Positions 1-64,000 of a stretch of 64,000 bases of DNA are shown here, one piece after another. The translations under genes were made by a program, and so were the position numbers. The notes beneath the pieces were generated by a model, which worked only from the letters and a program-made list of their open reading frames with translations, had not been told where the DNA came from and searched no databases. The DNA lies in assembly GCA_965227295.1 (NCBI GenBank), contig OZ245742.1, positions 5,056,001-5,120,000 on the forward strand, read 5' to 3'. The DNA comes from Leptonemataceae bacterium. GTDB lineage: Bacteria > Spirochaetota > Leptospiria > Leptospirales > Leptonemataceae. Numbering within the stretch: position 1 is the stretch's first letter; each line of letters opens with the position of its first letter.

Positions 1-388
1 ACCAGCCTGTACGCCGCAACCATTTGGCGTAGTCGTACGAGATCTTCGTCACTCCGTTCGCCTCCCGGTACTTAAAGAATTCTTCGAACAACATCCCCAG
101 TTTTTTCAATCGCGTGTGTTCCTCATCCCCTTCCAGGGGAATTTCGACGGAGTCCACAACCTCAAGCATGACCGAGTTCCACGAAGTATTGTAGCCGAAA
201 TTAAATTTTACGATGAGCCACTCACGCAGGGGGCCGCCGTCTCGACCGGTATCGTAACCGTCAATGTAAGCCAGAACGATGTCCGCATTCGGAGGATTGA
301 CGTACATTCCAGGTCGCGCACACATCGCTGCAACCAATCCGCGAAAGGCGTGATCGTTCACATTCTCCTGTGGTCCAGCGTTACTCAT
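1..388 (-). CDS. Small hypothetical protein (RPGMY...IDGY...EWL motif), 3' end runs off the window; absent from the ORF track
   Basis: Manual translation from ATG at 388: MSNAGPQENVNDHAFRGLVAAMCARPGMYVNPPNADIVLAYIDGYDTGRDGGPLREWLIVKFNFGYNTSWNSVMLEVVDS...YAKWLRRTGW, open to base 2; GAGG/AGGA RBS-like sequence upstream. Confidence 0.7.
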   Translation of the reverse strand, partial: MSNAGPQENVNDHAFRGLVAAMCARPGMYVNPPNADIVLAYIDGYDTGRDGGPLREWLIVKFNFGYNTSWNSVMLEVVDSVEIPLEGDEEHTRLKKLGMLFEEFFKYREANGVTKISYDYAKWLRRTGW

Positions 389-452
389 CGACAAATCCTA
401 TCCTCTCTGCTTGATCTTCCCCTCGGTCCCTCGGCCCTCGGAGTTATTATCC

Positions 453-2006
453 TCATCTCCCGGTCCCCCGCTGCCACAACTCGATCTCCGCCGCGCGGAA
501 GTCGTGCAGGGTCCGCAGGGCCTCATCTTCGGGGCGGCCGTAGACGAAGATCTCCGACGCGCCGCAATGGACGACGTCGGCCGGTTCACCGAACCTCGCT
601 TTGATCTGCGCCGGGTCAAGACGATCGGTCACGACGAAGTCGTACGGCGTATCGTCGAAGTACCAGTAGAAATTATTGATCCAGTAGTACGGTTCCAGGT
701 TCGGGCCGACCTGATTCACCGGCAGTCCCACGCGATAGCGCAGGTACTTCGCATTCCAGTAATCGGCGAGGCCGGCCTGCAAACTTCTTTCCACTGCAAG
801 TTTGCGTACGCAGGCGATCGGAGAACCGGCGGACGGCCCGCGCCCGAACGCAAACCAGGCGAGAGCCGCGAATAGCACGAGGCCGAGGCCGATGCCGATG
901 CCGATGCCGATGAAGATCGGGCGCGCCCGGGCGGCATGCGCGGCCAGAAAGATCGCCCCCGCCGCCAGATACGCAAACGGGGCGCCGAAGTAGCGCAGCG
1001 TAAACGGCAGTTCCGGATCCGCGGCGAGCATCGCCCCGTAAACGGCCAGGGCCGATGCAACGGCAAACACCGCCGCGAACGACACGCGCTCGTCCTGGTT
1101 GCGTCGTAGCGTCAGGATCATGGCCGGCACGAGCGACAACGCAAACACCGGCAGGTACCAGCGCGAGACCAGGAGCTGCGGCACGCGTTCCAGCATGACC
1201 GCGAGGGTCGGCAGACGCGCGTAGAACGTCACGTCCGGCCGGAGCCAGGGGAACACGTCCGCAAAAATCCGGTTGAGCCACAGTCCCGCAAGTACCGCGA
1301 CGCCGTGCAGGAGGAGTACGCGCAACGCCGTCGCTCGCCGCTCCGGCAGCCGCCACGCCGTAAACACCAGGGCCGCACCGGCGGGCAGCGCAAACCAGGC
1401 GAACCACACCCCGTCCGATGCCGCGGTCAACGCCTGCACAGGTACGAACGCCGTCGCCGCCGGCCAGGCGCGACGCCCCCGGCCGCCCTGCATCATACTA
1501 AACATCAACCCGGCGCATATTAGTGAAGCGAAGTACGTGCCGCCGCGGTACTGCGGAATCAGGAGATAGTGCCAGGGATGATCCGTGGACGCCAGGCTGC
1601 CGGCCGTAAACAACACAACGCCCGCGGCCAGACCGCTGAGTTTCGGTCGGGGAATGTTAAGAACCCCGGCCAGCCATACGTGCACGCCTGCGAACCAGAG
1701 CAACGCGCAGCCGCCCCAGGCGAGCATGGCCGGTACCAGGGGATCCGTGACGAACACGTTCGCGATACCGGCGAGCAGGAAGTACTGGAGCAGCTCCGGA
1801 AAGTACAGGGGAGAAGGCGGCGTCTGCCATCCACGGAGCGGATGCGGGTCCAGAAAGATGTCGGAGTAGAGCCCGTGATAAAAGAGCGCGTCGGCGTTAA
1901 ACAGAAAGTCCGGTTCGGAAAATGCCCGCGCTATGAAAAGGCCCAGGCCGAGGGCTGCCGGCACGCAGAAGAAGATCCAGTCCGACCATCCGACAGTCTT
2001 GCGCAT
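453..2006 (-). CDS. Polytopic membrane protein, possible GT-C-type glycosyltransferase
   Basis: 517 aa with about 12 hydrophobic segments, N-terminal FNADAL loop and a C-terminal soluble domain with a DYWNA motif. Confidence 0.6.
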   Translation of the reverse strand: MRKTVGWSDWIFFCVPAALGLGLFIARAFSEPDFLFNADALFYHGLYSDIFLDPHPLRGWQTPPSPLYFPELLQYFLLAGIANVFVTDPLVPAMLAWGGCALLWFAGVHVWLAGVLNIPRPKLSGLAAGVVLFTAGSLASTDHPWHYLLIPQYRGGTYFASLICAGLMFSMMQGGRGRRAWPAATAFVPVQALTAASDGVWFAWFALPAGAALVFTAWRLPERRATALRVLLLHGVAVLAGLWLNRIFADVFPWLRPDVTFYARLPTLAVMLERVPQLLVSRWYLPVFALSLVPAMILTLRRNQDERVSFAAVFAVASALAVYGAMLAADPELPFTLRYFGAPFAYLAAGAIFLAAHAARARPIFIGIGIGIGLGLVLFAALAWFAFGRGPSAGSPIACVRKLAVERSLQAGLADYWNAKYLRYRVGLPVNQVGPNLEPYYWINNFYWYFDDTPYDFVVTDRLDPAQIKARFGEPADVVHCGASEIFVYGRPEDEALRTLHDFRAAEIELWQRGTGR

Positions 2007-2056
2007 CTTCCTCCGTGTTCTCTGTGACTCTGCGGCGAGAGGTTCTCAGGGAGCGC

Positions 2057-3037
2057 TTACTCCGACTCGTCCAGCATCACACAATTCCGCCCGGCGTCCT
2101 TCGCTCGATACAGGGCGACGTCCGCGCGGTGCATGGCCGCCTCGATGGTACTTTCTCCGGCGCGCAGGCGGGAAACTCCGAAGCTCGCCGTGAAGTTGCG
2201 TTCCCCGCCGGGGGCGGGAACGCTCAGTTCCGCCGCGGCCAGGCGCACGCGATCGGCCACTTCCGCGGCCTCGGAGACGTCCGTTTCCGGCAGCAGGATG
2301 GCGAACTCCTCGCCGCCCAATCGTCCCAGGGTATCCGAACCGCGCAGATGCCGGCGCACGACCATGCTGAATTCCTGGAGGACACGATCCCCGGTGGCGT
2401 GACCGGCGGAGTCGTTGATTTCCTTGAAACGATCCAGGTCGATCATGACAATGGCAGGCAACCGCCCGCTGCGGCGCGAGCGATGCACCTCCAACTGTGC
2501 CACGTCCAGGAAGTGCCGCCGGTTGGCGACGCCGGTGAGCGGATCGGTAACGGCCAGGGAATGCAACTCGTGCTCGAGGTTTTTGTGTTCGGTAATGTCC
2601 GTAACCGAGGTGGCCCGGTACGGCCGGTCCTCGTGGCGGACGAGGTGCGAGGTAATGCGCGTCCAGATGGCCTTGCCGTCCTTGCGGGCGGTCAGGGCCT
2701 CGAAGGGACTCACGCGGTTGCCCCGGAGCACCTCGTTGTGCAGATGCAGCAGATGCTCGCGTTCTTCGGGGCGCGTGACCAGTGTAAAGCTGCGACCCAG
2801 GAGTTCGTGGGGTTCGTAGCCGTGGATCTCCGCGAAGGCGTGGTTCACCCGGACGAAGAGGCCCTCTTCGTCGATGAGGCAAAGGCCGGGCTCCACCGAT
2901 TCGAGAAAGGCCATGAGTAAATCTCGCTCCAGAGCGGCTTCGCGGTAGCGGCGCTCGCGGCGATACTCCAGGTTCAGGTCGGTGGTTTCGTAGAGAGAGT
3001 CGGTATTACGGGAATCGGTAGGATTACTCGAAAGCAT
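2057..3037 (-). CDS. PAS-domain diguanylate cyclase (GGDEF)
   Basis: PAS region (VNHAFAEIHGYEPHELLGRS), DPLTG, IDLDRFKEIND, RLGGEEF, ADVALYRAK. Confidence 0.95.
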   Translation of the reverse strand: MLSSNPTDSRNTDSLYETTDLNLEYRRERRYREAALERDLLMAFLESVEPGLCLIDEEGLFVRVNHAFAEIHGYEPHELLGRSFTLVTRPEEREHLLHLHNEVLRGNRVSPFEALTARKDGKAIWTRITSHLVRHEDRPYRATSVTDITEHKNLEHELHSLAVTDPLTGVANRRHFLDVAQLEVHRSRRSGRLPAIVMIDLDRFKEINDSAGHATGDRVLQEFSMVVRRHLRGSDTLGRLGGEEFAILLPETDVSEAAEVADRVRLAAAELSVPAPGGERNFTASFGVSRLRAGESTIEAAMHRADVALYRAKDAGRNCVMLDESE

Positions 3038-3123
3038 AGATCGGTGTATATATACGAAGTACGGGCGCGGAGTCCCGGATTCTGTCTCATTTTTCTATAA
3101 ACAACATACAATTCGAGAACTTT

Positions 3124-4209
3124 GTGCAAAAAAACTGTAAAAAACTCGGGCGACTTTTCGCCATCATCTTTCTGAGCCTGCTGTTGCTCCCCGGCACCGT
3201 CCGGGCGCAGCGCGCCCTGCCCGAACTCAAGGGCGCGGTCACGGATCCCGGCGGCCGGCTATCCGGCGCCGAAGTGAAAGAACTCGAGCAGATCATCTTC
3301 CGGCTCGAAGACGATACCGGCGCGCAGATGGCCGTACTGGTCACGGACTCGACGAAACCCGAGGCCATCGAGGCGTTCGCGATCCGCCTCGCGGAAGCGT
3401 GGAAGATCGGCCGCGCGGGGCAAGACGACGGCCTGATTCTGATTGTCGCCGTGGAGGATCGTCGACTGCGCATCGAGGTCGGCTACGGCCTGGAGGGGAT
3501 CGTACCGGACGTCATTGCCGCACGGATCATCCGCCAGGACATGGTGCCGCATCTCAAAGACGGGCAACTCTTCGAGGCCCTGCGCGCCGGACTCACCGAA
3601 CTCGACGAACGCATCCGGGTGGAACGCGCGCCGCGCGAGGAAAGCCCCCGGCAAGATACGCGAGATAGGCAGGACAGCGTCCAGGACTGGTGGGACTGGC
3701 TCTACTTCTGGTTCTATGAATGGTTCTTGTTCGGTTTTGTCGGTCGCTTCATCAATACGACGACGTTCGTCCTGCTCGCCGTCCTGGGCTACGGCGGGTC
3801 GTTCGCGACGTTTCTCTTTAAGAATCCGAAGGCCGGCGCCGGCGTCGCGGCCGGGGCGTTCGCCGGATTTCATTTCTTGCAAGATTGGTGGTGGTACGGC
3901 TATCCGTTCTTTGCGGTGATCCCCATTCTGATGGTGGCCGGCCTGCTGTTCCTGAGTTACACCTGGTTCTACAGTTCGCTCTGGAAGAACCGCGGCAAGT
4001 CCTCGGGGTCTTCCGGTTCGTCCCGCGGTCGCTCGCGCTCCTGGACCTACCGGCCCTCCTCAACTTCGAGGAGTTCCTACAGTTCTTCGCGTTCGTCCTC
4101 ATCTTTCCGCTCGTCGAGTTCATCCAGTTCATCCAGTTCTTCTTCGTCACGTTCCTACAGCGGCGGAGGCGGCAGCTTCGGCGGCGGCGGCGCGAGCGGG
4201 AGTTGGTAA
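3124..4209 (-). other. No minus-strand feature supported here; see the plus-strand TPM gene at the same coordinates
   Basis: Minus-strand ORFs in this interval are antisense shadows of the plus-strand gene. Confidence 0.05.
3124..4209 (+). CDS. TPM domain-containing (YgcG-family) membrane protein
   Basis: VTD..G.LS, GAQMAVL, WKIG...DDGLILIVAVEDRRLRIEVGYGLEG, TM segments, Ser-rich tail ending GGGGSFGGGGASGSW. Confidence 0.9.
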   Translation: MQKNCKKLGRLFAIIFLSLLLLPGTVRAQRALPELKGAVTDPGGRLSGAEVKELEQIIFRLEDDTGAQMAVLVTDSTKPEAIEAFAIRLAEAWKIGRAGQDDGLILIVAVEDRRLRIEVGYGLEGIVPDVIAARIIRQDMVPHLKDGQLFEALRAGLTELDERIRVERAPREESPRQDTRDRQDSVQDWWDWLYFWFYEWFLFGFVGRFINTTTFVLLAVLGYGGSFATFLFKNPKAGAGVAAGAFAGFHFLQDWWWYGYPFFAVIPILMVAGLLFLSYTWFYSSLWKNRGKSSGSSGSSRGRSRSWTYRPSSTSRSSYSSSRSSSSFRSSSSSSSSSSSSSRSYSGGGGSFGGGGASGSW

Positions 4210-4258
4210 CTCAAATTTACGTTTCGCTTGACCGAACGTAAGCCGGTCTTAGACTTAC

Positions 4259-5143
4259 GTGATGAACCTGTTGTTATCGATTCGCCCTCGCATCTTTTTT
4301 GCATCGTCCTGTTTGCTTGCGTTCGCGCTGCTCACCGCGGCCTGCGGCGGCGAACCTTCCGATGACGAAAAGCGCGCCGCCGCCGAATCGAACCGCGACG
4401 GCCTGCAACTCTTCCGCAACGCTCAGTTCGACCGCGCCCTCGAAGAATTCGAAGCCGCCGCCGACCTGGACTCCACCGACGCCGAGTATCCCAACAACGC
4501 CGGCATGGCCCTGCTGCAATTGAACCGCGCCGCGGACGCGCTCAGCGCTTTCGAAAGCGCCATCGATCTGAATCCCGACCTCGCCATGTATCATTACAAC
4601 CGCGGGCTCAGCCTGGTGCGTCTGCAACGCAAAGAAGACGCCCTCGCCGCGTTCCAAAAGGCCGCGGACATGAAAGAGGATTATTTCGATCCGCGTGCTT
4701 ACCTGGGGCTCTTGCGCTACGAGGCGGAGGACGTCGACGCCGCCATCAAAGCCTGGGAAGAGGCCACGGCCCTCAGCGACAACGCCGAGATCGAAAGCAA
4801 CCTGGCCATGGCCTACATGCAGAAGCAGCAGTTCGACCAGGCCGAGGCGCGGTTGCAAAAGGCGGTAAAGATGGCGCCGGAGTTTCCGCTCGCGTACTAC
4901 AACCTGGGCGTGCTGCATCAGCAAAAGAACGATCTCGCAAAGGCCGAGGCCGCCTACGCGAAAGCCGCACAGCTCGCTCCTGACAAATTCGAAACGTTTA
5001 TGAACTTAGGTATCGTTCAATCGAAGTTAGGAAAGAAGAACGAGGCCGTCGCCAGTTTCAAAGCATTCTTGCAGAAAGCGCCGCCGCAGTTGCAACAGCA
5101 ACGCGCCGACGCGGAGAAGCGCATCAAAGAACTGGGGGGTTAG
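4259..5143 (+). CDS. TPR-repeat lipoprotein (paralog group A)
   Basis: Lipobox LTAAC; TPR repeats (EYPNNAGMALL, YHYNRGLSL, AYYNLGVL). Confidence 0.9.
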   Translation: MMNLLLSIRPRIFFASSCLLAFALLTAACGGEPSDDEKRAAAESNRDGLQLFRNAQFDRALEEFEAAADLDSTDAEYPNNAGMALLQLNRAADALSAFESAIDLNPDLAMYHYNRGLSLVRLQRKEDALAAFQKAADMKEDYFDPRAYLGLLRYEAEDVDAAIKAWEEATALSDNAEIESNLAMAYMQKQQFDQAEARLQKAVKMAPEFPLAYYNLGVLHQQKNDLAKAEAAYAKAAQLAPDKFETFMNLGIVQSKLGKKNEAVASFKAFLQKAPPQLQQQRADAEKRIKELGG

Positions 5144-5150
5144 TACCGGC

Positions 5151-6515
5151 TCAGGGATACGTAATGTACTCCACCTCGCGCGTTTGCAGGAACCGGAGGC
5201 GATTGCCCGTATCGATGAGCAGCGCATCTCCGTACTGATCCAGGACGGCGCCGCGCACGACGCTCCCGTCACGGAGATTCAATAGCTCCAACTTGCCGTA
5301 CGTAGCGAGCAGGTGACGGTTGAACTGTTTCTCGCCCATGGACTGGAGCGTGATCGTTCCCAGTTGCACGCCGCCGGTCGCATCCTCGCGACAGGAGTTG
5401 CCACCGGCCCCGCTGCGCAGCTCGGTCTCGTACTGGTGCCAGGGAATGCTATACCTGGCACCGGAATCACTTTCCACACCCTGGAAGTATTCAATCTTCA
5501 GCTTGATGCGCGAGTTCGGCTTCACGTCGATGCAGAAACCGGGCCCATCGTAACTTGCAAACTTGCCCCGGCGACCCATGGCGGAGCTGTAGCCGTTGTA
5601 ATCGATGCCCTCGGCTGTAATCAACGGCTCCGCCAGGCCGCTGCCGTCCGGCATCAGCACGCCGGCAATCCGAATGCTCGAACGTTCTTCGATGGGCCGA
5701 TCGACGTTCCACCAGGAAAGATGCGGGAGCTTCATTTCGAAGTGACAGCCGTCCGCAGCGTGCACGACGGTTGCTGCGCCCTCCTCGATCCAGGTAGACC
5801 GCTCTTCATCGAAACTCCACAGCGGAATCGTTTCATCGTTCACCTCACCGTGGCACGGCAGACGCACGTCGATGCTGCGGCCTTTCGCGATCTGTAACTC
5901 GTTGCCGCTTTCATCATAGAACGACAGACTGAGCGCGCCCAGGCTTTCGATCATCACCTCCGCACCCTTCGCCGATTGTCCGGTGAAATCTCCGGGCATG
6001 GCCGCGATCTCCGGGCCGGTTACGTCCAATGCCGCGAACTCCGCGCGCACCGGACCGCGGGGTGAGCCCGCGAAGGCGTTCTTCGGCACTTCGATGGTGG
6101 CGCCATCGCTTTCGATGACGGCTTCTTCTCGGGCGTCGGCGATGATGTGTTGCGCGATGGGCGCGAGTTGAATGAGTTTATGATTTTGCCCTTCGCTTAT
6201 GTGAATGCGCGGGAAGGCCGGGGCGAAGTCCGGATGGCTGACACGCACATCATACTCGCCCGCGTCCAACTCGACGAGCACCCAACCGCGTTCGTTCGTC
6301 GTATACGTACGCCCGGCTAAGTTGATCTTAGCGCCGGCTACGCGCGCGCTGTCTGCCGGATCGAGGGATGCGACGGAGATCGTGACCGACGGGCCTTCGG
6401 GCACGGCAAGGCCGGGAACCGGCGCACGCTTCTGCGGTGCGGTGCAGGCGTATAAGAAGACGGTGAGTCCGGTGTAGAGTATGATTCGAACGGCGAACGT
6501 GTTGTGTAATGACAT
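5151..6515 (-). CDS. Lipoprotein with carboxypeptidase-regulatory-like, ZU5-like (HLSWWNVD) and C-terminal Sm-like domains
   Basis: Lipobox LYAC; GAKI...TTNERG...GEYDVRVSHPDF; IPLWSFDE...WIEEG...HLSWWNVD; LRDGSVVRG C-terminus. Confidence 0.7.
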   Translation of the reverse strand: MSLHNTFAVRIILYTGLTVFLYACTAPQKRAPVPGLAVPEGPSVTISVASLDPADSARVAGAKINLAGRTYTTNERGWVLVELDAGEYDVRVSHPDFAPAFPRIHISEGQNHKLIQLAPIAQHIIADAREEAVIESDGATIEVPKNAFAGSPRGPVRAEFAALDVTGPEIAAMPGDFTGQSAKGAEVMIESLGALSLSFYDESGNELQIAKGRSIDVRLPCHGEVNDETIPLWSFDEERSTWIEEGAATVVHAADGCHFEMKLPHLSWWNVDRPIEERSSIRIAGVLMPDGSGLAEPLITAEGIDYNGYSSAMGRRGKFASYDGPGFCIDVKPNSRIKLKIEYFQGVESDSGARYSIPWHQYETELRSGAGGNSCREDATGGVQLGTITLQSMGEKQFNRHLLATYGKLELLNLRDGSVVRGAVLDQYGDALLIDTGNRLRFLQTREVEYITYP

Positions 6516-6552
6516 GGCGTTGTTCCTGAATGTTTGCAGCGTGGATCGCTGA

Positions 6553-6569
6553 TGTTGTTCAGAACAACA
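6553..6569. promoter_or_regulatory. Perfect dyad TGTTGTTC-A-GAACAACA, candidate operator
   Basis: 8-bp inverted repeat with 1-nt spacer, 38 bp upstream of the ATG at 6515. Confidence 0.35.
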
Positions 6570-6656
6570 GAGTGCGGCGGGTTTCTTGCGAAATTTTATG
6601 TTTTTGCGCGAAGATTTTTTGCGAAGATTTCTGTGAGGCTTGTTGTTTGTTGTGGG

Positions 6657-7184
6657 TTATGCGGATCGGACTTCGCCGTTTTCGTACGTGAGAGTCGGCA
6701 CGCGTGAAGCGATGTCGCGCATAAACGCTTCTTTATCGACGGGGGATAGTAAGATGAATCCGATACCGCCGCGATTGTGTTCTACTTTCAGGCGATCGAT
6801 CGACAACGCCGGTGACGACAGGAGATTGCGGCTCGGTTTGATTGCAGTAACGGCGGATAGTTCCAGCCGCGTGCGGATGAGGCCGAAGCGGATGATGATG
6901 TGCGTGTCGGTTATCGTGTAACGCACCGGCCACACGAGCACGACGATCAACAGGACCGTGAACGCGCCGCTGGCGAGGAGTGTCGCGGCGGCGCCGGTGT
7001 TGGTGCTCCACTGCGCGGCTCCGGCGATCATGCCGGCCACGCCGCCGAGGACGAGGAGCAGGATCAACGCGCCGATCCAGTGGTCGACGCGGGAGGGGTA
7101 GTCTTTCGCGGGCATGGGGTGATGGTAAGATGGGCGGTTTGGGTTGGCAAGTGGGATGTTTAGTAATCTCTCTTCATTGGGCAA
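6657..7184 (-). CDS. Bacterial PH-domain membrane protein (bPH_5-like); start may be 7115
   Basis: YPSRVD.W, two TM segments, RYTITDTHIIIRFG, SSPALSIDRL, LSPVDKEAF. Confidence 0.8.
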   Translation of the reverse strand: MPNEERLLNIPLANPNRPSYHHPMPAKDYPSRVDHWIGALILLLVLGGVAGMIAGAAQWSTNTGAAATLLASGAFTVLLIVVLVWPVRYTITDTHIIIRFGLIRTRLELSAVTAIKPSRNLLSSPALSIDRLKVEHNRGGIGFILLSPVDKEAFMRDIASRVPTLTYENGEVRSA

Positions 7185-7719
7185 GATAAAAACTAAAAGA
7201 AACTTCAGCTCCGTCTAATTTCTTAAACCAGGGAAGTAAATTTTTCATGTCACTGAGAAAGTAGGCAATAAACTGAAATTCTTCCTGCTGTACGATATCG
7301 CTTATGCTATCAGGACTAGAAGAATCGAACACAGTCGGCCCCGTGCCCGTCCCGAGAACGTAATGACCTACGCGCTCCGAGTCTATAATCAGTTCAATTC
7401 CGCTTACTCCACTTTGCTGAACATTCCATATCGCCACTAAGAATTCGGCGTAAGTTACATTACCTTCAGTCTGAATGGTCAAAGTATCCACTTGGGATTC
7501 TATGAGCACGTCTCGAAGATTTTGGTCCCAAAAGTTGCCTTCCCACTTTTTTACATCCCTGAAACTCGGGTGCTTCTCGACTTTGACCTTTTCTCCATTT
7601 AGCTTCAGGCCATCCCGACTCACACTTAACACCGCACGCCCTTCAACGTCCGGCTGACAAGACTGGGAGAAAACCAGAAGTGTCGCCAACATGATTAAAG
7701 AGACATATCTCAAGCTCAT
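7174..7719 (-). CDS. Lipoprotein with an ExbD/TolR-like segment; putative immunity protein for the upstream peptidase toxin
   Basis: Lipobox SQSC; LTIQTEGNVTYAEFLVAIWNVQQSGVSGI; 4-nt ATGA overlap with the toxin stop; AT-rich like the toxin tip. Confidence 0.6.
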   Translation of the reverse strand: MSLRYVSLIMLATLLVFSQSCQPDVEGRAVLSVSRDGLKLNGEKVKVEKHPSFRDVKKWEGNFWDQNLRDVLIESQVDTLTIQTEGNVTYAEFLVAIWNVQQSGVSGIELIIDSERVGHYVLGTGTGPTVFDSSSPDSISDIVQQEEFQFIAYFLSDMKNLLPWFKKLDGAEVSFSFYLAQ

Positions 7720-10700
7720 TGCATCCGCCTACTATGGAATTCAGTAATGGAATTACACTCTACTCCGTAAAGCTTATTACACCTCCTTAGATCGATACGC
7801 GGGGGATAGAAGAATTCAGAACGAATACTATTCGTTCTACGAATAGCCGCATCTTCAAATGGGCCAACTTCGCTCTGAGATGTAGGTACATTGCCAGTAT
7901 TAATTTGAAGAGCATGTACTAATTCATGGGCAACTACGCCAGCTAAGTTTGCATCTACTAGTGAGTCTCCTGGCCCTACATATCTGATATCGCCATCTCG
8001 TAGCGAAGGGTTGATACCAATTTGAGCAGTCATGATTCCGGGATAACCAACATAAGTACGAGACCTGGTCCAAGGGTGCTTTGCTTCACTGGGTATTAAA
8101 CTGAAACCACCGGTCTCATGCACTTGCATTACTAGCTTTCTACCCGACGGCACTGACATCAACTTTCCAATCTCTCCCATTATGCGATCTTTGAATCCCT
8201 TTCCGTCATCAGTAATATACTTGCTCACAGAAGCATACGAGTTGGCAATTTTACCAAAATCGTCTCTCGAAATTATCTCCGAAAATGGAAATTTCCGCGA
8301 GAGGACCTCAGGTTTTAACTCCTCCTGAAGCAACTCCATGGCTTCCTTAGAGAAAACCTGGTAGTTTCCAAACGGCTCACGTCGTATTTCCGCACTGTTC
8401 CAGGTTGTGCGCAGGCGCTGCATCCGGGATTGTGAAATTATTTGAGCTTCATCTTTAATTGCATCGAAATTCGTGTAATAATCCTCTCGATCGACTTCCG
8501 CGAATACATCATCAGGCAGGACCAAGAACTTCCCGAACGATTCAACCGCATAGGGACCGTATTTTTCCTTAAGTTCTTGTGCCCGTTTGTCTCCATTTAA
8601 GCCCGCATCTCGGGTCTTTACTTCTGGATCCCCTCCAGCTTCGCCATCTTCACCACCAGTCTCACCACCACCACCAGTCTCACCACCACCGGCAGTCTCT
8701 TCACCGCCGCTCGTCGCATCGCCATCGCCGGTCTCTCCACCGCTCGTCTCACCGCCGGGCACTTCTTCCCCGCCGGCCACATCGTCATCATCACTGCCGA
8801 TCAAATCACTGATATCTTCCCCGGCCTGCTCCGCGGCGTTGCCGAGCACGCTCGCCACGTTACCCGCCTGGCCGAGCGGAGAATCTTCGCCGAGCGGAGG
8901 GTCCTCGCCCCACTTCGTCGGATCCATCGCCCAGTCTTTCAGATCGTTCAATTGATCGCCGACGGCGTTGAGGTACGGCGACGAGAACCCGTCCGCCTCG
9001 TTGTAATCGACCAGGTCGTATCCACCGCCGCTGACCGCGCCGGTAAAACCGTTCTGCGAATCATAACCGACGCCGAGATCCAGGCCGGCGTAACTTCCCG
9101 TAAACGAACCATCCACCTGATCGCCGTCGACACTGACGTCGAAGCCGTTACCGGTGACATCGCCGTGAAACGTTCCGCCGGTGAAGTCCACCGTGCCGTC
9201 GACGCCGAAACCCGAGCCGCCCAGGTTCGAGGCGTCCACGCCGAACTGCGACGCTAACTCATTCGCATCTCCGGTTAAGCTCAGGCCGCCCGGACCGTAA
9301 CCCGCGTCCAGACCGTAGCCGGAAGCGCTGCCGGTAAAACCGGTCTCCGAATTGTAGGCAAGATCCGCGTCAATGCCCGCAAACGAACCGCTGAACGCGG
9401 CGTCGCCGGTAAAGCCGCCGCCCATAAAATCATACGTACCGTTCACGCCGAGGCCGGAGCCGCCCAGGTTCGAAGCGTCCAGGCCGAACTGTGAAGCGAC
9501 CTGGCCGACATCGGCCGAGAGCGACAGCCCGCCGGGACCATAACCCGCGTCCAGGCCGTAGCCGGACGCATCCATCGAAAAGCCCGTGTTCGAATTCCAA
9601 CCGGCATCGAGGTCAAAGCCGCCGTACGAAATCGTATTCAGGCCCAGGTCGAGGCCGCCCTCCTGACTGTAGCTTAAGTCTCCGTGTTCAGAACTTAAGC
9701 CGGCGCTCAGTCCCTCGCTGGAGGAGTAGCCGATCTTCCCGCCGAAGTCGTCACCCAGGAACGAGGTATCCACGCCGAACTGATCGGCCACGGAAGCGAC
9801 GTCGGCGCTCACGCCCCAGTCGCCGTTGTTGTAGTTCGCTTCGACGCCGTAGGCCGAGGCGTCGGCGGTGAGCCCGCCGTTCTGCGAGTAGTTCACGTTG
9901 AGGTTCGCATCTTCGCCGCCCAACGACAGACTGCCGCCGAAGCCGTTCTCCTGATCGTAACTTAAATCCACCCAATCGTTGGAAAAGCCCGCCGAGAAAC
10001 CGTCGCTCGCGTTGTAATCTAAATCCAGGCCCCAATCGTCTCCGCCCAGATTTGCCCCGGCGGACAGGCCGCCGTCCTCCGAATAATTGATGCCGAAGTT
10101 ACCTATGTCGCCGCCGTACCCTAACGACGCACCGAAACCGTCCTCGCTATGATAACTCACCCCCGCCGAGAATCCGCCGTACTCCAGGCCCGCGGACACA
10201 CCTGTCCCGCCGTGCTCCGAATGGCTGACGGTAACTCGCGCCGGTCCGTAGCCGACACCAACGGAACCGCCAAAGCCGTCCTCCGGCGAATACGAGAGCC
10301 CCACACTCACGGCACCGCCGGTCATCGTTTGCACGTAACCGTTCGCGATACCGCCGACCGCGCCGACGAGGGCGCCCTGTAGACCGCCGCCACTGTTGTA
10401 CGCCTGGTAGGCTCCGTTGATCGCGCCGGCAACCATCAGCGAAGCACCGCCGGTAAACGGCGCGGCGATCACACCCACCGCCGTAATCACCCCGCTCACC
10501 GCGGCCTGGGTCTTCGCTTTCTTCGCGGCTTCTTTCGCTTTCTGGTGCTGCACGAACATCGACGTGAAGCCGGCCGGCAGACCCAGGGCCTGGTCGAGGG
10601 CGGACATCATCTGTCCTTCGGCGTAACTTTGAATGGCCTCGTGAGGTTTCGAGCCGCCCAGGATGGCGCTGATGATCGAAGGCGGAATACCCCAGGCTTC

Positions 10701-13412
10701 GCCGAGGATGGCGCCGGCCTGAGAACGCATTTCACTGGCCAGGGCCTCGCCGAAACTCGCGCCCTGCAACATGGCCTTCGCCAGGGTCTGGATGAGCTTC
10801 GCCTGTTCGACCTGATTCGAAACGTTTTGCTGATACGCCTTTTCGGTGGCGCGGGCGATCTTGTTCGCGTCAGTGATCTGCTCCTGGACGGACTTCATCT
10901 TGTCGCCCAGGTTCTCGTTGAATTGATTGAACGCGTCGCTGAATTGCGAACCGACGCCGCCGTAGTCCCAGGCGTCGAAGACGTCGCCGCCCGAGGCGAG
11001 ACGCACGGCATCCGGCGGCAGGATCGTTACGGTTTGATCCATCATCTCGCGGTCGTAAGCGTCGCGACTGGTGGCGTCGCCGCCGTTGTAACTTGCAACC
11101 CCGGAAGCGATCTTGCGCTTCATGGTTACGGTGCCGTCTTCGGCAACGACGACTTCGAAGCCCTCGTCCGTATGCTTCTTGCGCTCCTCGACCATCTTCT
11201 TTTGCAGTTCGGTTTGCAGACGATCAAACTCGGCCTGATCGAAGGCCGTGTAAAACTTGAGTTCGCCCTCCACCTCGCCGTCGCGCAGTTGCGCCAGTTC
11301 AGCCAGGCGATCTTCTTCTTCGAAGTGCGCGCGATTCGTCATGAACGAGATCTCCCCGTCCTGGCTGCGCGCATGATCGGCGATGCGTTCGATGGCCTGG
11401 TCCCGCGCGTCGTTGGCGCGTTCGTGCATGGCTTGAGCATAGCTCAGGTTCTTCACGCCCGTCGTGGCTTTGCCGAAGCTCTTGAGCAGATTCTCGAGCG
11501 TGGCCGAATCGACGCCGCCGCCCTCGCGGTTGAAGTCCGTGGAGATGCCGCCCAGGCGCCGCTTCGCGTCTTCCATCTGCGCGCTGACCGCGCTGTTCGA
11601 AAGACCGGAGTTGATTAAGTGATCTTGAATGCGATTTAGTGCGCGATCCGTGCGCGCGTCGAGTTGCCGCTCCAGATTGCGAATGCGATTGTCCACGGCG
11701 GCGGCGTTGCCGTCGTTTTTGGCCTGATCCTCGGCGCGGATGAGGCCGGCCCATTGCTGCCGGCCCTGGCGAAACAGGCGATCCATTTGGGATGCGTAGG
11801 CATTGCGGCGGGTGAGGATCTCGTCCCGGCTGGCCTCGTAAGCAGCGGTGGCGGAAGCACGGATGCCCACGGCCTCGTTTTGAAAGTTCGCGTAGTTTTG
11901 TTCGTATTCGGCGACCTGATCTTCCCAGGCTTCGATGGCCGGCAGGAGATTGTTGCGCCAGTCGAGGGCGATGGGGCTCAGCGCGTCGACGTAAGATTGG
12001 TGCGTGAGTTCGTTTTGATGCGCGTCCTCGTCCCACCAGTAGGCCTGGCCGTGGATCTGCATCCGTTCTTCGGCGTAACCGCCGGCTCCGAAGGGTGCGT
12101 TGAAGTTCCACAGGCAAATGGGCAGTCCGTAGGCCCCGCCGCATCCGGCTGCATCGAACGTAAACGCGCCGTTGCCCGCCGAACTGAAACATTCATTGGT
12201 GCGCGCTTCCCCGATTTGTAGAATGCCGTAGACATTGTGACTGGAACTGTAGCCGCAAACGTTCACGCCGCCGGTGATGCTCGTCACGGTCTTGCCGAAC
12301 TTCGCCGAAAGCTGGCCGATGAGCGGCGCCTGGTTGCTTCCGCCCGATTCCATGTACAGGGCGATGGCGTTGATCATGGCGTTGGAACGCCAGTCGTAAC
12401 CGTGACCGCCGCCCCATACGGTCTCCCCGCCCAGATTCACGTAACCGTCTTTGATGCTGTTGTAGTAATCGACGGTTTGTTCTTCGACGAGCTGCTTCGA
12501 TTCCAGCTCCGTCGTCATCGTTAATGTAAGATCGGAGAGCGGTACGTTGTTGTCGAGATCGCTCTTGAGCTGATTGATGAACGCCTCGAAGTCCAGGCCG
12601 GCCTGGTTGTACACGCCCGGGGAAGAATAGAACATGCCGCTGTTGCTGAGCAGGTTTTCCATGCTCTGCACGGCGGTACCGATGGCGTCGCGCACGGTTT
12701 TTTCGTAGGCCTCGATCTGGGCGAGAGACTGCGCGAACTCGGCCTCTTTCGCGTTCAGTTCAGCGAGGGTTTCTTTGTACTCGTTCTCCAGGTTCTGCAT
12801 GGCCTCGCCCAGGTCGGCGATGCCGGCGTTGGCCTGCTCCTGCATCTTGCGTTCCCAATCGGCGTAGGCCTCGCGCGCGTCGCCGGAGCCGCTGCCGGCG
12901 GGTACGTCGTTCGCGGCCGCGGCGGCCTGGCTGTCCCGTCGAGTGTCGGTGGCCGTAAGGTACACCGAGCGTTCATTAGCAACCGCGGCCAGGGCGGCGG
13001 ATTCCCAATCGGCCCGGGCCTTCGCTTTCTGGATCTCCAGTTCTTTGCGCAGATAGTCCTGGTACTCGGCGACGCTGTTGAAGGCGTCGGAACTGCTGAC
13101 GCTCAGGACCTCGTTCTGGATCGTGGTGTCGACCTGGGCCTCCCAGCTGGCGGAGAGCGTGTAGAGACCGGACGCCACGACCGACTGCCATTCGGCGGTG
13201 GTGGGCGCATTGCGGGCCTGCTCGAAATAAGGATCGAGGGCGTTGTCGTTGAACGTGGGTGTCGTGATGTTCGGAACCGGCACCTGCTGGGCGCTCAGTG
13301 GCCCCACGGGAATCGCCGTGCTTACCGTGAAGGTTACGGTGGCGATCCAGGTAACGATTGTTCGGCGACGGCGCGCCCAAATGCCGTTGCGCGAGGCGAA
13401 TGCTGCTTCCAT
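7716..13412 (-). CDS. Giant secreted polymorphic toxin 1 (TIGR04388-like, subfamily A) with C-terminal HExxH (M91-like) metallopeptidase
   Basis: RRRR plus hydrophobic signal peptide; DAFNSVAEYQDYLRKEL motif; coiled coils; AAPFTGGASL helices; Gly-rich beta repeats; acidic linker; VAHELVHALQ...EDAAIRRTNSIRSE. Confidence 0.8.
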   Translation of the reverse strand: MEAAFASRNGIWARRRRTIVTWIATVTFTVSTAIPVGPLSAQQVPVPNITTPTFNDNALDPYFEQARNAPTTAEWQSVVASGLYTLSASWEAQVDTTIQNEVLSVSSSDAFNSVAEYQDYLRKELEIQKAKARADWESAALAAVANERSVYLTATDTRRDSQAAAAANDVPAGSGSGDAREAYADWERKMQEQANAGIADLGEAMQNLENEYKETLAELNAKEAEFAQSLAQIEAYEKTVRDAIGTAVQSMENLLSNSGMFYSSPGVYNQAGLDFEAFINQLKSDLDNNVPLSDLTLTMTTELESKQLVEEQTVDYYNSIKDGYVNLGGETVWGGGHGYDWRSNAMINAIALYMESGGSNQAPLIGQLSAKFGKTVTSITGGVNVCGYSSSHNVYGILQIGEARTNECFSSAGNGAFTFDAAGCGGAYGLPICLWNFNAPFGAGGYAEERMQIHGQAYWWDEDAHQNELTHQSYVDALSPIALDWRNNLLPAIEAWEDQVAEYEQNYANFQNEAVGIRASATAAYEASRDEILTRRNAYASQMDRLFRQGRQQWAGLIRAEDQAKNDGNAAAVDNRIRNLERQLDARTDRALNRIQDHLINSGLSNSAVSAQMEDAKRRLGGISTDFNREGGGVDSATLENLLKSFGKATTGVKNLSYAQAMHERANDARDQAIERIADHARSQDGEISFMTNRAHFEEEDRLAELAQLRDGEVEGELKFYTAFDQAEFDRLQTELQKKMVEERKKHTDEGFEVVVAEDGTVTMKRKIASGVASYNGGDATSRDAYDREMMDQTVTILPPDAVRLASGGDVFDAWDYGGVGSQFSDAFNQFNENLGDKMKSVQEQITDANKIARATEKAYQQNVSNQVEQAKLIQTLAKAMLQGASFGEALASEMRSQAGAILGEAWGIPPSIISAILGGSKPHEAIQSYAEGQMMSALDQALGLPAGFTSMFVQHQKAKEAAKKAKTQAAVSGVITAVGVIAAPFTGGASLMVAGAINGAYQAYNSGGGLQGALVGAVGGIANGYVQTMTGGAVSVGLSYSPEDGFGGSVGVGYGPARVTVSHSEHGGTGVSAGLEYGGFSAGVSYHSEDGFGASLGYGGDIGNFGINYSEDGGLSAGANLGGDDWGLDLDYNASDGFSAGFSNDWVDLSYDQENGFGGSLSLGGEDANLNVNYSQNGGLTADASAYGVEANYNNGDWGVSADVASVADQFGVDTSFLGDDFGGKIGYSSSEGLSAGLSSEHGDLSYSQEGGLDLGLNTISYGGFDLDAGWNSNTGFSMDASGYGLDAGYGPGGLSLSADVGQVASQFGLDASNLGGSGLGVNGTYDFMGGGFTGDAAFSGSFAGIDADLAYNSETGFTGSASGYGLDAGYGPGGLSLTGDANELASQFGVDASNLGGSGFGVDGTVDFTGGTFHGDVTGNGFDVSVDGDQVDGSFTGSYAGLDLGVGYDSQNGFTGAVSGGGYDLVDYNEADGFSSPYLNAVGDQLNDLKDWAMDPTKWGEDPPLGEDSPLGQAGNVASVLGNAAEQAGEDISDLIGSDDDDVAGGEEVPGGETSGGETGDGDATSGGEETAGGGETGGGGETGGEDGEAGGDPEVKTRDAGLNGDKRAQELKEKYGPYAVESFGKFLVLPDDVFAEVDREDYYTNFDAIKDEAQIISQSRMQRLRTTWNSAEIRREPFGNYQVFSKEAMELLQEELKPEVLSRKFPFSEIISRDDFGKIANSYASVSKYITDDGKGFKDRIMGEIGKLMSVPSGRKLVMQVHETGGFSLIPSEAKHPWTRSRTYVGYPGIMTAQIGINPSLRDGDIRYVGPGDSLVDANLAGVVAHELVHALQINTGNVPTSQSEVGPFEDAAIRRTNSIRSEFFYPPRIDLRRCNKLYGVECNSITEFHSRRMQ
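9160..9640 (-). repeat. Internal tandem duplication (243-nt / 81-aa period) in toxin 1
   Basis: GYGLDAGYGPGGLSL...ASQFG.DASNLGGSG occurs twice (gagccgcccaggttcga at 9214 and 9457) but only once in toxin 2; boundaries approximate. Confidence 0.8.
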
Positions 13413-13699
13413 GACACTATCCCGGTCGGCGTCGGTCGGTCTCGTTCCATCCGCTAAAAACCGGTACGAATGAATGCGTCTTAACCTGCGGCGCCGTAAA
13501 CTTATGGCTCATCAACTTTGACTACATGTGAAAATTGAGCCAGTATGTACTCCAGCAGACGACAAGAGCTCCAGAAAGTCGAATCCTTTTCAATTGAGGC
13601 AGCCTGGACGAATGGTCAAGCGCCTCCTGGCAGCCCTTACAATGATTTCCGGAGACCGGTGCCGCATGCTCGAATGTACATAAGTTAGACAGATCCCGC

Positions 13700-14338
13700 C
13701 TAGAAGACGCGGCGTTCATCCTTTACCTTTGCGCGATCCAGGCGCGCCTCGCTTTCCAGGAAGTTCAGACTGTCCGTCGCCGACCCCAGAATGGCGCGAA
13801 CGGCGGCAACCAGGTTCCCGGACTCTGTCTCAACGACCAGGGCTCCGTAACAGCCCCAGAGGTCGTAGCGGGCCGGATTTAGATCGGAGTTGAGCCTGAG
13901 GATTCTGACACCCTCTATGCACCGGCCGATGTATGCACGCAATGGATCGGCCAGAAACTCCGGATGCTCGCGCGCTGTTACGACGACCGGGCCGCTGATC
14001 ATGGATTCTTTCTGGAGGGTCGCCAGCATGCCTTCATCCAATTCGGATGCATAAACTGTGTCGACGTTCATATCCCCAAGAAATCCGATACGGCGGCCGT
14101 CATCCAATATTAGAAGCCCGATTCCGCCCCCGATCCCGATGAACTCGTCCGGTCGCTTGCCGCGAGCACCGTCCTGAAAGTTACGGAGGACTTCCGGCAG
14201 TTGTGCCGCGGAGGCGCTCCGCATCAATGCGCGACCAAAGTCAACGATCCTGCAACCACGCAAGGTTGTGAGCAATTCGTTCGCGTGATCGAGGCGCGAC
14301 CAGCCTAATTCTTGCCAGCGAGTCGAGAGCCTGGGCAT
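13700..14338 (-). CDS. Putative immunity protein (family shared with 41308 and 62971)
   Basis: Starts 6 nt after the toxin 2 stop; motifs LRGCRIVDFGR, GGGIGLLILDDG, AREHPEF...YIGRCIEGVRIL shared with the two paralogs. Confidence 0.75.
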   Translation of the reverse strand: MPRLSTRWQELGWSRLDHANELLTTLRGCRIVDFGRALMRSASAAQLPEVLRNFQDGARGKRPDEFIGIGGGIGLLILDDGRRIGFLGDMNVDTVYASELDEGMLATLQKESMISGPVVVTAREHPEFLADPLRAYIGRCIEGVRILRLNSDLNPARYDLWGCYGALVVETESGNLVAAVRAILGSATDSLNFLESEARLDRAKVKDERRVF

Positions 14339-14343
14339 AGGAA

Positions 14344-17300
14344 TTAACCGGAAAGCGCCTCAATCCATTCGTCGATTAGTTCTAGATTATCCGTCGGCTT
14401 AAAATCCTCGGGCAGCCGTACCACGGCTTTCTTTTCCGCGTTCAGCAACGGATCCATAACATAGAAAACGCCGGTCTCCGGATCAATCATACCCTGCAGA
14501 TCGTTGATATAATAATCTTCAGAAAACTTGCGCAACTGTTTGAACTGGCCGATCAACCCTTCGACTTTTTCTCTGCCGCCCGGTTTGCTCAGGAGCTGTT
14601 TTCTGTAGCGCTCCAGGCGTTCCACGAAATTCGGACCTGTACTTTTCGAGTGCAACTCAAGCCCGAAAGCCGGGTCCTTCGGAATATGCTTCATCAGGTA
14701 GCCCTCTGTTTTTGTGCCGCCAGGCGCCGTCATCTTTCCGGTCGCAGAATGAGGAATGACCCGAACTCCGTAATCCTTCATTTGCTTCAAACCGACAACC
14801 TCGTCTCTGACAAACGAAAGGCTTGCCTGATTTTTGGCAAAGCCTACGGCAATTTCACTATCGTTCCTGGTTGCATGAACGGTCTTGAAATCACCGTGCC
14901 CGATCGGCTCAGGATCTACGGTGATATTCTGGCCCCTTAAGGCCGTGAGCCGGGAATGAAAATCCTTCCAGGCTTCTTCCGCAACCTGATTGGCACGCCT
15001 GACCCCGGCCAACTCGCCCGGGGTCAGGTGCGCGGTGTAAGAATCAAAACCGGAATCATGCCCGTCTACTTGCCTGCGCTTCTTTATCTCTGCTTCCCGG
15101 AGACGCGCCTTTTCCGCCGCATCAAGCCGGGATCGACGCAGCGAAGATGTAACGTCCACGTCCGCGCGACGCGCGATGCGCAGAGCGAGCTCATCAAATC
15201 CGAAGACCGCCGCGACAGGCAGAGCACTGAAAGCGACTTCCGAAGCCACGATTGCGCCAGCCTTAAGATGGTTGCCTTGCTTCCATTCGCGTACAACTTC
15301 GAAAAAGGCTTGTACCTGACTTGTGCCCGGTAAAACGCTGAGAGCAAGATTATCTATGAACGCCGCTCCTTGCTCGGTCAGAGAATACGCGTAGATTGCG
15401 TCCAGGTTGGGCGGGGGGCCCAGGCTTTGCCGTATCGCATCGATCGCTCCTTTCAATTGATGAACGGTTTCTATACTGAAATCACGTTCGATCTGATCGT
15501 ACGCCGCGTTCAACGTCTTCAGTGTCGTCTGAAGCAACGTCCTGGTTTTGTTCTCCTCGGTAAGAGGCTCTTGCAGATAGTTTCGATAGTCTCCAGTTCC
15601 TTGCCATTTGCGGATTACTTCCACCGGATCATGGCAGGCAGCGGCATCGCAATAGTGGTACTGATTCGCCCAGGGAAGTCGGCTTTCGGTCGGCCGCTCC
15701 TGGAGTCCGAGGGCGGCAATGGCCCTTGCGAGGGCGACAGGATTCTCGGCGATTTTCTCCGGGTCGCGTTCTTTGTTACGAATGGTTCCCTCTTGAATCA
15801 GGGCTTCGTCTTCCTGTCGGGCCTGCCGCTCTTCCTCGGGCGTGAGTTTTGTGATAATCGGTTGAACACGATTGCCGGCGGCGTCCAGGAAACGCGTCTC
15901 GTAACCACCTCCCGAAAAAATGGATTGATAAGTCTTTTCTTCGACGATTCCGTCGGGACGAATATAAATCCTTACAGTTTCCCCTTCCGAATTTGTCCTT
16001 TCGTAGTAGCCGCCTTCCTTCGCCCACTTTTGCCCGAAGAGAAACAGAGGGTCATTTTTGCGCAATGCGGCGGCGGTATTCTGATCGAAGCCGCGTGCCT
16101 CGCCCCGGGGACCGGCGAAACCGCGCAACAAAGCGCGCTGTCCTTCGGCGTCCCAATATTTTTCCTGAAGATATTCGCGATAATCGGATCCGCCTTCCGG
16201 CGCGCGCCAGATCTCCTGACGAAGCAGACCTGTTTCCTCGTAGGTGAAACGCATTTTGCGTCCGTCCCATAGTTCGCCCTCGTAGTAGTAATGGTTCCGC
16301 GCTTCGTCCCGGTGTGCGGTGAACAGAACTTGCTGACCGTCCACGTTGAATGTCCGCACCGCTTTTTTGTATTGAATATCGGACTTATCGAAGGGAGCGG
16401 CCGCGGTCATCCCATCGCCAGGTCCGCCGCGTTCATTGATGACGATGCCTTCGCCGCCTCGCGCCTTCACTTCTTTCACCAGCACGACGCGATGTAAGTC
16501 TTCCTTCTCGATGGTGATGCGTTTGCCACCCGGCATCGCCAGACGAATCATCACTTGATCTTGACCTTCGATCGCGCCGTAATGGACCGTCCCGTCCTTC
16601 ATACGAACGACCACCGGGACGTCGCGATCATAGCCCCGCAGGCGATCGATTTGATACCTCAGATCGTCGTGCTGCTTCTCTTCCATGGCCGCACGTTCGG
16701 CGAGCAGCGCCTTGCGCGCCTTCAGGTCCGACGGGTCGCGGCGATCCCAACGCTGCTGCCATTCCTGACGCTGCTCCAGATAGTCCGCGCTGACTTCGGC
16801 CACGGTCTTCTCAATGCGATCGCGCGGATCATTTTCGTCAAGTTCCACGTCTTCGTTCGCCGCGACGTTCGCCGCGTGCTTGCTTAACATGGACTCAGCA
16901 GAACTTTGCAATTGGTCGTCCGCGCGTTTCGTTTCGTACGTCACGTTCCAGCGCAGGACATCACCGGCGTCGAAGCAGATGTTCTTGTTCTTCGCACAGA
17001 TCGTTTTATCACCCTGCCATTCGATTTCCGCCGCCAGGTTGTCCTCCGCGGAGAAGTCGTTCGGATACTGATTCAGCAGGAGCTTCGCGAAGTAGCCCTC
17101 GACCTTCTTCTGACGCCGCAGGTCTTCCGCGGACGGGAAGGCCGTGGTATTCGCGCGGAACGTACCTTTGAGCTCCCATTCCTCGAAGTCCGGCAACGTA
17201 TCTTCCATGGCGTCCGGCGGTGCGATGTAGACCTTCATGTCCGGAAGATCTTCGCTCCGTTCCGCCACGGCTTCGCCGGATCCCTGGCCGCCGCCGGCCG

Positions 17301-20300
17301 TCGGCTCTCCTTCGCCGCCGGGACCGATGGCGATGCCACCTTCTTCGCTTTCACCGTTTTCGTTGCCGTCGGGACGTTCGCCGTCCGGCCACTCTTCTCC
17401 GCCGGCGACTTCGCTTTCTTCTTCATCGCCGCCGAAGTTCTCTTCCCACCAATTGCTGAGATCTTCTCCGGCCGTATCGGCGGCGCCGCTCAGCACGGCC
17501 GCGACATCGTCGATCTGGCCCAGGGGCGTATCTTCGCCGAGGGGCGGGTCCTCGCCCCAGCGATCCGGGCTCGTGGCCCAGTCTTTTAAGTCTTCCAACT
17601 GATCTTCGATGCTGTCGAGGTACGGCGACGACAGGCCGTCCTGTTCGTTGTATTTGGCAAGATCGAAGCCGCCGCCACTGAGCGCGCCCGAAAAACCGTT
17701 CTCGGAATCGTAGCCGACGCCCAGGTCCAGGCCGCCGTAGCTGCCGGCGAACGAACCGTCCACCTGGTCGCCGTCGACGTCCACGTCGAAGCCGTTGCCC
17801 TGAACGTTGCCGGTGAATTGGCCTGCGGTGAAGTCGATCTCGCCGTCCACGCCGAAGCCCGAGCCGCCCAGGTCCGAGGCGTCCACGCCGAACTGCGACG
17901 CTAACTGATTCACATCGCCGGTTAAGCTCAGGCCGCCCGGGCCGTAGCCGGCGTCGAGGCCGTAGCCCGAGGCATCCACGGAAAAGCCGCTGTTCGAATT
18001 CCAGCCGGCGTCGACGTCGACGCCCCCGAAAGAAATCGTATTCAGATCGATGCCGAGGCCGCCTGCCTCGCTGTAATTTAAGTTTCCGTACTCGGAACTT
18101 AAGCCGGTCGTCAGTCCCTCGCCGGAGGTGTAGCCGATGGTGCCGTCAAAGTCATCGCCGAGGAAAGACGTGTCCACTCCCGCGGACTCCGCCAGCTCGC
18201 CGACGTCGGCGTTCAGGCCCCAGTCACCGTTGTTGTAGTTCGCCTCGACGCCGTACCCGGAGAAGCCCGCCGTCAGTCCGCCGTCGCCGTAGTTGAGTTC
18301 CAGGGCGGCAGAGTCGTCGTCGCCCCAGGAGTACGAGGCACCGAAACCGTCCTCTTCGTTATAACTTAAGTCCAGGCCGCCGTTGGTATAACCCGCCGAG
18401 AAACCGTCATTCTCGCTGTAGTTTAAGTTGAGTCCTTCGTCATCGTCACCGAGTTTCAGGCCGGCGGATAGCCCTTCGTTCTCGGAATAGTTGATGCCAA
18501 GGCTGCCGAAATCATGGCCGTAGCCGACCGAAGCCCCAAAGCCGTCCTGGGTATTGTAGCTCACGCCCGCCTTGAAGCCGCCGTAACCGAGACCCGCGGA
18601 CACACCTGTCCCCCCGTGCTCCGAATGACTGACCGTCACTGTGGCCGGACCGTAGCCCACGCCGACGGAACCGCCGAAGCCGTTGTCCGGTGAATACGAC
18701 AGGCCCACGCTCACGGCGCCGCCGGTAGCCATCTGCACGAAGCCGTTGGCAATGCCGCCCACGGCACCGACCAGCGCGCCCTGCAAACCGCCGCCGTTGT
18801 TGACGCTCTGGTACGCACCGGCGACGGCGCCGGCGACGGCCAGTGATGCACCGGCGGTGAACGGGGCGGCAATGGCGCCGACTACCATGATGGCGCCGCT
18901 GACCACGGCCTGTTGTTTGGCCTTCTTCGCGGCTTTCTTCGCCTTCTGTTGTTGCGAGAACATCGACGTGGTGCCCGGCGGCAAACCCAACGCCGTATCG
19001 ATGGCCGACATGACCTGGCCTTCAATGTAACTGCCCACGGCCTCGTGGGGCTTCGCGCCGCCGAGGATCGCGCTGATGATCGACGGCGGAATGCCCGTCG
19101 CCTCGCCGATGATCTGCCCTGCCCGGGAACGCATCTCACTGGCCAGGGCCTGACCGAAACTCGCACCACCGAGCATGGCCTTCGCCAGCGACTCGACCAG
19201 TTGCGCCTGCTCTACATGGAACGAAACATTTTGTTGAAAGGTCTTTTCGTTTTCGCGGGCGAGTTTGTTCGCGTCATCGATCTGCTGCTTTGCAGATTGC
19301 AGCTTGTCGCCCAGGCTTTGATTGTACTCGTTGAAGGATTCGCTGAAGTCGCCGCCAAGACCGCCGAGATCCCAGGCATCGAAGACGTCGCCGCCGGAAA
19401 GCAGTTCCATGGCGTCCGGTGGGAGGATCGTTACGGTCTGGTCCTCCATCTCACGCTCGTAGGAATCGCTGTCCGTGGCGGCCCCGCCGGTGTAGTTCGC
19501 CTGGCCCGAGGCGATCTTGCGCTTCATGGTTACCGCGCCGGTCTTCGGGTCCACGACGACCTCGAAGCCCTCGTCCTTATGCTTCTTGCGTTCTTCGGCT
19601 AACTTTTTCTGAAGTTCAGTTTGCAGACGATCAAACTCGGCCTGATCAAAGGCCGTGTAGTACTTGAGTTCGCCGTCGACCTCGTCGTCCCGCAGTTGTG
19701 CCAGCTCGGCCAGGCGCTTTTCTTCTTCAAAGCGCTCGCGGTTCGTGAGAAAGGAAATCTCACCGTCCTGCCGGTTCGCAAGATCGGCCACGCGCTCGAT
19801 GGCGTTGTCCCGGGCATCCTTCGCGCGCTCGTGCATGGACCGGGCGTAGCTGAGATTCTTAACACCCGTGGTGGCCTGGTAGAAACTCTGAAGCAAGTTC
19901 TCCAGGGCCGTCGCATCCACGCCGCCGCCGGCACGGTTAAAGTCCGCGGAGATCGCATCGAGGCGGCGTTGCGCGTCCAGCATCTGCGCGCTCACCGCGC
20001 TCGCAGACAGACCCGACGTACCAAGCTGTCGTTCGATTCGATCCATGGCGCGAGCGGTACTTGCATCCAGTTGCTGCTGGAGATTTCGAATGTGTGTTTG
20101 CGCCGCAGCGGAGCCTTCGTTCTGCGCCTGCTCTTCCGCGCTGATCAGGGCCGCCCATTGCCCGCGCCCCTCGCGATAGACACGGTCCATCTGCGCGGCA
20201 TAGGCGTTGCGCCGGGCCAGGATCTCGTCCCGGCCGGCCTCGTACGCCGCCGTGGCCGAAGCGCGGATGCCCACGGCCTCGGTCTGAAAGTTCGCGTAGT

Positions 20301-21822
20301 TCTGTTCGTACGCGGCGACCTGGGCCTCCCAGTCCTGAATCGCCGGCAGCAGATTGTTGCGCCAGTCGAGGGTAATGGGCGTCAGCGTATCGACGTACGA
20401 TTGATGGGTGACTTCGTTCGCCGCGGCCGCCGCGTCGTACCAGTTACCGGTGACAGTGACGCGCATGCGCTGCTCGGCCCAGCCGTCGACACCGAAAGGC
20501 GCGTTGAAGTTCCACAGGCAGATCGGGACACCGCCGATGCCGCCGCAGCCCGCCGCATCGAAGGTGAACGCGCTGTTTCCGTGAGCACTAAAGCACTCCC
20601 CCGTACGCGCGGTTGCAATTTGAATGATGTTTACCGTGTAGTGTGCCGGCGTGCTGTCGGCGCAGATGTCCATGCCTCCGCCGTTGATCGAAACGAAGGT
20701 TTTGCCGTACATCGACGAAAGCTGATTCAACAAAGGTACGTTGTTGGCACCGCCGCTTTCCATATATAGAGCGACGGTATTCACGAGGGGATTCAGACGC
20801 CAGTCGAGGACGTGGTTGTTGCCGTTGACCCATTGGTCCACGGGAATGGTCCCCTGCTTGATGCTGTCGTAGTACGTGACCGTCGTTTCTTCGACGGCCT
20901 GCTTCGATTCCAGCTCCGTCGTCATGCTTAATGTGAGCGCGGAGAGTGGGACGTTGTTCGCCAGGTCCGCCTTGAGCTGATTGATGAACGCCTGGAAGTC
21001 GAGGCCGGACTGGTTCAACACGCCCGGTGAAGAATAAAACATGCCGTTGCCCGCGAGCAGGCTTTCCATATTCTGCACGGCCGCGTCGATGGCATCGCGT
21101 ACGGTTTTTTCGTAGGCCTCGATTTGAGCCAGGGACTGCGCAAACTCCGCCTCTTTGCCGTCCAGTTCGGAGAGCGTGCTGCGATAATCGTTTTCGAGGT
21201 TCTGCAATGCCTCGCCCAGGTCCGCGATGCCGGCGTTGGCCTGTTCCTGCATGCGGCGTTCCCATTCGGCGTAACCCTCGCTGGCGCTGCCCGATCCGGG
21301 CGTCGCTGTCGGCACGTTGTTCATGGCGTCGGCGGCGGCCGCTTCCCGCTGGCCGTCGGTCGCCGTAAGGTACGCTGAGCGTTCTTTAGCGACTTCGGCC
21401 AGGGCGGCCGACTCCCAATCGGCCCGGGCCTTCGCCTTCTGAATTTCCAGTTCTTTGCGTAAATAGTCCTGATACTCGGCCACGCTGTTGAAAGCGTCCG
21501 AATTGCTGACGCTCAGAACTTCGTTCTGGATGGTCGTGTCGACCTGGGCTTCCCAGGCCGCGGAGAGCGTGTAAAGGCCCGAGGCCATGACAGACTGCCA
21601 TTCGGCGGTGGTGGGAGCACCCCGGGCCAGCTCGACGTACGGAGCGAGGGAGTTGCTTTCGAATCCGGGGGTGCTGATATTCGGAACCGACACCGGACCG
21701 GCACTCAGACCACCGGTGGGCACGGCGGTGGTTACGGTAAAGGTTACGGTCGCCAGCCAGGTAACAAAGTTTCTTCGCCGACGCGTCCATCCGCCGGTAC
21801 GTGCTTCCCAGGATGTTTGCAT
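14344..21822 (-). CDS. Giant secreted polymorphic toxin 2 (TIGR04388-like, subfamily A) with C-terminal minimal kinase-like domain
   Basis: Likely start MQTSW at 21822 (GAGGGG RBS); closely parallels toxin 1 up to VAGGEE; C-terminus IGHGDFKTV...E...GYLMKHIP...NDLQGMIDPETGVFYVMDP. Confidence 0.8.
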   Translation of the reverse strand: MQTSWEARTGGWTRRRRNFVTWLATVTFTVTTAVPTGGLSAGPVSVPNISTPGFESNSLAPYVELARGAPTTAEWQSVMASGLYTLSAAWEAQVDTTIQNEVLSVSNSDAFNSVAEYQDYLRKELEIQKAKARADWESAALAEVAKERSAYLTATDGQREAAAADAMNNVPTATPGSGSASEGYAEWERRMQEQANAGIADLGEALQNLENDYRSTLSELDGKEAEFAQSLAQIEAYEKTVRDAIDAAVQNMESLLAGNGMFYSSPGVLNQSGLDFQAFINQLKADLANNVPLSALTLSMTTELESKQAVEETTVTYYDSIKQGTIPVDQWVNGNNHVLDWRLNPLVNTVALYMESGGANNVPLLNQLSSMYGKTFVSINGGGMDICADSTPAHYTVNIIQIATARTGECFSAHGNSAFTFDAAGCGGIGGVPICLWNFNAPFGVDGWAEQRMRVTVTGNWYDAAAAANEVTHQSYVDTLTPITLDWRNNLLPAIQDWEAQVAAYEQNYANFQTEAVGIRASATAAYEAGRDEILARRNAYAAQMDRVYREGRGQWAALISAEEQAQNEGSAAAQTHIRNLQQQLDASTARAMDRIERQLGTSGLSASAVSAQMLDAQRRLDAISADFNRAGGGVDATALENLLQSFYQATTGVKNLSYARSMHERAKDARDNAIERVADLANRQDGEISFLTNRERFEEEKRLAELAQLRDDEVDGELKYYTAFDQAEFDRLQTELQKKLAEERKKHKDEGFEVVVDPKTGAVTMKRKIASGQANYTGGAATDSDSYEREMEDQTVTILPPDAMELLSGGDVFDAWDLGGLGGDFSESFNEYNQSLGDKLQSAKQQIDDANKLARENEKTFQQNVSFHVEQAQLVESLAKAMLGGASFGQALASEMRSRAGQIIGEATGIPPSIISAILGGAKPHEAVGSYIEGQVMSAIDTALGLPPGTTSMFSQQQKAKKAAKKAKQQAVVSGAIMVVGAIAAPFTAGASLAVAGAVAGAYQSVNNGGGLQGALVGAVGGIANGFVQMATGGAVSVGLSYSPDNGFGGSVGVGYGPATVTVSHSEHGGTGVSAGLGYGGFKAGVSYNTQDGFGASVGYGHDFGSLGINYSENEGLSAGLKLGDDDEGLNLNYSENDGFSAGYTNGGLDLSYNEEDGFGASYSWGDDDSAALELNYGDGGLTAGFSGYGVEANYNNGDWGLNADVGELAESAGVDTSFLGDDFDGTIGYTSGEGLTTGLSSEYGNLNYSEAGGLGIDLNTISFGGVDVDAGWNSNSGFSVDASGYGLDAGYGPGGLSLTGDVNQLASQFGVDASDLGGSGFGVDGEIDFTAGQFTGNVQGNGFDVDVDGDQVDGSFAGSYGGLDLGVGYDSENGFSGALSGGGFDLAKYNEQDGLSSPYLDSIEDQLEDLKDWATSPDRWGEDPPLGEDTPLGQIDDVAAVLSGAADTAGEDLSNWWEENFGGDEEESEVAGGEEWPDGERPDGNENGESEEGGIAIGPGGEGEPTAGGGQGSGEAVAERSEDLPDMKVYIAPPDAMEDTLPDFEEWELKGTFRANTTAFPSAEDLRRQKKVEGYFAKLLLNQYPNDFSAEDNLAAEIEWQGDKTICAKNKNICFDAGDVLRWNVTYETKRADDQLQSSAESMLSKHAANVAANEDVELDENDPRDRIEKTVAEVSADYLEQRQEWQQRWDRRDPSDLKARKALLAERAAMEEKQHDDLRYQIDRLRGYDRDVPVVVRMKDGTVHYGAIEGQDQVMIRLAMPGGKRITIEKEDLHRVVLVKEVKARGGEGIVINERGGPGDGMTAAAPFDKSDIQYKKAVRTFNVDGQQVLFTAHRDEARNHYYYEGELWDGRKMRFTYEETGLLRQEIWRAPEGGSDYREYLQEKYWDAEGQRALLRGFAGPRGEARGFDQNTAAALRKNDPLFLFGQKWAKEGGYYERTNSEGETVRIYIRPDGIVEEKTYQSIFSGGGYETRFLDAAGNRVQPIITKLTPEEERQARQEDEALIQEGTIRNKERDPEKIAENPVALARAIAALGLQERPTESRLPWANQYHYCDAAACHDPVEVIRKWQGTGDYRNYLQEPLTEENKTRTLLQTTLKTLNAAYDQIERDFSIETVHQLKGAIDAIRQSLGPPPNLDAIYAYSLTEQGAAFIDNLALSVLPGTSQVQAFFEVVREWKQGNHLKAGAIVASEVAFSALPVAAVFGFDELALRIARRADVDVTSSLRRSRLDAAEKARLREAEIKKRRQVDGHDSGFDSYTAHLTPGELAGVRRANQVAEEAWKDFHSRLTALRGQNITVDPEPIGHGDFKTVHATRNDSEIAVGFAKNQASLSFVRDEVVGLKQMKDYGVRVIPHSATGKMTAPGGTKTEGYLMKHIPKDPAFGLELHSKSTGPNFVERLERYRKQLLSKPGGREKVEGLIGQFKQLRKFSEDYYINDLQGMIDPETGVFYVMDPLLNAEKKAVVRLPEDFKPTDNLELIDEWIEALSG

Positions 21823-22108
21823 TCGACTTCCCCTCTGCCGTTCATTCTTTGATGCCGCCGAAGCCGCATCAAAGAATACACCGAGCAAGAAGCAAAGAAA
21901 TAGCAACAACTACAAGGAGTCGACTCATTTTCCGAAAAAGCGCCGGATGGACGCACAGACTAACTTACGAAGAAATAAAGCTACCAAATCCTGAGTAATC
22001 CAATACCACAAATTGTGTAATTAACTACAGCATTCTGTGTAATCAACCGGAAGATAAAATTGCATCCGTTCCTTTGAACTGCGGAAATTAATTACTATAC
22101 GTCTTTTA

Positions 22109-22747
22109 CTATTCGCCTGCGGCGGCCCGGATTTCCTTCAGCAATTCCGGGTTGTCCGCGGAAAGCACGGCCGCCGCACGCAAATGAACCGCTGCCTGGT
22201 CGTTCAGCTCCGCGTTCTGGTAGAGCCGGGCCAGGCGATAGTGCATGGCTCCGATGGAACGACCGGCCTGCAGGCCGTAGCGATAGGCACCGATGGCGTC
22301 CGAAAGCTGATCCCGGCTTTCGTGAAAGCGGCCCTTAAGAAACCACGCCTCGATGTTATGATTATCTTTTTTTAGAATTTCTTCGATGATTGCCTGCGCC
22401 TCGGGGATGCGCTGCTCGTCCTGCGCGGCGATGGTCCGGGCCGTCCAGATCGCCGCGTCCATGCTCGCCGGGTCGCGCTCCCAGGCGGAGGCGAACTCGG
22501 CTTCAGCCTCATCGAACTTACGTTGCACATAGAGGATTTTGCCGACCATGACCCGGGCCTGGGTGTAATCGGGATCCTCGGCGATGACCTTGCGAAACTC
22601 GTTGGTGGCGGCGTCCAACTGCTGTGCGTTGTACAGTTCCAGACCGGAAGAGTAGGTTTTTTTTACTTTCTCGGCGTCGGGCGTGCAGGCCGCGAGCGGG
22701 AGGACGATTGCGATCAGGAAAGGCAGGATTCGGATACAGGTTCTCAC
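22109..22747 (-). CDS. TPR lipoprotein (paralog group B)
   Basis: Lipobox LAAC; TPR-like helices; matches 30140..30775 (QLD.A, EAW(F/Y)L.G, DAI..YR, H.RLA.LY.NA.L). Confidence 0.85.
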   Translation of the reverse strand: MRTCIRILPFLIAIVLPLAACTPDAEKVKKTYSSGLELYNAQQLDAATNEFRKVIAEDPDYTQARVMVGKILYVQRKFDEAEAEFASAWERDPASMDAAIWTARTIAAQDEQRIPEAQAIIEEILKKDNHNIEAWFLKGRFHESRDQLSDAIGAYRYGLQAGRSIGAMHYRLARLYQNAELNDQAAVHLRAAAVLSADNPELLKEIRAAAGE

Positions 22748-22843
22748 GGCGCTAAGGATACAGCTACGGCGGCGGCGATCAAGCCGAATATCGTTTCAGG
22801 AAAGGCTTGACCACCAGGAAATTCCGGTTTGTGTTTCCAAATT

Positions 22844-23758
22844 ATGTCGAGACTCCGATCTTACTCTCGCCCGCGCATCATCGCCGTCCTTACATTCGCC
22901 GGCGTTTTGATTGCGACACTGTCCTTTACCGGTTTCGCGTCCATCGACGCGCAAGAAAGCGATGCCCCCACCCGTACTATGAATCCAGAAGCACAAAAAT
23001 ACAACAACCGCGGCCTGAACTACTTTTCCCGCAACGATTTCAAAAACGCCCTCAAAGAGTTTCGCAAGGCCGCGAAGGTCGATCCGCAAAACCCGGAGTA
23101 TCCGAACAACGCCGGCATTGCCGAGCTGAATCTGCGCCGCCCTGCCGACGCCCTGCAGTACTTCGAGACGGCCATCCAGTTAAACAAGGATCTGCCGCTG
23201 TATCATTACAATCGAGGACTCGCCCTCATGCAACTCAGTCGGCCGCGCCAGGCCGAGGAGGCGTTTCTGGCGGCCACCGCGCGCAATCCGGAGTACTTCG
23301 AGGCCTGGGTCTATCTCGGTCTCTTACAGTACAATGAACGCAAGTTTGCGAAGGCCGAGGAAGCCTGGCGCAAAGCGGCCGATCTGCGCGAGGACGCCGA
23401 GGTCACGAACAACCTGGGCATGGCTCTGCTGGAACAAAACAAAACCGAAGAAGCCGAGCAACGTTTCCGCGAGGCCATCTCCATCAACGCCTCGTATCCG
23501 CTTTCGTACTTCAACCTGGGCGTGCTGCTGCAACGCCGCAACAACTGGGCCGAAGCCGAAAAGCAGTACCGCCAGGCCGTCCGTCTCGATCCGAACAACT
23601 TCCAGCCGTACTACAACCTGGCCATCGTCCTGGAAAACCAGGAGAAGGCCGACGAGGCGATCCAGGCGCTAAAGACATATTTGCAGAAGTTACCGCCCCA
23701 GGCCGCCCAGCTCCGCGCGGATGCCGAGGCGCGTTTGAAGCGTTTGCAGAGTCAGTAG
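22844..23758 (+). CDS. Secreted TPR-repeat protein (paralog group A)
   Basis: Signal peptide ending IDA-Q; EYPNNAG, YHYNRGLAL, YFNLGVL, YYNLAIV. Confidence 0.9.
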   Translation: MSRLRSYSRPRIIAVLTFAGVLIATLSFTGFASIDAQESDAPTRTMNPEAQKYNNRGLNYFSRNDFKNALKEFRKAAKVDPQNPEYPNNAGIAELNLRRPADALQYFETAIQLNKDLPLYHYNRGLALMQLSRPRQAEEAFLAATARNPEYFEAWVYLGLLQYNERKFAKAEEAWRKAADLREDAEVTNNLGMALLEQNKTEEAEQRFREAISINASYPLSYFNLGVLLQRRNNWAEAEKQYRQAVRLDPNNFQPYYNLAIVLENQEKADEAIQALKTYLQKLPPQAAQLRADAEARLKRLQSQ

Positions 23759-23766
23759 GCGCGAAG

Positions 23767-23810
23767 GCACACCCGCTCCGCCCCGCGAATAGGGCGGGGC
23801 TCCGGGGTGC
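23767..23810. terminator. GC-rich hairpin after the TPR gene, at the array boundary (no U-tract)
   Basis: gctccgccc-cgcgaata-gggcggggc stem with outer gcac.ccc/ggggtgc pairing. Confidence 0.35.
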
Positions 23811-23829
23811 GGATTCGCTTGCTGGATTC

Positions 23830-26285
23830 TTACGAAGAAGACGCCGGGGACTTATGCTTTCCGCCGATGCGGAAAGCCGGCGGTTCAGAAATCTCGCTGA
23901 AGCGAGAATTCTGCCGGTGCGCCTTACCCCGTTCCCCGGCATGGCCTCCGTTCATCTGCTGGAACCAGCCGTGACCGTAAAAGGCTTAATGAACACTGGC
24001 CGCCACTTACTTCGCGATTCGGGGCGTAATCGAACAAATTAAACGTTTTCGCTAGCTCAAGAGCCGCGGTTCTGCGTTTGCCGTGAGATACACAAGGTAA
24101 GTTGCGCAATGGTGAAGGGATTGATTTGGCTACGGCTGAGCGGGAGTTGTGGTGTTTCGTTTTGTTAAGAATGCTGCCAGTGGGGAACCAACTGCCGCGG
24201 CCCCAACAAGTGGGGCCTTGCCGACACCGGACGTCGGTTTGCGACTCAGCGACTATAGCGTCTCCTGCAACGAAGACGCCGTTCCGGTGCGCGCCCCACA
24301 TATCCCCGGCATGACCTCCGACCGTAAGCTGGAACCAGCCGTGACCATAAAAGTCTTAATACAAACTGGCCTCAAATTACATCACGATTCGGGGCGTACT
24401 CGAATGAATAAAACGTTTCCGGTAGCTCAAGAGCTGTGGTTCGCGGCGTTAGTCGTGAGACACACAAGGTAAGCTGCGCAATTGTTAAGGGATTGATCTG
24501 GCTACAGCTGAGCGGGAGTTGTGGTATGTCGTTTTGTTAAGAATGCTGCGTTCGACCCGGACGCGGGTTGTGCGATTCAGCTACCATAGCGTTTTCTACG
24601 GCGAAGACGCCGGGGACTTATGCTTTCCGCCGATGCGGAAATCCGGCGGTTCAGAAATCTCGCTGAAGCGAGAATTCTGCCGGTGCGCCTTACCACGCTC
24701 CCCGGCACAACCTCCGTTCATCTGCTGGAACCAGCCGTAACCATAAAGGCCTTAATGTACACTGTCCGCAACTTACACCACGATTCGGGGCGTACTCGAA
24801 CGAATAAAACTTTCCGGTAGTTCAAGAGCTGCGGTTCGCAGCGGTTGCCGTGAGGAACGTGAAGTAAGTCGTAAAACGTTGGAGGGAATTTTTTGGCTAC
24901 GGCGAAGCGGGAGTTGTGGTTTTTCGTTTTGTTAAGAATACTGCGTTCGACCCGGACGTCGGTTTGTGACTCAGCTACCGGAGCGTTTGCTACGGCGAAG
25001 ACGCCGCTCCGGTGCGCCTTACCACATTCCCCGTCATGACCTCCGTGGTCGCCTGGAACCAGCCGTAACCATAAAGGCCTTAATCTAAACTGGCCTCAAC
25101 TTACGTCACGATCCGGGGCGTGTGCGAACTACCCGAGCGTTTCCGGCAGTTCAAGAGCTGTGGTTCGTTGCGTTTACCGTGAGACACACAAGGTAAGTTG
25201 CGCAAAGGTTAAGGGATTGATTTGCCTACAGCGAAGCGGGAGTTGTGGTGATTCGTTTTGTTAAGATTGTCCGCCTCGACCCGGACGCTGGTTGTGCGGT
25301 TCGGATATCGCAGCGTTTCTTGCGAAGAAGACGCCGGGGACTTATGCTTTCCGCCGATGCGGAAAGCCGGCGGTTCAGAAATCTCGCTGAAGCGAGAATT
25401 CTGCCGGTGCGCCTTACCACACTCCCCGGCACGACCTCCGTGGGAGGGGAACAACTGCCGCGGCCACGACAAGCGTGGCCTTGCCCCTGGAACCGGCCGT
25501 ACCCTTAAAAGCCTTAATACACACTGGCCGCCACTTACACCACGATTCGGGGCGTACTCGAACAAATTAAACGTTTCCGGTAGTTCAAGAGTCGCGGTTC
25601 GTAGCGGTTGCCGTGAGACACACAAGGTAAGCTGCGCAATTGTGAAGGGAATTTTTTGGCTACAGCTGAGCGGGAGTTGTGGTGATTCGTCTTGCTAAGA
25701 ATGCTGCGCTCGACCCGGACGCGGGTTGTGCGATTCAGCTACCATAGCGTTTCCCAGGACGAAGACGCCGGGGACTTATGCTTTCCGCCGATGCGGAAAG
25801 CCGGCGGTTCAGAAATCTCGCTGAAGCGAGAATTCTGCCGGTGCGCCTTACCACGCTCCCCGGCACAACCTCCGTTCATCTGCTGGAACCAGCTGTACCC
25901 ATAAAAGTACTAATCCAAACTGGCCTCAACTTACACCACGATCCGGGACGTACTCGAACGAATAAAACGTTTCCGGTAGTTTAAGCGCCACGGTTCGTAG
26001 CGGTTGCCGTGAGACACACAAGGTAAGTTGCGCAATTGTGAAGGGATTTTTTTGGCTACAGCTGAGCGGGAGTTGTGGATTTTCGTTTTGTTAAGATCGT
26101 CCGCATCGACCCGGACGCTGGTTGTGCGACTCAGCTATCGTAGCGTTTCTTAGGGCGAAGACGCCGGTCCGGTGCGCCTTACCACACTCCCCGGCATGAC
26201 CTCCGTTCATCTGCTGGAACCAGCTGTACCCAAAAAAAAAGCCTTAATCTAAACTGGCCTCAACTTACGTCACGATCCGGGACGT
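23830..26285. repeat. Non-coding tandem array of about 330-bp structured units (6 full plus 1 partial) with optional 67-bp and about 45-bp hairpin cassettes
   Basis: Anchor GAAGACGCCG at 23837, 24272, 24603, 24997, 25327, 25761, 26157 (periods 435, 331, 394, 330, 434, 396); conserved blocks CTGGAACC, GCGGGAGTTGTGG, GACCCGGACG; no ORF conserved across units. Confidence 0.95.
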
Positions 26286-26290
26286 TGCGG

Positions 26291-27259
26291 TTATTCCACC
26301 GCACCGCCGTGGATCTGGGCGTGAAACTTCTTCGCGATCTCCTGCGAGATTTCCTGTAAGAACGTGGCACGCTTCAGGGTATCGTCGTCGATCACGAAGT
26401 TCACCGCGCCGACGCGGCGGCCCTGGGGGTCAAAGATCTCCAGAAAAACGAGCGTGTTCTCTTCGACTTCCAGCAAGAGTCCGGTCTCCGTGCGACCGAT
26501 GGCGCCCTGAATAAAATAATCGAGGTCGCTCTTGCCGCTGATGCGCTCGATCTCCTGCGCGCTCAATCGGCGCGCGTCGGGTTTTACGATGCGTTCCGGG
26601 GCCCGGGTTTCGCCGGCGATGCCGCGCAGGCGGCGGGGCAGTAGATCGTACGTGGCGTCGTAGTCGCGGGGATCGTAGGCGTCGATGTAACCGTCCTCCG
26701 TAACACGAGAACGCCGCGCCGGACGGGCGTTCTCGACGACCGAATCGCTCACCTGCACAAGACCGGCGTCACCGGCGTAAGTGTTCTCGTCGTCACCGCC
26801 GCCCACGGGCGCCGTCTCTTCTTCGGCGGCCGGCTCCGCATCTTCTTCGAGCGAATCGACATCCTCCGGAGAATCGGAATCGTCCTGCATCTCTTCGCCG
26901 GACTCCTCCAGCATTTCGTCCGCTGCCTCGTCCGTCGCCGGCTCCGCGGACTCTTCGCTGTCCGGCACAAGCTTGCGCTCTTCCGGAGCGTCCTTATCCT
27001 CAAGGACCTCGTACTGGACCTCGCCGATCCGGTAGCCGCGTTCCATCAGCTCAAAGCCGAGCATGTCGGTGAAGTTCTTGCTCGAGAACGGGTTGAAACG
27101 CACGTCGCGGTTCTCAATGAAACCGATGCCCACGTTGGCCACCTCGTTGGATTGGGTCTTCACCACGCGCACTTCACTGCTCGAACACGCCGCAAACAGC
27201 GCGCAGCTCAGCATGACGAGGATGCCTTTTGCATTGTTCATCGTTTTCATAATCATCAC
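26291..27259 (-). CDS. Lipoprotein with a long acidic low-complexity insertion; third gene of the TolC operon
   Basis: Lipobox FAAC; VGIGFIENRD...FTDMLGFELMERGY; Glu/Asp-rich middle; DYFIQGAIG. Confidence 0.8.
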   Translation of the reverse strand: MMIMKTMNNAKGILVMLSCALFAACSSSEVRVVKTQSNEVANVGIGFIENRDVRFNPFSSKNFTDMLGFELMERGYRIGEVQYEVLEDKDAPEERKLVPDSEESAEPATDEAADEMLEESGEEMQDDSDSPEDVDSLEEDAEPAAEEETAPVGGGDDENTYAGDAGLVQVSDSVVENARPARRSRVTEDGYIDAYDPRDYDATYDLLPRRLRGIAGETRAPERIVKPDARRLSAQEIERISGKSDLDYFIQGAIGRTETGLLLEVEENTLVFLEIFDPQGRRVGAVNFVIDDDTLKRATFLQEISQEIAKKFHAQIHGGAVE

Positions 27260-27283
27260 CTTAACATGTTAACTTAACAGATC

Positions 27284-28285
27284 TTACTCCGCTTCCAGGC
27301 TGAAGCTGAACGTGGACGGGAGCGTATCCCCGTATATGTCCGTCGCCGTAGTATCCACTTCCAGGGTATAAAACGGAAAGCCGCTGCCCGACGAATCCTG
27401 GGCCAGGTCGTAGTCCGACGTTCCGAAGGCCGTCGTGCCGCCGCAGGAAGCGAGGTCCTCGGCGAAGACTAAGGTCAGCGCGCGGCAACCGAAAGGCGAG
27501 ACCGCCTGGCAGTCATTCCACGACCAGGAAGAAAGCCGGATCGTCGTCACCGGCGGCGAGATGCGCGAAAGCGACACCGCGGCCACCGTGGAATTCGGAT
27601 CCATGTATCGACTGAAAATGACGACGATGTTGTCCGTGTTGGCGTCGGTGCAACTGCCGGCACCGGTGTCCCCCGGGCGCAGCGTATAAAAGGCCGGCGA
27701 GAGAATCGGCAGACTGTCGTCCCACCAGCACGTGCCGATGGTATGATCGCCGCCGACGTTGCTGCCGGTTCCCGGATAACCGCTACAGCCGGACTGCGAG
27801 GCCACGCCGACGGCCTGCACTGCCAGGTCGCCCTGCGGACCGATGGACGTTACGCCGACCAGGAACTCCGCGTCGAACTGTTCGCGCAGGTCGCGGCCGT
27901 CGGTGTCTTCACAGTCCGTACTCATGCTCATGGTGAACGAACCGGTACCAAATTCACTGCGCGGCGTAAACACGTAGAAGTCGTTGAAGACATATCCGTA
28001 ACCGGGCACGCTGCCGGCGGTGGAACTGGCCGTGGTCGGTTGCACGTTGAAGGCCGGCGGGCACTTCTCTTTGCTCATGAACTTGTTAAAGCGAATCGAG
28101 ACGGTCTCCGTGGGCGACACACCCACGGCGCCGGCGGTGGGCACCGAACTTACCACGATGGGCTGATCGCTGAGCCCGAGCAGCGGCGCCGCAAAGAACG
28201 GATCGTCCACGGACTCGGAGCAGGCCGCGCCGCCTGCCAGAAGCGCGCCGAGCGCGAGTATGTTGGCTGCATTTTTTAGTTTCAT
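27284..28285 (-). CDS. Ig-like (Big_5-type) Cys-containing lipoprotein
   Basis: Lipobox GAAC; VVSSVP..GAVGVSPTETVSIRFNKFM; second Ig-like unit IVVIFSRYMD...ATDIYGDTL...FSF. Confidence 0.8.
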   Translation of the reverse strand: MKLKNAANILALGALLAGGAACSESVDDPFFAAPLLGLSDQPIVVSSVPTAGAVGVSPTETVSIRFNKFMSKEKCPPAFNVQPTTASSTAGSVPGYGYVFNDFYVFTPRSEFGTGSFTMSMSTDCEDTDGRDLREQFDAEFLVGVTSIGPQGDLAVQAVGVASQSGCSGYPGTGSNVGGDHTIGTCWWDDSLPILSPAFYTLRPGDTGAGSCTDANTDNIVVIFSRYMDPNSTVAAVSLSRISPPVTTIRLSSWSWNDCQAVSPFGCRALTLVFAEDLASCGGTTAFGTSDYDLAQDSSGSGFPFYTLEVDTTATDIYGDTLPSTFSFSLEAE

Positions 28286-28309
28286 TTCAGTTACCCTTAG
28301 TATCTACGC

Positions 28310-29929
28310 TCAATCCAGTTCCACTTTTTCGATTTCGAAGCCCTGCACTTCCCCGTCCGGAATTTCTTCGCGGCGTTCTTGCTCGGACTCCTCATCCAGG
28401 TACAGGCGGCGCAGTTCTTCGACGTTCAGATCCTCTTTGCCCTCGGCCTCGATGTCCTCTAAGTCACCGTCCAGGATCTTGCCCGGCAACGTGTTGCCTT
28501 TGTTGCGGCCGTAGCGAAACAAATCGAGAGACCCCGGATCCAGGGCCGCGGCGAACTCCAGTTCGTAGCTCGCAATGATATACGCGGCGATGGCATCGGT
28601 CAAATCTTCCTGGGCCTGCACCAGCTCCACCTCGGACTCCAGAACGTCGGCCCGACGGACCTGACCGGCCTCGTAGCTGGTGCCCAGAATGCGAATCGAC
28701 GCGTACTGGAAGTAGACCCGGCCGTTGCCGATGCGGATGGACTCCCAGGACTCGCGCAAATCGTCGTAGGCGCTGTCCACCTCGATGGCGAGTTGATTGT
28801 TCAGTTGATTGTGCTGCGACAGCGCGTCGGCAAGTGCGGTCTTGCTCTCTAAGATGCGCCGATCGTAACTTAAATCGTCGAAGAACTGGACGTTGGAGTT
28901 CGTGGAGCCGGTGCGGGATTGGCCCTCGTTGCTCACGTCCGCGTTGCTGGAGGTCGAGGTCGTATGCGGTCCCAGCGGAAAGGTCACGCGAAAGTTCACG
29001 CCCCAGGTGTCGTCCCGCAGCGGAAACTTTTCCCCTTCCCGGCCGACGTAACCGCCCACGGAGACCTGGGGAATCCAGGCGTTCTCCGCGATCTCCTTTT
29101 CCTTTTTCAGGCGATGCACGCCGGCGATGGAACGTTTGTACTCCGGGCGTAACGACCGCGCGCGCTGCACGAGCAGATCGCGGTCCACGTCCGGCGGTTT
29201 CAGAAAGTAATCGTAGAACAGGTTGCCCTCAAGTTCCAGATCGATCTCGAAGTCCAGGTTCATGGCCAGTTTCAGCTGATGCAGGGACTGGCGGTACTCG
29301 TTGCGCGCGCGTTCCACGGAGAGTTCGATCTCCCGCAGGCGCGCCGCCACGGTGAGGACCTGTACGCGCGTACCGAAGCCCAGGCGTTCTTCGAGCTGGG
29401 CCTGGCGTAACTGTTCGTGAGCGCGAGCTAAGGACGCGAGGTTCAGTTGAATCTTACCGTAGGCTGCCAGGGCCTGAAGATACGCGCTCTGGATGTCCAG
29501 GCGCAGTTGGTTGTAAGTAATGCGAAAGTCTTCTTTGGTCAACAGGCCGTCGATCTTCGCGAGATCCAGGTCGAGACCGCGCTGGCCGCCGTCGTAAATG
29601 ACCTGCTCGATGGTCACGCGGATTTCGTTGGAGATGATGTCGGTCTCGCTGTCGGCGATGGTGCGGCTGCGATCGAAGGAGAGGCCCAGGGACGGCAAAT
29701 AGGCGCGCCAGCGTTCGGTGATGAGTTCCTTCACCGCCGCCTGACGATAGTCGATGGATTGCAGCACGAACGAGTTCGCCACACCGATGCGTACGGCGGA
29801 GTCCGGGCTCAGCACGAGCTTCTGGCCGGTGTTCGGTCCGGCCGGCAGCGTCCGTCCCGCAAACATGTAGAGGGAGCACAACAGCATGGCAACGGCTCTA
29901 AGGGTCCTATTTTTGTTAAATACTTTCAC
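28310..29929 (-). CDS. tolC: TolC-family outer membrane channel
   Basis: Two OEP repeats: YLPSLGLS...IEQVIYDGG; RPE...WIPQVSV...; YEAGQV...DVLESEVEL..A. Confidence 0.85.
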   Translation of the reverse strand: MKVFNKNRTLRAVAMLLCSLYMFAGRTLPAGPNTGQKLVLSPDSAVRIGVANSFVLQSIDYRQAAVKELITERWRAYLPSLGLSFDRSRTIADSETDIISNEIRVTIEQVIYDGGQRGLDLDLAKIDGLLTKEDFRITYNQLRLDIQSAYLQALAAYGKIQLNLASLARAHEQLRQAQLEERLGFGTRVQVLTVAARLREIELSVERARNEYRQSLHQLKLAMNLDFEIDLELEGNLFYDYFLKPPDVDRDLLVQRARSLRPEYKRSIAGVHRLKKEKEIAENAWIPQVSVGGYVGREGEKFPLRDDTWGVNFRVTFPLGPHTTSTSSNADVSNEGQSRTGSTNSNVQFFDDLSYDRRILESKTALADALSQHNQLNNQLAIEVDSAYDDLRESWESIRIGNGRVYFQYASIRILGTSYEAGQVRRADVLESEVELVQAQEDLTDAIAAYIIASYELEFAAALDPGSLDLFRYGRNKGNTLPGKILDGDLEDIEAEGKEDLNVEELRRLYLDEESEQERREEIPDGEVQGFEIEKVELD

Positions 29930-30139
29930 TCTACCGAACTCGCCCGCTCAGGGCCGCGTCATCGTGTAAGTCGCTCTCGTTCGGTCCGATTCGTTAGTCT
30001 TTATTATATAGTTGCGAATCTAGATGTTTATCGACGCCGGTTTTTCTAAAATTTATAAAGCATCTTCCGCTTTTTTTTATTGATAAAGGCATGCAGCGTT
30101 GAATTCTTTCATGTGCCCGCTCAAGTTCGCCCTTCTCGC

Positions 30140-30775
30140 ATGCCGTCATTCATTTTGGGGATGTGCCTCGTCGCATCCGTTTGCATGACGGGCTGCGATA
30201 ATGCGGAATCGCCGGCCGTCAGGGAAAAAATGAGCCAGGCGTTGACGTTCTACCGGGAGCGGCAACTCGACGGCGCGCTGAGGTTAAGCCGGGAAGTCCT
30301 CGACGATCATCCGGAGCATCATCCCGCGCTGCTTTTGGCCGCGCGCATTGCACTCTACCAGGGCCGCTACGAAGACGCCGGTCGATTCGCGGAACGCATC
30401 CTCGACGATCGTCCGGATCATTGCGGCGCGCTGTTACTGCGTGCGCGGACTCTGCTGCACGGCGAAGAGGCCGAGCCCGCCGCGGCCCTCGCGCTGTTGG
30501 AACACGTCGTCGAGATGGACTCCGGTCATGCCGAGGCCTGGTATCTGCGCGGCCTGGCGTTGGAACGTCTGGAGCGACTGCCGGACGCCATTACATCGTA
30601 CCGCACGGCGGCCGCGGCCGGCCGGCGACTCGCGGCGGCGCACGTGCGCCTGGCCGATCTATATAAAAACGCGAAGCTGGACCGCGAGGCGCAGTACCAC
30701 GCCGGCATCGCCCGCATCATCGGCGGCGGCGCACCGGCCGAAACGGGCGCCGGCGAGTCCGAAGAGACGGAATGA
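30140..30775 (+). CDS. TPR lipoprotein (paralog group B)
   Basis: Likely start MPSFILG at 30140; lipobox MTGC; TPR helices; paralog of 22109..22747. Confidence 0.85.
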   Translation: MPSFILGMCLVASVCMTGCDNAESPAVREKMSQALTFYRERQLDGALRLSREVLDDHPEHHPALLLAARIALYQGRYEDAGRFAERILDDRPDHCGALLLRARTLLHGEEAEPAAALALLEHVVEMDSGHAEAWYLRGLALERLERLPDAITSYRTAAAAGRRLAAAHVRLADLYKNAKLDREAQYHAGIARIIGGGAPAETGAGESEETE

Positions 30776-31419
30776 TGCTGACTTCGCTCTGGAATCACTT
30801 ACGTGCGCTCGTTCGCGGCGCCGTCTCGCCGCGACCCTACTTTGCCCACGTCGCCCCGGAAGCCCTGCCCGCTCCGGCCTTCGGCGGCATGTTGCTGTTG
30901 ATGATCTTCGCGGCGCTGTTGATTTTGACCGCCGCGCTGCTGGGCGCCGGGAATTTTTCCGCGGCCGTCGATGAGTTCGCCGCGCGCTATAACTTAACGG
31001 ACAATGACCTGCCCGAAGACATCGACGCGCCCCTGTCGCTGCCGTACGAGTTTCCGTTGATCTGGGCCGCCTTAATTGTATTTCTCGGTACGTTACGTTT
31101 TCTTTTTCTTACGATCCTGGGCGACCGGCGCTCGTTTAAGTCCACCCTGGCGCTGGCGTGTTACAGCTCGGCGCCGTTGATCGTCGTCGGCCTCTCCGCG
31201 GCCGTGCTGGAATACTTGTTTCCCTCCGGCGGCGAGTTCCATGCGGCTCAGGTCGGCCGGTTGCTCGTGGTGACCGCGGCGGTGATCTTCGCCTGGTTCT
31301 GGGAAGGTTTTGTCACGGTAACCGCGTATGGGCGCGTGTTTGATTTGTTCGTCGGACGCGGATTACTGGTGTGGCTGTTTCCGTGGTTTGTTTTGTTTGT
31401 CGGGGCGTGGTTGTTTTAG
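30772..31419 (+). CDS. Yip1-like multi-pass membrane protein
   Basis: About 5 TM segments; overlaps the upstream stop (ATGA); similar to 59670..60341 (PL.W...G..R.L.L..G, PL..G, WE...AY...GR..L...P.F). Confidence 0.65.
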   Translation: MMLTSLWNHLRALVRGAVSPRPYFAHVAPEALPAPAFGGMLLLMIFAALLILTAALLGAGNFSAAVDEFAARYNLTDNDLPEDIDAPLSLPYEFPLIWAALIVFLGTLRFLFLTILGDRRSFKSTLALACYSSAPLIVVGLSAAVLEYLFPSGGEFHAAQVGRLLVVTAAVIFAWFWEGFVTVTAYGRVFDLFVGRGLLVWLFPWFVLFVGAWLF

Positions 31420-31453
31420 ATCAGGATGTCCGTCGAGGATCGGCCGACGACCG

Positions 31454-34400
31454 TCAATCCTCATAGTCACCTCGTGCTTTGGCCCGGCGCCTGAGTTCAT
31501 CCGCCTCCTGGCGCAAGCGTTCTTCGCGAGGCTGCGGCGGTAGTTTCTTCCATTTGGCAAGGTCTTCATTCTTCTTAATGTATTCTTCGCGTTGCTTCTG
31601 TCGTACGAGTTCTCGTTCGCGTGCGACCTGCGCTTCGTGTCGGCGGCGGGCCTCCGCAATCGCCCTCGCCTCGTTGCGCTGCCGTAGGATTTCCGCTTCC
31701 CGGCGCAGGCGTTCCCCATACGAAGCCGGCGGATTTTGGGCCATTTGCTGCCGGGCGTAGGCCTTGTCCGCCGCGACCTGCCGCTCACGTTGTTCCCGGG
31801 CCGCCTGAATACGCGCGGCTTCCTGGGCTTCTTGCCGGTATTTTCTTTCGAGGTCGTCGGCCGTAGTCGCGCAACCGTAGCAATCCATCGTAATCGTATG
31901 TGAGTCCACGCGCTTAACGTTGTCGGTTCGGTCGTAATCGATCGCACCGAAATCCAGGTAATGCGTCGTGGACTCTTCCTTGTGCAGGTAACGAACGCCC
32001 GAGAGTGGCGGGCCGTTGGCAACGCGATTCAAGATGCCGCCGATCGAAGTGCGCCACTCGACTTCGTGTTTCACCCGCGAAGCAGTCGAATAGTCCGCTC
32101 GAATGGTTTTTTCCGTTCTGTCCGCGAGACCGAAAAGATCAAGGGTCCACCCGGTGATGGTTCCTTCCGACCCGACCCCGCCGAGCAGGCCCGCACCCAG
32201 GCCGTAGAAACTACCGGTCGGTCCACCTTCGAATTCGTGATTGCCCGTCGTAACGTTGTAGGCGTAATCCACCCGACCACCGAACGGCCCGCGAGACGCA
32301 CCAATGCCGCCGAATTGTTCGATCTCGGTCTGCCCTTCCGAATTGACATAGTAGCGCACACCGCCGGTCAGACCGCCGGCCCAGTTCGGGTTGATGTCGC
32401 CGTTCATGCCGGCGAGACCGTCAACTTCAATGCCGTTCCATACTGTCTTGCTGTACAGGGGAGCGATGCGCCAGTTCTCTTCTTGATTGAGGACCAGGTC
32501 CATGGGCGGCAGGAGACGATCAGGGGAATACAGATGTAGCAGATTCGAGTTCGGGGGAAGCAGCAACACCTGGCCGTCGGGCCCCTTCAAGGGTTCGCCG
32601 TCCGGGCCCACGATCGTCTCATAGAGCTGTCCGTCCTTCTCCACCAGAAATATGCCTTCCTTCTCACGCAGGCGTCTGCGTCGTTCCGCCTCGGCCCTGG
32701 TTCTCAGTACGTGATCGGTCTTGCGGATGGTCAGGGTGATGGGATTGCCCCTGTCTTCTTGAGGATAATTATGCACGAGCACGTCCACATCACTCACAAA
32801 GTATGTGTGCGTGTCTTCGACTTCGATGTTGTACACGACATCATCGCGCCACTCCCGGCTCACACTGGCAATCTCCGCGGCGCTGCTGCCCGTGGCGCTC
32901 GCCAGCATGGATCCGTCGACCGCCGAAGACGCACTGTAGGAAAGTTGCCCGGCCTGCAGTTCGCGCACTTCGGTCCAACCCCGGCCCGCGATGTAGAACG
33001 GATGATTGAACGTGGTCTCGATCACCGGGCCGCCGTCGTCGTAGGCGACCGTGTAGATGAGATTCGTTCGGTGCACGAAGGTCTCGGTCACGGTTTTGTA
33101 CGATACACGCTGCGTCTGCTCGTCCCAGCTTAAGACACGATCGCCGACACTTACGTCTTCGATCTTTTTGTACCACTTGCCGTCCAGTTGAAACGCGCCT
33201 TCGGCATTCGGAGCCGTGCGCACCAGGGTGCCCGCAACGAAACACGTGTTGTATACGAACTCACCGTTCTGCGTATCCAGCATGCCGTCGGCCGTGCTGT
33301 AGGTTCCGCCGATCCACTTCACGGCGTCGCCGATGGCTCCGGTGAACTTATCCCAGGTCGTCTCCCGGGACTCGCCGGAGTCCCCGCTCGCCAGAAGGTT
33401 CTTCGCGTAAGTCGCCGTATGCCAGAGCGACGGATCTTCCCGCAGCAACTCAGCCTGCTCCGGCGTCAGCTTGCCCTGATGTACCATGCGATCGATATAG
33501 CGATCCTGCGCAATGGCGCGGTTTTCCTTACTGTTCCGATCCCGGAGTCGATAGAACTCTTCCAGTTCTTCCTGAGTGGCCTCTTCGGGACGATTCAGGA
33601 ACTTGTCCTCCAGGAATGCCAGACGATCCGCCATGGCCTGTTCCTTTTCACTCTGCGTTTGAAAATCGAAATCCAGGCTGATGTCGTTCGAATGCCCGGA
33701 ATACTGGCCGTTCGCGTCGACGTTTACCGTGAGCGTATTGCCCGCCGAGTAGCTGTTCAGCCCGATGCCGTACTTATCTTCCTCGCCCACCGAGTTGATG
33801 AACTGCGCGCTCTTGCTGCCGTCGGAGTTCAACGTCAACCCGAGACCGGCCGTATGCGTGGCCGAAGCGCCTTCAACCTGTTTGCCGTCCCGATAGCGAT
33901 CCACCTTCGTTTTGTACGTAAGCTGCGCGCTGATGCTGTTGTTCCCGTCCGGCGAAAAGTTCGCGCTCATGCTGCCGCCGAAGCCGCTGTCCGTGTTGTA
34001 CGATGCGCTCAGCGATCCGCCGGTGTAGCCGCCGTCCGCGCCGAAATTCATGCTTGCGTTGAGACCGTAGCCGTCGTCGCTTTGCAGGCCCGCGTTGACG
34101 CTGGCGCCGGTATAGCCCTGGCCTTCTTGAAAGTTCAGACTGCCGCCGAGGCTGAGTCCCGGCACCGGCGCCCCCGCAATCGGGATGCTACCGCTGATCG
34201 AACCGCCGAAGCCGGTATCGGAATCGTACGAAAGATTCACGCTGACGCCGGCCTTCGACGTGTAATGGTTGATCACCGACGACACGCCCGAAGCCGCCGC
34301 GGCCTTCAAAATATCTTCGCTGCTGTCACCTTTTAGATAGCCCTTGTAACCCTGTTTCGCCGCCATGTAACCGGCGAACGCGGCCGTGCCCCAGCCGGTG

Positions 34401-37400
34401 CCCACCGCCGCGGCCCCGGCCACGGTCTCGCCGGCCTGCACGGCCATGGCGAGCTCCGGATTGTGATCGGCGTTGCGCCACACGTAGGTAGCGCCGCCGG
34501 TCGCGAAGTCTTCCGGCTTCGGCTGCGCCGCTTCCTTCGCGGCTAACTTCTTGTTTTTGTCGGCGATGGTCGTGCGCTTGAGGAAACCGGCGAGCCCCGG
34601 AATGCCCGTGGCCTCTTCCATCTTCTCGGCCATGAGTTCGTCGGTGTAGGATTGAAACGCGGCCTTCATGCTGTCGCCGCCGAAGTCGACCTTGCCGCCG
34701 GAGACCATACCGCTGATGAAACCCGCCGGCAGCCCCGTGGCCTTGACGATCCCCTGAGTTATGACGTTGTCCGTTTCGGTCTTGATGTAATCCTTGACGG
34801 CCTCCTGCGCGGTCATGCCGCCCATGATCGAAGTAAAGATGCCCGCCGGAAAACCGGTGACCTCGGCGACGTGCGCGGCGGCCTGATTCTGTACTTCCTG
34901 CGCGACGGCCTCCTGAAAAGAAATGCCGCCGGAGAACATGGCCGTTGCCAGGGACTGCAAGAGTGAGCCGAACTTCTTCTTGCGTTTCTTCGCGGCAATC
35001 TTATCGCCCACGTCTTTTTGGTACGCGTGGTAGTTGTCGACGGCAGTTTGATTGGCCGCCTCGAGCTGTTGCAGCACGCCTTCGAACTTCGCATCCAGCA
35101 GCGCCTGGTTTTCTTCGCGGTTCTTTTCGTGCTCGGCCAGGACCTCGTCGGTATCCCAAAAGTCGAAGATGCTGCCCGTGTCCACGAGCTTCGCGGGCGG
35201 CGGCGGTGCGATGTTCAGCGACTGATCCGCATACTCGGCCTCGTAGTCCTGTCTCGACAGACCACCGGTACCGGCGATCTGCCGCGCCTTGCCGCTGTAA
35301 ATGCTACGCGCGGCGTTGATCATCCCGTCGGCGCCGATCTCCGCCTGGAAGCCGTCGATGGAAATGTAGTCATCGCCTTCGACGCGGGATTGATTCTGCG
35401 AAAGCAAGTCAATGATGCGCTCGCTGTTCTGCCGGCGTTCTTCGATTACGCGATTGTTCAGTTCGGATTGCAAGCCCAGTTGCGCGATGCCGCGGCCGGC
35501 GTTTTCGAAACTCTTCGCCACGCCGGACAATAACGAAAAGTCCGGGACGTCGCTTTCGCGATTCAGCAGATCAACGGTTTTCTCCAGTTCCTGTCCGAAA
35601 CTGCCGCCGGCCGCCGCGGCAATTTCCAGGGCAGCGGCGTTCTTACCGGAGAGCGAGGCCGGTGCCGGCGCTTCGGCCTTGCCCTGGACCACGGCCTGCC
35701 ATTGCGTGCGACCGTCGCGGTACTCGTCCTGCATGCCGGCGTACCACTTGCTGCGTTGTTGAATGATTTCCGAGACGGCTTTGTCGTACGTGACCTGCGC
35801 CGCGGCCTGTTGGTGCGCGGCCTCCGCCTGCCACGCCGCGTAGTCCGCTTCGAAGACGGCGACCTGGGTTTCCCAGGTCTGGATCGCCGGCAGAATGTCA
35901 TCCAGCCAATGCGATACGACGGGATCCAAATCGTTAACGTACCCCTGCCAGATGTCAGCGTTATGCCGGGCGTTGGCGTCCTCCCACTGGTAGCTGAACG
36001 TGATCGTGAGCAGGCGTTCGAGAACATTGTACGTGATTTCACCTTCCGACTCGTGTTCGTTCAGACAGTCCTCACCGCCGCAGGACCAGGTGTAGTACGC
36101 GTACGTATGATCCACGATAAATGCCAGGTCGCCCATACTGGCATAGTGGGCATGACCGTGTTCCTCTCGAACCCCGGTGTTGCGGCAATAATCATCAATC
36201 GGCGCCTGTGGACTGCATCCGCCGATGCCGTAGTACGGGCCGTAGGTTTGGACCAGGCTGCCGACTCCGATGATGTCGGCGGACAGAATGCCCGTGATAT
36301 CGTGCTGCGGATTGCCGAGGGACGCCTGAAAGGAATCCGCGATGGCATTCAGCTCGGGAGCGCTCTGACCCGCGAGAAATCGAACCACCGCATTGACCGT
36401 ACCGGTCTGCTTCAGGACCGCGATGACCGCGTTCGTCGCGGCATTAATGCCGGCCGGCGTAATGCCGAGGACGTCCCGGGGAGCCGCAAGCCCTTTGTTG
36501 GGCGCTTCGGCGTCGTGCACCCCGGCCATTTCATACGGGTCCGCGGTTTTGCGCCAGTCGTCGAAAGATAACTGCAAGTAATTCGGTGTTGCGTCATCGT
36601 ACGCTTGATACGCTGCGGCCAGGTACGTGTTCAGCGCCGCATCCGTAGACATGTTCGTCGAGTAACTGTTCGTCCCCGTACTCTGATTCACCCAGTTCTG
36701 ATACTGCTGCTGCGCGTACGTGCGGCGCTGATCGAGGGCCGTGTACATCGTACTTGCGAGCACCGACAGCGGCTGGTCCTGGTCGAGGCCGTCGTTAAGT
36801 TGGTCGATGATGGCCTGCATGTCCGTCGCCGCCGCGGTGGGACTGCCGTAATCAATGGAGCAGTTGTTCTGGCCGTCGCAGTTCCACTGATAGAAGACGC
36901 CCGACGTATCCAGGTAATTCTGCATGAAGTCCGTCGCGGTGCGAATGCCTGCGCGCACCGTGTTTTCGTAGGCGTCGATCTGCGCCTGGATCGCCGCAAA
37001 CTCGGCTTCCCTCTCCGCGAGCGCGCCGTTCGCCGCGTCATACTGTCCCTGCAATTGCGCGAGCGCGGTCTGAAACTGATACATGCCGTCGGAGAACGTA
37101 GCCTGGAAATCCTGTTCCCAGGCCTGGTACTCGCGTTCGATGTCCTGGGCCGTCGTATCTTCCCGGTTCGCCTCCGCGCGCCCGGCCGCGACGCTATCCT
37201 CGGATTCCTCGGCCGCCGCGCGTTCCTTCTCTTCGCTGAGGTCCGTTAAGAACGCCACACGCTGCTGATCGATTTCCAGGTTGGCCGCGGCCTCCCACAC
37301 CGCGAACTGCGACTGCTTCTGCAATTGCAGCTCACCCCTTAAGTAATCACGATATTCAGCTACGGTGTTGAAGTGATCGGACTGCCCCACCGCGCCGACG

Positions 37401-37699
37401 TAGGCCTCGATCTCCGCGTCGATGCTCGCTTCCCATCCCGCGGCGAGGACGAACTTGCCCTGCTTGATGATGTACTCCCAATCCGCCTGGGAACGAGAAG
37501 CCCCGGCGTAGTTGAAGTAAGGGTCCAGTGCGCCCGATTCGTAAGAGTAGGATCCGCTGAGAGTGGGAACGGATACCGGCTGAGCGTGGACCGGAACATA
37601 GGGGCCGACGAAGGCGGCGAGCAACGCAGCAACGAGTACGGCCCCCGTCACCTTTGTTACAATTTCGTGTCTGATGCATTTCCAGCGCAACGTTCTCAT
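31454..37699 (-). CDS. Giant secreted polymorphic protein 3 (TIGR04388-like, subfamily B) with Hint domain and unknown C-terminus
   Basis: Signal peptide VHA-QPV; DHFNTVAEYRDYLRGEL; Hint CFVAGTLV...YNIEVEDTHTYFV...VLVHN. Confidence 0.85.
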   Translation of the reverse strand: MRTLRWKCIRHEIVTKVTGAVLVAALLAAFVGPYVPVHAQPVSVPTLSGSYSYESGALDPYFNYAGASRSQADWEYIIKQGKFVLAAGWEASIDAEIEAYVGAVGQSDHFNTVAEYRDYLRGELQLQKQSQFAVWEAAANLEIDQQRVAFLTDLSEEKERAAAEESEDSVAAGRAEANREDTTAQDIEREYQAWEQDFQATFSDGMYQFQTALAQLQGQYDAANGALAEREAEFAAIQAQIDAYENTVRAGIRTATDFMQNYLDTSGVFYQWNCDGQNNCSIDYGSPTAAATDMQAIIDQLNDGLDQDQPLSVLASTMYTALDQRRTYAQQQYQNWVNQSTGTNSYSTNMSTDAALNTYLAAAYQAYDDATPNYLQLSFDDWRKTADPYEMAGVHDAEAPNKGLAAPRDVLGITPAGINAATNAVIAVLKQTGTVNAVVRFLAGQSAPELNAIADSFQASLGNPQHDITGILSADIIGVGSLVQTYGPYYGIGGCSPQAPIDDYCRNTGVREEHGHAHYASMGDLAFIVDHTYAYYTWSCGGEDCLNEHESEGEITYNVLERLLTITFSYQWEDANARHNADIWQGYVNDLDPVVSHWLDDILPAIQTWETQVAVFEADYAAWQAEAAHQQAAAQVTYDKAVSEIIQQRSKWYAGMQDEYRDGRTQWQAVVQGKAEAPAPASLSGKNAAALEIAAAAGGSFGQELEKTVDLLNRESDVPDFSLLSGVAKSFENAGRGIAQLGLQSELNNRVIEERRQNSERIIDLLSQNQSRVEGDDYISIDGFQAEIGADGMINAARSIYSGKARQIAGTGGLSRQDYEAEYADQSLNIAPPPPAKLVDTGSIFDFWDTDEVLAEHEKNREENQALLDAKFEGVLQQLEAANQTAVDNYHAYQKDVGDKIAAKKRKKKFGSLLQSLATAMFSGGISFQEAVAQEVQNQAAAHVAEVTGFPAGIFTSIMGGMTAQEAVKDYIKTETDNVITQGIVKATGLPAGFISGMVSGGKVDFGGDSMKAAFQSYTDELMAEKMEEATGIPGLAGFLKRTTIADKNKKLAAKEAAQPKPEDFATGGATYVWRNADHNPELAMAVQAGETVAGAAAVGTGWGTAAFAGYMAAKQGYKGYLKGDSSEDILKAAAASGVSSVINHYTSKAGVSVNLSYDSDTGFGGSISGSIPIAGAPVPGLSLGGSLNFQEGQGYTGASVNAGLQSDDGYGLNASMNFGADGGYTGGSLSASYNTDSGFGGSMSANFSPDGNNSISAQLTYKTKVDRYRDGKQVEGASATHTAGLGLTLNSDGSKSAQFINSVGEEDKYGIGLNSYSAGNTLTVNVDANGQYSGHSNDISLDFDFQTQSEKEQAMADRLAFLEDKFLNRPEEATQEELEEFYRLRDRNSKENRAIAQDRYIDRMVHQGKLTPEQAELLREDPSLWHTATYAKNLLASGDSGESRETTWDKFTGAIGDAVKWIGGTYSTADGMLDTQNGEFVYNTCFVAGTLVRTAPNAEGAFQLDGKWYKKIEDVSVGDRVLSWDEQTQRVSYKTVTETFVHRTNLIYTVAYDDGGPVIETTFNHPFYIAGRGWTEVRELQAGQLSYSASSAVDGSMLASATGSSAAEIASVSREWRDDVVYNIEVEDTHTYFVSDVDVLVHNYPQEDRGNPITLTIRKTDHVLRTRAEAERRRRLREKEGIFLVEKDGQLYETIVGPDGEPLKGPDGQVLLLPPNSNLLHLYSPDRLLPPMDLVLNQEENWRIAPLYSKTVWNGIEVDGLAGMNGDINPNWAGGLTGGVRYYVNSEGQTEIEQFGGIGASRGPFGGRVDYAYNVTTGNHEFEGGPTGSFYGLGAGLLGGVGSEGTITGWTLDLFGLADRTEKTIRADYSTASRVKHEVEWRTSIGGILNRVANGPPLSGVRYLHKEESTTHYLDFGAIDYDRTDNVKRVDSHTITMDCYGCATTADDLERKYRQEAQEAARIQAAREQRERQVAADKAYARQQMAQNPPASYGERLRREAEILRQRNEARAIAEARRRHEAQVARERELVRQKQREEYIKKNEDLAKWKKLPPQPREERLRQEADELRRRAKARGDYED
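32768..33244 (-). other. Polymorphic-toxin-type Hint (autoprocessing) domain in protein 3
   Basis: C1 CFVAGT, TTFNHPFY block B, terminal VHN followed by Tyr. Confidence 0.9.
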
Positions 37700-37807
37700 T
37701 CGCCCACCTCGATCATACTCGCCTTAGCGTTTACGTGGTGACTGTATATTATATTTAGTTTACGGATCTACCATCTGGATCCAAATGGAATAGAATATCG
37801 ACGGTGA

Positions 37808-39460
37808 GTGGAAGATTTTGGAGTGAGAGGATATGCCAGTATCTTCGCGCCGGCCTTGCTGCCGGCCCTGTGCGCTTCGTGCGGTCCCGACCTGTTCGCC
37901 TCGTACCCTCCCGTCATCGACGCCTCCGGAGAGATTGCCGGCGTTCGCACGGAATACATCGCCTATATTGAAGATCCCGCCGACGAACTGACGCTGGAAC
38001 GGGTGCGCGGGACGCCGACAGCCTGGCGGCCGCTTGCCAACGAAACACCGACGTTCGGCTACAGCTCCTCGTCCTACTGGTTGCGCTTCCTGCTTGAAAA
38101 TCGGAGCGACGTCGAACGCGACGTAATCCTGCTGTTGAACAACGAGTACATCGATCACTTTGATCTGTACGGCATCGAGTCTTCTCCGAACACGAAAGAG
38201 GAGCCCGTGTTTCATAAATCAGGCGGCCGAGAGCATCCCTTCGCGGCCCGCGGCCTTTTACACAGAAAATACGCCTATCCGCTGACCGTTCCGCCCCGCA
38301 CGCGCTACGACGTGTACCTGCACCTGCGCTCCAGGAACAGCCTGAATATTCCGCTCTTCGTTCTGTCCCGCTCCGATTACGAAGAAATGCGCGGGCACGA
38401 AAATCTGCGCATGGGCATCTACGGCGGACTGTTCATGCTCTTGCTCATCGTCACCACGGTGGTTTATTTTTTACTGGGGCAGAGCAGTTTTTTATACTAC
38501 ATCGGCTACCTGCTGTTCAGCTTCGCCTACCAGTTCTCTCTCCAGGGTTACGCATATAAGTATCTGTGGCCGAATCATCCGGTGTGGGCCGGCATGGTGA
38601 ACACCCTGGCGTTTTCCGCCGCCGCCGCCATGGCCGCTCTCTTCGCGCGCGAATTCCTGGAAACGCGAACGCGACATCCGCGTACAAATGCCGCGTTACT
38701 CGTCGCGGCCTGTTGCTGGGTTCTGCTGCCCGTCGGCCTGTGCCTCGTTCCCGCCGGCACCCTCGAATACATCATGGCGAAGGCCCTCGCCCCCGCGACG
38801 ATCGCGATCTTCTACTTCAGCGGCTGGCAGGCCTACGTCGGCGGTTACCGGCCGGCGCGGTTCTACGTACTGGCCTGGACCGCGTACCTGCCCTTCGCGT
38901 TTTTTTATCTCTTACAGGTGAACGGCGTCGTCTCCAACGGCATTACCGGCGTGGACATGCTCGAAAACCTGGCCATCGGCATTTCCCTGGAAATGCTCAT
39001 TTTTCCCTTCGCCATCGGTGATCGCATGCGTCTGGCGCTGGATGAGGGCGAGCACTTCGGCCGACGAAATCGCGCGAAGCAGAGATCGAGCAGCGCCTCG
39101 CGGTCCTCGCGGCTGGATCATGCCGATGTGGAACGACGGCTGCATGAAGCACTGGATGTTCGTAAGATTTATCAGAATGATATTAAACTGAGCGAGCTGG
39201 CCGGCGAAATCGATCTGAACGAAAAGGATCTTTCCAGTTATCTCAACAACGTCACGGGCAAGAGCTTTTACGCTTTGATCAATGAATATCGTGTCGCCGA
39301 AGCGAAAGAACTGTTACTGGAGCAACCGGACGAAAAGATCATCACGATTGCTCACGCCGTGGGCTTCCAGTCCCTGTCCACGTTTCACAGCGCCTTCCAA
39401 AAGGCCACCGGCATGAGCCCGCGGGAGTTTCGCAAACAAAACGGCGCCGGTTCGGCGTAG
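37808..39460 (+). CDS. 7TM-DISM sensor / AraC-family transcriptional regulator
   Basis: 7TMR-DISMED2 (FGYSSSSYWLRF), 7 TM segments, C-terminal HTH (INEYRVAEAK...IAHAVGFQSLSTFHSAFQKATGMSPREFRK). Confidence 0.9.
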   Translation: MEDFGVRGYASIFAPALLPALCASCGPDLFASYPPVIDASGEIAGVRTEYIAYIEDPADELTLERVRGTPTAWRPLANETPTFGYSSSSYWLRFLLENRSDVERDVILLLNNEYIDHFDLYGIESSPNTKEEPVFHKSGGREHPFAARGLLHRKYAYPLTVPPRTRYDVYLHLRSRNSLNIPLFVLSRSDYEEMRGHENLRMGIYGGLFMLLLIVTTVVYFLLGQSSFLYYIGYLLFSFAYQFSLQGYAYKYLWPNHPVWAGMVNTLAFSAAAAMAALFAREFLETRTRHPRTNAALLVAACCWVLLPVGLCLVPAGTLEYIMAKALAPATIAIFYFSGWQAYVGGYRPARFYVLAWTAYLPFAFFYLLQVNGVVSNGITGVDMLENLAIGISLEMLIFPFAIGDRMRLALDEGEHFGRRNRAKQRSSSASRSSRLDHADVERRLHEALDVRKIYQNDIKLSELAGEIDLNEKDLSSYLNNVTGKSFYALINEYRVAEAKELLLEQPDEKIITIAHAVGFQSLSTFHSAFQKATGMSPREFRKQNGAGSA

Positions 39461-39471
39461 TCCGCGGTGCT

Positions 39472-40353
39472 TTAGCGGCCGCGCATTTCCCGCAATCGCC
39501 CCTGCGCGTCCTGAATCTGCTGCGTCATCTTCGGCGGCACGCGGCGCAGAAACTCTTCGAGGTTCGCCACGGCGGCGCCTTTCTTCGCTAACTTCTGCTG
39601 AACGATTCCTAAGTTGAGATAGGCCTCGAAACGATCCGGCGTGAGCCGAATGACGCGCTGATAATCCTGCTCCGCGAGTCCCAGGGCCCCCGTCTGTTGA
39701 TGCACGACGCCCAGGTTGTAATGCGCGTTGGCGTAGTTCGGATCGATCTGCAACGCGCGGCGCAACGTTCGCTCCGCCGCTTCGCGATCTCCGAGCCCGA
39801 GGTACGCCGTGGCCAGGTTCGTTTCAATGTCCGCGTTCTCTTTCAAGGCCGCAGCGTTTTCAAAGTGGCGCGCCGCCTCTTCGTAACGGCCGGCGTTGTA
39901 GTAAATGAGGCCGGCGTAAGCCTGGGCGTCGAAGTAGTCTTTGTTGATGCTGATCGCTTTGAGGAACGCCGCAAGGGCCGGCTCGTAATCGCTCGCCGAG
40001 TAAAACGCGAGGCCCATATTGTAATGATACATCGCTTCGCCCGGGCGCAACTCTACGGCCTTCTGAAAAAACTCCACCGCCTTCGGGATCTCCCCCATGC
40101 GCAGATAACTCATGCCGATGTTGTTCGGATACTCCGCGTTTTCCGGGTCGACCTCGTGGGCTTCGAGAAAGTGCGGCAACGAACGCACGAAGGCGGCCTG
40201 TTGAAAATGCGCGAGGCCGGTTTCGTTTGCGGCTTCGGCCCGAGCGCGGGCCGTGTCCGAGACCGTGGGGGAGCAGGCTGCGAGGGTCGACAGCGAAACG
40301 GACAGCAGGATCGCGAGAATTTTTTTGCGGGGTGCCATGCTCATATCCTTCAA
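39472..40353 (-). CDS. TPR-repeat lipoprotein (paralog group A)
   Basis: Lipobox LAAC; EYPNNIG, MYHYNMGL, HYNLGV, YLNLGIVQ. Confidence 0.9.
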   Translation of the reverse strand: MKDMSMAPRKKILAILLSVSLSTLAACSPTVSDTARARAEAANETGLAHFQQAAFVRSLPHFLEAHEVDPENAEYPNNIGMSYLRMGEIPKAVEFFQKAVELRPGEAMYHYNMGLAFYSASDYEPALAAFLKAISINKDYFDAQAYAGLIYYNAGRYEEAARHFENAAALKENADIETNLATAYLGLGDREAAERTLRRALQIDPNYANAHYNLGVVHQQTGALGLAEQDYQRVIRLTPDRFEAYLNLGIVQQKLAKKGAAVANLEEFLRRVPPKMTQQIQDAQGRLREMRGR

Positions 40354-41345
40354 GGAGTCGAGCGTTCTTCGCCCTCGATCAGCGAACCGTTTTGAAACGT
40401 TCCCGACTTTTGCGTTCCGTCCTTGAACGTCAACGTGCCGCTGCCGTGGAACTCGCCGTTCTGGAATTCGCCTTCGTAGCGCAGATAACTTACGAATTCG
40501 GACGGATATAGCATGATGCCGGAACCGGTCTGTTCTCCTTCGACGAACGTTCCGACGTACTTGCGGCCGTCGCTGTAGATGTAGGTACCCTCACCGTGCG
40601 GAATACCGTCTGCCAGGCGGCCGATGTAAACGTCCCCGCGATTAAACTGCTCGTCGCCGTACGCTAAGACGCCGTCATACATCGCACCGTCGCGCCATTC
40701 GCCGACGAAGCGTTGCCCGTCGCGCCAGACCATCATTCCACGACCGTGCATCTGGTTGTTCTTGAATTCGCCGGAGTACCGGAACTCGAACGGATCTTCG
40801 GATCCTTCCAGTGCACGTTCGTAAAAGCCGTAGCCCTCGAATCGATTTTCGCGCATCTGTCCCAGGTAATAACGCCCGTCGCCCGGATGCCGGAACTCGC
40901 CGTAGCCGTGGCGCTGACTGCCCTGCCATTCGCCGATGTAGTACTGGCCGGTATTCGCGCCGCCGAATTCGTAGCGCCCGAAGCCCTCGGACTGGTTGTC
41001 CTGGAACTGGCCGGTGTACGTACTCTGCGTGGCCGCCTGGCTTTGTTCGCCGTAGCCGTCCTTGTAACCGCCGGAAAACTCGCCGGTGTAGATGTCCTTC
41101 TCGGCGTCGATGTATCGGCCGTAGTACATCTCGCCGTCCACGAAGGTGCCGTGGAACTTCTGCCCGCCGCGGAAATCCATGTCGCCCACGCCGTTTTCGC
41201 AGTTGCCGGCGGTGCAGCGGCCGGGGGCCGGGGAGCAGTGGGAGACGGCGAGCAGCGTGCAGAAGGCACGGCAAAGCAGGCCCAGCCCGTCCCGATTCAC
41301 CCGACGATTAAGCAAGATGGACCCGCCGATCAAACCGTTGCTCAT
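40350..41345 (-). CDS. MORN-repeat lipoprotein (start may be GTG at 41300)
   Basis: C..GNCENG.G followed by repeated Y.G.(F/W)..G..(H/D)G.G. Confidence 0.85.
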   Translation of the reverse strand: MSNGLIGGSILLNRRVNRDGLGLLCRAFCTLLAVSHCSPAPGRCTAGNCENGVGDMDFRGGQKFHGTFVDGEMYYGRYIDAEKDIYTGEFSGGYKDGYGEQSQAATQSTYTGQFQDNQSEGFGRYEFGGANTGQYYIGEWQGSQRHGYGEFRHPGDGRYYLGQMRENRFEGYGFYERALEGSEDPFEFRYSGEFKNNQMHGRGMMVWRDGQRFVGEWRDGAMYDGVLAYGDEQFNRGDVYIGRLADGIPHGEGTYIYSDGRKYVGTFVEGEQTGSGIMLYPSEFVSYLRYEGEFQNGEFHGSGTLTFKDGTQKSGTFQNGSLIEGEERSTP

Positions 41346-41940
41346 TCAGATTATCGTTGTCAAAGATAGGCAATCCGCCTGCCCCGTATTCCGGCGTGAT
41401 GTGTAATTCCAGATTCGGCGCCACCGCAAACATGGTCCCGGTGTCCAAGCGCGGACATATGCCAATCACACGCGATGGGCCACCCACAGCACGATCCTTT
41501 AAAAGAACCTCAAATCCGACAAAGGTAGACCCGATAATTCCTTGAACGATAGCGTCCGCATATTCCGGACTGGATACGGCAGAAACACTGACCCAGTTCC
41601 AATCGTCAAAGTCCCCACCGAGAGTCGTCGGATCATCGGGAGGTGGCGGGCCGATACTTCCCATCAACTGCTCGTTGATCTTATCCCCCGCGATGCAAAA
41701 ATAGGAGCCGTCGCCTCCCAACTGAAACGAAAGGAAACCGACGCCGCGGGCAATAAGAGCCCCGGCAGGAAAGCCGTAGCCGTCTTCCTGGTATTTCTTT
41801 ACAATTTCCGCAGGCACGGCAGGGCCGACCGTGCGTATATGTCTCACAACGTCCACGATGGTCCTGCCGACGAGGCTTCCCGGGGAAGGGCGCAACTCAC
41901 TCAGGGGAGTCCATGTAAATTTCGACGGTTGAACACTCAT
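41308..41940 (-). CDS. Putative immunity protein (family shared with 13700 and 62971)
   Basis: Likely start MSVQP 8 nt after the toxin 4 stop; LVGRTIVDVVR, LIARGVGFLSF, SSPEYADAIVQGIIG. Confidence 0.75.
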   Translation of the reverse strand: MSVQPSKFTWTPLSELRPSPGSLVGRTIVDVVRHIRTVGPAVPAEIVKKYQEDGYGFPAGALIARGVGFLSFQLGGDGSYFCIAGDKINEQLMGSIGPPPPDDPTTLGGDFDDWNWVSVSAVSSPEYADAIVQGIIGSTFVGFEVLLKDRAVGGPSRVIGICPRLDTGTMFAVAPNLELHITPEYGAGGLPIFDNDNLNEQRFDRRVHLA

Positions 41941-41947
41941 ACGCCCG

Positions 41948-44900
41948 CTACTTGCTCGACGGAATTGCATTAATGAGACGCTGGATTTGCTCCAATGCGT
42001 CGCTGTTTTTGACACCCTCGTCTACCGTCGAAGGATCGATGAGTGTCACGCTTCCGGTCTTTACGTCGACCATAATCTGCGGATCCCCCACGCTGATCGG
42101 TGGGATACCGTTATCAGGATCTCCGCGCAGAAACTTGTGCAATTCCTTCAGTTTTTTCCGGGTCTTGTCGCGCATGGCGGGCGGCGCATCCGGAGCTTCC
42201 TTCTTGATCTTCGAGAAATCGGTCTTACAGTTGTGTCCCTTCAGCTTACGCATGAGCACACCGTAACCCTCCTCTCCTCTGCCGATGTTTTCCATTCGAC
42301 GAACTTCACTCGCGTCGACAATATCAACCTTCGCCCCCCGGGCCGCCTTGAGATTCTGGAGTTCCTTGAGTCTCCTCACCATCCCACGTAAGGCGTCCGG
42401 GTTGCGCGGATCCAGCGGTCGGGCGAGGACGACATCGTTTATGGGCTTGCCCGTCTTACGATCGAACAGGTCGTAGATCTGTTTTTCGTCGCCTTTCGCA
42501 CCATTGCGTGCCTCGCGTTTAATATCATGGGTCTCAAGTTTATCCCACGTTTTTTGGAAGCGGCGAAGGTACGACTTTAGACCGCATGCGAGACAGTCAT
42601 CCGCATCGTTGTCATTGTGCACCAACCACGCCGCGTCACCCGCGAAGTAGTTATGATCGCCCTCGACCTCGATGTTGAAGATCGGCTCGCTGCGTTTTAG
42701 TTGCCGCGTTTCAATACTCGTAATCGCCGCGAGTTCACCGTCCACCGGACGCAGGCGATCGCCGACCTTCAGGTCTTTCGCCGCGACCCACTCCCCGCGC
42801 TCCTCGATCCAGAACGGGTGGTTGTCGGTAGCGGTGATGGAGTCCTGGCCGACACGAATGTCGTACCAAACGATAGTGATGTCCCGGAAAAGCTGCGTAA
42901 CCTTGCGTTCGGTCGCTTTACCGGTCGCGGTATCGAAGGCGAGCACTGAATCACCGATGGCCAGATCTTCAATGTTTACCCGACCATCCGGCGTGAGTAC
43001 CGGCGTTCCGGAGGGCAGACATTTGGTACAGACGGAACATGCTGCCAGGCCGATCTTATCGAGTTTGTCTTTGCTCTTGCGTGACGCCCCGGCGACCAAC
43101 TTATCCAGGGCCTTCTTGCTCTGCTTCCCGATCATGTCGCCGACTTTCGTGCCGCTTGCCAGGTCAAAACCCGCAAGAGCGATGCCCAGGTAGTCGGGCT
43201 TACGAACGGCAACGATAAGGTCCGCCGCGGCGATAAAACGACCGAGCCCCGGCACAAAGCTGGCCACGGTTCCCATCGCCGGGTCTCCGCCGGCCTCGGA
43301 AATCGCCTCGGCAAACTTAAAAAACTCCTCTATGTGAAAGTCGCCGGTAACCAGAGCAACGGCCGCCTCTTTCACATTCGAGAGCTTATCACCCGCCTCA
43401 TTGATGAGACCCAGGGCGATCTCTCTGGCAGTGTCGAGGTACTGATCAAGCAGGCCCTGTTCCCGATCTTCGTCATTCGTATGTTCCAGGCCGGGCTGTT
43501 CTTTTTTCATGGCGGCTTCGAGTTCCGCCGCGTAACGTTGTTTGATTATCTCCTTCGCCGCCTTGCGCCGCATCAGCGCGGCCTGGGCGCGTTTCTCCTG
43601 GGCGTCGCGGTACTCCTTGCCGGACTCATACTCCGTCAGCCACTCGGACACCCACTCGTCCGGCGTCTTCGCCTCACCGTTCGCAGTGACCCACTTCGTA
43701 GGTTTACCGGGAACGACCTTTAGAATGCTCTCGGGCGATTGAGACGAGGGTCGACCGCTCAGTTCCACTCGCAGTGCGTTCAGCGCACGATTGTAGACGG
43801 CGTCGTTGTAGTCGCGCTTACCCGCATCGAGGCCTTCTTCCAGGGCCTTCGCGGAACCACCGTTGAGATTCAGCTCCGGATCCGGGATCCCATCCAGGCA
43901 CTGGACCTGCGATTCGCCTGTAAGATTAATGCATTTGTCGATCGCCGCTTTACGTTCGCTGCGGCTGTCGCCGGTGAGCTTTGCCTGCTCGGATACGAAC
44001 TGCTGACCGACCGGAGAATTCGCCATCCAGTAACCGACGAACTCTTCTTTGGTCAGCTTGAGCATGCCGCCCGTGTCGCCTCCCCCCAGGTCGATCGGCT
44101 TGATATTCTCGCAGACGATGTAATCGCCTTCCGCGTAGACCTTCCTGTTGTCGCTGTTCAGAGCCGATCCCGTCTTTTCCCAGGGAATCTGCTTCTCTAC
44201 ATTCGATAGTTCCCCATCGAACACAACGTTGTACATCGCCTCGGTAAACGAACCGTCGCGATTTACGTAAGCCGGATCCGCGATGGGAAAGGTAACGCGT
44301 TTCTCGCTCGTGCGATCCCATCCCGAGGCTACTCCCGGGGGATCCCAGATCGAAGCCGTGCCTCCCATATCTCGCGAACGCGCGCTATCGAGGTTGCCCG
44401 TGAGCAGACTGAGCGTATCCTGTTCGCCCATAACGGAATTCAGTAACGCCGGATCGAGTTCGATGCCGGTCAGGTCACCGATTTCCTCTGCAATAGAGGC
44501 GAGTAATTCTTCCTCGTTGATATCGTAGGTAAAACCGTCTTCGTCCAGGCCGGCGGTAATGCCGTGTCCGGACAGCCCCGCACCGAAGCCGTTCTCGGTA
44601 TCGTAACCGCCGCTCAGATCGAAGCCGTTCACGCTGCCGCTGGTACCGATCGAGGCGTTGCCGTTGGAATCGGCGCCGGCGTTAACATTCACACCGTCGA
44701 TGTTACCGCTGACGTCACCGGAGACGGTGCCGTTGCCGTCCACACCCGCGTTGACATTGACGCCGTCGATATTCCCGCTGACGCCGCCGGACACGTTGCC
44801 GTTCGAATCCACGCCGGCATTCACGTCGATCGCATTGCCGTCCGGATCTTCTCCCGAAATGCTCGTGGAAACATTGCCATTGGAATCGCCGCTGACACTC

Positions 44901-47900
44901 ACATCGGTGCCGTCGATGGAACCGGACACCCCGCCGCTGATCGTTCCATCGGGTCCGATGCCGGTCGTCAGCCCAACGCCGTCGATATGCGTCGTAACAC
45001 CGCCGGTGACGTTGCCGTTCTCGTCGACACCCGCATTAACGTCCGTGCCGTTGATGTTACCCGCGACGCCGCCGGTGACGTTGCCGTTCTCGTCCACGCC
45101 CGCGTTCACATCCGTTCCGTTGATATTACCTGACACACCACCGGTGACGTTGCCGTTCTCGTCCACGCCCGCGTTCACATCCGTGCCGTTAATATTACCC
45201 GCGACGCCGCCGGTGACGTTGCCGTCCTCGTCCACGCCCGCGTTCACATCCGTGCCGTTGATGTTACCCGCGACGCCGCCGGTGACGTTGCCGTTCTCGT
45301 CCACGCCCGCATTCACATCCGTTCCGTTGATATTACCTGACACACCACCGGTGACGTTGCCGTTCTCGTCCACGCCCGCATTGACGTCCGTTCCGTTGAT
45401 GTTACCTGACACACCACCGGTGACGTTGCCGTTCTCGTCCACGCCCGCATTAACGTCCGTTCCGTTGATGTTACCCGAGACATTGCCGGTTACGTTGCCG
45501 TTCTCGTCGACACCCGCGTTCACATCCGTGCCGTTGAGATTGCCCGCGACGCCGCCCGTTACGTTGCCGTCGCCGTCGACGTCCGCGTTGACATCCACAT
45601 CACCGATCGTACCCGCAACACCGCCCGTTACGTTCCCATTCTCATCGATACCCAGGTTCAAATCCAGGTCGTCGATGCTGCCCGTGACGCCGCCCGTTAC
45701 GTTGCCGTTTTCGTCGCTGCCCGCATTTACATCGACGTCGTCGATGTTGCCGGCCAGAAATCCCGTCCAGCCGTCGGGACCGAGGGCAAAACCGCCGTCC
45801 AGGTCCCCATTTGAATAACCGCCGGAAGCAGTGAGCCCCGTGGAGGGGTTGTATGCCAGATCCGCGAAGCCGTCTTCGCCGTCCCAGTCCACCGATGCGG
45901 AGAATCCGGTCGCAGGATCGTACAGGACACCGCCGGACAACGTGTTCTCGTCGTCGACGAGCGAGGCTTGAAGAGTCGCGGCTTCGAGATTGCCGGATGC
46001 ATCGAAGTACAGACCGCCCGTCGCGCCCAGACCGTTCCCGGCATCATCGAAGTCCTCATAGCCCGCCACGACCGCGGCGCCCGTGAATCCGGACCGATCA
46101 AACTCCATGGCTCCGGCGGCGGAAAAACCGTCATCGTTCGAGTAACCGCCATCGAGTCTTCCGCCGGTAACTCCTGTTCGATCAAAGTTAAGGCCCGCCG
46201 TCAGTCCCAGGCCGTCCTCCCCGTAGCCGACCGTAAGGCTCCCGCCGGTAACACCCTGGCCTTCTTGAAACGAAAGACTGCCGCCGACCGTGAAGCCGGT
46301 GTCGCCGAGCGGCAGCGCCCCGCCGATGGAACCGCCGAAGCCGTTCTCCGGATCGTACGTCAGGCTGACGCTACCGCCGACCTGCTGGGCAAAAAGATTT
46401 GCGTAGGCTCCCACACCGGAGGCCGCGGCCTGCTTTAAGATCGTATCCGTATCTTCGCCGGCAAGATAACCTTTATAGGCACCCTTCGCCGCCATGTATC
46501 CGGCAAACGCCGCCGAGCCCCAACCGCTGCCGACGGCCGCGGCGCCGGCCACTTTTTCACCGGCCTGCACGGCCGTTCCCAGGGCCGGATTGTGATCGGC
46601 GTTTCGCCAGACGTAGGTCGTACCGAGCGTCGCCACGTCCTCGGGCTTCGGCTGTGCCGCTTCCTGCGCGGCCTTCTTTTTGTTTTTGTCGGCGATGGTC
46701 GTGCGCTTCAGGAAACCGGCGAGGCCGGGAATGCCCGTCGCCTCTTCCAGTTTTTCCGCGACGAGTTCATCGGTGTAGGCCTGGAAGGCGGCCGTCATGT
46801 TTTCGCCGCTGAAGTCGACACCGCCGCCCGAAACGAGCCCGCTCACGAATCCCGCCGGCAGACCCGTCGCATCGACGATCGCCTGGGCGATGAGATTATC
46901 CGTTTCCGTTTCCACGTAATCACGGACGGCGTCCTGCGCCGACATGCCGCCCATCATCGACGTGAAGATGCCGGCCGGGAACCCGGTGACCTCGGCGACA
47001 TGCGCGGCCACCTGATTCTGCATATGATTCGTGACGGCCTGTTGCAGGGAAATGCCGCCGGAGAACATCGCCGTGGCGATGGACTGCAACTGCGACATGA
47101 AGCCTTTCTTCTTTTTCTTGCGTTTAATCTGAGCCTGGATGTCGTTTTGAAAATTCTGAAAGTTGTCGACGGCAGTCTGATTGGCGGCCTGGAGAATGCT
47201 CTGCACACCCTTGAACTTCGCTTCGAGTAATTCCTGATTCTCCGCGACGTTGTCCTGATACTCATCGATGACCGCGGATCGATCCCACTGCTCGAAGACG
47301 TTGCCGGTATCCACCATCTTCACCGGCGGCGGCGGAGCGATGTTCAAAGCCTGCTCGGTGAATTCGGCGTCGTAGTCATCCGCGGAGAGACCGGATCCGC
47401 GGTTATGAACGGCGCGACCGCTGTGAATTTGTCGGGTGGCGCTGATCGAGCCGTCGGCGTTGATGGTAGTTTCGAAACCCTCCACGCCGATGCCGCTGAT
47501 GTCCTGGCCCTGCGCCACCGCGGCGATCCGATTCGTCGCCTGTTCGCGCTGCTCGTGTATGCGACGGTTCAGCTCCGATGCCAGGGTCAGCTGGGCGACA
47601 CCGCGCGCGCTCTGATTAAAACTCTGCGCGACCCCGTTCAACAGTGAGAAGTCGGGGGCGTTCCCGCCGCGTTCCAGCAGCGCATCCGTCCCCGCCACGC
47701 TGCGTTCGAAGACATCGCCTGCCGCGGCCACCACGGCCAGCGCCCGCTTCGTCGCGTTTTCATCGAGGGGGGCCGGCGCCGCGGCCTTGCCTGCGACCAC
47801 CGCGCGCCACTGATTGCGGCCGTTGCGATACTCGGTGAGCATGCCCGCGTACCAACGATTGCGCTCCCCGACGATCTGCCCCACCGCGGCTTCGTAGGCC

Positions 47901-49828
47901 GCCTTCGCGCTGGCACGTTGTTGATCCGCTTCGGCCTGCCAGGCCGCGTAGTCCGCCTGAAACGTGGCGACCTGGGCCTCCCAGTTTTGAATCGCGGGAA
48001 GGATGTCGTCGCGCCAGTGGGCCACGACGGGATCCAAATCATTAACATAACCCTGCCAGATGTTAGCGTTGTGCCGGGCGTTCGCATCCTCCCAGGTGTA
48101 GTTCACCATGGTATAGTAGGTGATCGAGGGTAAATGATACGTGTAAGTCCAGTTGGTTGAGACCACGTTCCCGGGACTACCGACGCAACGGCCTATCGAA
48201 CGCGGATTCGTGCTGATTGTACCGTCGCACCAGCTCTGGCTGCCGTTCCTGGATATGATGACCCGGAAGGTATTGTCCCCGGCCTGGCCCAGGTGGGGAT
48301 GAACGGGGCCGGAATTGTACACGGCGTCCCCGCCCCCCACTGCGCCGGAGTAGCGCTGACCGCAGGAAACACCGCCCGCGTTCGTCGCCGGTCCGGAAGT
48401 ACAATTGCCGCGAGACTCCCAGGGAACCGACAGCGTACTGTGAGTCACCTCGACGTACGAATTGTACAGCTCCGCAAACTGCACGGACACGATGTCGTGC
48501 TGAGGATTGCCGAGCGCGGCCTGGTAAGCGTCGGCGTAACTCATCACCGCGGTGGAATTGCCGCTACGGTGCGCCAGGATCGCGGCGACATGTGGCTGTG
48601 CTTTAATCGCCGCGATGGCCGCGTTCGTATGGGCTTCCATCTGGCTGACGTACGAAAAACCAGGCGAGATATACGTGTTCGCCGGATCTTCCATATAGTT
48701 CAGCGTATCCTGATAACTATATGGATTGACCGGCAGCGTTCCCATAAGCGAGGCGTAGTTCAGTCCGATCGACCAGGTATTCGTCCCCGTGCTCTGGGCC
48801 AGCCAGTTGTTGTACTCCGTCTGCGCAAACGTGCGCTGCGCATCCAGCGCGGTGTACATCGTGTTCGCAAGTACGGACAGCGGTTGATCATTCGCCAGAC
48901 CGTCGTTCAAATCATCGATGAGGGTCTGCATCGTGGACGCCGCCGCGGTGGGACTGCCGTAATCAATGGAGCAGTTGTTTTCGCTATCGCAGTTCCAATC
49001 GTAAAACACACCCGACGTGTTCAGATAGTTTTGCATGAACGCCGTCGCCGTGCTGATGCCCTGGCGCACGGTTTCTTCGTAGGCGTCGATGCGTGCCTGG
49101 GTCGCAAGGAACTCGGCTTCTTTTTCCGCCAGCGCGCCGTTCGCCGTATCGTACTGCGCCTGGAGTTTGGCCAGGGCCGTTTGAAATTGGTAGAGGCCGT
49201 CCGCGAAATTTTTCTGAAAGTCCCGTTCCCACTCCTGGTAGTCACGTTCGATGTCTTCGGTGGTCGACTCTTCCTGAGCCGCCTCCGCGCGACCGGCCGA
49301 CACGCTGTCGTCGGATTCCTCGGCCGCCGCGCGTTCTTTCTCCTCCGCAAGTTCCGAGAGAAAGGCCACACGCTGTTGATCGATTTCCAGATTCGCCGCG
49401 GATTCCCAGGCCGCGAACTGCGACTGCTTCTGCAACAGCAACTCGCCCCTTAAGTACTCCCGATATTCAGCTACGGTATTGAAGTGATCGGACTGAGCAA
49501 CGGCATTCACGTAACCTTCGATTTCGGCGTCGATGCTCGTTTCCCAGGTGGCCGCGAGCACGTACTTGCCCTGCTCAACGATGTACTCCCAGTCCGCCTG
49601 GGAGCGCGAGGACTCCGCGTAATTGAAGTAGGGATCAAGATCCCCGGAGCCGTAGGTGGGCGTGCTGCCCAGCGCCGGCACCGGAACGGGCTGGGCCTGA
49701 AGCGAGACATAAGGCTGCGTGAATAGAAAGAGGGACGTGAGGACCAAAGCCGCGCTCACCAGGCGCGTCGGCAGACTGTATCGCCTCCGCGATCGAGCTC
49801 GATGGTAAACGGCGTACGATTCGTGCAT
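41948..49828 (-). CDS. Giant secreted polymorphic toxin 4 (TIGR04388-like, subfamily B) with 23-aa repeats, Hint domain and minimal kinase-like tip
   Basis: Signal peptide LQA-QPV; parallels protein 3; Hint CLPSGTPV...WLVHN; tip GAKGDEKQIY...GVLMRKL...GDPQIMVDVKTGSVTLIDP. Confidence 0.85.
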   Translation of the reverse strand: MHESYAVYHRARSRRRYSLPTRLVSAALVLTSLFLFTQPYVSLQAQPVPVPALGSTPTYGSGDLDPYFNYAESSRSQADWEYIVEQGKYVLAATWETSIDAEIEGYVNAVAQSDHFNTVAEYREYLRGELLLQKQSQFAAWESAANLEIDQQRVAFLSELAEEKERAAAEESDDSVSAGRAEAAQEESTTEDIERDYQEWERDFQKNFADGLYQFQTALAKLQAQYDTANGALAEKEAEFLATQARIDAYEETVRQGISTATAFMQNYLNTSGVFYDWNCDSENNCSIDYGSPTAAASTMQTLIDDLNDGLANDQPLSVLANTMYTALDAQRTFAQTEYNNWLAQSTGTNTWSIGLNYASLMGTLPVNPYSYQDTLNYMEDPANTYISPGFSYVSQMEAHTNAAIAAIKAQPHVAAILAHRSGNSTAVMSYADAYQAALGNPQHDIVSVQFAELYNSYVEVTHSTLSVPWESRGNCTSGPATNAGGVSCGQRYSGAVGGGDAVYNSGPVHPHLGQAGDNTFRVIISRNGSQSWCDGTISTNPRSIGRCVGSPGNVVSTNWTYTYHLPSITYYTMVNYTWEDANARHNANIWQGYVNDLDPVVAHWRDDILPAIQNWEAQVATFQADYAAWQAEADQQRASAKAAYEAAVGQIVGERNRWYAGMLTEYRNGRNQWRAVVAGKAAAPAPLDENATKRALAVVAAAGDVFERSVAGTDALLERGGNAPDFSLLNGVAQSFNQSARGVAQLTLASELNRRIHEQREQATNRIAAVAQGQDISGIGVEGFETTINADGSISATRQIHSGRAVHNRGSGLSADDYDAEFTEQALNIAPPPPVKMVDTGNVFEQWDRSAVIDEYQDNVAENQELLEAKFKGVQSILQAANQTAVDNFQNFQNDIQAQIKRKKKKKGFMSQLQSIATAMFSGGISLQQAVTNHMQNQVAAHVAEVTGFPAGIFTSMMGGMSAQDAVRDYVETETDNLIAQAIVDATGLPAGFVSGLVSGGGVDFSGENMTAAFQAYTDELVAEKLEEATGIPGLAGFLKRTTIADKNKKKAAQEAAQPKPEDVATLGTTYVWRNADHNPALGTAVQAGEKVAGAAAVGSGWGSAAFAGYMAAKGAYKGYLAGEDTDTILKQAAASGVGAYANLFAQQVGGSVSLTYDPENGFGGSIGGALPLGDTGFTVGGSLSFQEGQGVTGGSLTVGYGEDGLGLTAGLNFDRTGVTGGRLDGGYSNDDGFSAAGAMEFDRSGFTGAAVVAGYEDFDDAGNGLGATGGLYFDASGNLEAATLQASLVDDENTLSGGVLYDPATGFSASVDWDGEDGFADLAYNPSTGLTASGGYSNGDLDGGFALGPDGWTGFLAGNIDDVDVNAGSDENGNVTGGVTGSIDDLDLNLGIDENGNVTGGVAGTIGDVDVNADVDGDGNVTGGVAGNLNGTDVNAGVDENGNVTGNVSGNINGTDVNAGVDENGNVTGGVSGNINGTDVNAGVDENGNVTGGVSGNINGTDVNAGVDENGNVTGGVAGNINGTDVNAGVDEDGNVTGGVAGNINGTDVNAGVDENGNVTGGVSGNINGTDVNAGVDENGNVTGGVAGNINGTDVNAGVDENGNVTGGVTTHIDGVGLTTGIGPDGTISGGVSGSIDGTDVSVSGDSNGNVSTSISGEDPDGNAIDVNAGVDSNGNVSGGVSGNIDGVNVNAGVDGNGTVSGDVSGNIDGVNVNAGADSNGNASIGTSGSVNGFDLSGGYDTENGFGAGLSGHGITAGLDEDGFTYDINEEELLASIAEEIGDLTGIELDPALLNSVMGEQDTLSLLTGNLDSARSRDMGGTASIWDPPGVASGWDRTSEKRVTFPIADPAYVNRDGSFTEAMYNVVFDGELSNVEKQIPWEKTGSALNSDNRKVYAEGDYIVCENIKPIDLGGGDTGGMLKLTKEEFVGYWMANSPVGQQFVSEQAKLTGDSRSERKAAIDKCINLTGESQVQCLDGIPDPELNLNGGSAKALEEGLDAGKRDYNDAVYNRALNALRVELSGRPSSQSPESILKVVPGKPTKWVTANGEAKTPDEWVSEWLTEYESGKEYRDAQEKRAQAALMRRKAAKEIIKQRYAAELEAAMKKEQPGLEHTNDEDREQGLLDQYLDTAREIALGLINEAGDKLSNVKEAAVALVTGDFHIEEFFKFAEAISEAGGDPAMGTVASFVPGLGRFIAAADLIVAVRKPDYLGIALAGFDLASGTKVGDMIGKQSKKALDKLVAGASRKSKDKLDKIGLAACSVCTKCLPSGTPVLTPDGRVNIEDLAIGDSVLAFDTATGKATERKVTQLFRDITIVWYDIRVGQDSITATDNHPFWIEERGEWVAAKDLKVGDRLRPVDGELAAITSIETRQLKRSEPIFNIEVEGDHNYFAGDAAWLVHNDNDADDCLACGLKSYLRRFQKTWDKLETHDIKREARNGAKGDEKQIYDLFDRKTGKPINDVVLARPLDPRNPDALRGMVRRLKELQNLKAARGAKVDIVDASEVRRMENIGRGEEGYGVLMRKLKGHNCKTDFSKIKKEAPDAPPAMRDKTRKKLKELHKFLRGDPDNGIPPISVGDPQIMVDVKTGSVTLIDPSTVDEGVKNSDALEQIQRLINAIPSSK
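42614..43021 (-). other. Polymorphic-toxin-type Hint domain in toxin 4
   Basis: CLPSGTPVLTPDG, ATDNHPFW, IFNIEVEGDHNYF...LVHN followed by Asp. Confidence 0.9.
44640..45755 (-). repeat. 69-bp (23-aa) coding tandem repeat GNINGTDVNAGVDENGNVTGGV(S/A), about 16 units of which 8 are near-identical
   Basis: gttgccgttctcgtc recurs at 45011 and 45080 (period 69); visible in the translation. Confidence 0.95.
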
Positions 49829-49987
49829 GGCTTTGCTCCCATGCGAACAAGCTGCGTTGGCGATTGTTTGTAAAGGCCGTTTCTCTAAACAATACTTTGC
49901 AAACTGTTAATAAGACCTATAATACGGGCAGTTTCGGCCCGATTCCGACGAAAATCATCAATTTTATGTAACAATCCTGGCTCCGCC

Positions 49988-52900
49988 TCAGCGTAATTTT
50001 CCCATGCGCCGGCGTATCCATTGAAACATCTCCATCGACCAGGCCTGAATCATCCGCAGCCGCAACAGCTCCGACACCGGAATGCGCGCCGTCACGGCCA
50101 CGAGCAGCGGCGTCGCCAGCGTCGATGCCGCGAGACCGGCGATCACTGAAATGGAAATGCCGCGTAGAAACTCGCCGCCGTCGCCGGTGACCACGGTGAA
50201 CGGCAAATAAAACACCGCCGTGGCGCAGGCCGCGAGAAAGAGCTTCGCCATGGCCCGGCGGTCCTGCTGCATGGCGGCGAGCTCCGGCGTGCGCAATAAC
50301 ATCGCCTGAAGCGCCACCCAGGCGGCCAGAATCAAAAAGCCGATCAGGATCGTAATCGAAAGCGGAATGCGAAAGATAAACAACGCCGTGGCCGCCGCGA
50401 TGATCGGCAACGGCAACGGCACGAGCAACAGGAACGGCCGACGTAGCGACTCGAAGTAGGCGGCAAGAATCATGTACACGAGCAAAACCGAGAGCGCGAT
50501 GACCCGGTAAAAACGCTGACGGCTTTCCAGGGCAATGCGCAGCTCGCGTCCGAATTCAATGCGGTAGTTCGCCGGCAACTCCGCGGCCTGGAGTTCGTCC
50601 AGACGCGGGGTGAGCGTTTCGTAACCGGCATCGCCGAGTTGCAGGGAAAACGAGTAGGTACGTTTTTTATTTTTGCGATAGATCTTTACCGGCACCGTGC
50701 CCTCTTCCTGGCGGACGAGTTCCAGCATGGGTACAAACCTGCCCTCACCGGCTTTTAAGAAATAGTCCGCCAGTTGCTCCAGGCTGCGGCGAAACTTCTC
50801 GTCGTAGCGAATGCGCACGTCGATCTCGCGGTTCTCTTCGATAAACTTCGTCGCCACGCCGCCCTGAATGGCGAAGCGTACGTTCTGGCCGAAGTCCGCG
50901 GCGGTGAGGCCCACGCGCTGCGCCTTCACGCGATCGATCCACAGGCGCAGCTCCGGCCGCGGAGACTTGTACCGCAACACGACCTCGTTCACGCCCTCGT
51001 AGGTCTTCGCAAGATTCGCCATGTTCTTCGTGAGTTTGTCGAGGGTCTCCAGGTCTTCACCGAGGACGTGAATCGTGATCTCCCGCAGGGCGCCGGCGTC
51101 GGCTTCCGTGCTGAAGAAAACAAAGGCCGGCTCGTTGTTGCCCGCGGCCTCTTTCAACGTTTCAATGTAAGCCGGCGAAGCGTCCTGTCCGTCCTCTAAG
51201 GTAAGCCGCAGAGTGCTGCGCCCCGCCTCCACGCGGCTGCTGATCTCTTTCACCCCTTCCACTTTCAGAAGTTTCTCTTCGACCTTCTTCGAAGTTCCGT
51301 TTGTCGGACCGAAGGCGGTGCCCGAGGGAAACTCGATGAACGAATTCACGCGATTTTTTTCGAAAGAACTGCCCAGCTGTTGTTTCGAAAACGAAAAGAC
51401 CACGGCGCCCAGAACGAGAATCACGAAGTACGCCGCCACGCCGCGCCAGCCGGTGCGTTGCAAAGCGATGAACCAACCACGAATGCGATTCGGATACGCG
51501 CGATAGGCCGCGCCGTCGAAGCGTTGTTTCCACTTCCAGAGGCTCCGACGCAACGTATCCGCGCCCTTGCGAAACGGCGCGAACTGGTAACGCCGAAACT
51601 CGCGGCGACCGAGCAACACCGGCACGATCGTAAAACACAGCAGCAACGTCACCGCGGCGGGCACCGCCACGGCCACGGCAAAACCGCCGTAGAGAATCTT
51701 CAGCTCTTCGCCGGAAAACAACACCGGCACGAAGATCGCTCCCAGCACGAGCACGCCGGCGATCAGCTCCTGGCCCACCCGTTCCCCGGCCGCGGTGGGA
51801 CCGAAGCGGCGAATCGCCAGCACCGTCACGGTCAACAGCGTCAACGATACGCCGGCGCTCAGGATAAATCCCGAGATGGTCATTAAGTTGTACTCGAATC
51901 CGACTAAGAAAATCGCGAACGAGGAGATCAAAAACGAGACCGGCAGCGCCCCGAGCACCACGAGCGAAATACGCAACGAAAAGAAGGCGAAGTACAACAG
52001 CAACGCGGCGAAAAGCAGCCCCACCGCCCCGGCTATCAAGAGATTGCCCACGGCCGAACGAATCGTATCGGCCTGATCGTAGATCATCCGAAAGTCCACG
52101 TCGTCGCGGTGCACTTCTTGCATCGCCCGGCGCAGCTCGTCCGAGAGCACGAGCAGGTTCGCCTCGGAACCCTTATGCACGTAAATGCTGATGCGTTCCT
52201 CGCCGTTCCAGCGGGACGCCGTGTCCTGATCGCGGTAGGAGTACTTTACCTCGGCGACGTCGCGCAGCAGGATGGGACGGTTGTCCTCGGTGGTTTCCAG
52301 AATGAGATTGCGGATTTCTTCCAGGCTTTGAAAGCGCCCGCGACCGTAGACCGAGTAGCGCCCGCCGTTCGTATGCATGCGACCGAGGGCGACGTCGAAG
52401 TTGTTCGATTGCAGATCGCGCAGGATCTCCTGCATGGAAATGCCGCGGCTCTGCAACAAACCGGCATCACAGGATACCAGGACTTCGCGCACCTGACCGC
52501 CGGCGACGATGATCTCACTCACCCCGTCCACGCGCTCGAAGGCTTTTTTCACGCGGCGGTCCGCGAACTCGCGCTGCTGAAATAGATCCAGGGCCTCGCT
52601 TTCGAGGGCGACAATGAACACCGGACGTTTTTCCGGATCGTAGCGCAGTACCGTGGGCGGTTGCACCTCGCGCGGGAACGTCGCCGCCACCGGATCGATG
52701 CGTTCTCTAACTTCCAGTGCCTTGCGGTTAACATCCAGGCCCCGCGTGAACTCGATGTCGATGCGGGCCTTGCCTTCTTCGGAGACGGAGCGCAGTTCTT
52801 CGATGCCGCCCACCGACGACACCGCCTCTTCCATGGGGATCGTAATCTGCTCTTCGATCTTCTCCGGGCCCACGCCGCCGTAGTTGACCTCGACGGTGAG

Positions 52901-53035
52901 TCCCGGGAAGGCCGTGGACGGCATGAGCCCCACCGGCACCGAAAAAAAAGCCACGAAGCCCAGCAAAGCCGGACCGCTGACGAACATGATCGTCGTGATG
53001 GGATGCGCGAGACAGAAACGGCTGAGGGCGTTCAC
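49988..53035 (-). CDS. RND transporter subunit (AcrB-like), degenerate transmembrane motifs
   Basis: IEEQITIPMEEAV, ERVDGVSEI...GGQVREV, YDQADTI, LLVYMILAAYFES; TM4 and TM10 lack the usual charged residues. Confidence 0.85.
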   Translation of the reverse strand: MNALSRFCLAHPITTIMFVSGPALLGFVAFFSVPVGLMPSTAFPGLTVEVNYGGVGPEKIEEQITIPMEEAVSSVGGIEELRSVSEEGKARIDIEFTRGLDVNRKALEVRERIDPVAATFPREVQPPTVLRYDPEKRPVFIVALESEALDLFQQREFADRRVKKAFERVDGVSEIIVAGGQVREVLVSCDAGLLQSRGISMQEILRDLQSNNFDVALGRMHTNGGRYSVYGRGRFQSLEEIRNLILETTEDNRPILLRDVAEVKYSYRDQDTASRWNGEERISIYVHKGSEANLLVLSDELRRAMQEVHRDDVDFRMIYDQADTIRSAVGNLLIAGAVGLLFAALLLYFAFFSLRISLVVLGALPVSFLISSFAIFLVGFEYNLMTISGFILSAGVSLTLLTVTVLAIRRFGPTAAGERVGQELIAGVLVLGAIFVPVLFSGEELKILYGGFAVAVAVPAAVTLLLCFTIVPVLLGRREFRRYQFAPFRKGADTLRRSLWKWKQRFDGAAYRAYPNRIRGWFIALQRTGWRGVAAYFVILVLGAVVFSFSKQQLGSSFEKNRVNSFIEFPSGTAFGPTNGTSKKVEEKLLKVEGVKEISSRVEAGRSTLRLTLEDGQDASPAYIETLKEAAGNNEPAFVFFSTEADAGALREITIHVLGEDLETLDKLTKNMANLAKTYEGVNEVVLRYKSPRPELRLWIDRVKAQRVGLTAADFGQNVRFAIQGGVATKFIEENREIDVRIRYDEKFRRSLEQLADYFLKAGEGRFVPMLELVRQEEGTVPVKIYRKNKKRTYSFSLQLGDAGYETLTPRLDELQAAELPANYRIEFGRELRIALESRQRFYRVIALSVLLVYMILAAYFESLRRPFLLLVPLPLPIIAAATALFIFRIPLSITILIGFLILAAWVALQAMLLRTPELAAMQQDRRAMAKLFLAACATAVFYLPFTVVTGDGGEFLRGISISVIAGLAASTLATPLLVAVTARIPVSELLRLRMIQAWSMEMFQWIRRRMGKLR

Positions 53036-56000
53036 AGCGCCTCCGCTTCCACTTCCGGAACACCGCCGGTCGTCGTGGCGAAGGGCCGTTGTTTCGGCGC
53101 GCTTCCGAAGGTCGGCCCGGAACGACTGCGCATTACGTAATAAAAGACCGTGGGAATCACGAAGAGCGAGAGAAAGACCGAAGCAATGAGTCCGGAGATG
53201 ACCGCGATGGCCATGGGCGCCTGGAATTCGGTACCCTCGCCCAGTTGTAAGGCCACGGGTAGCAAACCCAGGAGCGTCGTGGAGTTGTTCATGATCACCG
53301 GACGCAGGACGATCTTGCCGCTTTCCTGAATGGCCTCGCGCAGTTCTTTGCCTTCCTCGCGCAGGATGTGCACGTACTCGTAAAAGAGGGCGGCGTTATC
53401 GACGACGATGCCGATCAAGAGAATGACGCCGGTGAAAGAGCTTACGTTCAGACTACTGGAAGTTAAGTACAGGGCCGGAAACACCCCGATCACAATCAGC
53501 GGTATCGCCAGCAACATGTAGACGGGATACCGAATGGATTCGAACTGAGCGGCGAGGATCATGTACACGAGGACCGCCGCGAGCAAAAATGCGAAGACCA
53601 GTTCCTGGAAGGCCCGGCCCAGGTTTTCGCGCTCACCGCCGAAACTCACGCTGTAGCCTTCCGGCAGACGCAGCCCGTCCACGTAGTCGGCGATGCTGCC
53701 GTAAACGGCGTTGCGATCCGCGCCCTCGGCGAGGTCCGCCGTGATTCTGTTGATGCGCGTGGGGCCGTTACGCAGGATCGAGGTATAGCCCTCTTCGTTT
53801 TTTACTTTGATGATTTGCGAGATGGGTACGTTCTCCCCCACCTCGGACTTCACGCGCAGTTCGCCGAGCCCCTCCAATGAGTTCCGATCCTCCTCGCGCA
53901 GTTGCACGCGAATGTCGATCTCCTCGTCGCCCACACGCAGCCGGGTCACCACGCTCCCGTCGATGGCGGTCCGCAAATAGCGCGACAGGTATTCCCGGCT
54001 CATGTTCGCCACGGCTAATCGCAGATCATCGTATCTTACGTGATATTCCCGGGAGCGGTCCTGCATCGAAGACTGCACGTCCACCACACCTTCGATTTCG
54101 CCCAGGTGCTCGCGCACGCGGCCGCCCACTTCCGTGAGCATGGTGAGATCGTCTCCGGCGACCTCGAGCATCACGGCCTTCGCATCCGGCGAAAGAATCT
54201 CCGAAAGCACGTCGCCGCTCACACCGAAGCTCACCTCAACGTCGTCGCGCAGCTTCATCCCGCGGCGGATTTCGTCCGCCACTTCCCGGGCCGTGCCCGA
54301 ACGATTGCGTCGCAACACCACCCGGACCTGCGCACGGTGCGTGCCCACGTCGCCGCCGCGCCGCGAAAGCAGTTGGTCCGGATCGTAACCGGCGAAGGTG
54401 ATGGCGTGTTCCACGTCCGGATGTTCGCGCAGCGCCGCCTCGACCTCTTCGGCCAGGGAGCGCGTAGATTCCAGGGACGCGCCGCGCACGTTTTCGACTT
54501 CCACGCTGAATTCACCGGTGTCCACCCGCGGCAGAAACTCTCGTTGCACGAACGGAAAGATCAACCAGGCCACGGTCAACAACGCGAGCACGGTAAAAAT
54601 GAAACCCCGCGGATTATCCAGGATGCCCGCAAGGCGTCGTTCGTACCTGCGTTCCAGTCGATCTTCAAAGGCTGCGGCCGTGCGGACCACCGGATACTTC
54701 GAAAGATCCTTCTGAAAAAACGCCGGCCAGCGTAGAGACGAAAGCATAGGGATCAACGTCAGCGAAACGGCGAGGCTTACTAAGAGTGAATAGGTGATGG
54801 TTAAGGCCATCTCGGCGAAGACCACGCCGACGACGCTCTGCAAAAACACGATGGGCAAAAACACCGTCACCGTCGTAAAGACCGCCGCCGAAATCGAGCC
54901 GCTCACGTCCCCGGCGCCGCGCAGGGCGGCCTCTTTGCGTGCGAGGCCCTCACGACTGTAACGTTCGATCGAGGACAGCACCACGTTGCCGGCGTCGAAC
55001 AACATGCCGATGCCGAGGGCCATGCCGCCGAGGGACATGAGGTTCAGCGAGATGCCCTGGGTGTACATCAACAGAAAGGTTGCAAGCACCGAAATGGGCA
55101 ACACGGTTAAGAGAATGACGGGGCTCCGCAGGTTGCGTAAAATCAAAACGAGAATCAAAAACGCGAGCAACCCGCCGATGATCAGCGCCTGAGCGATGTT
55201 CCAGATGGACTGACGCACGAAACGCGACTCGTCGTAGACGACGGCCAGGTCCACCTCGTCGCCGAAGGTTTCGCGCACCACCTCGATCTCTTTGCGCGCG
55301 TCCGCCGCCACCTGCACGGTGTTCTTGCCGGCTTCTTTGCGCAGCGAAACGACGACGCACTCCCGGCCGTTATAGAGGGCCAGGCCGGTACGTTCTTCGT
55401 AACCGTCCCGCACGTCGGCCAGGTCGCCCAGACGCACCGGCACCCCCTGCTCGTTTTTGCCGACGACGGCCTGGCGAATGTCGTCGATATTCTGAAACTC
55501 GCCTAAGGTTCGAATGAGAACATCTTTGTCGCCGACGGTGATCGAGCCGGCGGGACTGTTCAGGTTCGAGGCCGCCATGGCGCCGCCGATCTCGTTCAGC
55601 GAGAGGCCGTAGCCGTTCATGAGCGGGGCGTCCACCTCCACCTGGATCTCTTTTTTGTAGCCGCCGGAAAACTCCACCTGGGCCACCCCGTCCACGCGGT
55701 CCAGATAGACCTTCACCTCGCTTTCGAGAAAATGACGCAGGTCTTTATCGTTGGGCAGGGAGTTCGCGAAGAAGACCACTTCCATGAACGGATCGGCGGA
55801 AGGGTCGAAGCGGCTGATGATGGACCGACCGGCGTCCTCGGGAAGCACGCCCCGGACCAGGTCTAACTTCTCTCGAACTTCCATTACGGCGAAATCCACG
55901 TTGGTGCCCCAACTGAATTGCAACGTAACGAACGAAACGCCTTCTAAGGATTCGCTGGTAACCTTATCCAGGCCGCCCACGGAGCTGGCGGCCTCGGCCA

Positions 56001-56202
56001 GGGGTTTCGTCACCAGGTTTTCGATTTCTTCCGGGGCCGCGTTTTCGTAAGCGGTGACGACGGTAATGCGCGGCAACTCCAGGTTCGGCAGGAGGTTCAC
56101 TTCCAGATCCGAAAGCGCGAGCACGCCCAGGAGGACGACGCCCAGATAGAACATGGCGGTGGCGACCGGGCGGCCGATGGCGAGACGCTGAAGACTGCGC
56201 AT
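53032..56202 (-). CDS. RND transporter permease subunit (AcrB/SwrC-like)
   Basis: RPVAT, APEEIENLVTKPL, LNLMSLGG, LVYMILAAQFES, LRPVIM, APMAIAVISGL. Confidence 0.92.
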   Translation of the reverse strand: MRSLQRLAIGRPVATAMFYLGVVLLGVLALSDLEVNLLPNLELPRITVVTAYENAAPEEIENLVTKPLAEAASSVGGLDKVTSESLEGVSFVTLQFSWGTNVDFAVMEVREKLDLVRGVLPEDAGRSIISRFDPSADPFMEVVFFANSLPNDKDLRHFLESEVKVYLDRVDGVAQVEFSGGYKKEIQVEVDAPLMNGYGLSLNEIGGAMAASNLNSPAGSITVGDKDVLIRTLGEFQNIDDIRQAVVGKNEQGVPVRLGDLADVRDGYEERTGLALYNGRECVVVSLRKEAGKNTVQVAADARKEIEVVRETFGDEVDLAVVYDESRFVRQSIWNIAQALIIGGLLAFLILVLILRNLRSPVILLTVLPISVLATFLLMYTQGISLNLMSLGGMALGIGMLFDAGNVVLSSIERYSREGLARKEAALRGAGDVSGSISAAVFTTVTVFLPIVFLQSVVGVVFAEMALTITYSLLVSLAVSLTLIPMLSSLRWPAFFQKDLSKYPVVRTAAAFEDRLERRYERRLAGILDNPRGFIFTVLALLTVAWLIFPFVQREFLPRVDTGEFSVEVENVRGASLESTRSLAEEVEAALREHPDVEHAITFAGYDPDQLLSRRGGDVGTHRAQVRVVLRRNRSGTAREVADEIRRGMKLRDDVEVSFGVSGDVLSEILSPDAKAVMLEVAGDDLTMLTEVGGRVREHLGEIEGVVDVQSSMQDRSREYHVRYDDLRLAVANMSREYLSRYLRTAIDGSVVTRLRVGDEEIDIRVQLREEDRNSLEGLGELRVKSEVGENVPISQIIKVKNEEGYTSILRNGPTRINRITADLAEGADRNAVYGSIADYVDGLRLPEGYSVSFGGERENLGRAFQELVFAFLLAAVLVYMILAAQFESIRYPVYMLLAIPLIVIGVFPALYLTSSSLNVSSFTGVILLIGIVVDNAALFYEYVHILREEGKELREAIQESGKIVLRPVIMNNSTTLLGLLPVALQLGEGTEFQAPMAIAVISGLIASVFLSLFVIPTVFYYVMRSRSGPTFGSAPKQRPFATTTGGVPEVEAEAL

Positions 56203-56205
56203 CGA

Positions 56206-57708
56206 TTATTCCTGCGACGTTTGCTCCGATTGCGTTGCGTTGTTCTCGCTCCTTTCGACCAGGGCTTCCACCTGCATGCCGTCGCGCAGCAGCGAGAATT
56301 TTTCCACGGCGATCACATCACCCTCTTGCAGACCTTCCGTAACTTCCACTTTTTCATCGCGGCGTTCGCCGGTCTTCACTTCCACACGATACACGCGATT
56401 GTCGCGAATGACGAAGGCCGCCGCCGCGCCGCTGTCGCCGGGTTGCAGGGCTTTTTCCGGAACCATCAATGCAATGCGGTCCTCGCCGGTGACGATCTGT
56501 CCGCGCAAGAACATGCCCGGGCGAAATTTGAGGCCGGGGTTGTCGAGCAACGCGCGGACACCGACGGTGTGCGTCTTCGTATCCACGAGCGGATCGATGA
56601 GTTCGACGACGGCCTTAAACCTTTCGTCGGGGAACGTATCCACGGTGAAGCGAAACTCCATGCCGGGTTGTACATCTTTGGCGCGGGATTCTTTGACGTT
56701 CACCTGGGCGTAGACCTGATCGATGTCCACGAGAACCATGATGGCCTCTTGCGGAGTGGCAACGCTGCCCTGGCGTACTTCTTCGCCGGGGGATTTGTTC
56801 CGCGCGGCCACGATGCCGGTGATGGGCGAGCGGATCGTCGCCTCGTTGAGCAAAGTGTACGTGTTCTGCAATTCGGCCGCGGCGGCGCGCACCCGGGCTT
56901 CCTGAACCCGCACCTCGGCCTTCTGTTCGCGGGTGTTCAGATCCAGGTACATGCGATAACGCGCGTCGTCATTTTGCGGAACGCTGAGTCCGGCCTGCCT
57001 TAAGTCTTTCTCACGGAAACCTACGCTCAGGATTTCCAGATCCCGCTTCGCGCCCAGGTAATCGGCCTCGCGGGAAATCAACGTAACCCGCGCGGTCTCG
57101 TACTCTTCGCGGCTGATGCCGCCGGCGTTGTACAAGGCCTCGCGCCCCTTGAACGAAGAGCGTTCTCGTTCGAGCAGGGCCTTGAGCTCCCGGGCCTGGG
57201 TCCGCTGGCGTTCGATCTGATTCCAGCGGCGCTCAATGTCCCGGCGCGCGTTTTCGTAACGTTCTTTGACGAGGGCGAGCTGCGCTTCTTCGCCGTCCAG
57301 GGCCGCCTTCTGTTGCGCGGCCTGAAGTTCCAGCGGCAAACGTTCGATCTGCACGAGCTTCTGGCCGACCCGCACGGTCTCGCCTTTCTGCGCATAGATC
57401 TCGTCGATGCGGCCGGAGGACTTCGACACCACGTCGATCTTTTCGAAGTATTCAATGACACCCGAGGCTTCGATGGCCGGAGTCATCTCCACGCCCTCGA
57501 CTTCCACGGCCTTTACCTTAACAACGACGCCCTCGACGCTTTCTTCTTCGCCGCCGCCACCGCCTATATAATAGAAGGGAGCGAAGGCCGTGCGCGTAAC
57601 CGCGGATTCCGGCGCCAGCCAGCGTGCGAGAAAAAATGCCAGCACGTAGAGGAGGATCACCGCCGCGACAATGAAGAGCGGGCGTTTGTTCAATTTCAAA
57701 AACCACAT
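56206..57708 (-). CDS. RND periplasmic adaptor (membrane fusion protein) with a long alpha-hairpin
   Basis: N-terminal TM; SGRIDEIYAQKGETVRVGQ; IRSPITGIV; DPLVDTKTHT; FRPGMF; GLQEGD. Confidence 0.92.
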   Translation of the reverse strand: MWFLKLNKRPLFIVAAVILLYVLAFFLARWLAPESAVTRTAFAPFYYIGGGGGEEESVEGVVVKVKAVEVEGVEMTPAIEASGVIEYFEKIDVVSKSSGRIDEIYAQKGETVRVGQKLVQIERLPLELQAAQQKAALDGEEAQLALVKERYENARRDIERRWNQIERQRTQARELKALLERERSSFKGREALYNAGGISREEYETARVTLISREADYLGAKRDLEILSVGFREKDLRQAGLSVPQNDDARYRMYLDLNTREQKAEVRVQEARVRAAAAELQNTYTLLNEATIRSPITGIVAARNKSPGEEVRQGSVATPQEAIMVLVDIDQVYAQVNVKESRAKDVQPGMEFRFTVDTFPDERFKAVVELIDPLVDTKTHTVGVRALLDNPGLKFRPGMFLRGQIVTGEDRIALMVPEKALQPGDSGAAAAFVIRDNRVYRVEVKTGERRDEKVEVTEGLQEGDVIAVEKFSLLRDGMQVEALVERSENNATQSEQTSQE

Positions 57709-57882
57709 ACGAACAACCGTGGCCTCCGAGCATAGCGGGGGCCGGGTGAGTCTTTGTCCTATTATCGGGGGGCCGCAAGGCGAAATCGAGGCGCGAGGCG
57801 AAAGTTTAGAAAATATAGGATGATGGGCGGATCGTCAATTCAGGGTAGGAGGAGATTGCGGCGGCCAACGTGTTCGTGTGAA

Positions 57883-58614
57883 CTACCGAAGCGTTTTTGA
57901 TTCATCGCCGGCATCATCCTGCGCACCATCATCCTGCGCGCCGCCCGTGCCGCGCTGCATGAAATCCGCCTGCTCGCCACGTTCGTCGTTTTCCCAGCGG
58001 CCGGCCCAGATCAAACCGCCGTGGTCGTCCAGCATCACACCGACGCCGTTTCGTTTGCCGTCCTTCCACTGACCAATGTAACGCTTGCCGTCGTCGTAGA
58101 TGTAAATGCCAGCGCCCTCAACGACGATACCGTTTTCGTACGTGCCTTCGAGACGCGTGCCGTCCGTAAGTTCGACGGCACCGTCGCCGTGGGGCTCGCC
58201 CTCGTTCCAGCGACCGGTGTACTTCGTGCCGTCACTCCAGGTATACGAACCGAAGCCGTGCTTTACGTTATGATGAAACTCCCCGGAGTACTTGCCGCCG
58301 CCCGGATACACATAGACGCCGTAGCCGTGTTTTTCGCCCTGCACCCAGGCGCCCTCGTAACGGTCCCCGCGCGGATTGACGAACGTACCGAAACCGTGGC
58401 TCTCTCCGTCCTGAAACTGGCCGGAGTAACGCGTGCCGTTTTCGTAGACCAGAATGCCCGTGCCGTTCTCACAATCGCCCTGAATGCACTCGGACGGCAT
58501 CTCGTAAATGAAACGATAGTACACGAAGAAAGCAGCGAAGAGTACGATCAGCACGGCGGCCAGGCTGCCGAGACCGATGGTAAGATATTTCAACCAGGGG
58601 CGTGAAGCGAACAT
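57883..58614 (-). CDS. Membrane-anchored MORN-repeat protein
   Basis: Likely start MFASRP; one TM; CIQGDCENGTG; MORN repeats. Confidence 0.85.
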   Translation of the reverse strand: MFASRPWLKYLTIGLGSLAAVLIVLFAAFFVYYRFIYEMPSECIQGDCENGTGILVYENGTRYSGQFQDGESHGFGTFVNPRGDRYEGAWVQGEKHGYGVYVYPGGGKYSGEFHHNVKHGFGSYTWSDGTKYTGRWNEGEPHGDGAVELTDGTRLEGTYENGIVVEGAGIYIYDDGKRYIGQWKDGKRNGVGVMLDDHGGLIWAGRWENDERGEQADFMQRGTGGAQDDGAQDDAGDESKTLR

Positions 58615-58717
58615 GAGGACAATGGATTGCACAGGGAAACGTGATGGCAAGCGATGTTCTGCCCGGAACGACGCGGATTCGGTTGACGGGAATAAGCAGC
58701 CGTTGTCTGCTCCGCTC

Positions 58718-59656
58718 ATGGAATGGAAACGCGGTGCTTGTATTCTGATCTCCGGCGGAGTAGCCGTGATTCTGGCTGTGACCGGCCTCTCCGCACAAAC
58801 CGTCGGCGACTACGTCAAAACGAACCGGGACGACATCGTCAACGGAACTCCGATCAAAGAGCCCTACAAGGTCGAAGGCGAGACGGCGGACGAGATCCGG
58901 AAGAGCGAAAAGAAGAACTCGCCCCATCCGGACGGCCACATCGGCAACACCAAATGGAACTTCGTCGACAACGAGATGTTGGGAGCCGGCATCGTCGCCG
59001 AAAAGAAGTGCCATGACGGCAAACATACGGTCATCGTACACTACGAACCGTCCACGGTGGGTCTGCTGATCATCGTGCAGTTGCCGGAATGGACGAAGAT
59101 CAAGGACAGCCCGGCGCGGCTCTGGTGGCCGCGGCACATCCTGGAACTGGAAGTCCACGAAGACGGCCACGTGCAGATCGCGAAAACGGGACACGAGTTC
59201 GCGCACAAAAATCACCTCGTGCTCCGCGGCATGGCGACGGCGGACACGCTGAAAGCCGCGCGACAACAGGCGGTGGAAGAGCTGCGCCGGCAGAAAGATG
59301 AGCTCCTGAACACGTATCTACAACGAACGAAGTCCTACCAGGCCGCGTACGACAAGGCCACCAGACACGGAAAAGCCGCCGCCTTTCAGAACGATCAAAA
59401 GGTAGCGGCGGAACTCGTGGAAAAAATGAAAACCGAGTTCAGTGAAACACTGAAAACCTCCGCTGCCGCCGCGGCGAAGACCCGCAAACGCTTTGCCGGC
59501 CTTCGAGAAGGCAACTGCGAACTGGAACACTCAAAAGAAGACCTCAATCCCGATACCGCCGAAGAAGAAATGCGCGAGAGCAAAGAGCAACCGCGCGAAG
59601 ATGAATCGACACCGTTAGAAGGACAACGAGAGTCGAAATTCAAGCGGGGTCGCTGA
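58718..59656 (+). CDS. Secreted DUF922-like Zn-dependent protease
   Basis: Signal peptide LSA-Q; YKVEG.T..EI, LPEW, VHEDGHVQIA, YDKATRHG. Confidence 0.7.
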   Translation: MEWKRGACILISGGVAVILAVTGLSAQTVGDYVKTNRDDIVNGTPIKEPYKVEGETADEIRKSEKKNSPHPDGHIGNTKWNFVDNEMLGAGIVAEKKCHDGKHTVIVHYEPSTVGLLIIVQLPEWTKIKDSPARLWWPRHILELEVHEDGHVQIAKTGHEFAHKNHLVLRGMATADTLKAARQQAVEELRRQKDELLNTYLQRTKSYQAAYDKATRHGKAAAFQNDQKVAAELVEKMKTEFSETLKTSAAAAAKTRKRFAGLREGNCELEHSKEDLNPDTAEEEMRESKEQPREDESTPLEGQRESKFKRGR

Positions 59657-59669
59657 GGACACCCGCGCC

Positions 59670-60341
59670 TCAATAACCGAAAAAGAACGTGAGATAACAC
59701 ATGCACATGAGGCCGAAGTACGGCAGGATCGCCGTTAAGAAGGCCCGGCCCGCGTTCTGCGCATACCGCGCCCGGTAGCCCTGATACGCCGCGATGTTTT
59801 CCCAGCATAACGCCGAGACACTGAGCACCGCCGCGGCCATCCCGCGCACGATCTGCGCCGTACTGATTTGATCCGCCGGACCGGGGACGAGCGGGTAATA
59901 CAACAACGACACCTGGACCAGGAAACCGGACAACACCAGGGGCAGCACGCTCAACGCCGAGAGCGCGACAACGAGCGGCCAGGCTACGCCCTCTTCTCCA
60001 AACACGCGCAACAACAGATAACGCACGCTACCGAATCCGAAAATCCACAGAAGCCAGTAGAGCGGATACCAGAGATACGCCGTCGGCGCCTGGTTGCGAA
60101 ACGCGAGCGTTACGCCGGGATCCATGTTCGCGCGACGCAACACCGCCTCGCTGAGTTCGCGCAGCATGGCCTGGTTCCACCAGGCGGAGAAAAAGAGAAT
60201 CAACGCGCTGCCCGCGAGCACGACGGTCGTGACGATCACGGCGACACGCAAAACTTCGGCCGGTTCACTTTCGCGCTGAAAAAACCCCGGCAAAAAGACG
60301 GCGCGCAGGATTTGCTGGATCGACACGTCCTGGTTCATCAT
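59670..60341 (-). CDS. Yip1-like multi-pass membrane protein
   Basis: About 5 TM segments; paralog of 30772..31419. Confidence 0.65.
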   Translation of the reverse strand: MMNQDVSIQQILRAVFLPGFFQRESEPAEVLRVAVIVTTVVLAGSALILFFSAWWNQAMLRELSEAVLRRANMDPGVTLAFRNQAPTAYLWYPLYWLLWIFGFGSVRYLLLRVFGEEGVAWPLVVALSALSVLPLVLSGFLVQVSLLYYPLVPGPADQISTAQIVRGMAAAVLSVSALCWENIAAYQGYRARYAQNAGRAFLTAILPYFGLMCMCYLTFFFGY

Positions 60342-60355
60342 GCCGGACCCGATTG

Positions 60356-61048
60356 TTAGTTACGTGAGCCGCGACGCCGGGGCTGCGGGAGGTCCGCATC
60401 GCATGCTTCGAAGAGCGCGCGGTGCGCATACACGGCGACGGAAGTGGCCGGCAGAACGCCGACGACCAGGAGCAACAGGCCGACGATCAACAGCAACGCC
60501 GTGAGCAACAGCACGGCCAGGATCGGCCAGAAACGACCGGCACTCGCGCGCCAGGAATTTTGCATGGCGTCGAAGGGATCCTGCTTCCGCGCAATCACGT
60601 ACCAGGGCGACAACGCCAATCGTACGAGCACGTAAAACGCCGCGGGCAGTGCCAGGACAAAGCAGATTGCTCCGATGATCGTCCGCGGGAACGCGGACAT
60701 CATACCCAGGCCGGGCAGTGCGAACAGGAAGAGGATCACCCCGAACGCGATTTGCAGTACGAGGTACGCGCCCAGACGTCGCCGGCCGCGAAAGCACAGG
60801 CCGGGCCTGCGCTCGTCGCCGTCCGCGAGATGGTAATGCAGGAGGCCGAGCTGCCAGTAGGCGTTGACGACGAACACCAACAGACTCATCAACAGTGCGT
60901 AGAACAGCCCATCCCCAAAATTCGCGATGCCGCGTAAGATGATGTTGCTGATCATTAAGCAGACGAAGTAGATCAACACCGCGACGGCCGACAGGATCGG
61001 CGTGTTGCGGTAGTATGTGTATGCGTTGCGGAAGACTGTGGTGATCAT
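60356..61048 (-). CDS. Integral membrane protein (DUF975/GDPD-anchor-like)
   Basis: Multiple TM segments; RLALSPWYVI...PFDAMQNSWRASAGRFW, GLLLLVVGVL. Confidence 0.7.
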   Translation of the reverse strand: MITTVFRNAYTYYRNTPILSAVAVLIYFVCLMISNIILRGIANFGDGLFYALLMSLLVFVVNAYWQLGLLHYHLADGDERRPGLCFRGRRRLGAYLVLQIAFGVILFLFALPGLGMMSAFPRTIIGAICFVLALPAAFYVLVRLALSPWYVIARKQDPFDAMQNSWRASAGRFWPILAVLLLTALLLIVGLLLLVVGVLPATSVAVYAHRALFEACDADLPQPRRRGSRN

Positions 61049-61890
61049 GGGGCTGTGGGAACGGGAACGTCGGATTCGATGTTCCGTCGTGTTCCGTCAC
61101 TGTCTACCATTATACCGTCGTGGGGTTCGCCGTTCTGAAACGTACCTTCGAAGCGGCGGCCGTCACTGTAGTACAGCGTGCCGGAACCGTGCGGTACCAT
61201 TTCGGAAAATTCGCCGTGATAGTGGTTCGCCGGCACCGACAACGGCGCAGGCGATCGCATGACACCGTAGAGGAGCTCGCCGTCCAGCCACTCGCCGAGA
61301 GCGATCTTACCCGTCGGCCAGATCGCCATCCCGTGTCCGTGCGCTTTGCCGTAGCGAAAGCCGCCGTGGTAATGATAACCATCCGGCCGATCTTCCGTGA
61401 GCAATCCGACATAGCCCGTGCCGTCGAAGGTGTCCCGCTGAAAGTGACCGATGTAAAAACGATCCGCCGCGCGCTGGTACCCCAGGCCGGCGCGCTCGCC
61501 CTGGTTCCACTGCCCCGCATACAACGACGCGCCCGCATCGTAACGCAGGACCCCGAAGCCGTGATACTCATCGCGGCCGAAGTGTCCGGAGTACACGCGG
61601 CCTTCGGCATCGCGCAGGTAACCGTAGCCGTGTTTGTCACCGTCGTCGAACGATCCTTCGTAACGATCGCCGTGCGCGGTAACTTTCGTTCCGAAGCCGT
61701 AGGGCATTCCGTTCTCGAACGTGCCGGCGTAGAGTGATCCGTCCTCGTAGAGATATTCACCGATGCCGTCGATGCAGTTGCCGGTGGTGCACGTTCCGCC
61801 CGGTTGCGGGGTGCAGCCGGCGTTTGTCAGCAGGGCGGTCAGGATGGCGTACGCGGCGGCAAGATGGAGTGATGGGCGGTGGTGGGTCAT
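61045..61890 (-). CDS. MORN-repeat lipoprotein
   Basis: Likely start MTHHRP; lipobox NAGC; CTTGNCIDG; MORN repeats. Confidence 0.85.
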   Translation of the reverse strand: MTHHRPSLHLAAAYAILTALLTNAGCTPQPGGTCTTGNCIDGIGEYLYEDGSLYAGTFENGMPYGFGTKVTAHGDRYEGSFDDGDKHGYGYLRDAEGRVYSGHFGRDEYHGFGVLRYDAGASLYAGQWNQGERAGLGYQRAADRFYIGHFQRDTFDGTGYVGLLTEDRPDGYHYHGGFRYGKAHGHGMAIWPTGKIALGEWLDGELLYGVMRSPAPLSVPANHYHGEFSEMVPHGSGTLYYSDGRRFEGTFQNGEPHDGIMVDSDGTRRNIESDVPVPTAP

Positions 61891-61978
61891 GGACGATGCA
61901 TGATTCCAGGTGGTTCGCCAGCGGATCAATCACGAATCGTGGGGGCTTGCGAATGTTACGGCGAAGGCGGGGCGGAAG

Positions 61979-62974
61979 TCATGGGGAGGCGGAGACGGGA
62001 ACGCCGGATTCGATTTTCATTTGCTCGCCGCCGCTGTCCACGATGATGCCGTCGTGTTGCTCGCCGTTTTGAAACGTACCTTCGAAACGACGACCGTCGG
62101 CGTAGTAGAGGGTACCGGGGCCGGAGAAGACGTCGTCCGCAAAGGAACCCTCGTAGCGCAGGAAGTCCGGGTCGTCGCCGCGGTAGTGCATAACGCCCTG
62201 GCCTTCGAACTTACCGTACACGAACTCGCCGACGTAGCGTCGACCGTCCGCGAATAGATACGTGCCCTTGCCGTGAAACTTGCCTTCTACGATGGGCCCG
62301 ATGTACTTTTCGCCGATCAAACCTTCGAGGCGCTGGTACGAGTGCACGCCGTACACGCGCTCACCTTCTTTGAACTCGCCCATAAACGTATCCCCTTCCG
62401 GCCAGAGTAAGACGCCTTTGCCGTGGAACTTGCCGTTCTTGAATTCGCCGAAGTACTTGTATTGAAACTCTTTACCGGTGCTTTCCACGACACGCTCCGC
62501 GTATCCGTAACCGTTGAGATCGTCGTCGATGTGTTCGGCGATGTACGTGCGGCCGTCGGGTATCGTCAGCACGCCAAGGCCGATGCGATCGTCCTCTTTC
62601 CACTCGCCGGTGTACTGTTGCCCTTTGAACTGCCCGCCGGTGTAGGTGTACGTGCCGTGACCGTCGTAGTGACCGTTGTCGAAGTTGCCGGTGTAGCGGC
62701 CGTTTTCAATTTCGTACGTCCCCTGGCCGTGGCGGCGGTCGTAGAGCCACTGACCTTTGTAGTAGGCGCCGTCTTTATAGCGCATCTCGCCGAAGCCGCT
62801 GCGCTCGCCGTTCAGGAACTGCCCTGTGTAGGTGCCCGTGAGGAGTTTCATCGTGCCGGTGCCGTTCGTGCACTTTCCGGACGTGCAGACGCCGGGGGTG
62901 AGTTCGGGGGCGGGCGTGCAGGTGAGGAGGGTGAGGGTGAGTGCTATGAATGATGGAACAAGGGATTGGCTCAT
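61979..62974 (-). CDS. MORN-repeat lipoprotein
   Basis: Likely start MSQSLV overlapping the upstream stop (ATGA); lipobox LLTC; CTSGKCTNG; MORN repeats. Confidence 0.85.
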   Translation of the reverse strand: MSQSLVPSFIALTLTLLTCTPAPELTPGVCTSGKCTNGTGTMKLLTGTYTGQFLNGERSGFGEMRYKDGAYYKGQWLYDRRHGQGTYEIENGRYTGNFDNGHYDGHGTYTYTGGQFKGQQYTGEWKEDDRIGLGVLTIPDGRTYIAEHIDDDLNGYGYAERVVESTGKEFQYKYFGEFKNGKFHGKGVLLWPEGDTFMGEFKEGERVYGVHSYQRLEGLIGEKYIGPIVEGKFHGKGTYLFADGRRYVGEFVYGKFEGQGVMHYRGDDPDFLRYEGSFADDVFSGPGTLYYADGRRFEGTFQNGEQHDGIIVDSGGEQMKIESGVPVSASP

Positions 62975-63624
62975 AGTTCGATGACTTCTTCGATAATGGA
63001 GGTGTCGAGGCGGGAGGAGTCGATGAGGTAGAAATTCGTCCCCACCGATTCCTGGTCGTTGTTCATGGCGAAGCCGATGACAATCGAGTGCCCGTGCTCG
63101 AATTCTAATTGTACGCCCCCCCAGCGATCCGGGCGGCCAGTGTATTTCTTGATTCGCTGAGTTCGCAGCAATCTTCCATACAGGACTCTCTTCCCGACGC
63201 ACCTCTGGACCACGTCATTCGAAAGATCTGGATGCTCCCGTGTGTCTATGCAAAGATAGTTACCGCGGTCATTACGGAAATCACTTACAAAAGACTGACC
63301 CGCGTCGTGTACAAAGACATCGCCAAATTCACATCCATACGCAAAAGCAAGACCGGAATCATCCGATGCCGTGAGTATAATAATCCCCCCACTTTCGGCA
63401 ATCAGACTACTGACATCAAGACTCTGCCCGTAGAGACTTTGCTTGATGTCACGACTATACTCTATGAGTTCCTCAATAGTCAGATGGCCGCATGCCACAA
63501 AAGGCGCCACACGCACAACGCTTGTCACGACCTTCCCCTTAAATTCACGAATCAAATCAGAGGCACTCGCCGCGTCCCTCCAGTGGGGGCTGGCCAGAGT
63601 GCGATATCTTCGGCTCACGATCAT
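62971..63624 (-). CDS. Putative immunity protein (family shared with 13700 and 41308)
   Basis: ATGA overlap with the upstream kinase-like ORF; FKGKVVTSVVR, LIAESGGIIIL, TREHPDL...CVGKRV. Confidence 0.75.
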   Translation of the reverse strand: MIVSRRYRTLASPHWRDAASASDLIREFKGKVVTSVVRVAPFVACGHLTIEELIEYSRDIKQSLYGQSLDVSSLIAESGGIIILTASDDSGLAFAYGCEFGDVFVHDAGQSFVSDFRNDRGNYLCIDTREHPDLSNDVVQRCVGKRVLYGRLLRTQRIKKYTGRPDRWGGVQLEFEHGHSIVIGFAMNNDQESVGTNFYLIDSSRLDTSIIEEVIEL

Positions 63625-64000
63625 TGGCTATCCTTCAGCGTGATCCCCTGTGCCTCTGCCGCAGCGAGCACCTGCCTGATCATTGAATTTAGCTCTTCTA
63701 AGGACTTCTCCTTTCCCCCAGGTGTTTTAACCAATCCGTCGATATCATCAAGGTAAAAGTCGCCAGTCTTATAGTCAACGATACCTTCAAGATCTTCAAG
63801 ACCACCATGCTTCTCAATGAATAGCTTCAAGTCATCTAGTTGGTTCTTGAGGTTTTGCAGTTGCGTTTCTTTCATCTTGGTTAACAGCGTATGATAAAAC
63901 GTTCCCGCGCTTTCATCGAAGAAGCCCGCATCGCCGATGGCATCGGTGGATACCGCATTGGGAACCTTCTTTTTCAGAAACGCGATACAGTCTCCTGTCG
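63621..64000 (-). CDS. 3' end of a fifth kinase-tipped toxin (5' part outside the window)
   Basis: Frame is open to the window edge: ...CIAFLKKKVP...LKNQLDDLKLFIEKHGGLEDLEGIVDYKTGDFYLDD, aligning with the tips of toxins 2 and 4. Confidence 0.7.
   Translation of the reverse strand, partial: TGDCIAFLKKKVPNAVSTDAIGDAGFFDESAGTFYHTLLTKMKETQLQNLKNQLDDLKLFIEKHGGLEDLEGIVDYKTGDFYLDDIDGLVKTPGGKEKSLEELNSMIRQVLAAAEAQGITLKDSQ

Follow-up and report, generated by a model that had tools for sequence, protein, structure and literature searches.

In E. coli a periplasmic peptide toxin exits through MacAB-TolC, and among RND relatives MmpL and HpnN move lipids; the substrates known for RND pumps are, to our knowledge, limited to small molecules, metals and lipids. 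Leptospira genomes carry a single gene string that encodes TolC, an Ig-like protein, a lipoprotein, a TPR protein, a periplasmic adaptor (MFP), two RND proteins and a Yip1 protein, with a MORN gene alongside and a TIGR04388 gene 3-11 kb away. On the L. interrogans chromosome, where orthology was judged by annotation and gene sizes rather than by sequence, the published gene table gives LIC10496 (TolC-like) to LIC10488 as a single string. Two RND genes and a gene of MFP size belong to this string, which is divergent from another that ends in LIC10502 (2787 aa). An IS3 transposase adjoins LIC10502. One report describes LIC10494 as surface-exposed by live-cell immunofluorescence (PMC2889836), and another gives LIC10493, the operon TPR protein, an AlphaFold2 model with a BamD-like fold (PMC11358297).

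We interpret the window (the whole 64,000-nucleotide stretch of DNA analysed here) as a polymorphic-toxin island from an uncultured Leptospirales bacterium with high GC content. As the first-pass annotation described, toxin genes are interleaved with a TolC/Ig-like/lipoprotein operon, an MFP-RND-RND operon and paralogs of TPR, MORN and Yip1 genes, and it was also correct that other secretion components are missing: no ABC transporter, T6SS, TpsB or Rhs domain is found in the 32 ORFs scanned or in seven upstream ORFs. The comparisons below suggest that TIGR04388 toxins and a non-canonical TolC-type pump form a previously undescribed partnership, for which we offer a mechanism as a proposal.

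TIGR04388 toxins and candidate immunity genes

All four complete toxin-like genes lie on the minus strand and score far above the 45-bit cutoff of the NCBIfam profile TIGR04388 (273-331 bits). They are toxin 1 (7716..13412; 1898 aa, 306.7 bits), toxin 2 (14344..21909; 331.3 bits), toxin 3 (31454..37699; 2081 aa, 316.3 bits) and toxin 4 (41948..49828; 2626 aa, 273.5 bits). Toxin 2 probably starts at 21822, giving 2492 aa, and the protein P0152 (2492 aa) corresponds to toxin 2 read from Met30. A fifth, incomplete gene is genuine: its last 125 codons (63621..63998, minus strand) form an open frame identical at 125 of 125 residues to positions 2268-2392, the C-terminus, of P0136 (2392 aa), which itself scores 330.2 bits on TIGR04388.

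BLAST among the paralogs shows conserved N-terminal halves and divergent C-termini. Toxins 1 and 2 are 70% identical over ~1370 aa, beyond which the sequences diverge, and toxins 3 and 4 are 56% identical over ~1250 aa. Toxin 1 has an HExxH metallopeptidase-like C-terminus with a weak Peptidase_M91 match (E 0.0076), and the C-terminal ~1000 aa of toxin 2 match no Pfam family and have no Atlas match of at least 0.9. We infer that the proteins are toxins, and the label 'contact toxins' given to them earlier has the same standing. The motif S-D-(A/H)-F-N-(S/T)-V-A-E-Y..Y-L-R..E-L..Q-K is present in all four complete toxins, as had been noticed, and variants of it occur in 8/8 relatives that retain the N-terminus. 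Each complete toxin begins with basic residues followed by a hydrophobic stretch and (A/S)-Q-P-V-(P/S)-V-P, a pattern that would fit the Sec-type signal peptides proposed for them; RRR(R) occurs in three of the four, which qualifies this reading. A Hint domain, expected as a feature of the family, is found by Pfam (PT-HINT) in only two of the four, toxin 3 (residues 1510-1644, DNA 32768-33172) and toxin 4 (residues 2277-2405), and is missing from toxins 1 and 2. In one Leptospira TIGR04388 relative, orphan HINT cassettes and small ORFs follow the gene.

Small candidate immunity genes follow toxins 1, 2, 4 and 5, and none follows toxin 3. These minus-strand ORFs encode a 181-aa lipoprotein directly after toxin 1 (7174..7719, overlapping the toxin stop by 4 nt, with a hydrophobic N-terminus and then a Cys), a 212-aa candidate cytoplasmic protein after toxin 2 (13700..14338, from which a signal sequence is absent), a 235-aa product whose ORF overlaps the end of toxin 4 (41308..42015), and a 217-aa product after toxin 5 (62971..63624). 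None of the four has a family match, and we infer an immunity function from their location downstream of the toxins.

Toxin 3 is ordered as a helical N-domain, a barrel-like domain predicted to have 12 strands (residues ~1152-1347, DNA 33659-34246), PT-HINT and a variable tip of 437 aa. An AlphaFold2 model of residues 1040-1500, which drew on 32 sequences, has 12 consecutive strands at pLDDT 90-97. The top Foldseek matches of this beta domain are membrane barrels (VDAC1, E 1.4e-3), none as good as E 1e-3; the intimin beta-domain is matched with probability 1.00 and a TM of 0.41-0.43, and KdgM with a TM of 0.50. No window ORF matches a Pfam autotransporter family. The dyad hydrophobicity sum of the domain is 32.2, whereas shuffles average 14.9 and 0 of 2000 reach the observed sum, and beta-domain residues are invariant across 12/12 aligned family members. 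We read this amphipathic domain as a putative outer-membrane barrel, with its insertion and topology as predictions. Because the toxins have this predicted domain, type-V-like self-anchoring is offered here as an alternative to the export route envisaged in the first-pass annotation.

The scenario we favour, at a probability of roughly 55%, is that the toxins anchor themselves through their own barrel and that a conserved envelope module is a dedicated partner in their biogenesis or delivery. TIGR04388 proteins would consist of an N-terminal export signal, a conserved ~1000-aa helical domain, the beta domain and, at the C-terminus, a variable toxin tip, preceded in toxins 3 and 4 by a self-cleaving PT-HINT. 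After Sec-mediated passage across the inner membrane they would anchor in the outer membrane in the manner of type V proteins and display or release the tip. The module would comprise TolC, the Ig-like lipoprotein, a LIC10494-type lipoprotein, a short TPR lipoprotein, the MFP, two RNDs (one energised subunit with Asp/Asp, one relay-less), a Yip1-like protein and MORN. Through a putative physical or functional contact it would spend proton-motive force on a toxin step (assembly, surface exposure or release), and a genome's several toxins would share a single pump.

A divided and non-canonical pump

The pump is encoded on the minus strand in two parts. The first, the TolC/Big_5/lipo_LIC10494 operon, spans 26291-29929. 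It contains a TolC-family outer-membrane factor (28310..29929; OEP 7.4e-42) that shares 34% identity over 495 aa with TolC of the L. weilii operon (E 2e-113), an Ig-like lipoprotein (27284..28285; Big_5 8.4e-12) that over its C-terminal 205 aa shares 47% identity with the Ig-like protein of the L. weilii operon, and a LIC10494-type lipoprotein (26291..27259; NF033169 145.5 bits, cutoff 70) that is 33% identical to its L. weilii counterpart over 98 aa. The second, the MFP-RND-RND operon (49988-57708), does lie directly upstream of toxin 4, at a gap of 159 nt in which no terminator-like site is found. Its MFP (56206..57708; TIGR01730 205.7 bits) is anchored at its N-terminus, has a long hairpin, shares 35% identity with its L. 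weilii counterpart and belongs to a distinct clade, with only 17 clusters before scores fall to generic MFPs. RND-B (53032..56202; ACR_tran 1.7e-228) has an Asp in TM4 and an Asp in TM10, and its closest solved relative is the drug pump subunit MdtB (9lyq_B). RND-C (49988..53035; ACR_tran 3.5e-141), which shares 34-36% identity with the second RND in the operons of Leptospira, lacks the relay residues of TM4 and TM10 in alignments. This pattern is kept in 6/6 systems, and judged by its residues the pump is non-canonical.

These features bear on the export route envisaged earlier, a two-step, proton-driven secretion in which the RND pair and adaptor would take up toxins that Sec has exported to the periplasm and thread them out through TolC. 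The relay-less second RND, conserved as it is, would fit a changed substrate, and the short gap to toxin 4 without a terminator-like site, the lack of another secretion component in the island, the MacAB-TolC precedent and the linkage described below (MAGs, L. interrogans and plasmids) all speak for such a route. However, toxin lengths are 1898-2626 aa, the proteins have a predicted barrel-like domain of their own that offers a type-V-like path, RND pumps as we know them serve small substrates and not 200-280 kDa proteins, the periplasm has no energy source for unfolding, RND-C (1015 aa) is not enlarged, and toxins occur on plasmids that have no pump (4/15). We regard threading through the pump as rather unlikely.

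Linkage of pump and toxin genes in other genomes

The two operons had been grouped as one system, and in Leptospira they are indeed a single gene string that includes TPR and Yip1; in the window the halves are separate, both inside the toxin island. Synteny and co-occurrence elsewhere also bear out a genetic link between pump and toxins, which is present in MAGs, on the L. interrogans chromosome and on Leptospira plasmids. In two further MAGs of uncultured Leptospirales an orthologous MFP+RND+RND set adjoins a TIGR04388 gene, on the same strand in one (L004) and divergent in the other (L005); the orthologous MORN gene is also there, and gene orders and outer flanks differ. Sampling centred on toxins recovers the pump in only 2/8 loci (2/5 of those with at least 9 kb of flank) and the TolC operon in 0/8. 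One sampled locus with full flanks (L006) has none of the accessory families, and another (L001) carries an integrase.

An L. weilii plasmid carries TolC-Ig-lipoprotein-TPR-MFP-RND-RND-Yip1 plus MORN, 3.2 kb from a TIGR04388 array, and every pump component matches its window counterpart by BLAST. Rpn and IS66 transposases flank this locus. Among 72,556 plasmids searched for the toxin N-domain and the RND-C ortholog, which include plasmids related to each other, the former is on 15 and the latter on 11; all 11 pump carriers also have the toxin, and four of the 15 toxin-bearing plasmids are without the pump. Thirteen plasmids with ParB at least 99% identical have both (5), neither (7), the toxin only (1) or the pump only (0), and because toxin and pump are ~9 kb apart on pGui1-type plasmids this joint presence or absence may reflect single insertions or deletions.

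Such linkage could also arise if the pump were a small-molecule efflux system with no toxin role that travelled with the toxins on the same mobile islands and plasmids. Mobile-element genes at the loci (the IS3, Rpn, IS66 and integrase genes above), plasmid distances between pump and toxin of 3 kb to tens of kb, and the kinship of RND-B with MdtB are in keeping with this. We nevertheless consider it improbable: about six divergent pump versions (RND-B 41-67% identical between lineages) keep the linkage with gene order rearranged, no pump-bearing plasmid is without the toxin (0/11), the pump halves of the window are separate yet both lie within the toxin island, and the TPR, MORN and Yip1 families of the Leptospira pump operon region recur beside individual toxin genes, in the window and in sampled loci.

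Accessory paralogs

The repeated TPR, MORN and Yip1 genes are paralogs by BLAST, as proposed. Two TPR lipoproteins are of a short type. That at 22109..22747 (minus strand; 212 aa, lipobox LAAC) is 27% identical to the L. weilii operon TPR (E 1e-20) and 34.5% to that of L004 and, by these matches, is the counterpart of the TPR gene within the Leptospira pump operon; that at 30080..30775 (plus strand; lipobox MTGC) is 30% identical to it. Of the long type are a 309-aa protein (22829..23758, plus strand) and a lipoprotein (39472..40353, minus strand; lipobox LAAC), which are 33% identical to each other, the latter being 54% identical to the TPR protein of another sampled locus (L002). The island had been taken to begin at 7174, which is too late, since a third such paralog lies upstream (4259..5143, plus strand; lipobox LTAAC), 42% identical to the 309-aa protein over 293 aa. 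All five match Pfam TPR. A Yip1-domain inner-membrane protein (30772..31419, plus strand; Yip1 1.1e-11, multiple hydrophobic segments) is 39% identical to that of L002, and a Yip1-like membrane protein (59670..60341, minus strand; three hydrophobic segments) is 25% identical to it. The MORN genes, all on the minus strand, encode a lipoprotein (40350..41345; MORN 6.5e-31), a membrane-anchored protein of the pump-associated type (57883..58719; MORN 2.9e-24; identity 63% with the copy in L005, 48.5% with that in L004 and 43% with that in L. weilii) and two more lipoproteins (61045-61929 and 61979-63202; MORN 9.8e-17 and 1.2e-36).

The several lipoproteins of the module, together with the reported surface exposure of LIC10494 (PMC2889836) and the BamD-like model of LIC10493 (PMC11358297), would also suit a module that supports the toxins without acting on them directly. 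Such a module might supply the outer membrane with a lipid, glycolipid or lipoprotein that toxin display requires, for which the lipid-moving RND relatives offer a parallel, or protect the producer's envelope against own or kin toxins. Against this, candidate immunity genes already stand behind four of the five toxins, and no lipid-synthesis gene is found in the island (32 ORFs and seven upstream ORFs scanned); we consider a role of this indirect kind quite improbable.

Among the remaining features, a tandem array of ~7 non-coding units of 330-430 nt (23827..26290) splits the TolC...TPR gene string; it has no Rfam match and no covariation support for an RNA fold. A 230-aa polytopic membrane protein (60356..61048, minus strand) is predicted from hydropathy and has a weak GPDPase_memb match. 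By Pfam, a 7TMR-DISM sensor fused to an AraC-type DNA-binding domain (37808..39460, plus strand) is a candidate regulator.

Giant toxin genes with a common body and differing tips

The window is about 60% G+C, with most genes carried on the minus strand, and the 32 ORFs between 7174 and 64000 were scanned against Pfam and NCBIfam. Four complete minus-strand genes match NCBIfam TIGR04388 (Lepto_longest), for which the curated threshold is 45 bits, at far higher scores: toxin 1 (7716-13412; 306.7 bits), toxin 2 (14344-21909; 331.3 bits), toxin 3 (31454-37699; 316.3 bits) and toxin 4 (41948-49828; 273.5 bits). The profile search thus bears out the toxin-like genes picked out in the first-pass annotation, including a fifth, incomplete one. 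The frame at 63621-63998, at the end of the window, is identical at 125 of 125 residues (local BLAST) to the C-terminus of P0136, a 2392-residue protein from the representative search that itself scores 330.2 bits on TIGR04388, so that toxin 5 is a real, truncated member. A search with the 125-residue fragment for longer homologs gave no match. P0004, a sixth paralog located elsewhere on the same 5.94-Mb contig, was considered as the gene at the window end and rejected, P0136 matching instead.

The toxins fall into two pairs, with 70% identity across some 1370 aa between toxins 1 and 2 and 56% across some 1250 aa between toxins 3 and 4, and in both pairs the C-termini do not align (BLAST); the pairs have the common N-terminal body and differing tip that mark polymorphic toxins. 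The motif previously reported in the shared body is present in all four toxins, with variants in 8/8 relatives that have an intact N-terminus. The body matches no known trafficking domain, either in the Pfam scan or in a Foldseek comparison of the predicted N-domain. At the N-terminus, basic residues are followed by a hydrophobic stretch and (A/S)-Q-P-V-(P/S)-V-P, an arrangement that reads as compatible with a cleaved Sec signal; the same feature in L. interrogans LA_3725 is interpreted as a single transmembrane segment in PMC4751964. The TTG start listed for toxin 2 at 21909 is probably wrong; the alignments with P0152 (2492 aa) and toxin 1 begin at Met30, at 21822.

The tips are diverse. PT-HINT precedes those of toxin 3 (E 7.6e-17) and toxin 4 (E 2.8e-14), and is absent from toxins 1 and 2 in the Pfam scan of the four complete proteins. 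The tip of toxin 1 (7716-8915) has an HExxH region and a weak Peptidase_M91 match, the sole signal among the tips and candidate immunity proteins in Pfam searches to E 1; the best score in an Atlas look-up of the toxin 2 tip, 0.84, is a lead only. Small co-directional ORFs lie behind toxins 1, 2, 4 and 5, with none behind toxin 3, and these candidate immunity ORFs have no family matches. The ORF behind toxin 1 has a lipoprotein-like N-terminus, which suggests a tip that acts in the periplasm. In four Leptospira plasmid relatives (hits H6, H7, H10 and H11) the annotation is that of the M23 or DD-metalloendopeptidase family. Toxin 3 faces a convergent Yip1 membrane-protein gene that ends 35 nt away (31419-31454), and the order toxin, TPR, convergent Yip1 is similar at L002, a toxin locus in a metagenome-assembled genome (MAG).

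Truncated relatives are seen on an L. weilii plasmid (L009, 18746-24342), where a 2225-aa TIGR04388 gene precedes two family members that are truncated at the N-terminus (958 and 805 aa) and have kept PT-HINT and tip. Behind each of these two lies a small ORF (about 92-107 aa), and from this layout they look like orphan toxin-immunity cassettes.

The contact-dependent inhibition systems CdiA/CdiB (type Vb) pair very large proteins, whose toxic tips can be exchanged, with immunity genes, and also have orphan cassettes. The island resembles them in giant size, exchangeable tips, candidate immunity genes and orphan cassettes, but the Pfam scan shows no TpsB/CdiB partner, haemagglutinin repeats or VENN motif. 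There is likewise a resemblance to polymorphic toxins that contain PT-HINT (Zhang et al. 2012, PMC3482391), in the conserved N-terminal body, the self-cleaving HINT module before a variable tip, the small downstream ORFs and, in a Leptospira relative, the orphan tip cassettes. The window proteins differ in that the body lacks a known trafficking domain, HINT is missing in two of the four and a conserved pump module is added, of which no description was found in the papers searched; neither 'Leptospira' nor 'TolC' occurs in the passages of PMC3482391 examined.

A putative barrel in the toxins

An AlphaFold2 model of toxin 3 residues 33-1047 (32-row alignment, pLDDT 76.8, pTM 0.56) has sheets interspersed among very long helices. 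Foldseek finds nothing that matches it at E 1e-3 or below; the top hits are PrgA and weak TolC-type channels with TM of at most 0.15, and no fold is assigned to it. The model of residues 1040-1500 (pLDDT 77.7, pTM 0.60) has 12 strands in succession at pLDDT 90-97, with helices on either side and a final strand that terminates in Phe-Asp-Phe. No Foldseek match reaches E 1e-3 for this beta domain, and the matches listed are mostly membrane barrels: VDAC1, the intimin beta-domain, KdgM, PgaA, BamA-EspP, BrkA and FapF. Hydrophobic and polar residues alternate along its strands far more strongly than in shuffles, none of 2000 of which reaches the observed sum, and the domain contains residues that are invariant across 12/12 aligned proteins. 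Pfam autotransporter and IAT_beta families have no match in the window toxins. On the strength of the 12-strand model, the barrel-dominated fold matches, the strand amphipathicity and the invariant residues, we think that this putative barrel serves the toxins as their own anchor in the outer membrane.

A 12-stranded barrel has both ends in the periplasm, as in the inverse autotransporters (type Ve; intimin and invasin), which have an export signal, an N-terminal periplasmic part, a 12-stranded barrel and a C-terminal passenger. The toxins would share this domain order on the predicted structure, with the intimin beta-domain ranking among the top fold hits (probability 1.00, TM 0.41-0.43). They differ from type Ve proteins in having no sequence-family match and in Foldseek E values above 1e-3; at the N-terminus they have a helical domain, about 1000 aa long, in place of LysM, and HINT together with the toxin tip would make up the passenger. 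Either this C-terminal part or else the N-domain would thread outward. Little is understood of the means by which spirochaetes bring large proteins to the outer membrane or past it, and the literature searched describes no function or export route for the longest Leptospira proteins and does not mention TIGR04388.

The envelope module of the window

Interspersed with the toxin genes are two strings encoding a tripartite RND pump, complete with OEP, TIGR01730 and ACR_tran matches, whose components form a single gene string in Leptospira. In one operon-like string, the TolC-family gene (28310-29929) is accompanied by genes for a Big_5 (Ig-like) lipoprotein (27284-28285) and a lipo_LIC10494 protein (26291-27259; 145.5 bits, cutoff 70). 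The second string comprises the adaptor (56206-57708) and two RND genes, RND-B (53032-56202) and RND-C (49988-53035), and stops 159 nt ahead of toxin 4; no terminator-like site was found in that gap. Accessory genes include long-type TPR genes at 22829-23758, 39472-40353 and 4259-5143, the last lying outside the region delimited in the first-pass annotation, short-type TPR genes at 22109-22747 and 30080-30775, four MORN genes and two Yip1-like genes. Lipoprotein-like N-termini were recognised, by eye and by regular expression, in most TPR and MORN proteins, in the Ig-like protein and in the ORF behind toxin 1. The components noted as missing in the initial reading are indeed absent: no ABC transporter, T6SS, TpsB or Rhs domain is present in the 39 ORFs scanned (the 32 ORFs and seven upstream), and the Pfam scan of the 32 ORFs found no PAAR, VgrG, Hcp or YD repeats. 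The window contains a polymorphic-toxin island together with a distinct nine-family envelope module.

The Ig-like protein varies in length, with 333 aa in the window, 593 aa in one Leptospira plasmid locus (L011, 5406-7187) and 1216 aa in another (L012, 6288-9938), and the difference lies in how many Big_5 repeats it has (stretches matched: 1, 3 and 8, respectively). Its last ~200 residues are 47% identical between the window and L. weilii (205 aa, BLAST), and an Atlas look-up of its C-terminal half returned a Big_5-like entry (0.92), a lead only.

The closest solved relative of RND-B is MdtB (9lyq_B), and the module is like MdtABC-TolC in that two paralogous RND genes come after an adaptor gene, and in having an outer-membrane factor. 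It is unlike that system in that the operon adds Ig-like, lipoprotein, TPR and Yip1 genes, and in its RND scores and relay residues. The best scores against NCBIfam RND_permease_1 and RND_permease_2, 662.1 bits for RND-B and 385.3 bits for RND-C, fall below the cutoff of 1250 bits. The Asp-Asp of TM4 and the Lys of TM10 are, from their roles in AcrB, what we take to be the proton relay. At these positions RND-B has Asp-Ala in the window, and Asp-(Ala/Ser/Thr) across the systems compared, where MdtB has Asp-Asp, and Asp where MdtB has Lys, whereas both sites are uncharged in RND-C; neither protein has the HAE1 pattern, and their own pattern is kept in 6/6 systems compared. From these residues the pump would seem to be a heteromer in which one subunit is energised and the other passive, unlike textbook drug pumps.

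We infer that the module acts on the toxins, and a plausible role, to which we assign a probability of roughly 0.55, is assembly, exposure or release of toxins that anchor themselves. Three other readings are given less weight: threading of the toxins through TolC seems unlikely, mere hitch-hiking of the pump with the toxins quite unlikely, and an indirect, envelope or protective role very improbable. Type I secretion and MacAB-TolC peptide export rely on a TolC channel and an adaptor to carry a polypeptide out of diderm cells, and the island has both components; its inner-membrane component is an RND protein, and no ABC transporter was found in it. A conserved partnership between such a non-canonical RND/TolC pump and a polymorphic toxin family would, if true, widen the roles assumed for RND machines.

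Several further features lie among these genes. A plus-strand DUF922 gene (58577-59656; E 1e-16) is situated between the Yip1-like and the pump-associated MORN genes, its listed frame overlapping the listed start of the latter. The neighbours at 1-7184 encode PAS-GGDEF and TPM-domain proteins, a CarboxypepD_reg-like lipoprotein and a bacterial PH-domain membrane protein. At 23827-26290, the junction at which Leptospira operons have lipoprotein and TPR genes abutting, there are about seven tandem units of 330-430 nt that are mutually 60-96% alike, some holding a 65-nt insert with a perfect 22-nt palindrome. The ORFs within this array look spurious, Rfam has no match there or elsewhere in the window, and the units have no covariation support (1/81 pairs). 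All seven occurrences of the array motif fall inside the array, and none of the 13 fetched loci carries it.

Toxin-module linkage persists in other Leptospirales

A toxin-centred genome scan recovered eight loci, six from one MAG (bin.39), one from a Leptospira MAG and one from a Leptospirales MAG, and their 74 ORFs were compared with Pfam and then by BLAST with the window. Two of these loci, L004 and L005, carry the pump in different arrangements. In L004 adaptor, RND and RND genes on the toxin strand are followed by an opposite-strand short TPR gene, the toxin and a MORN gene; in L005 the same three genes diverge from the toxin, with Yip1-like and MORN genes in between. Identities to the window for L005 and L004, respectively, are 68% and 51% for RND-B, 56% and 36% for RND-C, and 54% and 51% for the adaptor, and judged by sequence these are orthologs of the window pump proteins. 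The MORN genes of L005 (63%) and L004 (48.5%) are orthologs of the window MORN gene directly upstream of the adaptor. The outer flanks of the two loci are dissimilar.

The pump is present in only two of the eight toxin loci, or two of five if those flanked by less than 9 kb are set aside; L006, with full flanks, has none of the accessory families, and the TolC operon is seen in 0/8. These counts speak against a link between pump and toxins. In bin.39 there are at least six toxin loci, and a homolog search found one adaptor of the window clade, on the L005 contig, which fits one pump serving several toxins. The adaptor clade is small, with 17 clusters at E 1e-64 or better (34-58% identity), beyond which scores fall to generic adaptors at 29%. 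No Leptospira-named protein is among the best 120 matches of this search, a limit of its sensitivity since Leptospira plasmids carry orthologs at about 35% identity; the proposition that Leptospira lacks the pump was rejected on the plasmid search.

A tblastn search of 72,556 plasmids with the toxin N-domain identified 15 records, every one from Leptospira. On L. weilii NZ_CP092209.1 a single string encodes TolC (542 aa), Ig-like (593 aa), lipoprotein (229 aa), TPR (198 aa), adaptor (497 aa), RND (1028 aa) and RND (1021 aa) proteins and a 227-aa protein with a Yip1 match below the gathering score (E 3.4e-5); the string lies 3.2 kb from, and divergent to, the 2225-aa TIGR04388 gene, and a convergent 227-aa neighbour is a MORN protein (Pfam). 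By BLAST the window proteins are 34% (TolC, over 495 aa), 33% (lipoprotein, over 98 aa), 27% (TPR), 35% (adaptor, over 415 aa), 45% (RND-B), 34% (RND-C) and 43% (MORN) identical to their L. weilii counterparts. The same pump string is found on L. noguchii and L. interrogans plasmids, and in pGui1-type plasmids TolC and the toxin gene share a strand, with the toxin gene ending about 9 kb upstream.

Searching with RND-C by tblastn identified 11 Leptospira plasmids at 34-36% identity, followed only by generic RND genes at 26% or less. All 11 pump plasmids carry a toxin, and four of the 15 toxin plasmids are without the pump. With a background of at least 62 Leptospira plasmids (ParB search), Fisher's test gives 2.7e-9 for co-occurrence, a value that overstates independence because the plasmids are related. 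Among 13 plasmids with ParB at least 99% identical to that of pGui1, five have both, seven neither, one the toxin only and none the pump only, which could reflect insertion or deletion of a single block.

The chromosomal counterparts in L. interrogans Copenhageni were matched by annotation and gene sizes. A published gene table (supplement file 2 of PMC3953431) places LIC10496 to LIC10488 in one minus-strand string: LIC10496 (509 aa, termed TolC-like in PMC5406399), LIC10495 (608 aa), the lipoprotein LIC10494, which names the NCBIfam family, LIC10493 (213 aa, a small TPR lipoprotein for which PMC11358297 gives a BamD-like predicted fold), LIC10492 (497 aa, 'heavy metal efflux pump'), LIC10491 (acrB, 1026 aa), LIC10490 (971 aa), LIC10489 and LIC10488. 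In the same table, a divergent plus-strand string ends 11 kb off in LIC10502 (2787 aa), which is LA_3725 (PMC2387172), a PT-HINT protein in PMC4751964. LIC10490 to LIC10496 have been treated one at a time in the literature, as vaccine, plasminogen-binding or BAM-candidate proteins. No description of toxin-pump linkage was found in the literature searched, where polymorphic toxin, RND and TolC appear together only in one unrelated paper, though an earlier description may exist.

A pump without synteny or co-occurrence with toxins elsewhere, which would speak against the partnership proposed in the first-pass annotation, was looked for, and linkage was found instead in MAGs and Leptospira plasmids. 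The linkage persists through large sequence divergence, change of gene order and transfer to plasmids. Assembly, exposure or release of self-anchored toxins is the role we favour for the module; more tentatively, and on balance doubtfully, it could be a machine of a new type for deploying proteins, a proton-driven, Leptospirales-specific trans-envelope complex that exports the giant toxins or powers the surface exposure or release of anchored ones, carried with its substrates on plasmids of pathogenic Leptospira. If true, the partnership would offer a tangible way, open to genetic tests, into competition between bacteria in the Leptospirales, and would explain why about one-third of the length of pathogenic Leptospira plasmids is spent on a pump and one giant gene. 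Were the pump irrelevant, there would still be value in the internal barrel predicted here and in having annotated about ten linked gene families.

Among the other genes at these loci, we note that 7TM sensor genes recur near toxin or pump genes: a 7TMR-DISM domain is fused to AraC in the window (37808-39460) and forms part of a 7TMR-DISM-GAF-cyclase at the MAG locus L001 (6407-9604), and a 'histidine kinase N-terminal 7TM domain' is annotated at the Leptospira plasmid loci L012 (23477-24385) and L013 (25630-26535). The sensor proteins of the window, L001 and the plasmids have no mutual BLAST match at 1e-4, and they may be regulators of the toxin and pump system.

Follow-up and report, generated by a model that had tools for sequence, protein, structure and literature searches.

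Highly diverged small proteins encoded behind HopBF1-like kinase tips of giant proteins in a Leptonemataceae bacterium: a probable immunity family

The stretch of DNA analysed here, referred to below as the window, comprises 64,000 nucleotides (G000:C1:5056001-5120000) of the genome of a Leptonemataceae bacterium (G000), which consists of a single contig of 5.94 Mb. Five giant genes lie on the minus strand of the window. Four of them are complete (7716-13412, 14344-21909, 31454-37699 and 41948-49828) and the fifth leaves the window from position 63621. The products of the four complete genes matched the family TIGR04388, "Lepto_longest", with 273-331 bits at a curated cut-off of 45. A PT-HINT pretoxin domain was detected by Pfam in two giants (31454-37699 and 41948-49828). 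Directly behind three of the giants, and on the same strand, lie small open reading frames for proteins of 212, 210 and 217 amino acids, exactly where the original prediction had placed them (Table 1). It had described them as an apparently unnamed immunity family of three diverged paralogs, each following a kinase-like C-terminal tip. The two partner giants other than P0004 and P0005 have a HINT-like sequence (C..GT..LTPDG ... LVHN) in their translation.

Table 1. Position of the small genes, their partner giants and tips, and the associated MORN-repeat genes. Positions refer to the window unless another sequence is named.
Feature	Position	Strand	Remarks
Family copy 1, P0001, 212 aa	13700..14338	-	ATG 5 nt past the stop codon of giant P0004
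Family copy 2, 210 aa from ATG	41308..41940	-	ATG 7 nt past the stop codon of giant P0005
Family copy 3, P0003, 217 aa	62971..63624	-	ATG overlaps the TGA of giant P0008 (ATGA)
Family copy 4	G000:C1:131389-132039		Outside the window; separated by 9 nt from a giant whose tip is of the same kind
Giant TIGR04388-family carrier P0004, 2521 aa	14344..21909	-	No Pfam PT-HINT
Giant TIGR04388-family carrier P0005, 2626 aa	41948..49828	-	PT-HINT at residues 2277-2405
HopBF1-like minimal kinase tip, last 220 aa of P0004 and stop codon	14344..15006	-	AF2, Foldseek, VIA, profile
HopBF1-like kinase tip of P0005, behind the PT-HINT domain	41948..42580	-	
Giant P0008 (2392 aa), C-terminal portion of its HopBF1-like tip	63621..64000	-	Gene continues past the end of the window
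Gene for a lipoprotein-like MORN-repeat protein, immediately behind copy 2	40350..41345	-	
Gene for a lipoprotein-like MORN-repeat protein, immediately behind copy 3	61979..62974	-	Likely ATG overlaps the stop codon of copy 3 (ATGA)
MORN-repeat gene	L004:2-982	-	
MORN-repeat gene	L013:10705-11658	+	

It is uncertain where copy 2 starts. Its open frame extends upstream to a GTG at 42015, overlapping the toxin gene, and the public gene call (P0009, 182 aa) has a more internal start. The ATG at 41940 is the more probable start in view of the family alignment, in which it retains the conserved Trp.

Two of the giants in the window carry tips of other kinds, and neither is followed by a member of the small-protein family, in agreement with the original prediction; other genes follow 7716-13412 and 31454-37699. 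The giant at 7716-13412 comes directly after copy 1 and has a metallopeptidase-like tip with an HExxH motif (HELVHALQ). The gene behind it (7174-7719, minus strand) encodes a protein of 181 aa with a lipoprotein-like signal, which may be a periplasmic immunity protein, and the next gene (6657-7184, minus strand) specifies a bPH_4 membrane protein. In the giant at 31454-37699 the PT-HINT domain is succeeded by a tip rich in glycine and by a long charged tail. There is no downstream gene on the same strand, the neighbour at 30772-31419 being a convergently oriented gene for a membrane protein. Two further neighbours of the giants may be leads to the surface delivery of these proteins. Upstream of P0004 a TPR protein is encoded (22109-22747, minus strand) whose matches include a Slam-type N-terminal TPR family, and an OmpL1-like porin gene (L013:2003-2956, plus strand) lies upstream of a related giant in another genome, G401, described below.

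The small proteins are very diverged homologues, with identities of 13-26%. BLASTP weakly related P0001 to P0002 (E 2e-4) and to P0003 (E 2e-5), and the comparison of P0002 with P0003 was not significant (E 0.19). The motifs that had been named for the family are all present in the alignment of the three window copies (A1): W13; L.G..I...GR, L.G..I...VR and F.G..V...VR; FIGIGGG, LIARGVG and LIAESGG; and EHPE, SSPE and EHPD, followed by IG..I. While the homology of the three paralogs held, their number had been underestimated. A profile of the window copies picked up a fourth copy outside the window, where it follows a giant that has PT-HINT-like sequence and a tip like those of the other partner giants. 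According to the profile search of the genome G000 possesses four family copies in all; it also has four tips, and every tip and copy pair is contiguous.

A profile of the four G000 copies (A3) was then scored against 1.84e9 representative proteins with a threshold of E <=1e-3. The 20 matches comprised the four copies themselves (P0001 with E 2.0e-79), three long proteins and 13 small ones. The long proteins (P0014, P0021 and P0025) were set aside as repeat or low-complexity matches, such as a YadA-stalk adhesin recognised in the Pfam scan. The small homologues are 148-224 aa long and scored between E 3.3e-10 and 7e-4; two of the 13 are truncated gene calls of copies whose full DNA was read. 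Across a 19-row alignment (A6) identity to P0001 is 13-22%. When all 17 members were scanned against Pfam-A (2025) at E <=1, no meaningful match was obtained, the best ones being to unrelated families at E >=0.019, and none of the 17 matched an immunity family of Pfam (Imm1-74, SUKH/SMI1_KNR4, SUFU-like and others). The three window copies had no match in NCBIfam 20.0. Word-indexed protein searches with A3, A4 and a tip alignment (A5) returned only sequences that were already known, and the ESM Atlas gave only unnamed clusters with low recognition for P0001. Judged by sequence comparison, the small proteins form a genuine and tiny family, and as had been predicted it is one without a name in the libraries searched.

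The last 200 or so residues of the four partner giants can be aligned with each other. Searches of the tips against Pfam and NCBIfam (six tips in NCBIfam) gave no family match and nothing meaningful. A seven-row tip profile (A7), compared with the sequences of the PDB, retrieved HopBF1 (8hoe_A, E 2e-5; 6pwd_A, E 2.7e-5). The sequences GAGSQKDVFH and IEDLQFLVDHNGHVLINDP of HopBF1 align with G.G..K.v(Y/F) and DLQG.vD..tG.f..DP of the tips. Two Asp columns are invariant in all seven rows and, read from the kinase fold, are putative catalytic or metal-binding residues. An AlphaFold2 model of the P0004 tip (pLDDT 82.1) likewise had HopBF1 as its best match in Foldseek (6pwg_A, E 6.9e-8, TM 0.53/0.64) and in VIA (6pwd_A, Z 13.7, rmsd 3.8, 163 of 176 residues; next row 9.9). 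Ordinary protein kinases, aminoglycoside phosphotransferases, OspG and NleH followed. OspG and NleH are minimal effector kinases too (OspG 4q5h_A, Z 9.3; NleH1 4lrj_A, Z 8.4; NleH2 in Foldseek, E 2.8e-4), but they scored clearly below HopBF1, and the tip profile had no sequence match to either. The kinase-like character originally ascribed to the tips was thus confirmed and sharpened: profile, Foldseek and VIA identify the partner tip as a HopBF1-family minimal kinase which has kept the Gly-loop/Lys and both Asp motifs.

According to the review PMC9950578, HopBF1 is an effector of the type III secretion system. It has a minimal kinase fold, phosphorylates HSP90 of eukaryotes and behaves like an HSP90 client. 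The fold of HopBF1 (PDB 6pwd, 6pwg and 8hoe) is shared with the partner tip and not with the small protein. There are also differences between HopBF1 and the tips. HopBF1 is free-standing, whereas the tips described here are the C-terminal cassette of TIGR04388 giants or, in one other genome, of a 587-aa protein. No immunity partner of HopBF1 is mentioned in the part of PMC9950578 that was available, whereas the tips have a dedicated downstream partner.

The association of tip and small gene was not confined to the source genome. In G401 the family member P0012 is encoded on NCBI MAG contig JANSYA010000006.1 and its gene starts at the base immediately after that of a giant; this TIGR04388-like giant of 2287 aa possesses HINT sequence and the same kind of tip (YVKDFQMMIDVKSGGLTIIDP). 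A further family fragment was found on a separate contig of G401. When 100 genomes around the G401 MAG were searched with the family profile, five gave a match. In G408 the carrier is not a giant but a protein of 587 aa ending in a HopBF1-like tip (DDFQGLLETSTGKFFINDP), directly behind which three family copies are arranged in tandem, the third with an internal TAA. In G427 the ATG of a family copy overlaps the stop codon of a tip remnant of about 70 aa (DDLQGILDPDTGKFYLSDPGE), so that the remnant (DDLQGILDPDTGKFYLSDP) ends within the start codon of the copy. Remnant and copy together are a displaced cassette, such as has been seen in other loci of polymorphic toxins. G430 has a full-length copy with no tip nearby, and in G290 (the same place as G483) only a C-terminal fragment of the family was found; the G430 copy and the two fragments are orphans. 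The genomic context could be read for four of the 13 remote homologues (G401, G408 twice and G427), the other nine being on short contigs.

Eight loci combine a full-length copy with upstream DNA that can be read, and in seven of them the copy comes immediately after a tip or the remnant of one. The reverse test gave the same picture. Tip profile searches led to four places in G000 and four in the 100 genomes around the G401 MAG; a match in G417 (E 1.3e-4) was dropped, the ORF there being unrelated and of low complexity, and each of the remaining seven, which are genuine, has a family copy right behind it. The adjacency to kinase-like tips on which the original prediction was based therefore holds beyond the source genome and also with a carrier protein of another type. 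A further 400 genomes, sampled evenly from the phylum and sharing at least one genome with the sample of 100, gave no match to the tip profile and only the G290 fragment with the family profile. Two metagenome scans with smaller tip alignments (A8 and A9) yielded no relative.

Where the kinase tip or its remnant is not part of a giant, an AAA+ ATPase gene lies beside it, at 3660-7726 of L023 (G408 C175) and at 9330-12391 of L022 (G427 C73). In G408 a gene for a LysM protein overlaps the start of the 587-aa toxin gene. Such surroundings are reminiscent of the loci of contractile injection systems, to which they may be related. Between the ATPase gene and the remnant cassette of G427 there are genes for proteins of 364 and 156 aa, which may be another toxin-immunity pair.

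It might be thought that the small gene is simply an unrelated conserved neighbour whose function has nothing to do with the tip. Such neighbours do occur here. In four of the five giant-linked loci the family copy is immediately followed by a gene for a MORN-repeat protein with a lipoprotein-like N-terminus, the exception being copy 1, which is followed by a giant, and this shows that conserved neighbours without an obvious toxin role are found at these loci. The MORN proteins, even those from different genomes, are 38-53% identical to the one encoded at 40350-41345 and are thus far more conserved than tip or putative immunity protein; the MORN protein may be an accessory factor or another immunity protein, or its gene may simply be part of a conserved flank. 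The small gene, however, diverges as fast as the tip, unlike the MORN gene. It is moreover present behind the 587-aa protein and behind the tip remnant, and absent behind the two TIGR04388 giants with other tips. Mere hitch-hiking is for these reasons extremely unlikely. Because the small gene is found behind the 587-aa protein and the remnant and is missing behind two sister giants, it follows the tip and not the carrier; in other words, the distribution of the genes indicates that the family tracks the tip rather than the delivery scaffold.

Parallel divergence of the partners was also looked for by a Mantel test of tip identity against partner identity in six pairs. The correlation was r = -0.03 (388 of 720 permutations were as high), and there is therefore no sequence sign of co-diversification, with an identity measure that is probably saturated at 13-30% identity.

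A second explanation is that the small protein is an accessory factor of the kinase tip, either a chaperone for its folding or export or an activator that stabilises the kinase until release. The gene adjoins the tip and looks translationally coupled to it. PMC9950578 likens HopBF1 to an HSP90 client in its behaviour, so that a minimal kinase might depend on a helper, and the producer G000 has no HSP90 match. Three tandem diverged copies behind a single tip are nevertheless what would be expected of immunity genes instead. Nor would a helper be expected to persist behind a truncated and surely inactive tip remnant, as in G427, or without any tip, as in G430. We therefore regard an accessory role as unlikely.

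An AlphaFold2 model of P0001, computed on the 19 sequences of A6, had a pLDDT of 87.1 and a pTM of 0.86, and all five models reached at least 85; that so few sequences gave a confident common fold also speaks for a genuine family. The predicted protein is beta-rich and contains one unit twice, with strands and helix at E30-37, H44-57, E73-78 and E83-89 in the first and at E140-149, H155-161, E164-171 and E174-179 in the second. A G..I..V motif occurring twice in each copy had been the reason for suggesting an internal duplication. The N-terminal and C-terminal halves of A6, compared by hhalign, aligned residues 18-90 with 128-183 over 55 columns, with a probability of 74% and a score of 29.9; the maximum of 21 controls (one reversed and 20 column-shuffled) was 11.1. 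The suggested duplication is thus supported by sequence as well as visible in the model.

Structural relatives of the small protein are less clear than those of the tip. Foldseek with the P0001 model found nothing better than E 0.1 in the PDB, and no PDB sequence matched the family profile with an E below 0.26. In a second structural search the top five rows were all NFACT-N domains (8aaf_a, Z 8.2, rmsd 3.6, 128 aa; 9gy4_Z, 8.2; 6pon_A, 7.5; 3doa_A, 6.1; 7ope_0, 5.3), with Z values of a size that is common among unmatched models. Eight of the next eleven rows were of the Fpg/Nei type (Z 4.1 to 2.7), and chains of this type were matched down to Z 2.5. The coherence of these rows as families suggests that the likeness in fold may be real, although the Z values are within the common range. 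The small protein may thus bear a moderate resemblance to NFACT-N and Fpg-N domains. Its nearest structural neighbours would then be the NFACT-N domain of Rqc2/NEMF/RqcH/FbpA-PavA and the N-terminal domain of Fpg/MutM/Nei. In contrast to these domains the small proteins stand alone, have about 210 aa and are linked to toxins, and no sequence signal connects them with either group.

The nature of these neighbours leads to a third explanation, namely that the small protein is an enzyme or a decoy, such as a phosphatase-like eraser or a pseudosubstrate, and not a tight-binding inhibitor. NFACT-N and Fpg-type domains (Z 8.2 to 2.5) bind nucleic acids or tRNA, which might provide a link to the substrate of the toxin. 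Against this, the structural Z falls in the range common for unmatched models, and none of the columns in the 19-row alignment is invariant, with Gly138 alone coming close. The same rows show no acidic, histidine or cysteine residues conserved in a manner fit for catalysis. Such a pattern suits a binding protein more than an enzyme, and an eraser or decoy is very unlikely. A feature common to all three explanations is that they fit poorly with the tandem array, with the copies that stand behind a dead remnant or alone, and with the absence of the family behind sister giants.

The family had been predicted to lack a signal peptide, and no hydrophobic N-terminus or membrane segment was detected by Kyte-Doolittle analysis of the 19 members: the 19-residue mean does not exceed 1.61 and the 12-residue mean in the first 31 aa does not exceed 1.29. 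By its sequence the family is thus one of cytoplasmic proteins without a signal peptide, in the compartment where a kinase toxin would be expected to act.

The proteins of about 210 aa are thus probably a new and very rare family of cytoplasmic immunity proteins, each of which neutralises the HopBF1-type tip encoded just upstream. They show hallmarks of immunity genes: extreme divergence, a tandem array, orphans, fragments, the lack of a signal peptide or membrane segment, and a single nearly invariant column, a glycine. The small protein would be co-translated with its toxin, because the genes are only 5-9 nt apart or share an ATGA. It would then bind the kinase tip one-to-one, both in the cytoplasm of the producer and in sibling cells to which the toxin is delivered, and in the bound state would block the ATP or the substrate site of the tip. 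Each of the diverged paralogs would protect only against its own tip.

Besides the Mantel test, two observations speak against immunity. One is that the full-length copy of G430 stands without a tip nearby. The other is that HopBF1 acts on eukaryotic HSP90, a role for which no immunity protein is needed. PF00183, the HSP90 family, had no match in G000, a genome that is 93.55% complete, and was matched in four control genomes. HtpG/HSP90 was therefore rejected as an unlikely self-target. If the producer is endangered by its own kinase at all, the target in this organism should be something other than HSP90.

The proposed immunity function would place the small proteins in a known kind of system. 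Immunity proteins of polymorphic toxins (the Imm and SUKH families of Zhang et al. 2012, PMC3482391; CdiI; RhsI) are encoded, as here, by a gene on the same strand directly 3' of the toxin tip. Further points of likeness are the extreme divergence, the tandem "poly-immunity" array, the orphans, the displaced cassette with a tip remnant and, in P0005, the PT-HINT domain that Pfam detects upstream of the tip. Orphan cassettes of toxin C-terminus and immunity gene are known from the CdiI and RhsI systems. Polymorphic toxins with immunity proteins are therefore not new as such; it is the putative immunity family which is new to the libraries searched. Toxins with a protein kinase fold and a dedicated immunity protein are hardly documented. 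In the available part of PMC3482391 the only kinase toxin is "Tox-Peptide Kinase", which is of the lantibiotic-synthetase type, occurs in Firmicutes and is listed with no immunity protein, and a HopBF1-type tip was not found there. A search of openly available full texts found no paper linking kinases of the HopBF1 type with either polymorphic toxins or immunity proteins.

If an immunity gene indeed stands behind a homologue of HopBF1, such kinases would be able to poison bacteria, and in a producer with no detectable HSP90 the immunity gene would point to another bacterial target. It is conceivable, if rather speculative, that HopBF1-type kinases are interbacterial toxins as well, with a target that is not HSP90, that their inhibitors are duplicated NFACT-N-like proteins, and that the plant-pathogen effector HopBF1 is a domesticated offshoot of such toxins. 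Were this so, the immunity proteins would be natural and highly specific inhibitors of the HopBF1-type kinase fold. The immunity function itself, if true, would already make the family a source of natural protein inhibitors for the minimal kinase fold. It would also mean that the TIGR04388 giants of Leptospira relatives are carriers of polymorphic toxins, and would thereby offer a handle on the function of these proteins.

Follow-up and report, generated by a model that had tools for sequence, protein, structure and literature searches.

A 2.5-kb stretch of tandemly repeated DNA fills the gap between two convergent genes at this locus, and the question it raises is what such an array is: a set of structured RNA genes, a mosaic of intergenic repeats, a relic of coding sequence or repetition without function. 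The original prediction had left the choice between a structured non-coding RNA (ncRNA) array and a BIME/REP-like mosaic. We examined the array within the window, i.e., the whole 64-kb stretch of DNA analyzed, together with related sequences from the same genome. The array itself, its position and its non-coding status were all borne out, whereas the description of its backbone as full of short dyads did not stand as a structural signal.

Arrangement of the array between two convergent genes

The anchor sequence GAAGACGCCG lies on the plus strand at positions 23837, 24272, 24603, 24997, 25327, 25761 and 26157. The whole window contains nine matches to it vs. 0.38 expected, a count that none of 100 shuffled sequences reached. 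The anchor-to-anchor periods are exactly 435, 331, 394, 330, 434 and 396 nt, which reproduces the seven anchored copies, with a partial last unit, that had been predicted. In line with this, a unit profile run over the 64 kb on the array strand (nhmmer) recovered six full units and one partial unit, and no unit outside the array. The array is about 2.5 kb long and holds approximately 6.4 copies of a backbone unit of about 330 bp. Pairwise identity between units is 77–91%, i.e., a within-array divergence of 9–23%, so that the copies are indeed visibly diverged.

All units are read on the plus strand, and they differ in the presence of two optional cassettes, A and B. Unit 1 (23837..24271, 435 nt) and unit 5 (25327..25760, 434 nt) contain both; unit 3 (24603..24996, 394 nt) and unit 6 (25761..26156, 396 nt) contain cassette A; unit 2 (24272..24602, 331 nt) and unit 4 (24997..25326, 330 nt) consist of backbone alone. 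Unit 7 (26157..26285) is truncated to 129 nt, is devoid of cassette A and includes a run of nine A residues at 26228–26236. The two cassettes account for the length differences, as had been proposed, except that B does not keep to one site and occupies different positions in units 1 and 5.

The array adjoins two intact genes. Upstream, the gene for a TPR-repeat protein of 309 aa (22829..23758, plus strand; Pfam TPR_2, E = 1.8e-39, and other TPR families) converges with a downstream LIC10494-family lipoprotein gene (26291..27259, minus strand; NCBIfam NF033169, E = 1.4e-42). The latter is the last gene of a TolC/Big_5/lipoprotein operon (28310–29929, 27284–28285 and 26291–27259, respectively; Pfam OEP and Big_5), and a lipoprotein 79% identical to its product occurs in a relative. 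Unit 7 ends at 26285 and the lipoprotein ORF begins, stop codon included, at 26291, which leaves the 5-nt gap originally reported.

At the other end, 78 nt separate the TPR stop codon from the first anchor. They contain a GC-rich hairpin region, the leader (23761..23818; fold z of −2.34 on the plus and −3.24 on the minus strand), after which there is no T-run. A second array elsewhere in the genome is preceded by a homologous leader, seen as the N-terminus of the annotated ORF P0009, which tblastn aligns from 23761 on. The plus-strand segment 23806..23836, which aligns colinearly with the final part of unit 4, was considered as the possible diverged tail of a partial unit; its local alignment score of 19 was not above that of shuffled sequences (15.8 ± 2.0, maximum 23), and this candidate was rejected.

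The ORF scan of the window covered 33 large ORFs, all compared with Pfam and 11 of them also with NCBIfam. As had been claimed for cas and transposase genes, no cas, transposase or integrase family was matched among these ORFs, and neither a RAYT nor an IS200/IS605 transposase was present. The scan for tRNA and tmRNA genes found none, and the GC-skew profile showed no switch at the array of the kind expected of an origin or terminus.

Folding, covariation and signals for transcription

The better surviving of the alternatives to the mosaic is a tandem ncRNA locus. It would be transcribed either as plus-strand read-through from the TPR gene or as a minus-strand 3' extension of the TolC/lipoprotein operon, and cut into units. 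Its module would be a domain of about 100 nt around cassette A, possibly together with the C-rich backbone motifs TCCCCG and CCTCCG, both invariant in seven of seven units, as anti-Shine-Dalgarno seeds. No strong terminator was seen between the array and either flanking gene, which favors such transcription, and tandem arrays of sRNA genes are known, NsiR1 being one of them.

A signal in favor of an RNA comes from cassette A. This element of 65–66 nt occurs in four of the seven units (1, 3, 5 and 6) at a constant backbone site: 23847..23912 (66 nt), 24613..24678, 25337..25402 and 25771..25836. Its copies are 98.5–100% identical by blastn (100% for the first and third, 98.5% for the second, which has one substitution), compared to approximately 82% for the backbone. 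Over 65 columns the four copies differ at 0–1 positions, where backbone divergence predicts about 12 per pair. The first copy forms two hairpins, one with a 9-bp stem and a 4-nt loop and one with a stem of about 12 bp and a single mismatch. With its flanks, the cassette-A domain is very stable (z of −3.05 to −4.28 for the predicted folds). The fourth copy, for example, taken from 25755 to 25900, is predicted to adopt a multi-branch fold with z of −4.25 on the plus and −4.28 on the minus strand. An 8-bp helix closes this fold by pairing with a backbone segment, of which the first six bases are TCCCCG, invariant in all units. Such conservation, stability and use of an invariant segment speak for an RNA module. 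Against it stand the equal folding of the domain on both strands, as a DNA palindrome would give, and the absence of cassette A from three of the seven units.

Cassette B is a shorter element of about 40 nt. In unit 1 (24176..24232, core 24189–24222), near alignment column 385, it forms a 7-bp hairpin with a 5-nt loop; the copy in unit 5 (25440..25490, core 25452–25485), near column 115, is 88% identical to it. Two stem pairs are changed on both sides between the two copies, as read directly from the sequence. Neither the unit nor a cassette has a further copy in the window, 61 kb of which lie outside the array.

Outside the cassettes, the backbone folds like shuffled sequence on both strands, which speaks against an RNA array. 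The cassette-free units 2 and 4 fold no better than dinucleotide shuffles (z of −0.65 and +0.71 on the plus strand, +1.09 and −0.26 on the minus strand, respectively), and sliding alignment folds in 18 backbone windows on both strands gave z of −1.34 to +1.67 with SCI of 0.32–0.64. Within the power that six to seven copies allow, covariation is practically absent as well: RNAalifold pairs with compensatory change numbered one of 64 on the plus and two of 73 on the minus strand, an outcome that the original prediction had itself named among its grounds for refutation. The dyads that it had singled out are present in the backbone; none of their 37 pairs shows a compensatory change, and 86.8% of cells are paired, the same 86.8% as in the shuffle control. 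One backbone hairpin does favor the ncRNA reading: on the plus strand it is fully paired in all six full units, with a one-sided change from A-U to G-U in two of them, and it depends on G-U pairs, which on the minus strand would be mismatches.

Signals for transcription of individual units were equally scarce. No sigma-70-like promoter site was found in the array on either strand, vs. 0.9 expected, and inspection of the unit consensus by eye revealed nothing convincing in the way of sigma-54-like or ECF-like promoters or integron attC core sites. A terminator-like hairpin with a T-rich tail was flagged in four of the six full units; these hairpins are weak (z of −0.3 to −1.0), and the translation of P0015 implies that the tail is not kept in one unit elsewhere in the genome. 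These observations bear on the comparison with the NsiR1 arrays located upstream of hetF in Nostoc/Anabaena, which are likewise intergenic direct repeats of a few hundred bases, diverged and without an ORF. Each NsiR1 repeat has its own regulated promoter and a terminator. In contrast, the units of the present array have no promoter-like site by the sigma-70-like model and only weak terminator-like hairpins. Rfam returned no match at gathering thresholds in the whole window, the best permissive hit having E = 1.4, and thus no family match for the array by either scan.

Taken together, the fold, covariation, promoter and Rfam tests gave no support to the first predicted alternative, in which structured ncRNAs lie in tandem or the TolC transcript has a 3' extension that is processed, and we regard it as unlikely. 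As a separate idea, the array was considered as a CsrA sponge through its GGA motifs and this was discarded, the count being near compositional expectation. By hand estimate, GGA motifs number about 6–7 per unit, with about 5.6 expected from composition.

Further copies, age and the remaining alternatives

Seven spurious ORFs annotated in the same genome (P0009 and P0011–P0016) translate at least seven further units located elsewhere, all in backbone context. Their identity does not exceed 77% with any translation from the window, or 84% among themselves. Out of 36 translated backbone residues, 21–29 match within the array and 20–27 between arrays. Since two units diverge as much when they share an array as when they come from different ones, the arrays are old, and since the family recurs elsewhere in the genome, the array is not specific to this one toxin/secretion locus. 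Full-length cassette A copies are included in P0011, P0012, P0013 and P0016; these four share one variant residue, and the four window copies share another.

Beyond this genome, no copies were found in any other genome in the two protein collections searched, nor were matches obtained in plasmid and phage collections (blastn with two units). A 22-position pattern with 18 specified bases, which fits all six full units, gave 19 single matches in public genome contigs from unrelated taxa, where a rough estimate expects about 17 by chance. As array carriers these contigs were rejected, as the nhmmer unit profile found nothing in 16 of them and only the seeded site in the other three. Literature searches returned no match for TIGR04388 and, in a general search for long tandem non-coding arrays in bacteria, nothing relevant among the papers listed. 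A 2026 preprint on prokaryotic non-coding space reports that periods of 60–79, 18 and 5 nt make up 96.1% of its periodic clusters, and 330 nt is not among them.

Bacterial genomes, which usually delete useless DNA, seldom contain long non-coding tandem repeats that have persisted and diverged. Since the arrays are old, the retention of 2.5 kb for so long is unusual for functionless bacterial DNA and hints at selection on the array, a point that weighs against the mosaic reading and would also suit an ncRNA locus. For cassette A, the near-invariance of the whole element, loops included, is explained by purifying selection on a functional RNA or protein-binding site at least as well as by recent spread, which likewise weighs against the mosaic reading. 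In its boldest form, the argument would make the ~100-nt cassette-A domain a new structured RNA, or a new recognition element in single-stranded DNA, that is present in multiple copies and strongly constrained by purifying selection. Its genes would then be clustered in the 330-bp arrays, whose transcription would come from sequences flanking TIGR04388 polymorphic-toxin/TolC loci and whose transcripts would be processed into units, and together they would constitute a new tandem ncRNA class tied to toxin export. We consider this proposal rather improbable.

A quite doubtful account, too, is that of a functionless satellite, in which a neutral tandem duplication was expanded by slippage or unequal crossing-over and cassette A was kept uniform through local gene conversion only. 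The variation in the backbone is largely as such a satellite would have it. Variable columns make up 133 of 326, and divergence is near uniform: the clustering of variable sites is not significant, as 407 of 5000 permutations gave a window variance at least as high as that observed and 331 of 5000 contained an invariant run as long as the longest in the backbone (14 columns). Haplotypes are mosaic, the best-supported split being {U4,U6} with nine sites, and many splits conflict. It is the pattern of tandem repeats that recombine, exchanging sequence through gene conversion or unequal crossing-over, and it counts for the mosaic reading as well. The backbone lacks coding, promoter or structural signals, and the variant residue common to the four window copies of cassette A, with another common to the four copies elsewhere, also fits local conversion. 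What a satellite leaves unexplained is persistence, as a within-array divergence of 9–23% implies that the array has long withstood the bacterial deletion bias. Moreover, conversion limited to 66–90 nt beside an 18%-diverged backbone would not readily be explained unless selection or a specific mechanism were at work, and the family occurs at more than one place, with a leader hairpin common to the second array.

Coding readings fared far worse. The units could be decayed or silent coding cassettes, namely remnants of a repeat-domain gene, conversion donors for a surface protein as in the spirochete vls and tprK systems, or LDR-like type I toxin-antitoxin modules. A period of 330 nt corresponds to about 110 codons, the array adjoins a lipoprotein gene in a Leptospirales-like organism, and several sister-unit ORFs are annotated in the source record. 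Nevertheless, all six frames contain 22–33 stops across the array, variable sites show no codon periodicity and the cassette lengths are not multiples of three. No small ORF of constant length is conserved, in agreement with the original description. ORFs that begin at the same alignment column vary in length between 15 and 107 aa, and none of them is hydrophobic over its full length, so that the small hydrophobic ORF per unit typical of LDR-like modules is lacking. In the frames searched, the units were neither open nor homologous to an expressed gene, as silent donors would be, and comparison of the array with the rest of the window (tblastx, blastn) gave a best E of 0.003, over short stretches only. 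None of eight translated array ORFs matched Pfam at E ≤ 0.05. HMMER against 1.84 billion representatives returned one sister ORF and one chance match only. The latter, P0010 (E = 6e-4), is an internally repeated protein of 2840 aa in which a chance motif of 25 bits was counted six times. Finally, the annotated ORFs have a conserved N-terminus of 24 residues, in which the four window copies differ by no synonymous change; the constraint therefore acts on nucleotides and not on codons. The coding reading of the units is thus very improbable and close to refuted.

An assembly artefact, with repeats mis-joined or over-expanded, is hardly credible: tandem repeats are a classic source of assembly errors, but these copies differ by 9–23% and in cassette content, so that each is uniquely placeable, the source contig is 5.94 Mb long, and both flanks join cleanly to intact genes.

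Comparison with known repeat systems and biological meaning

With the alternatives weighed, we favor, at about even confidence, the reading of the array as a lineage-specific, non-coding, long-period tandem repeat, an intergenic mosaic akin to BIMEs (bacterial interspersed mosaic elements) or to tandem clusters of REP/REPIN sequences and not an array of folded-RNA genes. Of the two readings originally offered, this is the one closer to the evidence, because strong folding is confined to two small palindromic cassettes and the backbone shows no significant rate heterogeneity. It is closer also because cassette B occurs at two positions, the family recurs in the genome and the presence of cassette A does not follow the backbone haplotypes. 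As to the last point, the {U4,U6} split pairs a unit without cassette A with one that has it, and the split between units with and without the cassette is supported by three sites.

On the mosaic reading, the cassettes may be the active or constrained parts and the backbone their carrier DNA. They could have spread or been homogenized between units through site-specific insertion or conversion. Any cellular effect would most likely come from hairpins at the ends of both convergent transcripts or in single-stranded DNA, and might consist, as proposed for REP/BIME elements, in 3'-end protection, pausing or termination, or protein binding.

The likeness to REP/REPIN clusters and BIMEs of Pseudomonas and enterobacteria lies in the intergenic, non-coding position between convergent genes, in the mosaic of modules that includes small imperfect palindromes, and in the restriction of the family to one lineage. 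REP elements have short imperfect palindromes of about 20–60 bp as their repeated core; cassettes A and B are palindromes of this sort, but set in a 330-bp non-palindromic backbone. In contrast to REP/BIME elements, the palindromes of the array are optional inserts and not the repeating core. Nor were dispersed extragenic copies found in the window: singlets are absent from the 61 kb of flanking sequence, no copy lies outside the array in the 64 kb, and the at least seven units elsewhere are in backbone context. Genomes with REP systems encode a cognate Y1 transposase, RAYT, and in many cases the repeats flank its gene. No RAYT gene was found among the scanned window ORFs around the array. It may be added, as an observation against the mosaic reading, that a mobilizing enzyme was not found among the 33 scanned ORFs.

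A likeness in arrangement exists with Pseudomonas fluorescens SBW25, for which PMC3116915 describes ordered tandem REP arrays, several per genome, in which GI and GIII sequences, up to 12 of them, follow one another with a period of 184 bp. Like these GI–GIII arrays, the present family is arranged in ordered tandem and found at several sites of a single genome. Its unit has about double the length and is non-palindromic for the most part, and its copies are 77–91% identical, unlike the REPIN clusters that the same paper calls "nearly identical".

Other systems resemble the array in part. Neisserial intergenic mosaic elements (NIMEs) and Correia elements also form kilobase intergenic mosaics of repeat units with short inverted repeats at their boundaries, often near surface-protein loci; NIME units measure 50–150 bp and are bounded by a 20-bp inverted repeat, and the array has no such boundary. 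The regular spacing of an intergenic repeat recalls CRISPR, from which the array differs in its 330-bp repeats, in the absence of a cas family among the scanned window ORFs and in having no unique spacers, as had been noted at the outset, since the whole 330-bp period is itself repeated.

Three features make this family unusual: its units are old, it occupies more than one locus, and it contains an almost invariant double hairpin of 66 nt whose site is fixed. A functional hairpin module would be a new element, of RNA or DNA, beside polymorphic-toxin and TolC genes in a Leptospirales-like lineage that has been little studied. Were the module instead selfish, an insert that chooses its target strictly, it would represent a miniature element of a new kind, for which a tandem repeat serves as landing pad. 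Should it be neither functional nor selfish, the array would provide a useful negative example, namely that the sight of dyads in a repeat gives no evidence for an RNA structure.

Repeat units, cassettes and flanking genes

The array at 23837-26285 is genuine and was accurately observed in the original prediction. Seven copies of its anchor, GAAGACGCCG, lie on the plus strand (23837, 24272, 24603, 24997, 25327, 25761 and 26157), and the reported periods of 435/331/394/330/434/396 were reproduced exactly when the spacing was re-counted. Across the whole window, nine anchor matches were found vs. 0.38 expected, a number attained in 0 of 100 shuffles. A unit profile search of the 64 kb detected six complete units and a truncated one, with which Tandem Repeats Finder and a repeat finder were concordant. 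On the array strand of the 64 kb, this profile returned nothing further except weak palindromic self-hits within cassette A, one of two hairpin-forming inserts.

These optional inserts, as predicted, account for the unit length classes. Units 1, 3, 5 and 6 carry cassette A (65-66 nt), in each case at identical alignment columns. Cassette B (approximately 40 nt) is present only in units 1 and 5, near column 385 and near column 115, respectively; its optional nature had been recognized, while its placement at two different sites is an addition to the earlier description. The two copies of cassette B are 88% identical across 34 nt, and two pairs of its 7-bp hairpin differ between them, with both sides changed in each. 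Across the four copies of cassette A, 0-1 differences were counted, vs. the approximately 12 per pair predicted from the surrounding backbone, where about 18% of positions differ.

The array lies between a TPR gene (22829-23758, plus strand) and a convergent LIC10494-family lipoprotein gene (26291-27259, minus strand), the final gene of an operon that also encodes a Big_5 protein and a TolC-like channel. The truncated unit 7 runs to 26285, five bases short of the lipoprotein stop codon. The TPR stop and the first anchor are 78 bases apart, and this interval contains, directly 3' of that stop, a GC-rich hairpin without a following T-run (23761-23818; z -2.3 on the plus and -3.2 on the minus strand). 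Since its translated sequence is common to the start of a second array, represented by the spurious ORF P0009 outside the window, this leader hairpin may belong to the repeat element instead of being the terminator of the TPR gene. At the opposite end, an A9 run (T9 on the minus strand) at 26228-26236 was observed in unit 7 only, where other units carry A4. At approximately 55-65 nt beyond the lipoprotein stop, it could supply a weak TolC-operon terminator with its U-tract; the fold at this run was no better than shuffles (z -0.32).

The proposed toxin/secretion neighbourhood was borne out by four TIGR04388 giant genes in the window, two of them with PT-HINT pretoxin domains. The giant genes form two paralogous pairs, 7716-13412 with 14344-21909 and 31454-37699 with 41948-49828, with nucleotide identities in 300-nt blocks of 70-85% and 75-81% at offsets of approximately 8.4 and 12.1 kb. 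Given that both 31454-37699 and 41948-49828 encode PT-HINT domains, the locus is multi-copy and polymorphic-toxin-like. Within the gene at 41948-49828, a 69-nt (23-residue) unit is also repeated in tandem and in frame at least ten times, at 44841-45761, with copies 69-88% identical. The window further encodes four MORN-repeat ORFs (40350-41345, 57883-58719, 61045-61929 and 61979-63202), a 7TMR-DISM sensor fused to an AraC-type HTH (37808-39460) and an RND efflux set (49988-57708) comprising two AcrB-like genes and an HlyD-like gene that also matches OEP.

Structure, evolution and coding potential of the units

Within the array, only the cassettes are structured. Compared with dinucleotide shuffles, the cassette-free units 2 and 4 gave fold z values of -0.65 and +0.71 on the plus strand and +1.09 and -0.26 on the minus strand, while cassette-bearing units ranged from -0.25 to -3.1. 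Alignment folds of the backbone in 18 sliding windows (nine per strand, junction included) gave z values of -1.34 to +1.67 against column shuffles, with structure conservation indices of 0.32-0.64. The dyad-rich backbone had been taken as structure; among the 37 pairs of the listed dyads and a per-unit hairpin, none was changed on both sides. In these elements, 86.8% of cells were paired, the same as the shuffle mean, and 30 of 227 cells were unpaired vs. 11 in which a one-sided change kept the pairing. The label "structured" and the ncRNA inference are thus unsupported for the backbone.

Cassette A with its flanks was predicted to form a multi-branch fold, equally good on both strands (z -3.05 to -4.28), in which two long hairpins lie within an 8-bp helix that pairs the cassette start with a backbone segment. 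The first six bases of this segment are invariant. That the array is an ncRNA locus is nonetheless improbable. In its favour, the cassette-A domain is conserved at the level of a functional RNA, its closing helix draws in the invariant backbone segment, a hairpin within the backbone pairs on the plus strand only, via G-U pairs, a strong terminator separates the array from neither flanking gene, and the arrays have been retained though old. Against this, cassette-free backbone folds no better than shuffles, RNAalifold pairs with compensatory change numbered 1 of 64 (plus) and 2 of 73 (minus) in tests on 6-7 copies, and Rfam yielded nothing at gathering scores (best E = 1.4 in a permissive scan). 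Still less probable is a new class of tandem ncRNA linked to the toxin locus. On neither strand of the array was a sigma-70-like promoter found, where chance alone would give 0.9. Four of the six full units were flagged as carrying a terminator-like hairpin followed by a T-rich tail; these hairpins were weak (z -0.3 to -1.0).

Backbone units share 77-91% pairwise identity, with 133 of 326 ungapped columns variable. Clustering of these columns was not significant (window variance attained in 407 of 5000 permutations), and the longest invariant run, 14, was attained in 331 of 5000. Many splits among parsimony-informative sites are in conflict, as expected where the units of a tandem repeat exchange segments. 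The strongest split, units 4 and 6 (nine sites), pairs a unit lacking cassette A with one carrying it, so that the presence of cassette A does not track backbone ancestry; only three sites split the units by cassette A presence or absence. In the 3' third, three haplotypes follow the order a-b-a-c-b-c and are common to non-adjacent units (1 and 3, 2 and 5, 4 and 6), which suggests past higher-order duplication or conversion.

The claim that the array is non-coding held: all six frames contain 22-33 stops, variable columns lack three-base periodicity, and no small ORF is conserved. ORFs with a common start column range from 15 to 107 residues and share no conserved hydrophobic peptide. Eight translated array ORFs contained no Pfam domain at E ≤ 0.05, and the array resembled nothing in the rest of the window, either as DNA or translated. 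In sister units, the source record annotates an ORF starting within cassette A. Its first 24 residues are conserved, with zero synonymous changes among the window copies, and beyond residue 24 it diverges freely and varies in length; the constraint is therefore on nucleotides, not protein.

Related arrays, probably in the same genome

A pattern fitting all six full units gave 19 single matches in 185,579 representative genomes, among which the source genome was not included. As the unit profile matched weakly at the seeded site in three and gave nothing in 16, all were regarded as chance. Plasmid and phage collections contained no match to two units of the array.

Among 1.84 billion representatives, HMMER with the translated spurious array ORFs found one real relative, P0009; another match, P0010, was rejected as chance. 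Six further relatives (P0011-P0016) came from querying a word index with an ORF of 66 residues. All seven lie on one contig, which matches in length (5,938,550 bp) the contig with the window's own lipoprotein. None is encoded in the window (best translated identities 46-77%), and they are at most 84% identical to each other; the same genome is therefore inferred to contain seven or more additional units outside the window. Protein searches with the translated array ORFs found none from any other genome. The host lineage is poorly sampled: the nearest lipoprotein relatives are 79% identical, on a contig of 4.8 kb, followed by those of Leptospirales MAGs at 46%.

P0009 opens with sequence homologous to the leader hairpin region, followed by a unit with an internal deletion and a second unit; the start of the window array therefore recurs in at least one other array. 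By eye, large internal stretches are missing from P0016 and from the first unit of P0009, and P0013 ends in a short internal duplication before exiting the repeat near the truncation position of unit 7. The repeat family thus includes further modular variants, and its arrays may have a preferred end point in common. Translated backbone identity was 21-29 of 36 residues within the window array vs. 20-27 of 36 between arrays, and the cassette-A part matched at 21-24 of 24 residues throughout, both within and between arrays.

A proposed mosaic repeat carrying palindromic modules

The array fits a lineage-specific intergenic mosaic repeat, in which a backbone of approximately 330 bp, without detectable selective constraint, would have been amplified and shuffled by recombination while carrying cassettes A and B as palindromic modules. 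Cassette B resembles a small REP-like hairpin able to land at differing sites. Cassette A would be under strong purifying selection, or would spread and be homogenised with strict site specificity; the position of its array-specific variant, at the single mismatched position of the second hairpin, is compatible with both.

Of the original alternatives, the BIME-like mosaic is closer to the evidence than the ncRNA array, which lacks support for the backbone; BIMEs are presumably comparable elements. The closest described objects are the ordered tandem REP arrays and the REPIN clusters described in Pseudomonas fluorescens SBW25, where the period is 184 bp, GI and GIII sequences number up to 12, and the genome has several arrays (PMC3116915). 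Unlike in REP/BIME elements, the palindromes here are optional inserts rather than the core, dispersed singlets were not seen in the rest of the window, and no RAYT gene is known, and for these reasons we do not file it as a member.

By analogy only, the likely effect of the array is hairpin formation, either in the 3'-terminal parts of the two transcripts that converge on it or in single-stranded DNA. Interest in the array would rise sharply if cassette A were transcribed and processed.

Follow-up and report, generated by a model that had tools for sequence, protein, structure and literature searches.

A repeat family of probable REPIN/BIME kind, built from inverted arms, forms a 2.45-kb array beside a TolC operon in a Leptonemataceae bacterium

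The window analysed here is a 64,000-nucleotide stretch of a Leptonemataceae genome. Next to a TolC operon, it carries the longest member of a genome-wide family of arrays made of ~330-nt units. The account that we hold to be probable places the family among non-coding, interspersed repeats of REPIN/BIME type, in which the arms of the unit diverged and the element spread, expanded and was shuffled by recombination. The original prediction had left two options for the array. The first, a tandem ncRNA or a 3′ tail of the TolC transcript processed into units, did not find support, and an oversized BIME/REP-like mosaic is now backed more strongly, since the unit consists of alternating inverted arms.

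The array lies between convergent genes for a TPR protein and a lipoprotein. On recheck, the predicted anchors GAAGACGCC (n = 7, at 23837, 24272, 24603, 24997, 25327, 25761 and 26157), the periods between them (435/331/394/330/434/396) and the partial last unit proved exact. The array also fills the convergent gap as described and ends at about 26286, 5 nt from the stop codon of the lipoprotein gene. The anchor itself has to be read differently: GAAGACG had been taken as the start of a head-to-tail monomer, but is the centre of an inverted doublet. With the two arms called M1 and M2, the locus is laid out as follows.

22829..23758, plus strand: TPR-protein gene, left flank; its stop (23758) abuts the array
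23760..23826, plus strand: module C, a GC-rich hairpin and optional plug-in (46 copies in the genome; fold z-scores below)
23837..26286, no strand: backbone array of seven M1 arms alternating with six M2 arms, their inverted homologues
23847..23912, plus strand: cassette A copy 1, two hairpins near the doublet centre (z −3.6/−4.6)
23914..24043, plus strand: M1 arm 1
24046..24268, minus strand: M2 arm 1 (minus-strand M1 homologue), split by cassette B at ~24179–24222
24271..24413, plus strand: M1 arm 2
24416..24600, minus strand: M2 arm 2, holding the genus-wide conserved ~70-nt core (X-arm model, 10.4 bits)
24613..24678, plus strand: cassette A copy 2
24680..24809, plus strand: M1 arm 3
24811..24993, minus strand: M2 arm 3 (X-arm model minus-strand match, 12.0 bits)
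24996..25136, plus strand: M1 arm 4
25140..25324, minus strand: M2 arm 4
25337..25402, plus strand: cassette A copy 3
25404..25571, plus strand: M1 arm 5, with cassette B at ~25441–25484
25574..25754, minus strand: M2 arm 5
25771..25836, plus strand: cassette A copy 4
25838..25967, plus strand: M1 arm 6
25970..26152, minus strand: M2 arm 6 (X-arm model minus-strand match, 18.8 bits)
26156..26286, plus strand: M1 arm 7, whose outer end is the commonest array end point genome-wide
26291..27259, minus strand: LIC10494-like lipoprotein gene, right flank, last of an OEP/TolC – Big_5 – lipoprotein run

The copies within the array are diverged rather than clonal, as had been noted, with pairwise identities of 77–91%. 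This divergence argues against duplication by the assembler. In two public runs that belong to one study, contigs agree with both array flanks with zero differences, and these runs may be the array's own source sample. None of these contigs spans the array, so the number of units is not independently bridged. The absence of cas and transposase genes nearby was confirmed, as neither family occurs among the 32 proteins of the window, and the variable windows of the units are shared alleles and not unique spacers. A guide array of the CRISPR or omegaRNA type was rejected on the lack of cas in the window and of TnpB in three genomes (IscB aside). The unit holds no conserved ORF, in agreement with the original prediction, and a codon signature is likewise absent. 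For the coding test and other unit-level analyses, 68 of 81 full-length matches, those of 315–345 nt, were kept and 13, mostly cassette-bearing, were dropped. Stop codons occurred in all 68 units in every frame but one, and synonymous fractions were 0.23–0.33 against ~0.25 expected. Protein matches to the unit, among those listed, were short ORFs called inside other arrays.

Differences in unit length had been assigned to two optional cassettes. Both exist: cassette A (66 nt) has four copies in the array, and cassette B (~44 nt) has two, inserted at two different sites. A third module of the family, C, had been overlooked; it is a 67-nt hairpin just before the first anchor (23760–23826). Genome-wide, cassette A has 21 copies, 20 of them at the same unit site, and every copy of module C (46/46) is located within a backbone locus or next to one. 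The sole modules that fold clearly better than shuffled sequences are cassette A and module C (RNA fold z −2.1 on the plus and −3.6 on the minus strand). The fold of cassette B was not better than shuffles (z −1.0/−0.5).

A profile built from the seven array units gave 297 matches in 114 loci, which together cover 69.8 kb, a share of 1.2% in a genome of 5.94 Mb; a blastn version of the search gave 123 merged regions. The array beside the TolC operon is the longest of these loci (2.45 kb), followed by one of 1.95 kb. By gene context, 59 loci are convergent, 49 co-directional and 6 divergent, compared with 200/1302 convergent and 425/1302 divergent in a set of gaps longer than 150 bp. These contexts rest on uncurated, hexamer-based gene calls (4602 genes). 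The loci are extragenic, lie at gene 3′ ends and shun divergent gaps, as BIMEs do, and up to 17 genes end inside a repeat copy. Relative to replication, the orientation of the 114 loci is biased 71:43 (p = 0.011), a modest bias that reaches significance on one replichore (39/60, p = 0.027) and not on the other (32/54, p = 0.22). Polar words of the KOPS type were considered and rejected, since octamers of the unit are just mildly skewed (0.30–0.68). Scans of the unit for promoters (0 vs 1.0 expected) and terminators (5 vs 4.1 expected) gave no excess.

The array had been presented as a feature of the toxin/secretion locus that might co-occur with TIGR04388/TolC genes. This was not seen: the family is genome-wide, the site is empty in a congener, and just one TIGR04388-like gene out of 14 lies less than 3 kb from an array, compared with 13.6% of the 4602 called genes. 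The array on the TolC side is merely the largest expansion, without a specific link to TolC or TIGR04388 genes, and any effect of it on their transcripts is incidental.

The ends of arrays are concentrated at two positions in the unit, which divide it into M1 (consensus 1–145) and M2 (146–330). M1 and M2 alternate in most multi-module loci. Judged from sequence comparison, each ~330-nt unit consists of two homologous arms of ~140–185 nt in inverted orientation. By eye, M1 and reversed M2 have four collinear boxes in common. At the consensus level this similarity is marginal, being matched by 59, 80 and 186 of 3000 shuffles, by 815 of 2000 under lax scoring and by 0–40 of 150 in profile tests; the case for homology therefore rests on intermediates. 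At two short loci of this genome (776.3 kb and 1378.6 kb), a stretch designated X is recognised by both arm models, in forward orientation by that of M1 and in reverse by that of M2 (23.0 bits, E = 1e-6; 30.4 bits, E = 5.5e-9). A model of the X arm in turn finds 68/68 M1 forward and 56/68 M2 reversed, and 0/68 in each of the shuffled sets. A simple chimera was to be excluded by a model made from the inner part of six X arms. It scored above 0 bits on 63/68 inner M1 and 67/68 reversed inner M2, compared with 12 and 11 of 680 shuffles, although the scores on inner M1 are low (0/68 reach 6 bits). More intermediates lie at 675 kb, 1073 kb, 1423 kb, 4461 kb and 5640 kb, and M2–X doublets carry private alleles common to their two arms. 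Loci with just one or two modules hold versions that fit the family profile less well (0.77 bits per column) than the modules of long arrays do (0.98 bits per column). Within this genome, 127/330 columns are at least 97% conserved, and conservation peaks in the inner arms and not at the termini.

The X-type doublets fold as hairpins of 270–316 nt with z-scores from −3.5 to −8.9. As ssDNA, those of this genome reach z −8.3, −8.9/−7.4 and −3.5/−5.1, and the congener doublets −4.2 (G001) and −7.0 (G002). Two M2–M1 monomers gave no hairpin fold (z −0.5 and +0.6); the M2–M1 pair at 24811–25136 of the array has an ssDNA fold z of −1.9.

The ~70-nt M2 core was found in both congeners (G001 and G002), with orthologues that are mostly 57–94% identical, and in 0 of 39 other genomes of the bacterial family. 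An order-wide search of 156 genomes added one weak match (G008, E = 0.007), which the arm models do not support. A pattern scan of 185,579 species genomes returned seven loci in two genome records. No pattern match was found in viral contigs or in metagenome contigs; a looser pattern gave two in the latter, neither supported by the arm models. In the congeners, the pattern search for M1 boxes did no better than reversed controls, and most element loci there (14/15) are single arms and not doublets. Copy number differs widely, with 257 M2 matches here and at least nine (G002) and at least six (G001) element loci in the congeners. In G002, the homologous lipoprotein and TPR genes are convergent, with a 24-nt gap and no array, and the TolC regions of both congeners contain no credible family match. 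In G001, an acyltransferase gene is flanked by gaps that fall short of those here by roughly the lengths of the arrays. For most of the other element sites in the congeners, the corresponding gene here lacks an array, and vice versa. Capture of genes between arrays was rejected for one sandwiched gene, which is a resident that is syntenic in both congeners.

One site is held in common. Behind a fliY-like flagellar switch gene, the element is present in all three species, as one inverted doublet of X-type and M2-type arms in each of G001 and G002 and as a two-unit modern array in this genome. Among fliY-like loci from other genera, 0/22 have a doublet. The doublet predates the species. Between the G001 and G002 doublets the middle segments of the arms are apparently exchanged, while inner and outer parts are unmoved, and in G002 a ~20-nt insert is common to both arms. 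The exchanged segments would reflect arm-to-arm recombination.

The arrays bear marks of local growth as well as of exchange across the genome. Identity is 85% within arrays versus 79% between them, and identical tracts reach 203 nt within arrays versus a maximum of 89 between. Linkage falls from an r2 of 0.38 at 1–2 nt to a background of 0.065 at 11–15 nt, and ~90% of site pairs more than 11 nt apart show all four gametes. For several units of this array, a distant copy is as similar as the neighbouring units or more so, for example at 92% over 309 nt. Array ends are ragged and permuted. A target-site duplication was not detected (mean shared flank word 4.61 vs 4.60) in a test that used HMM ends as approximate borders. 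Searches for RAYT (NF047646), Y1 (PF01797) and TnpB found none in three genomes of the genus (93% complete), with positive controls detected. None of 50 genes that adjoin arrays, lie between them or belong to multi-copy elements is of an HUH family, and small predicted proteins scanned with a simple HUH motif gave no match. The search for an IS91 Y2 transposase gave no match, and its control was silent too.

Taken together, the probable REPIN/BIME-type history can be laid out in steps. Homology shows the ancestor to be a doublet of 270–316 nt with inverted arms of ~100–150 nt, M2 and X, whose boxes at fixed spacing pair into one long hairpin, and which lies behind gene ends across the genus. 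Along the series of intermediates, the X arm would then have drifted into M1 in this species with loss of pairing between the arms, and the small hairpin cassettes A, B and C may have been acquired. The modern doublet occupies more than 100 gene-end gaps, which are empty in the congeners wherever checked. The pattern of the arrays suggests tandem growth, possibly by local duplication or unequal exchange, and short-tract recombination with the genome-wide pool, probably at the conserved boxes. Most tentatively, new sites may have been seeded via ssDNA at the replication fork by an enzyme that has been lost or is not recognisable as a RAYT. The hairpin ancestry, the lack of target-site duplications and fixed ends and the replication orientation bias point to such ssDNA seeding. 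Points that weigh against the REPIN/BIME-type account are the failure to find RAYT, Y1 or TnpB in the genus genomes, arms that are not themselves short palindromes, the marginal consensus-level similarity of M1 and reversed M2, the low scores on inner M1, the predominance of single arms in the congeners and the modest strand bias.

A bolder version, which we consider possible but would not expect, is that these are RAYT-independent giant hairpin replicators. A doublet of ~300 nt with box-and-bubble arms would then be recognised by sequence by some enzyme, swap segments between its two arms and persist across the genus, and in one species it would have become a hairpin-free tandem form that is still spreading. 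This genome would in that case preserve the whole evolutionary path that leads from a mobile hairpin to a BIME-like array.

The conservation of the boxes speaks for a host function. Across three species the boxes are near-invariant and at fixed spacing while the spacers vary freely, as they are within the genome. This exceeds the expectation under pure drift, counts against a REPIN/BIME-type account and calls for sequence-specific recognition by something. The boxes might bind a chromosome-structuring or transcription-insulating protein, with the element placed between converging genes and amplified as a useful, host-domesticated cis-element. Its retention behind the fliY-like gene in all three species would fit, as would the tendency of arrays to be longer the farther they lie from the origin (rho 0.27, p = 0.003), and BIMEs bind IHF, Pol I and gyrase according to the sections of PMC3333891 considered here. 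However, copy number differs more than tenfold between congeners and most sites are without a counterpart across them, and we regard a host cis-element as unlikely to be the main explanation. It is compatible with the REPIN/BIME-type account and not exclusive of it.

The placement of copies at transcript ends, their ragged and permuted array ends and the ten reverse transcriptase genes of the genome are features that speak for retro-copying. Here, copies of transcribed 3′ UTRs would be reinserted by reverse transcriptases of the group II intron type or retron-like ones, yielding permuted tandem products. We consider this very unlikely. The unit has no homology to the tested intron copies (best score 3.9 bits), no ribozyme or Rfam family was matched, and in co-directional contexts the copies have no preferred orientation relative to transcription (27 vs 22). 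The inverted-arm ancestry, moreover, points to hairpins of DNA.

Structured ncRNAs in tandem, or units processed from a long 3′ end of the TolC-operon transcript, would suit the conserved blocks, the short dyads and the abutment of the array on the lipoprotein stop, as well as the good folds of cassette A and module C. The dyads named in the original prediction are present; the backbone as a whole does not fold better than shuffled sequence. When 23 of the 68 units were folded as RNA, the median z-scores of the two strands were −0.18/+0.38, and 22 of 73 units taken in the other register and folded as ssDNA had −0.14/+0.01. The M1 arm (z −0.2/+0.3) and the congener cores (z −0.8 to +0.8) behaved alike. 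In the covariation check that had been proposed, alifold structures contained almost no compensatory changes, arm–arm pairing in array units equalled independence, mutual information was local throughout and linkage was lost within 10–15 nt. Rfam gave four chance matches on the array, far below the gathering scores, and one chance match on six doublet loci. The array family shows no sign of a folded RNA gene, and with the site empty in G002 and no enrichment near TIGR04388-like genes, the ncRNA explanation is highly improbable.

A classical tandem-forming MITE of a resident DDE transposase (IS481, IS5, IS3 or IS1595 type) is likewise hardly credible: the inverted arms and the multi-copy IS elements of the genome would agree with it, but the unit is unlike the ends of the resident IS elements, target-site duplications gave no signal, array ends are ragged and conservation is highest in the inner arms. 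An IS481 copy inserted into a unit is the sole strong IS match. The ends of IS1595-like elements share short words with the unit, and a check of this link found no HUH or Rep family among 28 proteins. IS256 was searched for and not found.

For the window, the result is deflationary, as the array tells nothing special about the TolC/TIGR04388 locus. In REPINs and BIMEs, the biology centres on short REP palindromes and on RAYT transposases; here, the same architecture and placement come with arms that are several times longer and with no detectable RAYT. The family is an outsized version of the REPIN/BIME kind in which the way from the hairpin doublet to the unfolded array can be followed, as intermediates connect the well-folded doublet to unfolded arrays of kilobase size. 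Two questions become testable, namely by what route BIME-like arrays originate and expand, and whether repeats of this sort can spread or persist without a RAYT.

An earlier description of the family was not found in the open-access literature, and we compared it with known systems as these are described in the sections of the cited reports considered here. REPINs are REP doublets that form hairpins and are associated with RAYT transposases (PMC3116915; bioRxiv 10.1101/2021.07.10.451892), and dependence on RAYTs is their stated basis (bioRxiv 10.1101/2021.07.10.451892). The present family resembles them in the inverted doublet and the extragenic location (PMC3116915), in the single ssDNA or RNA hairpin for X-type doublets though not for array units, in singlets as probable remnants and higher-order tandem clusters, and in apparently vertical persistence across related species. 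It differs in size, with a doublet of 270–330 nt and arms of ~100–185 nt, whereas REP spacings in SBW25 are 71 and 110 bp (PMC3116915). The arrays reach 2.45 kb, whereas the largest REPIN cluster of SBW25 is given as ‘over 700 bp’ (PMC3116915). Unlike in REPINs, the arms are not short 20–40-nt palindromes with a GTAG/CGTC foot, the dominant form is hairpin-free and the three genomes (93% complete) contain no RAYT.

In E. coli, the REPs of BIMEs are described as 20–40-nt GTAG-tagged palindromes whose tandem copies at the same locus are well conserved, and a two-step model of diversification followed by local amplification has been proposed for BIMEs (PMC3333891). The same source has IS200/IS605 elements acting at the lagging-strand template. 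The family is like BIME-2 in that two inverted elements alternate in tandem with two kinds of junction, in its optional linker modules, its share of ~1% of the genome and its locus-variable number, and in a two-step course of diversification and then local amplification (PMC3333891). It differs from BIMEs as there described in arms that are several times longer and unstructured, in the lack of tnpA-REP and in units that are often as near to distant copies as to neighbours.

With the GTAG/CGTC REP superfamilies, the family shares heterodimers of inverted partners, a position a few bases from convergent 3′ ends and a stop codon that is sometimes supplied by the element (PMC3733652; up to 17 cases here). 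Unlike in that description, no stem of 5–13 bp with a terminal tag defines the unit (PMC3733652). GTAG and CGTC words are present in the boxes, by eye and in the consensus and alifold structures, and not at a conserved hairpin foot. With arms other than short tagged palindromes and without a RAYT in the genomes searched, the family is a member of neither the REPINs nor the BIMEs. By analogy with the three systems, it is best described as REPIN-like in its presumed working, BIME-2-like in arrangement and REP-dimer-like in placement.

In each of the two congeners of the genome that holds the window (G000), a doublet of two inverted arms is located behind a fliY-like gene:

Locus L139, 2640-2870: doublet behind the fliY-like gene of congener G001
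Locus L140, 2645-2960: doublet behind the fliY-like gene of congener G002

The outer and innermost parts of both doublets occupy the same place, whereas the middle segments, one of X type (related to both M1 and M2) and one of M2 type, are found on opposite arms. This opposite-arm placement, read from sequence, suggests a reciprocal exchange between the arms of one hairpin. A core belonging to one arm only, preceded by similar DNA in the two genomes, is also present in both congeners (L034 in G002, flanked by divergent genes, and L027 in G001), possibly an orthologous retained site.

Genome-wide in G000, array length was smaller close to the origin (rho 0.27, p=0.003). Most adjacent array loci less than 4 kb apart had the same orientation (in our own count, about 13 of 16). 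An insertion and an additional hairpin cassette were observed in M2 arms of G000:

L089, 4318-5470 (G000 1034815): IS481-type copy within an M2 arm
L086, 490-540, and L118 (G000 2188406, 4249510): hairpin cassette in the GCGGGAG box of M2

The former, one of six IS481-type copies, interrupts the conserved core box with a 6-bp duplication; the remaining five lie outside arrays. The latter is absent from the window. G000 also contains at least two other large groups of dispersed hairpin repeats, with examples near 4472379 and 4587554; their clusters comprise about 250 and 171 segments of intergenic DNA. Cassette B was also found away from arrays (10 of 38 copies in G000), apparently within repeats of this kind.

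G000 contains 14 TIGR04388-family genes. Two of the four giant proteins of this family in the window carry pretoxin HINT domains:

Window 7716-21909, 31454-37699 and 41948-49828: four TIGR04388-family giant proteins

Two near-identical duplications in G000 reflect either genuine segmental copying or overlap in the assembly:

G000 1-8430 and 5915634-5924064: duplication of 8.4 kb
G000 750433 and 5014969: duplication of 11.9 kb

Other loci observed in G000 involve a reverse transcriptase (RT):

L076, L171 and L172 (G000 about 8-35 kb, 4.55 Mb, 5.03 Mb and 5.91 Mb): IS1595/ISXO2-like elements
L082, 731-2305 (G000 3068-3070 kb): retron-like RT of 338 aa with a short ORF after it

The IS1595/ISXO2-like elements have palindromic ends containing long 13-nt tandem repeats, and metal-resistance genes are found nearby. 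One RT-bearing, group II intron-like element is present in three copies at the same site within them. The retron-like RT and its short ORF, which by eye looks like a trypsin-type protease, are unrelated to the arrays.
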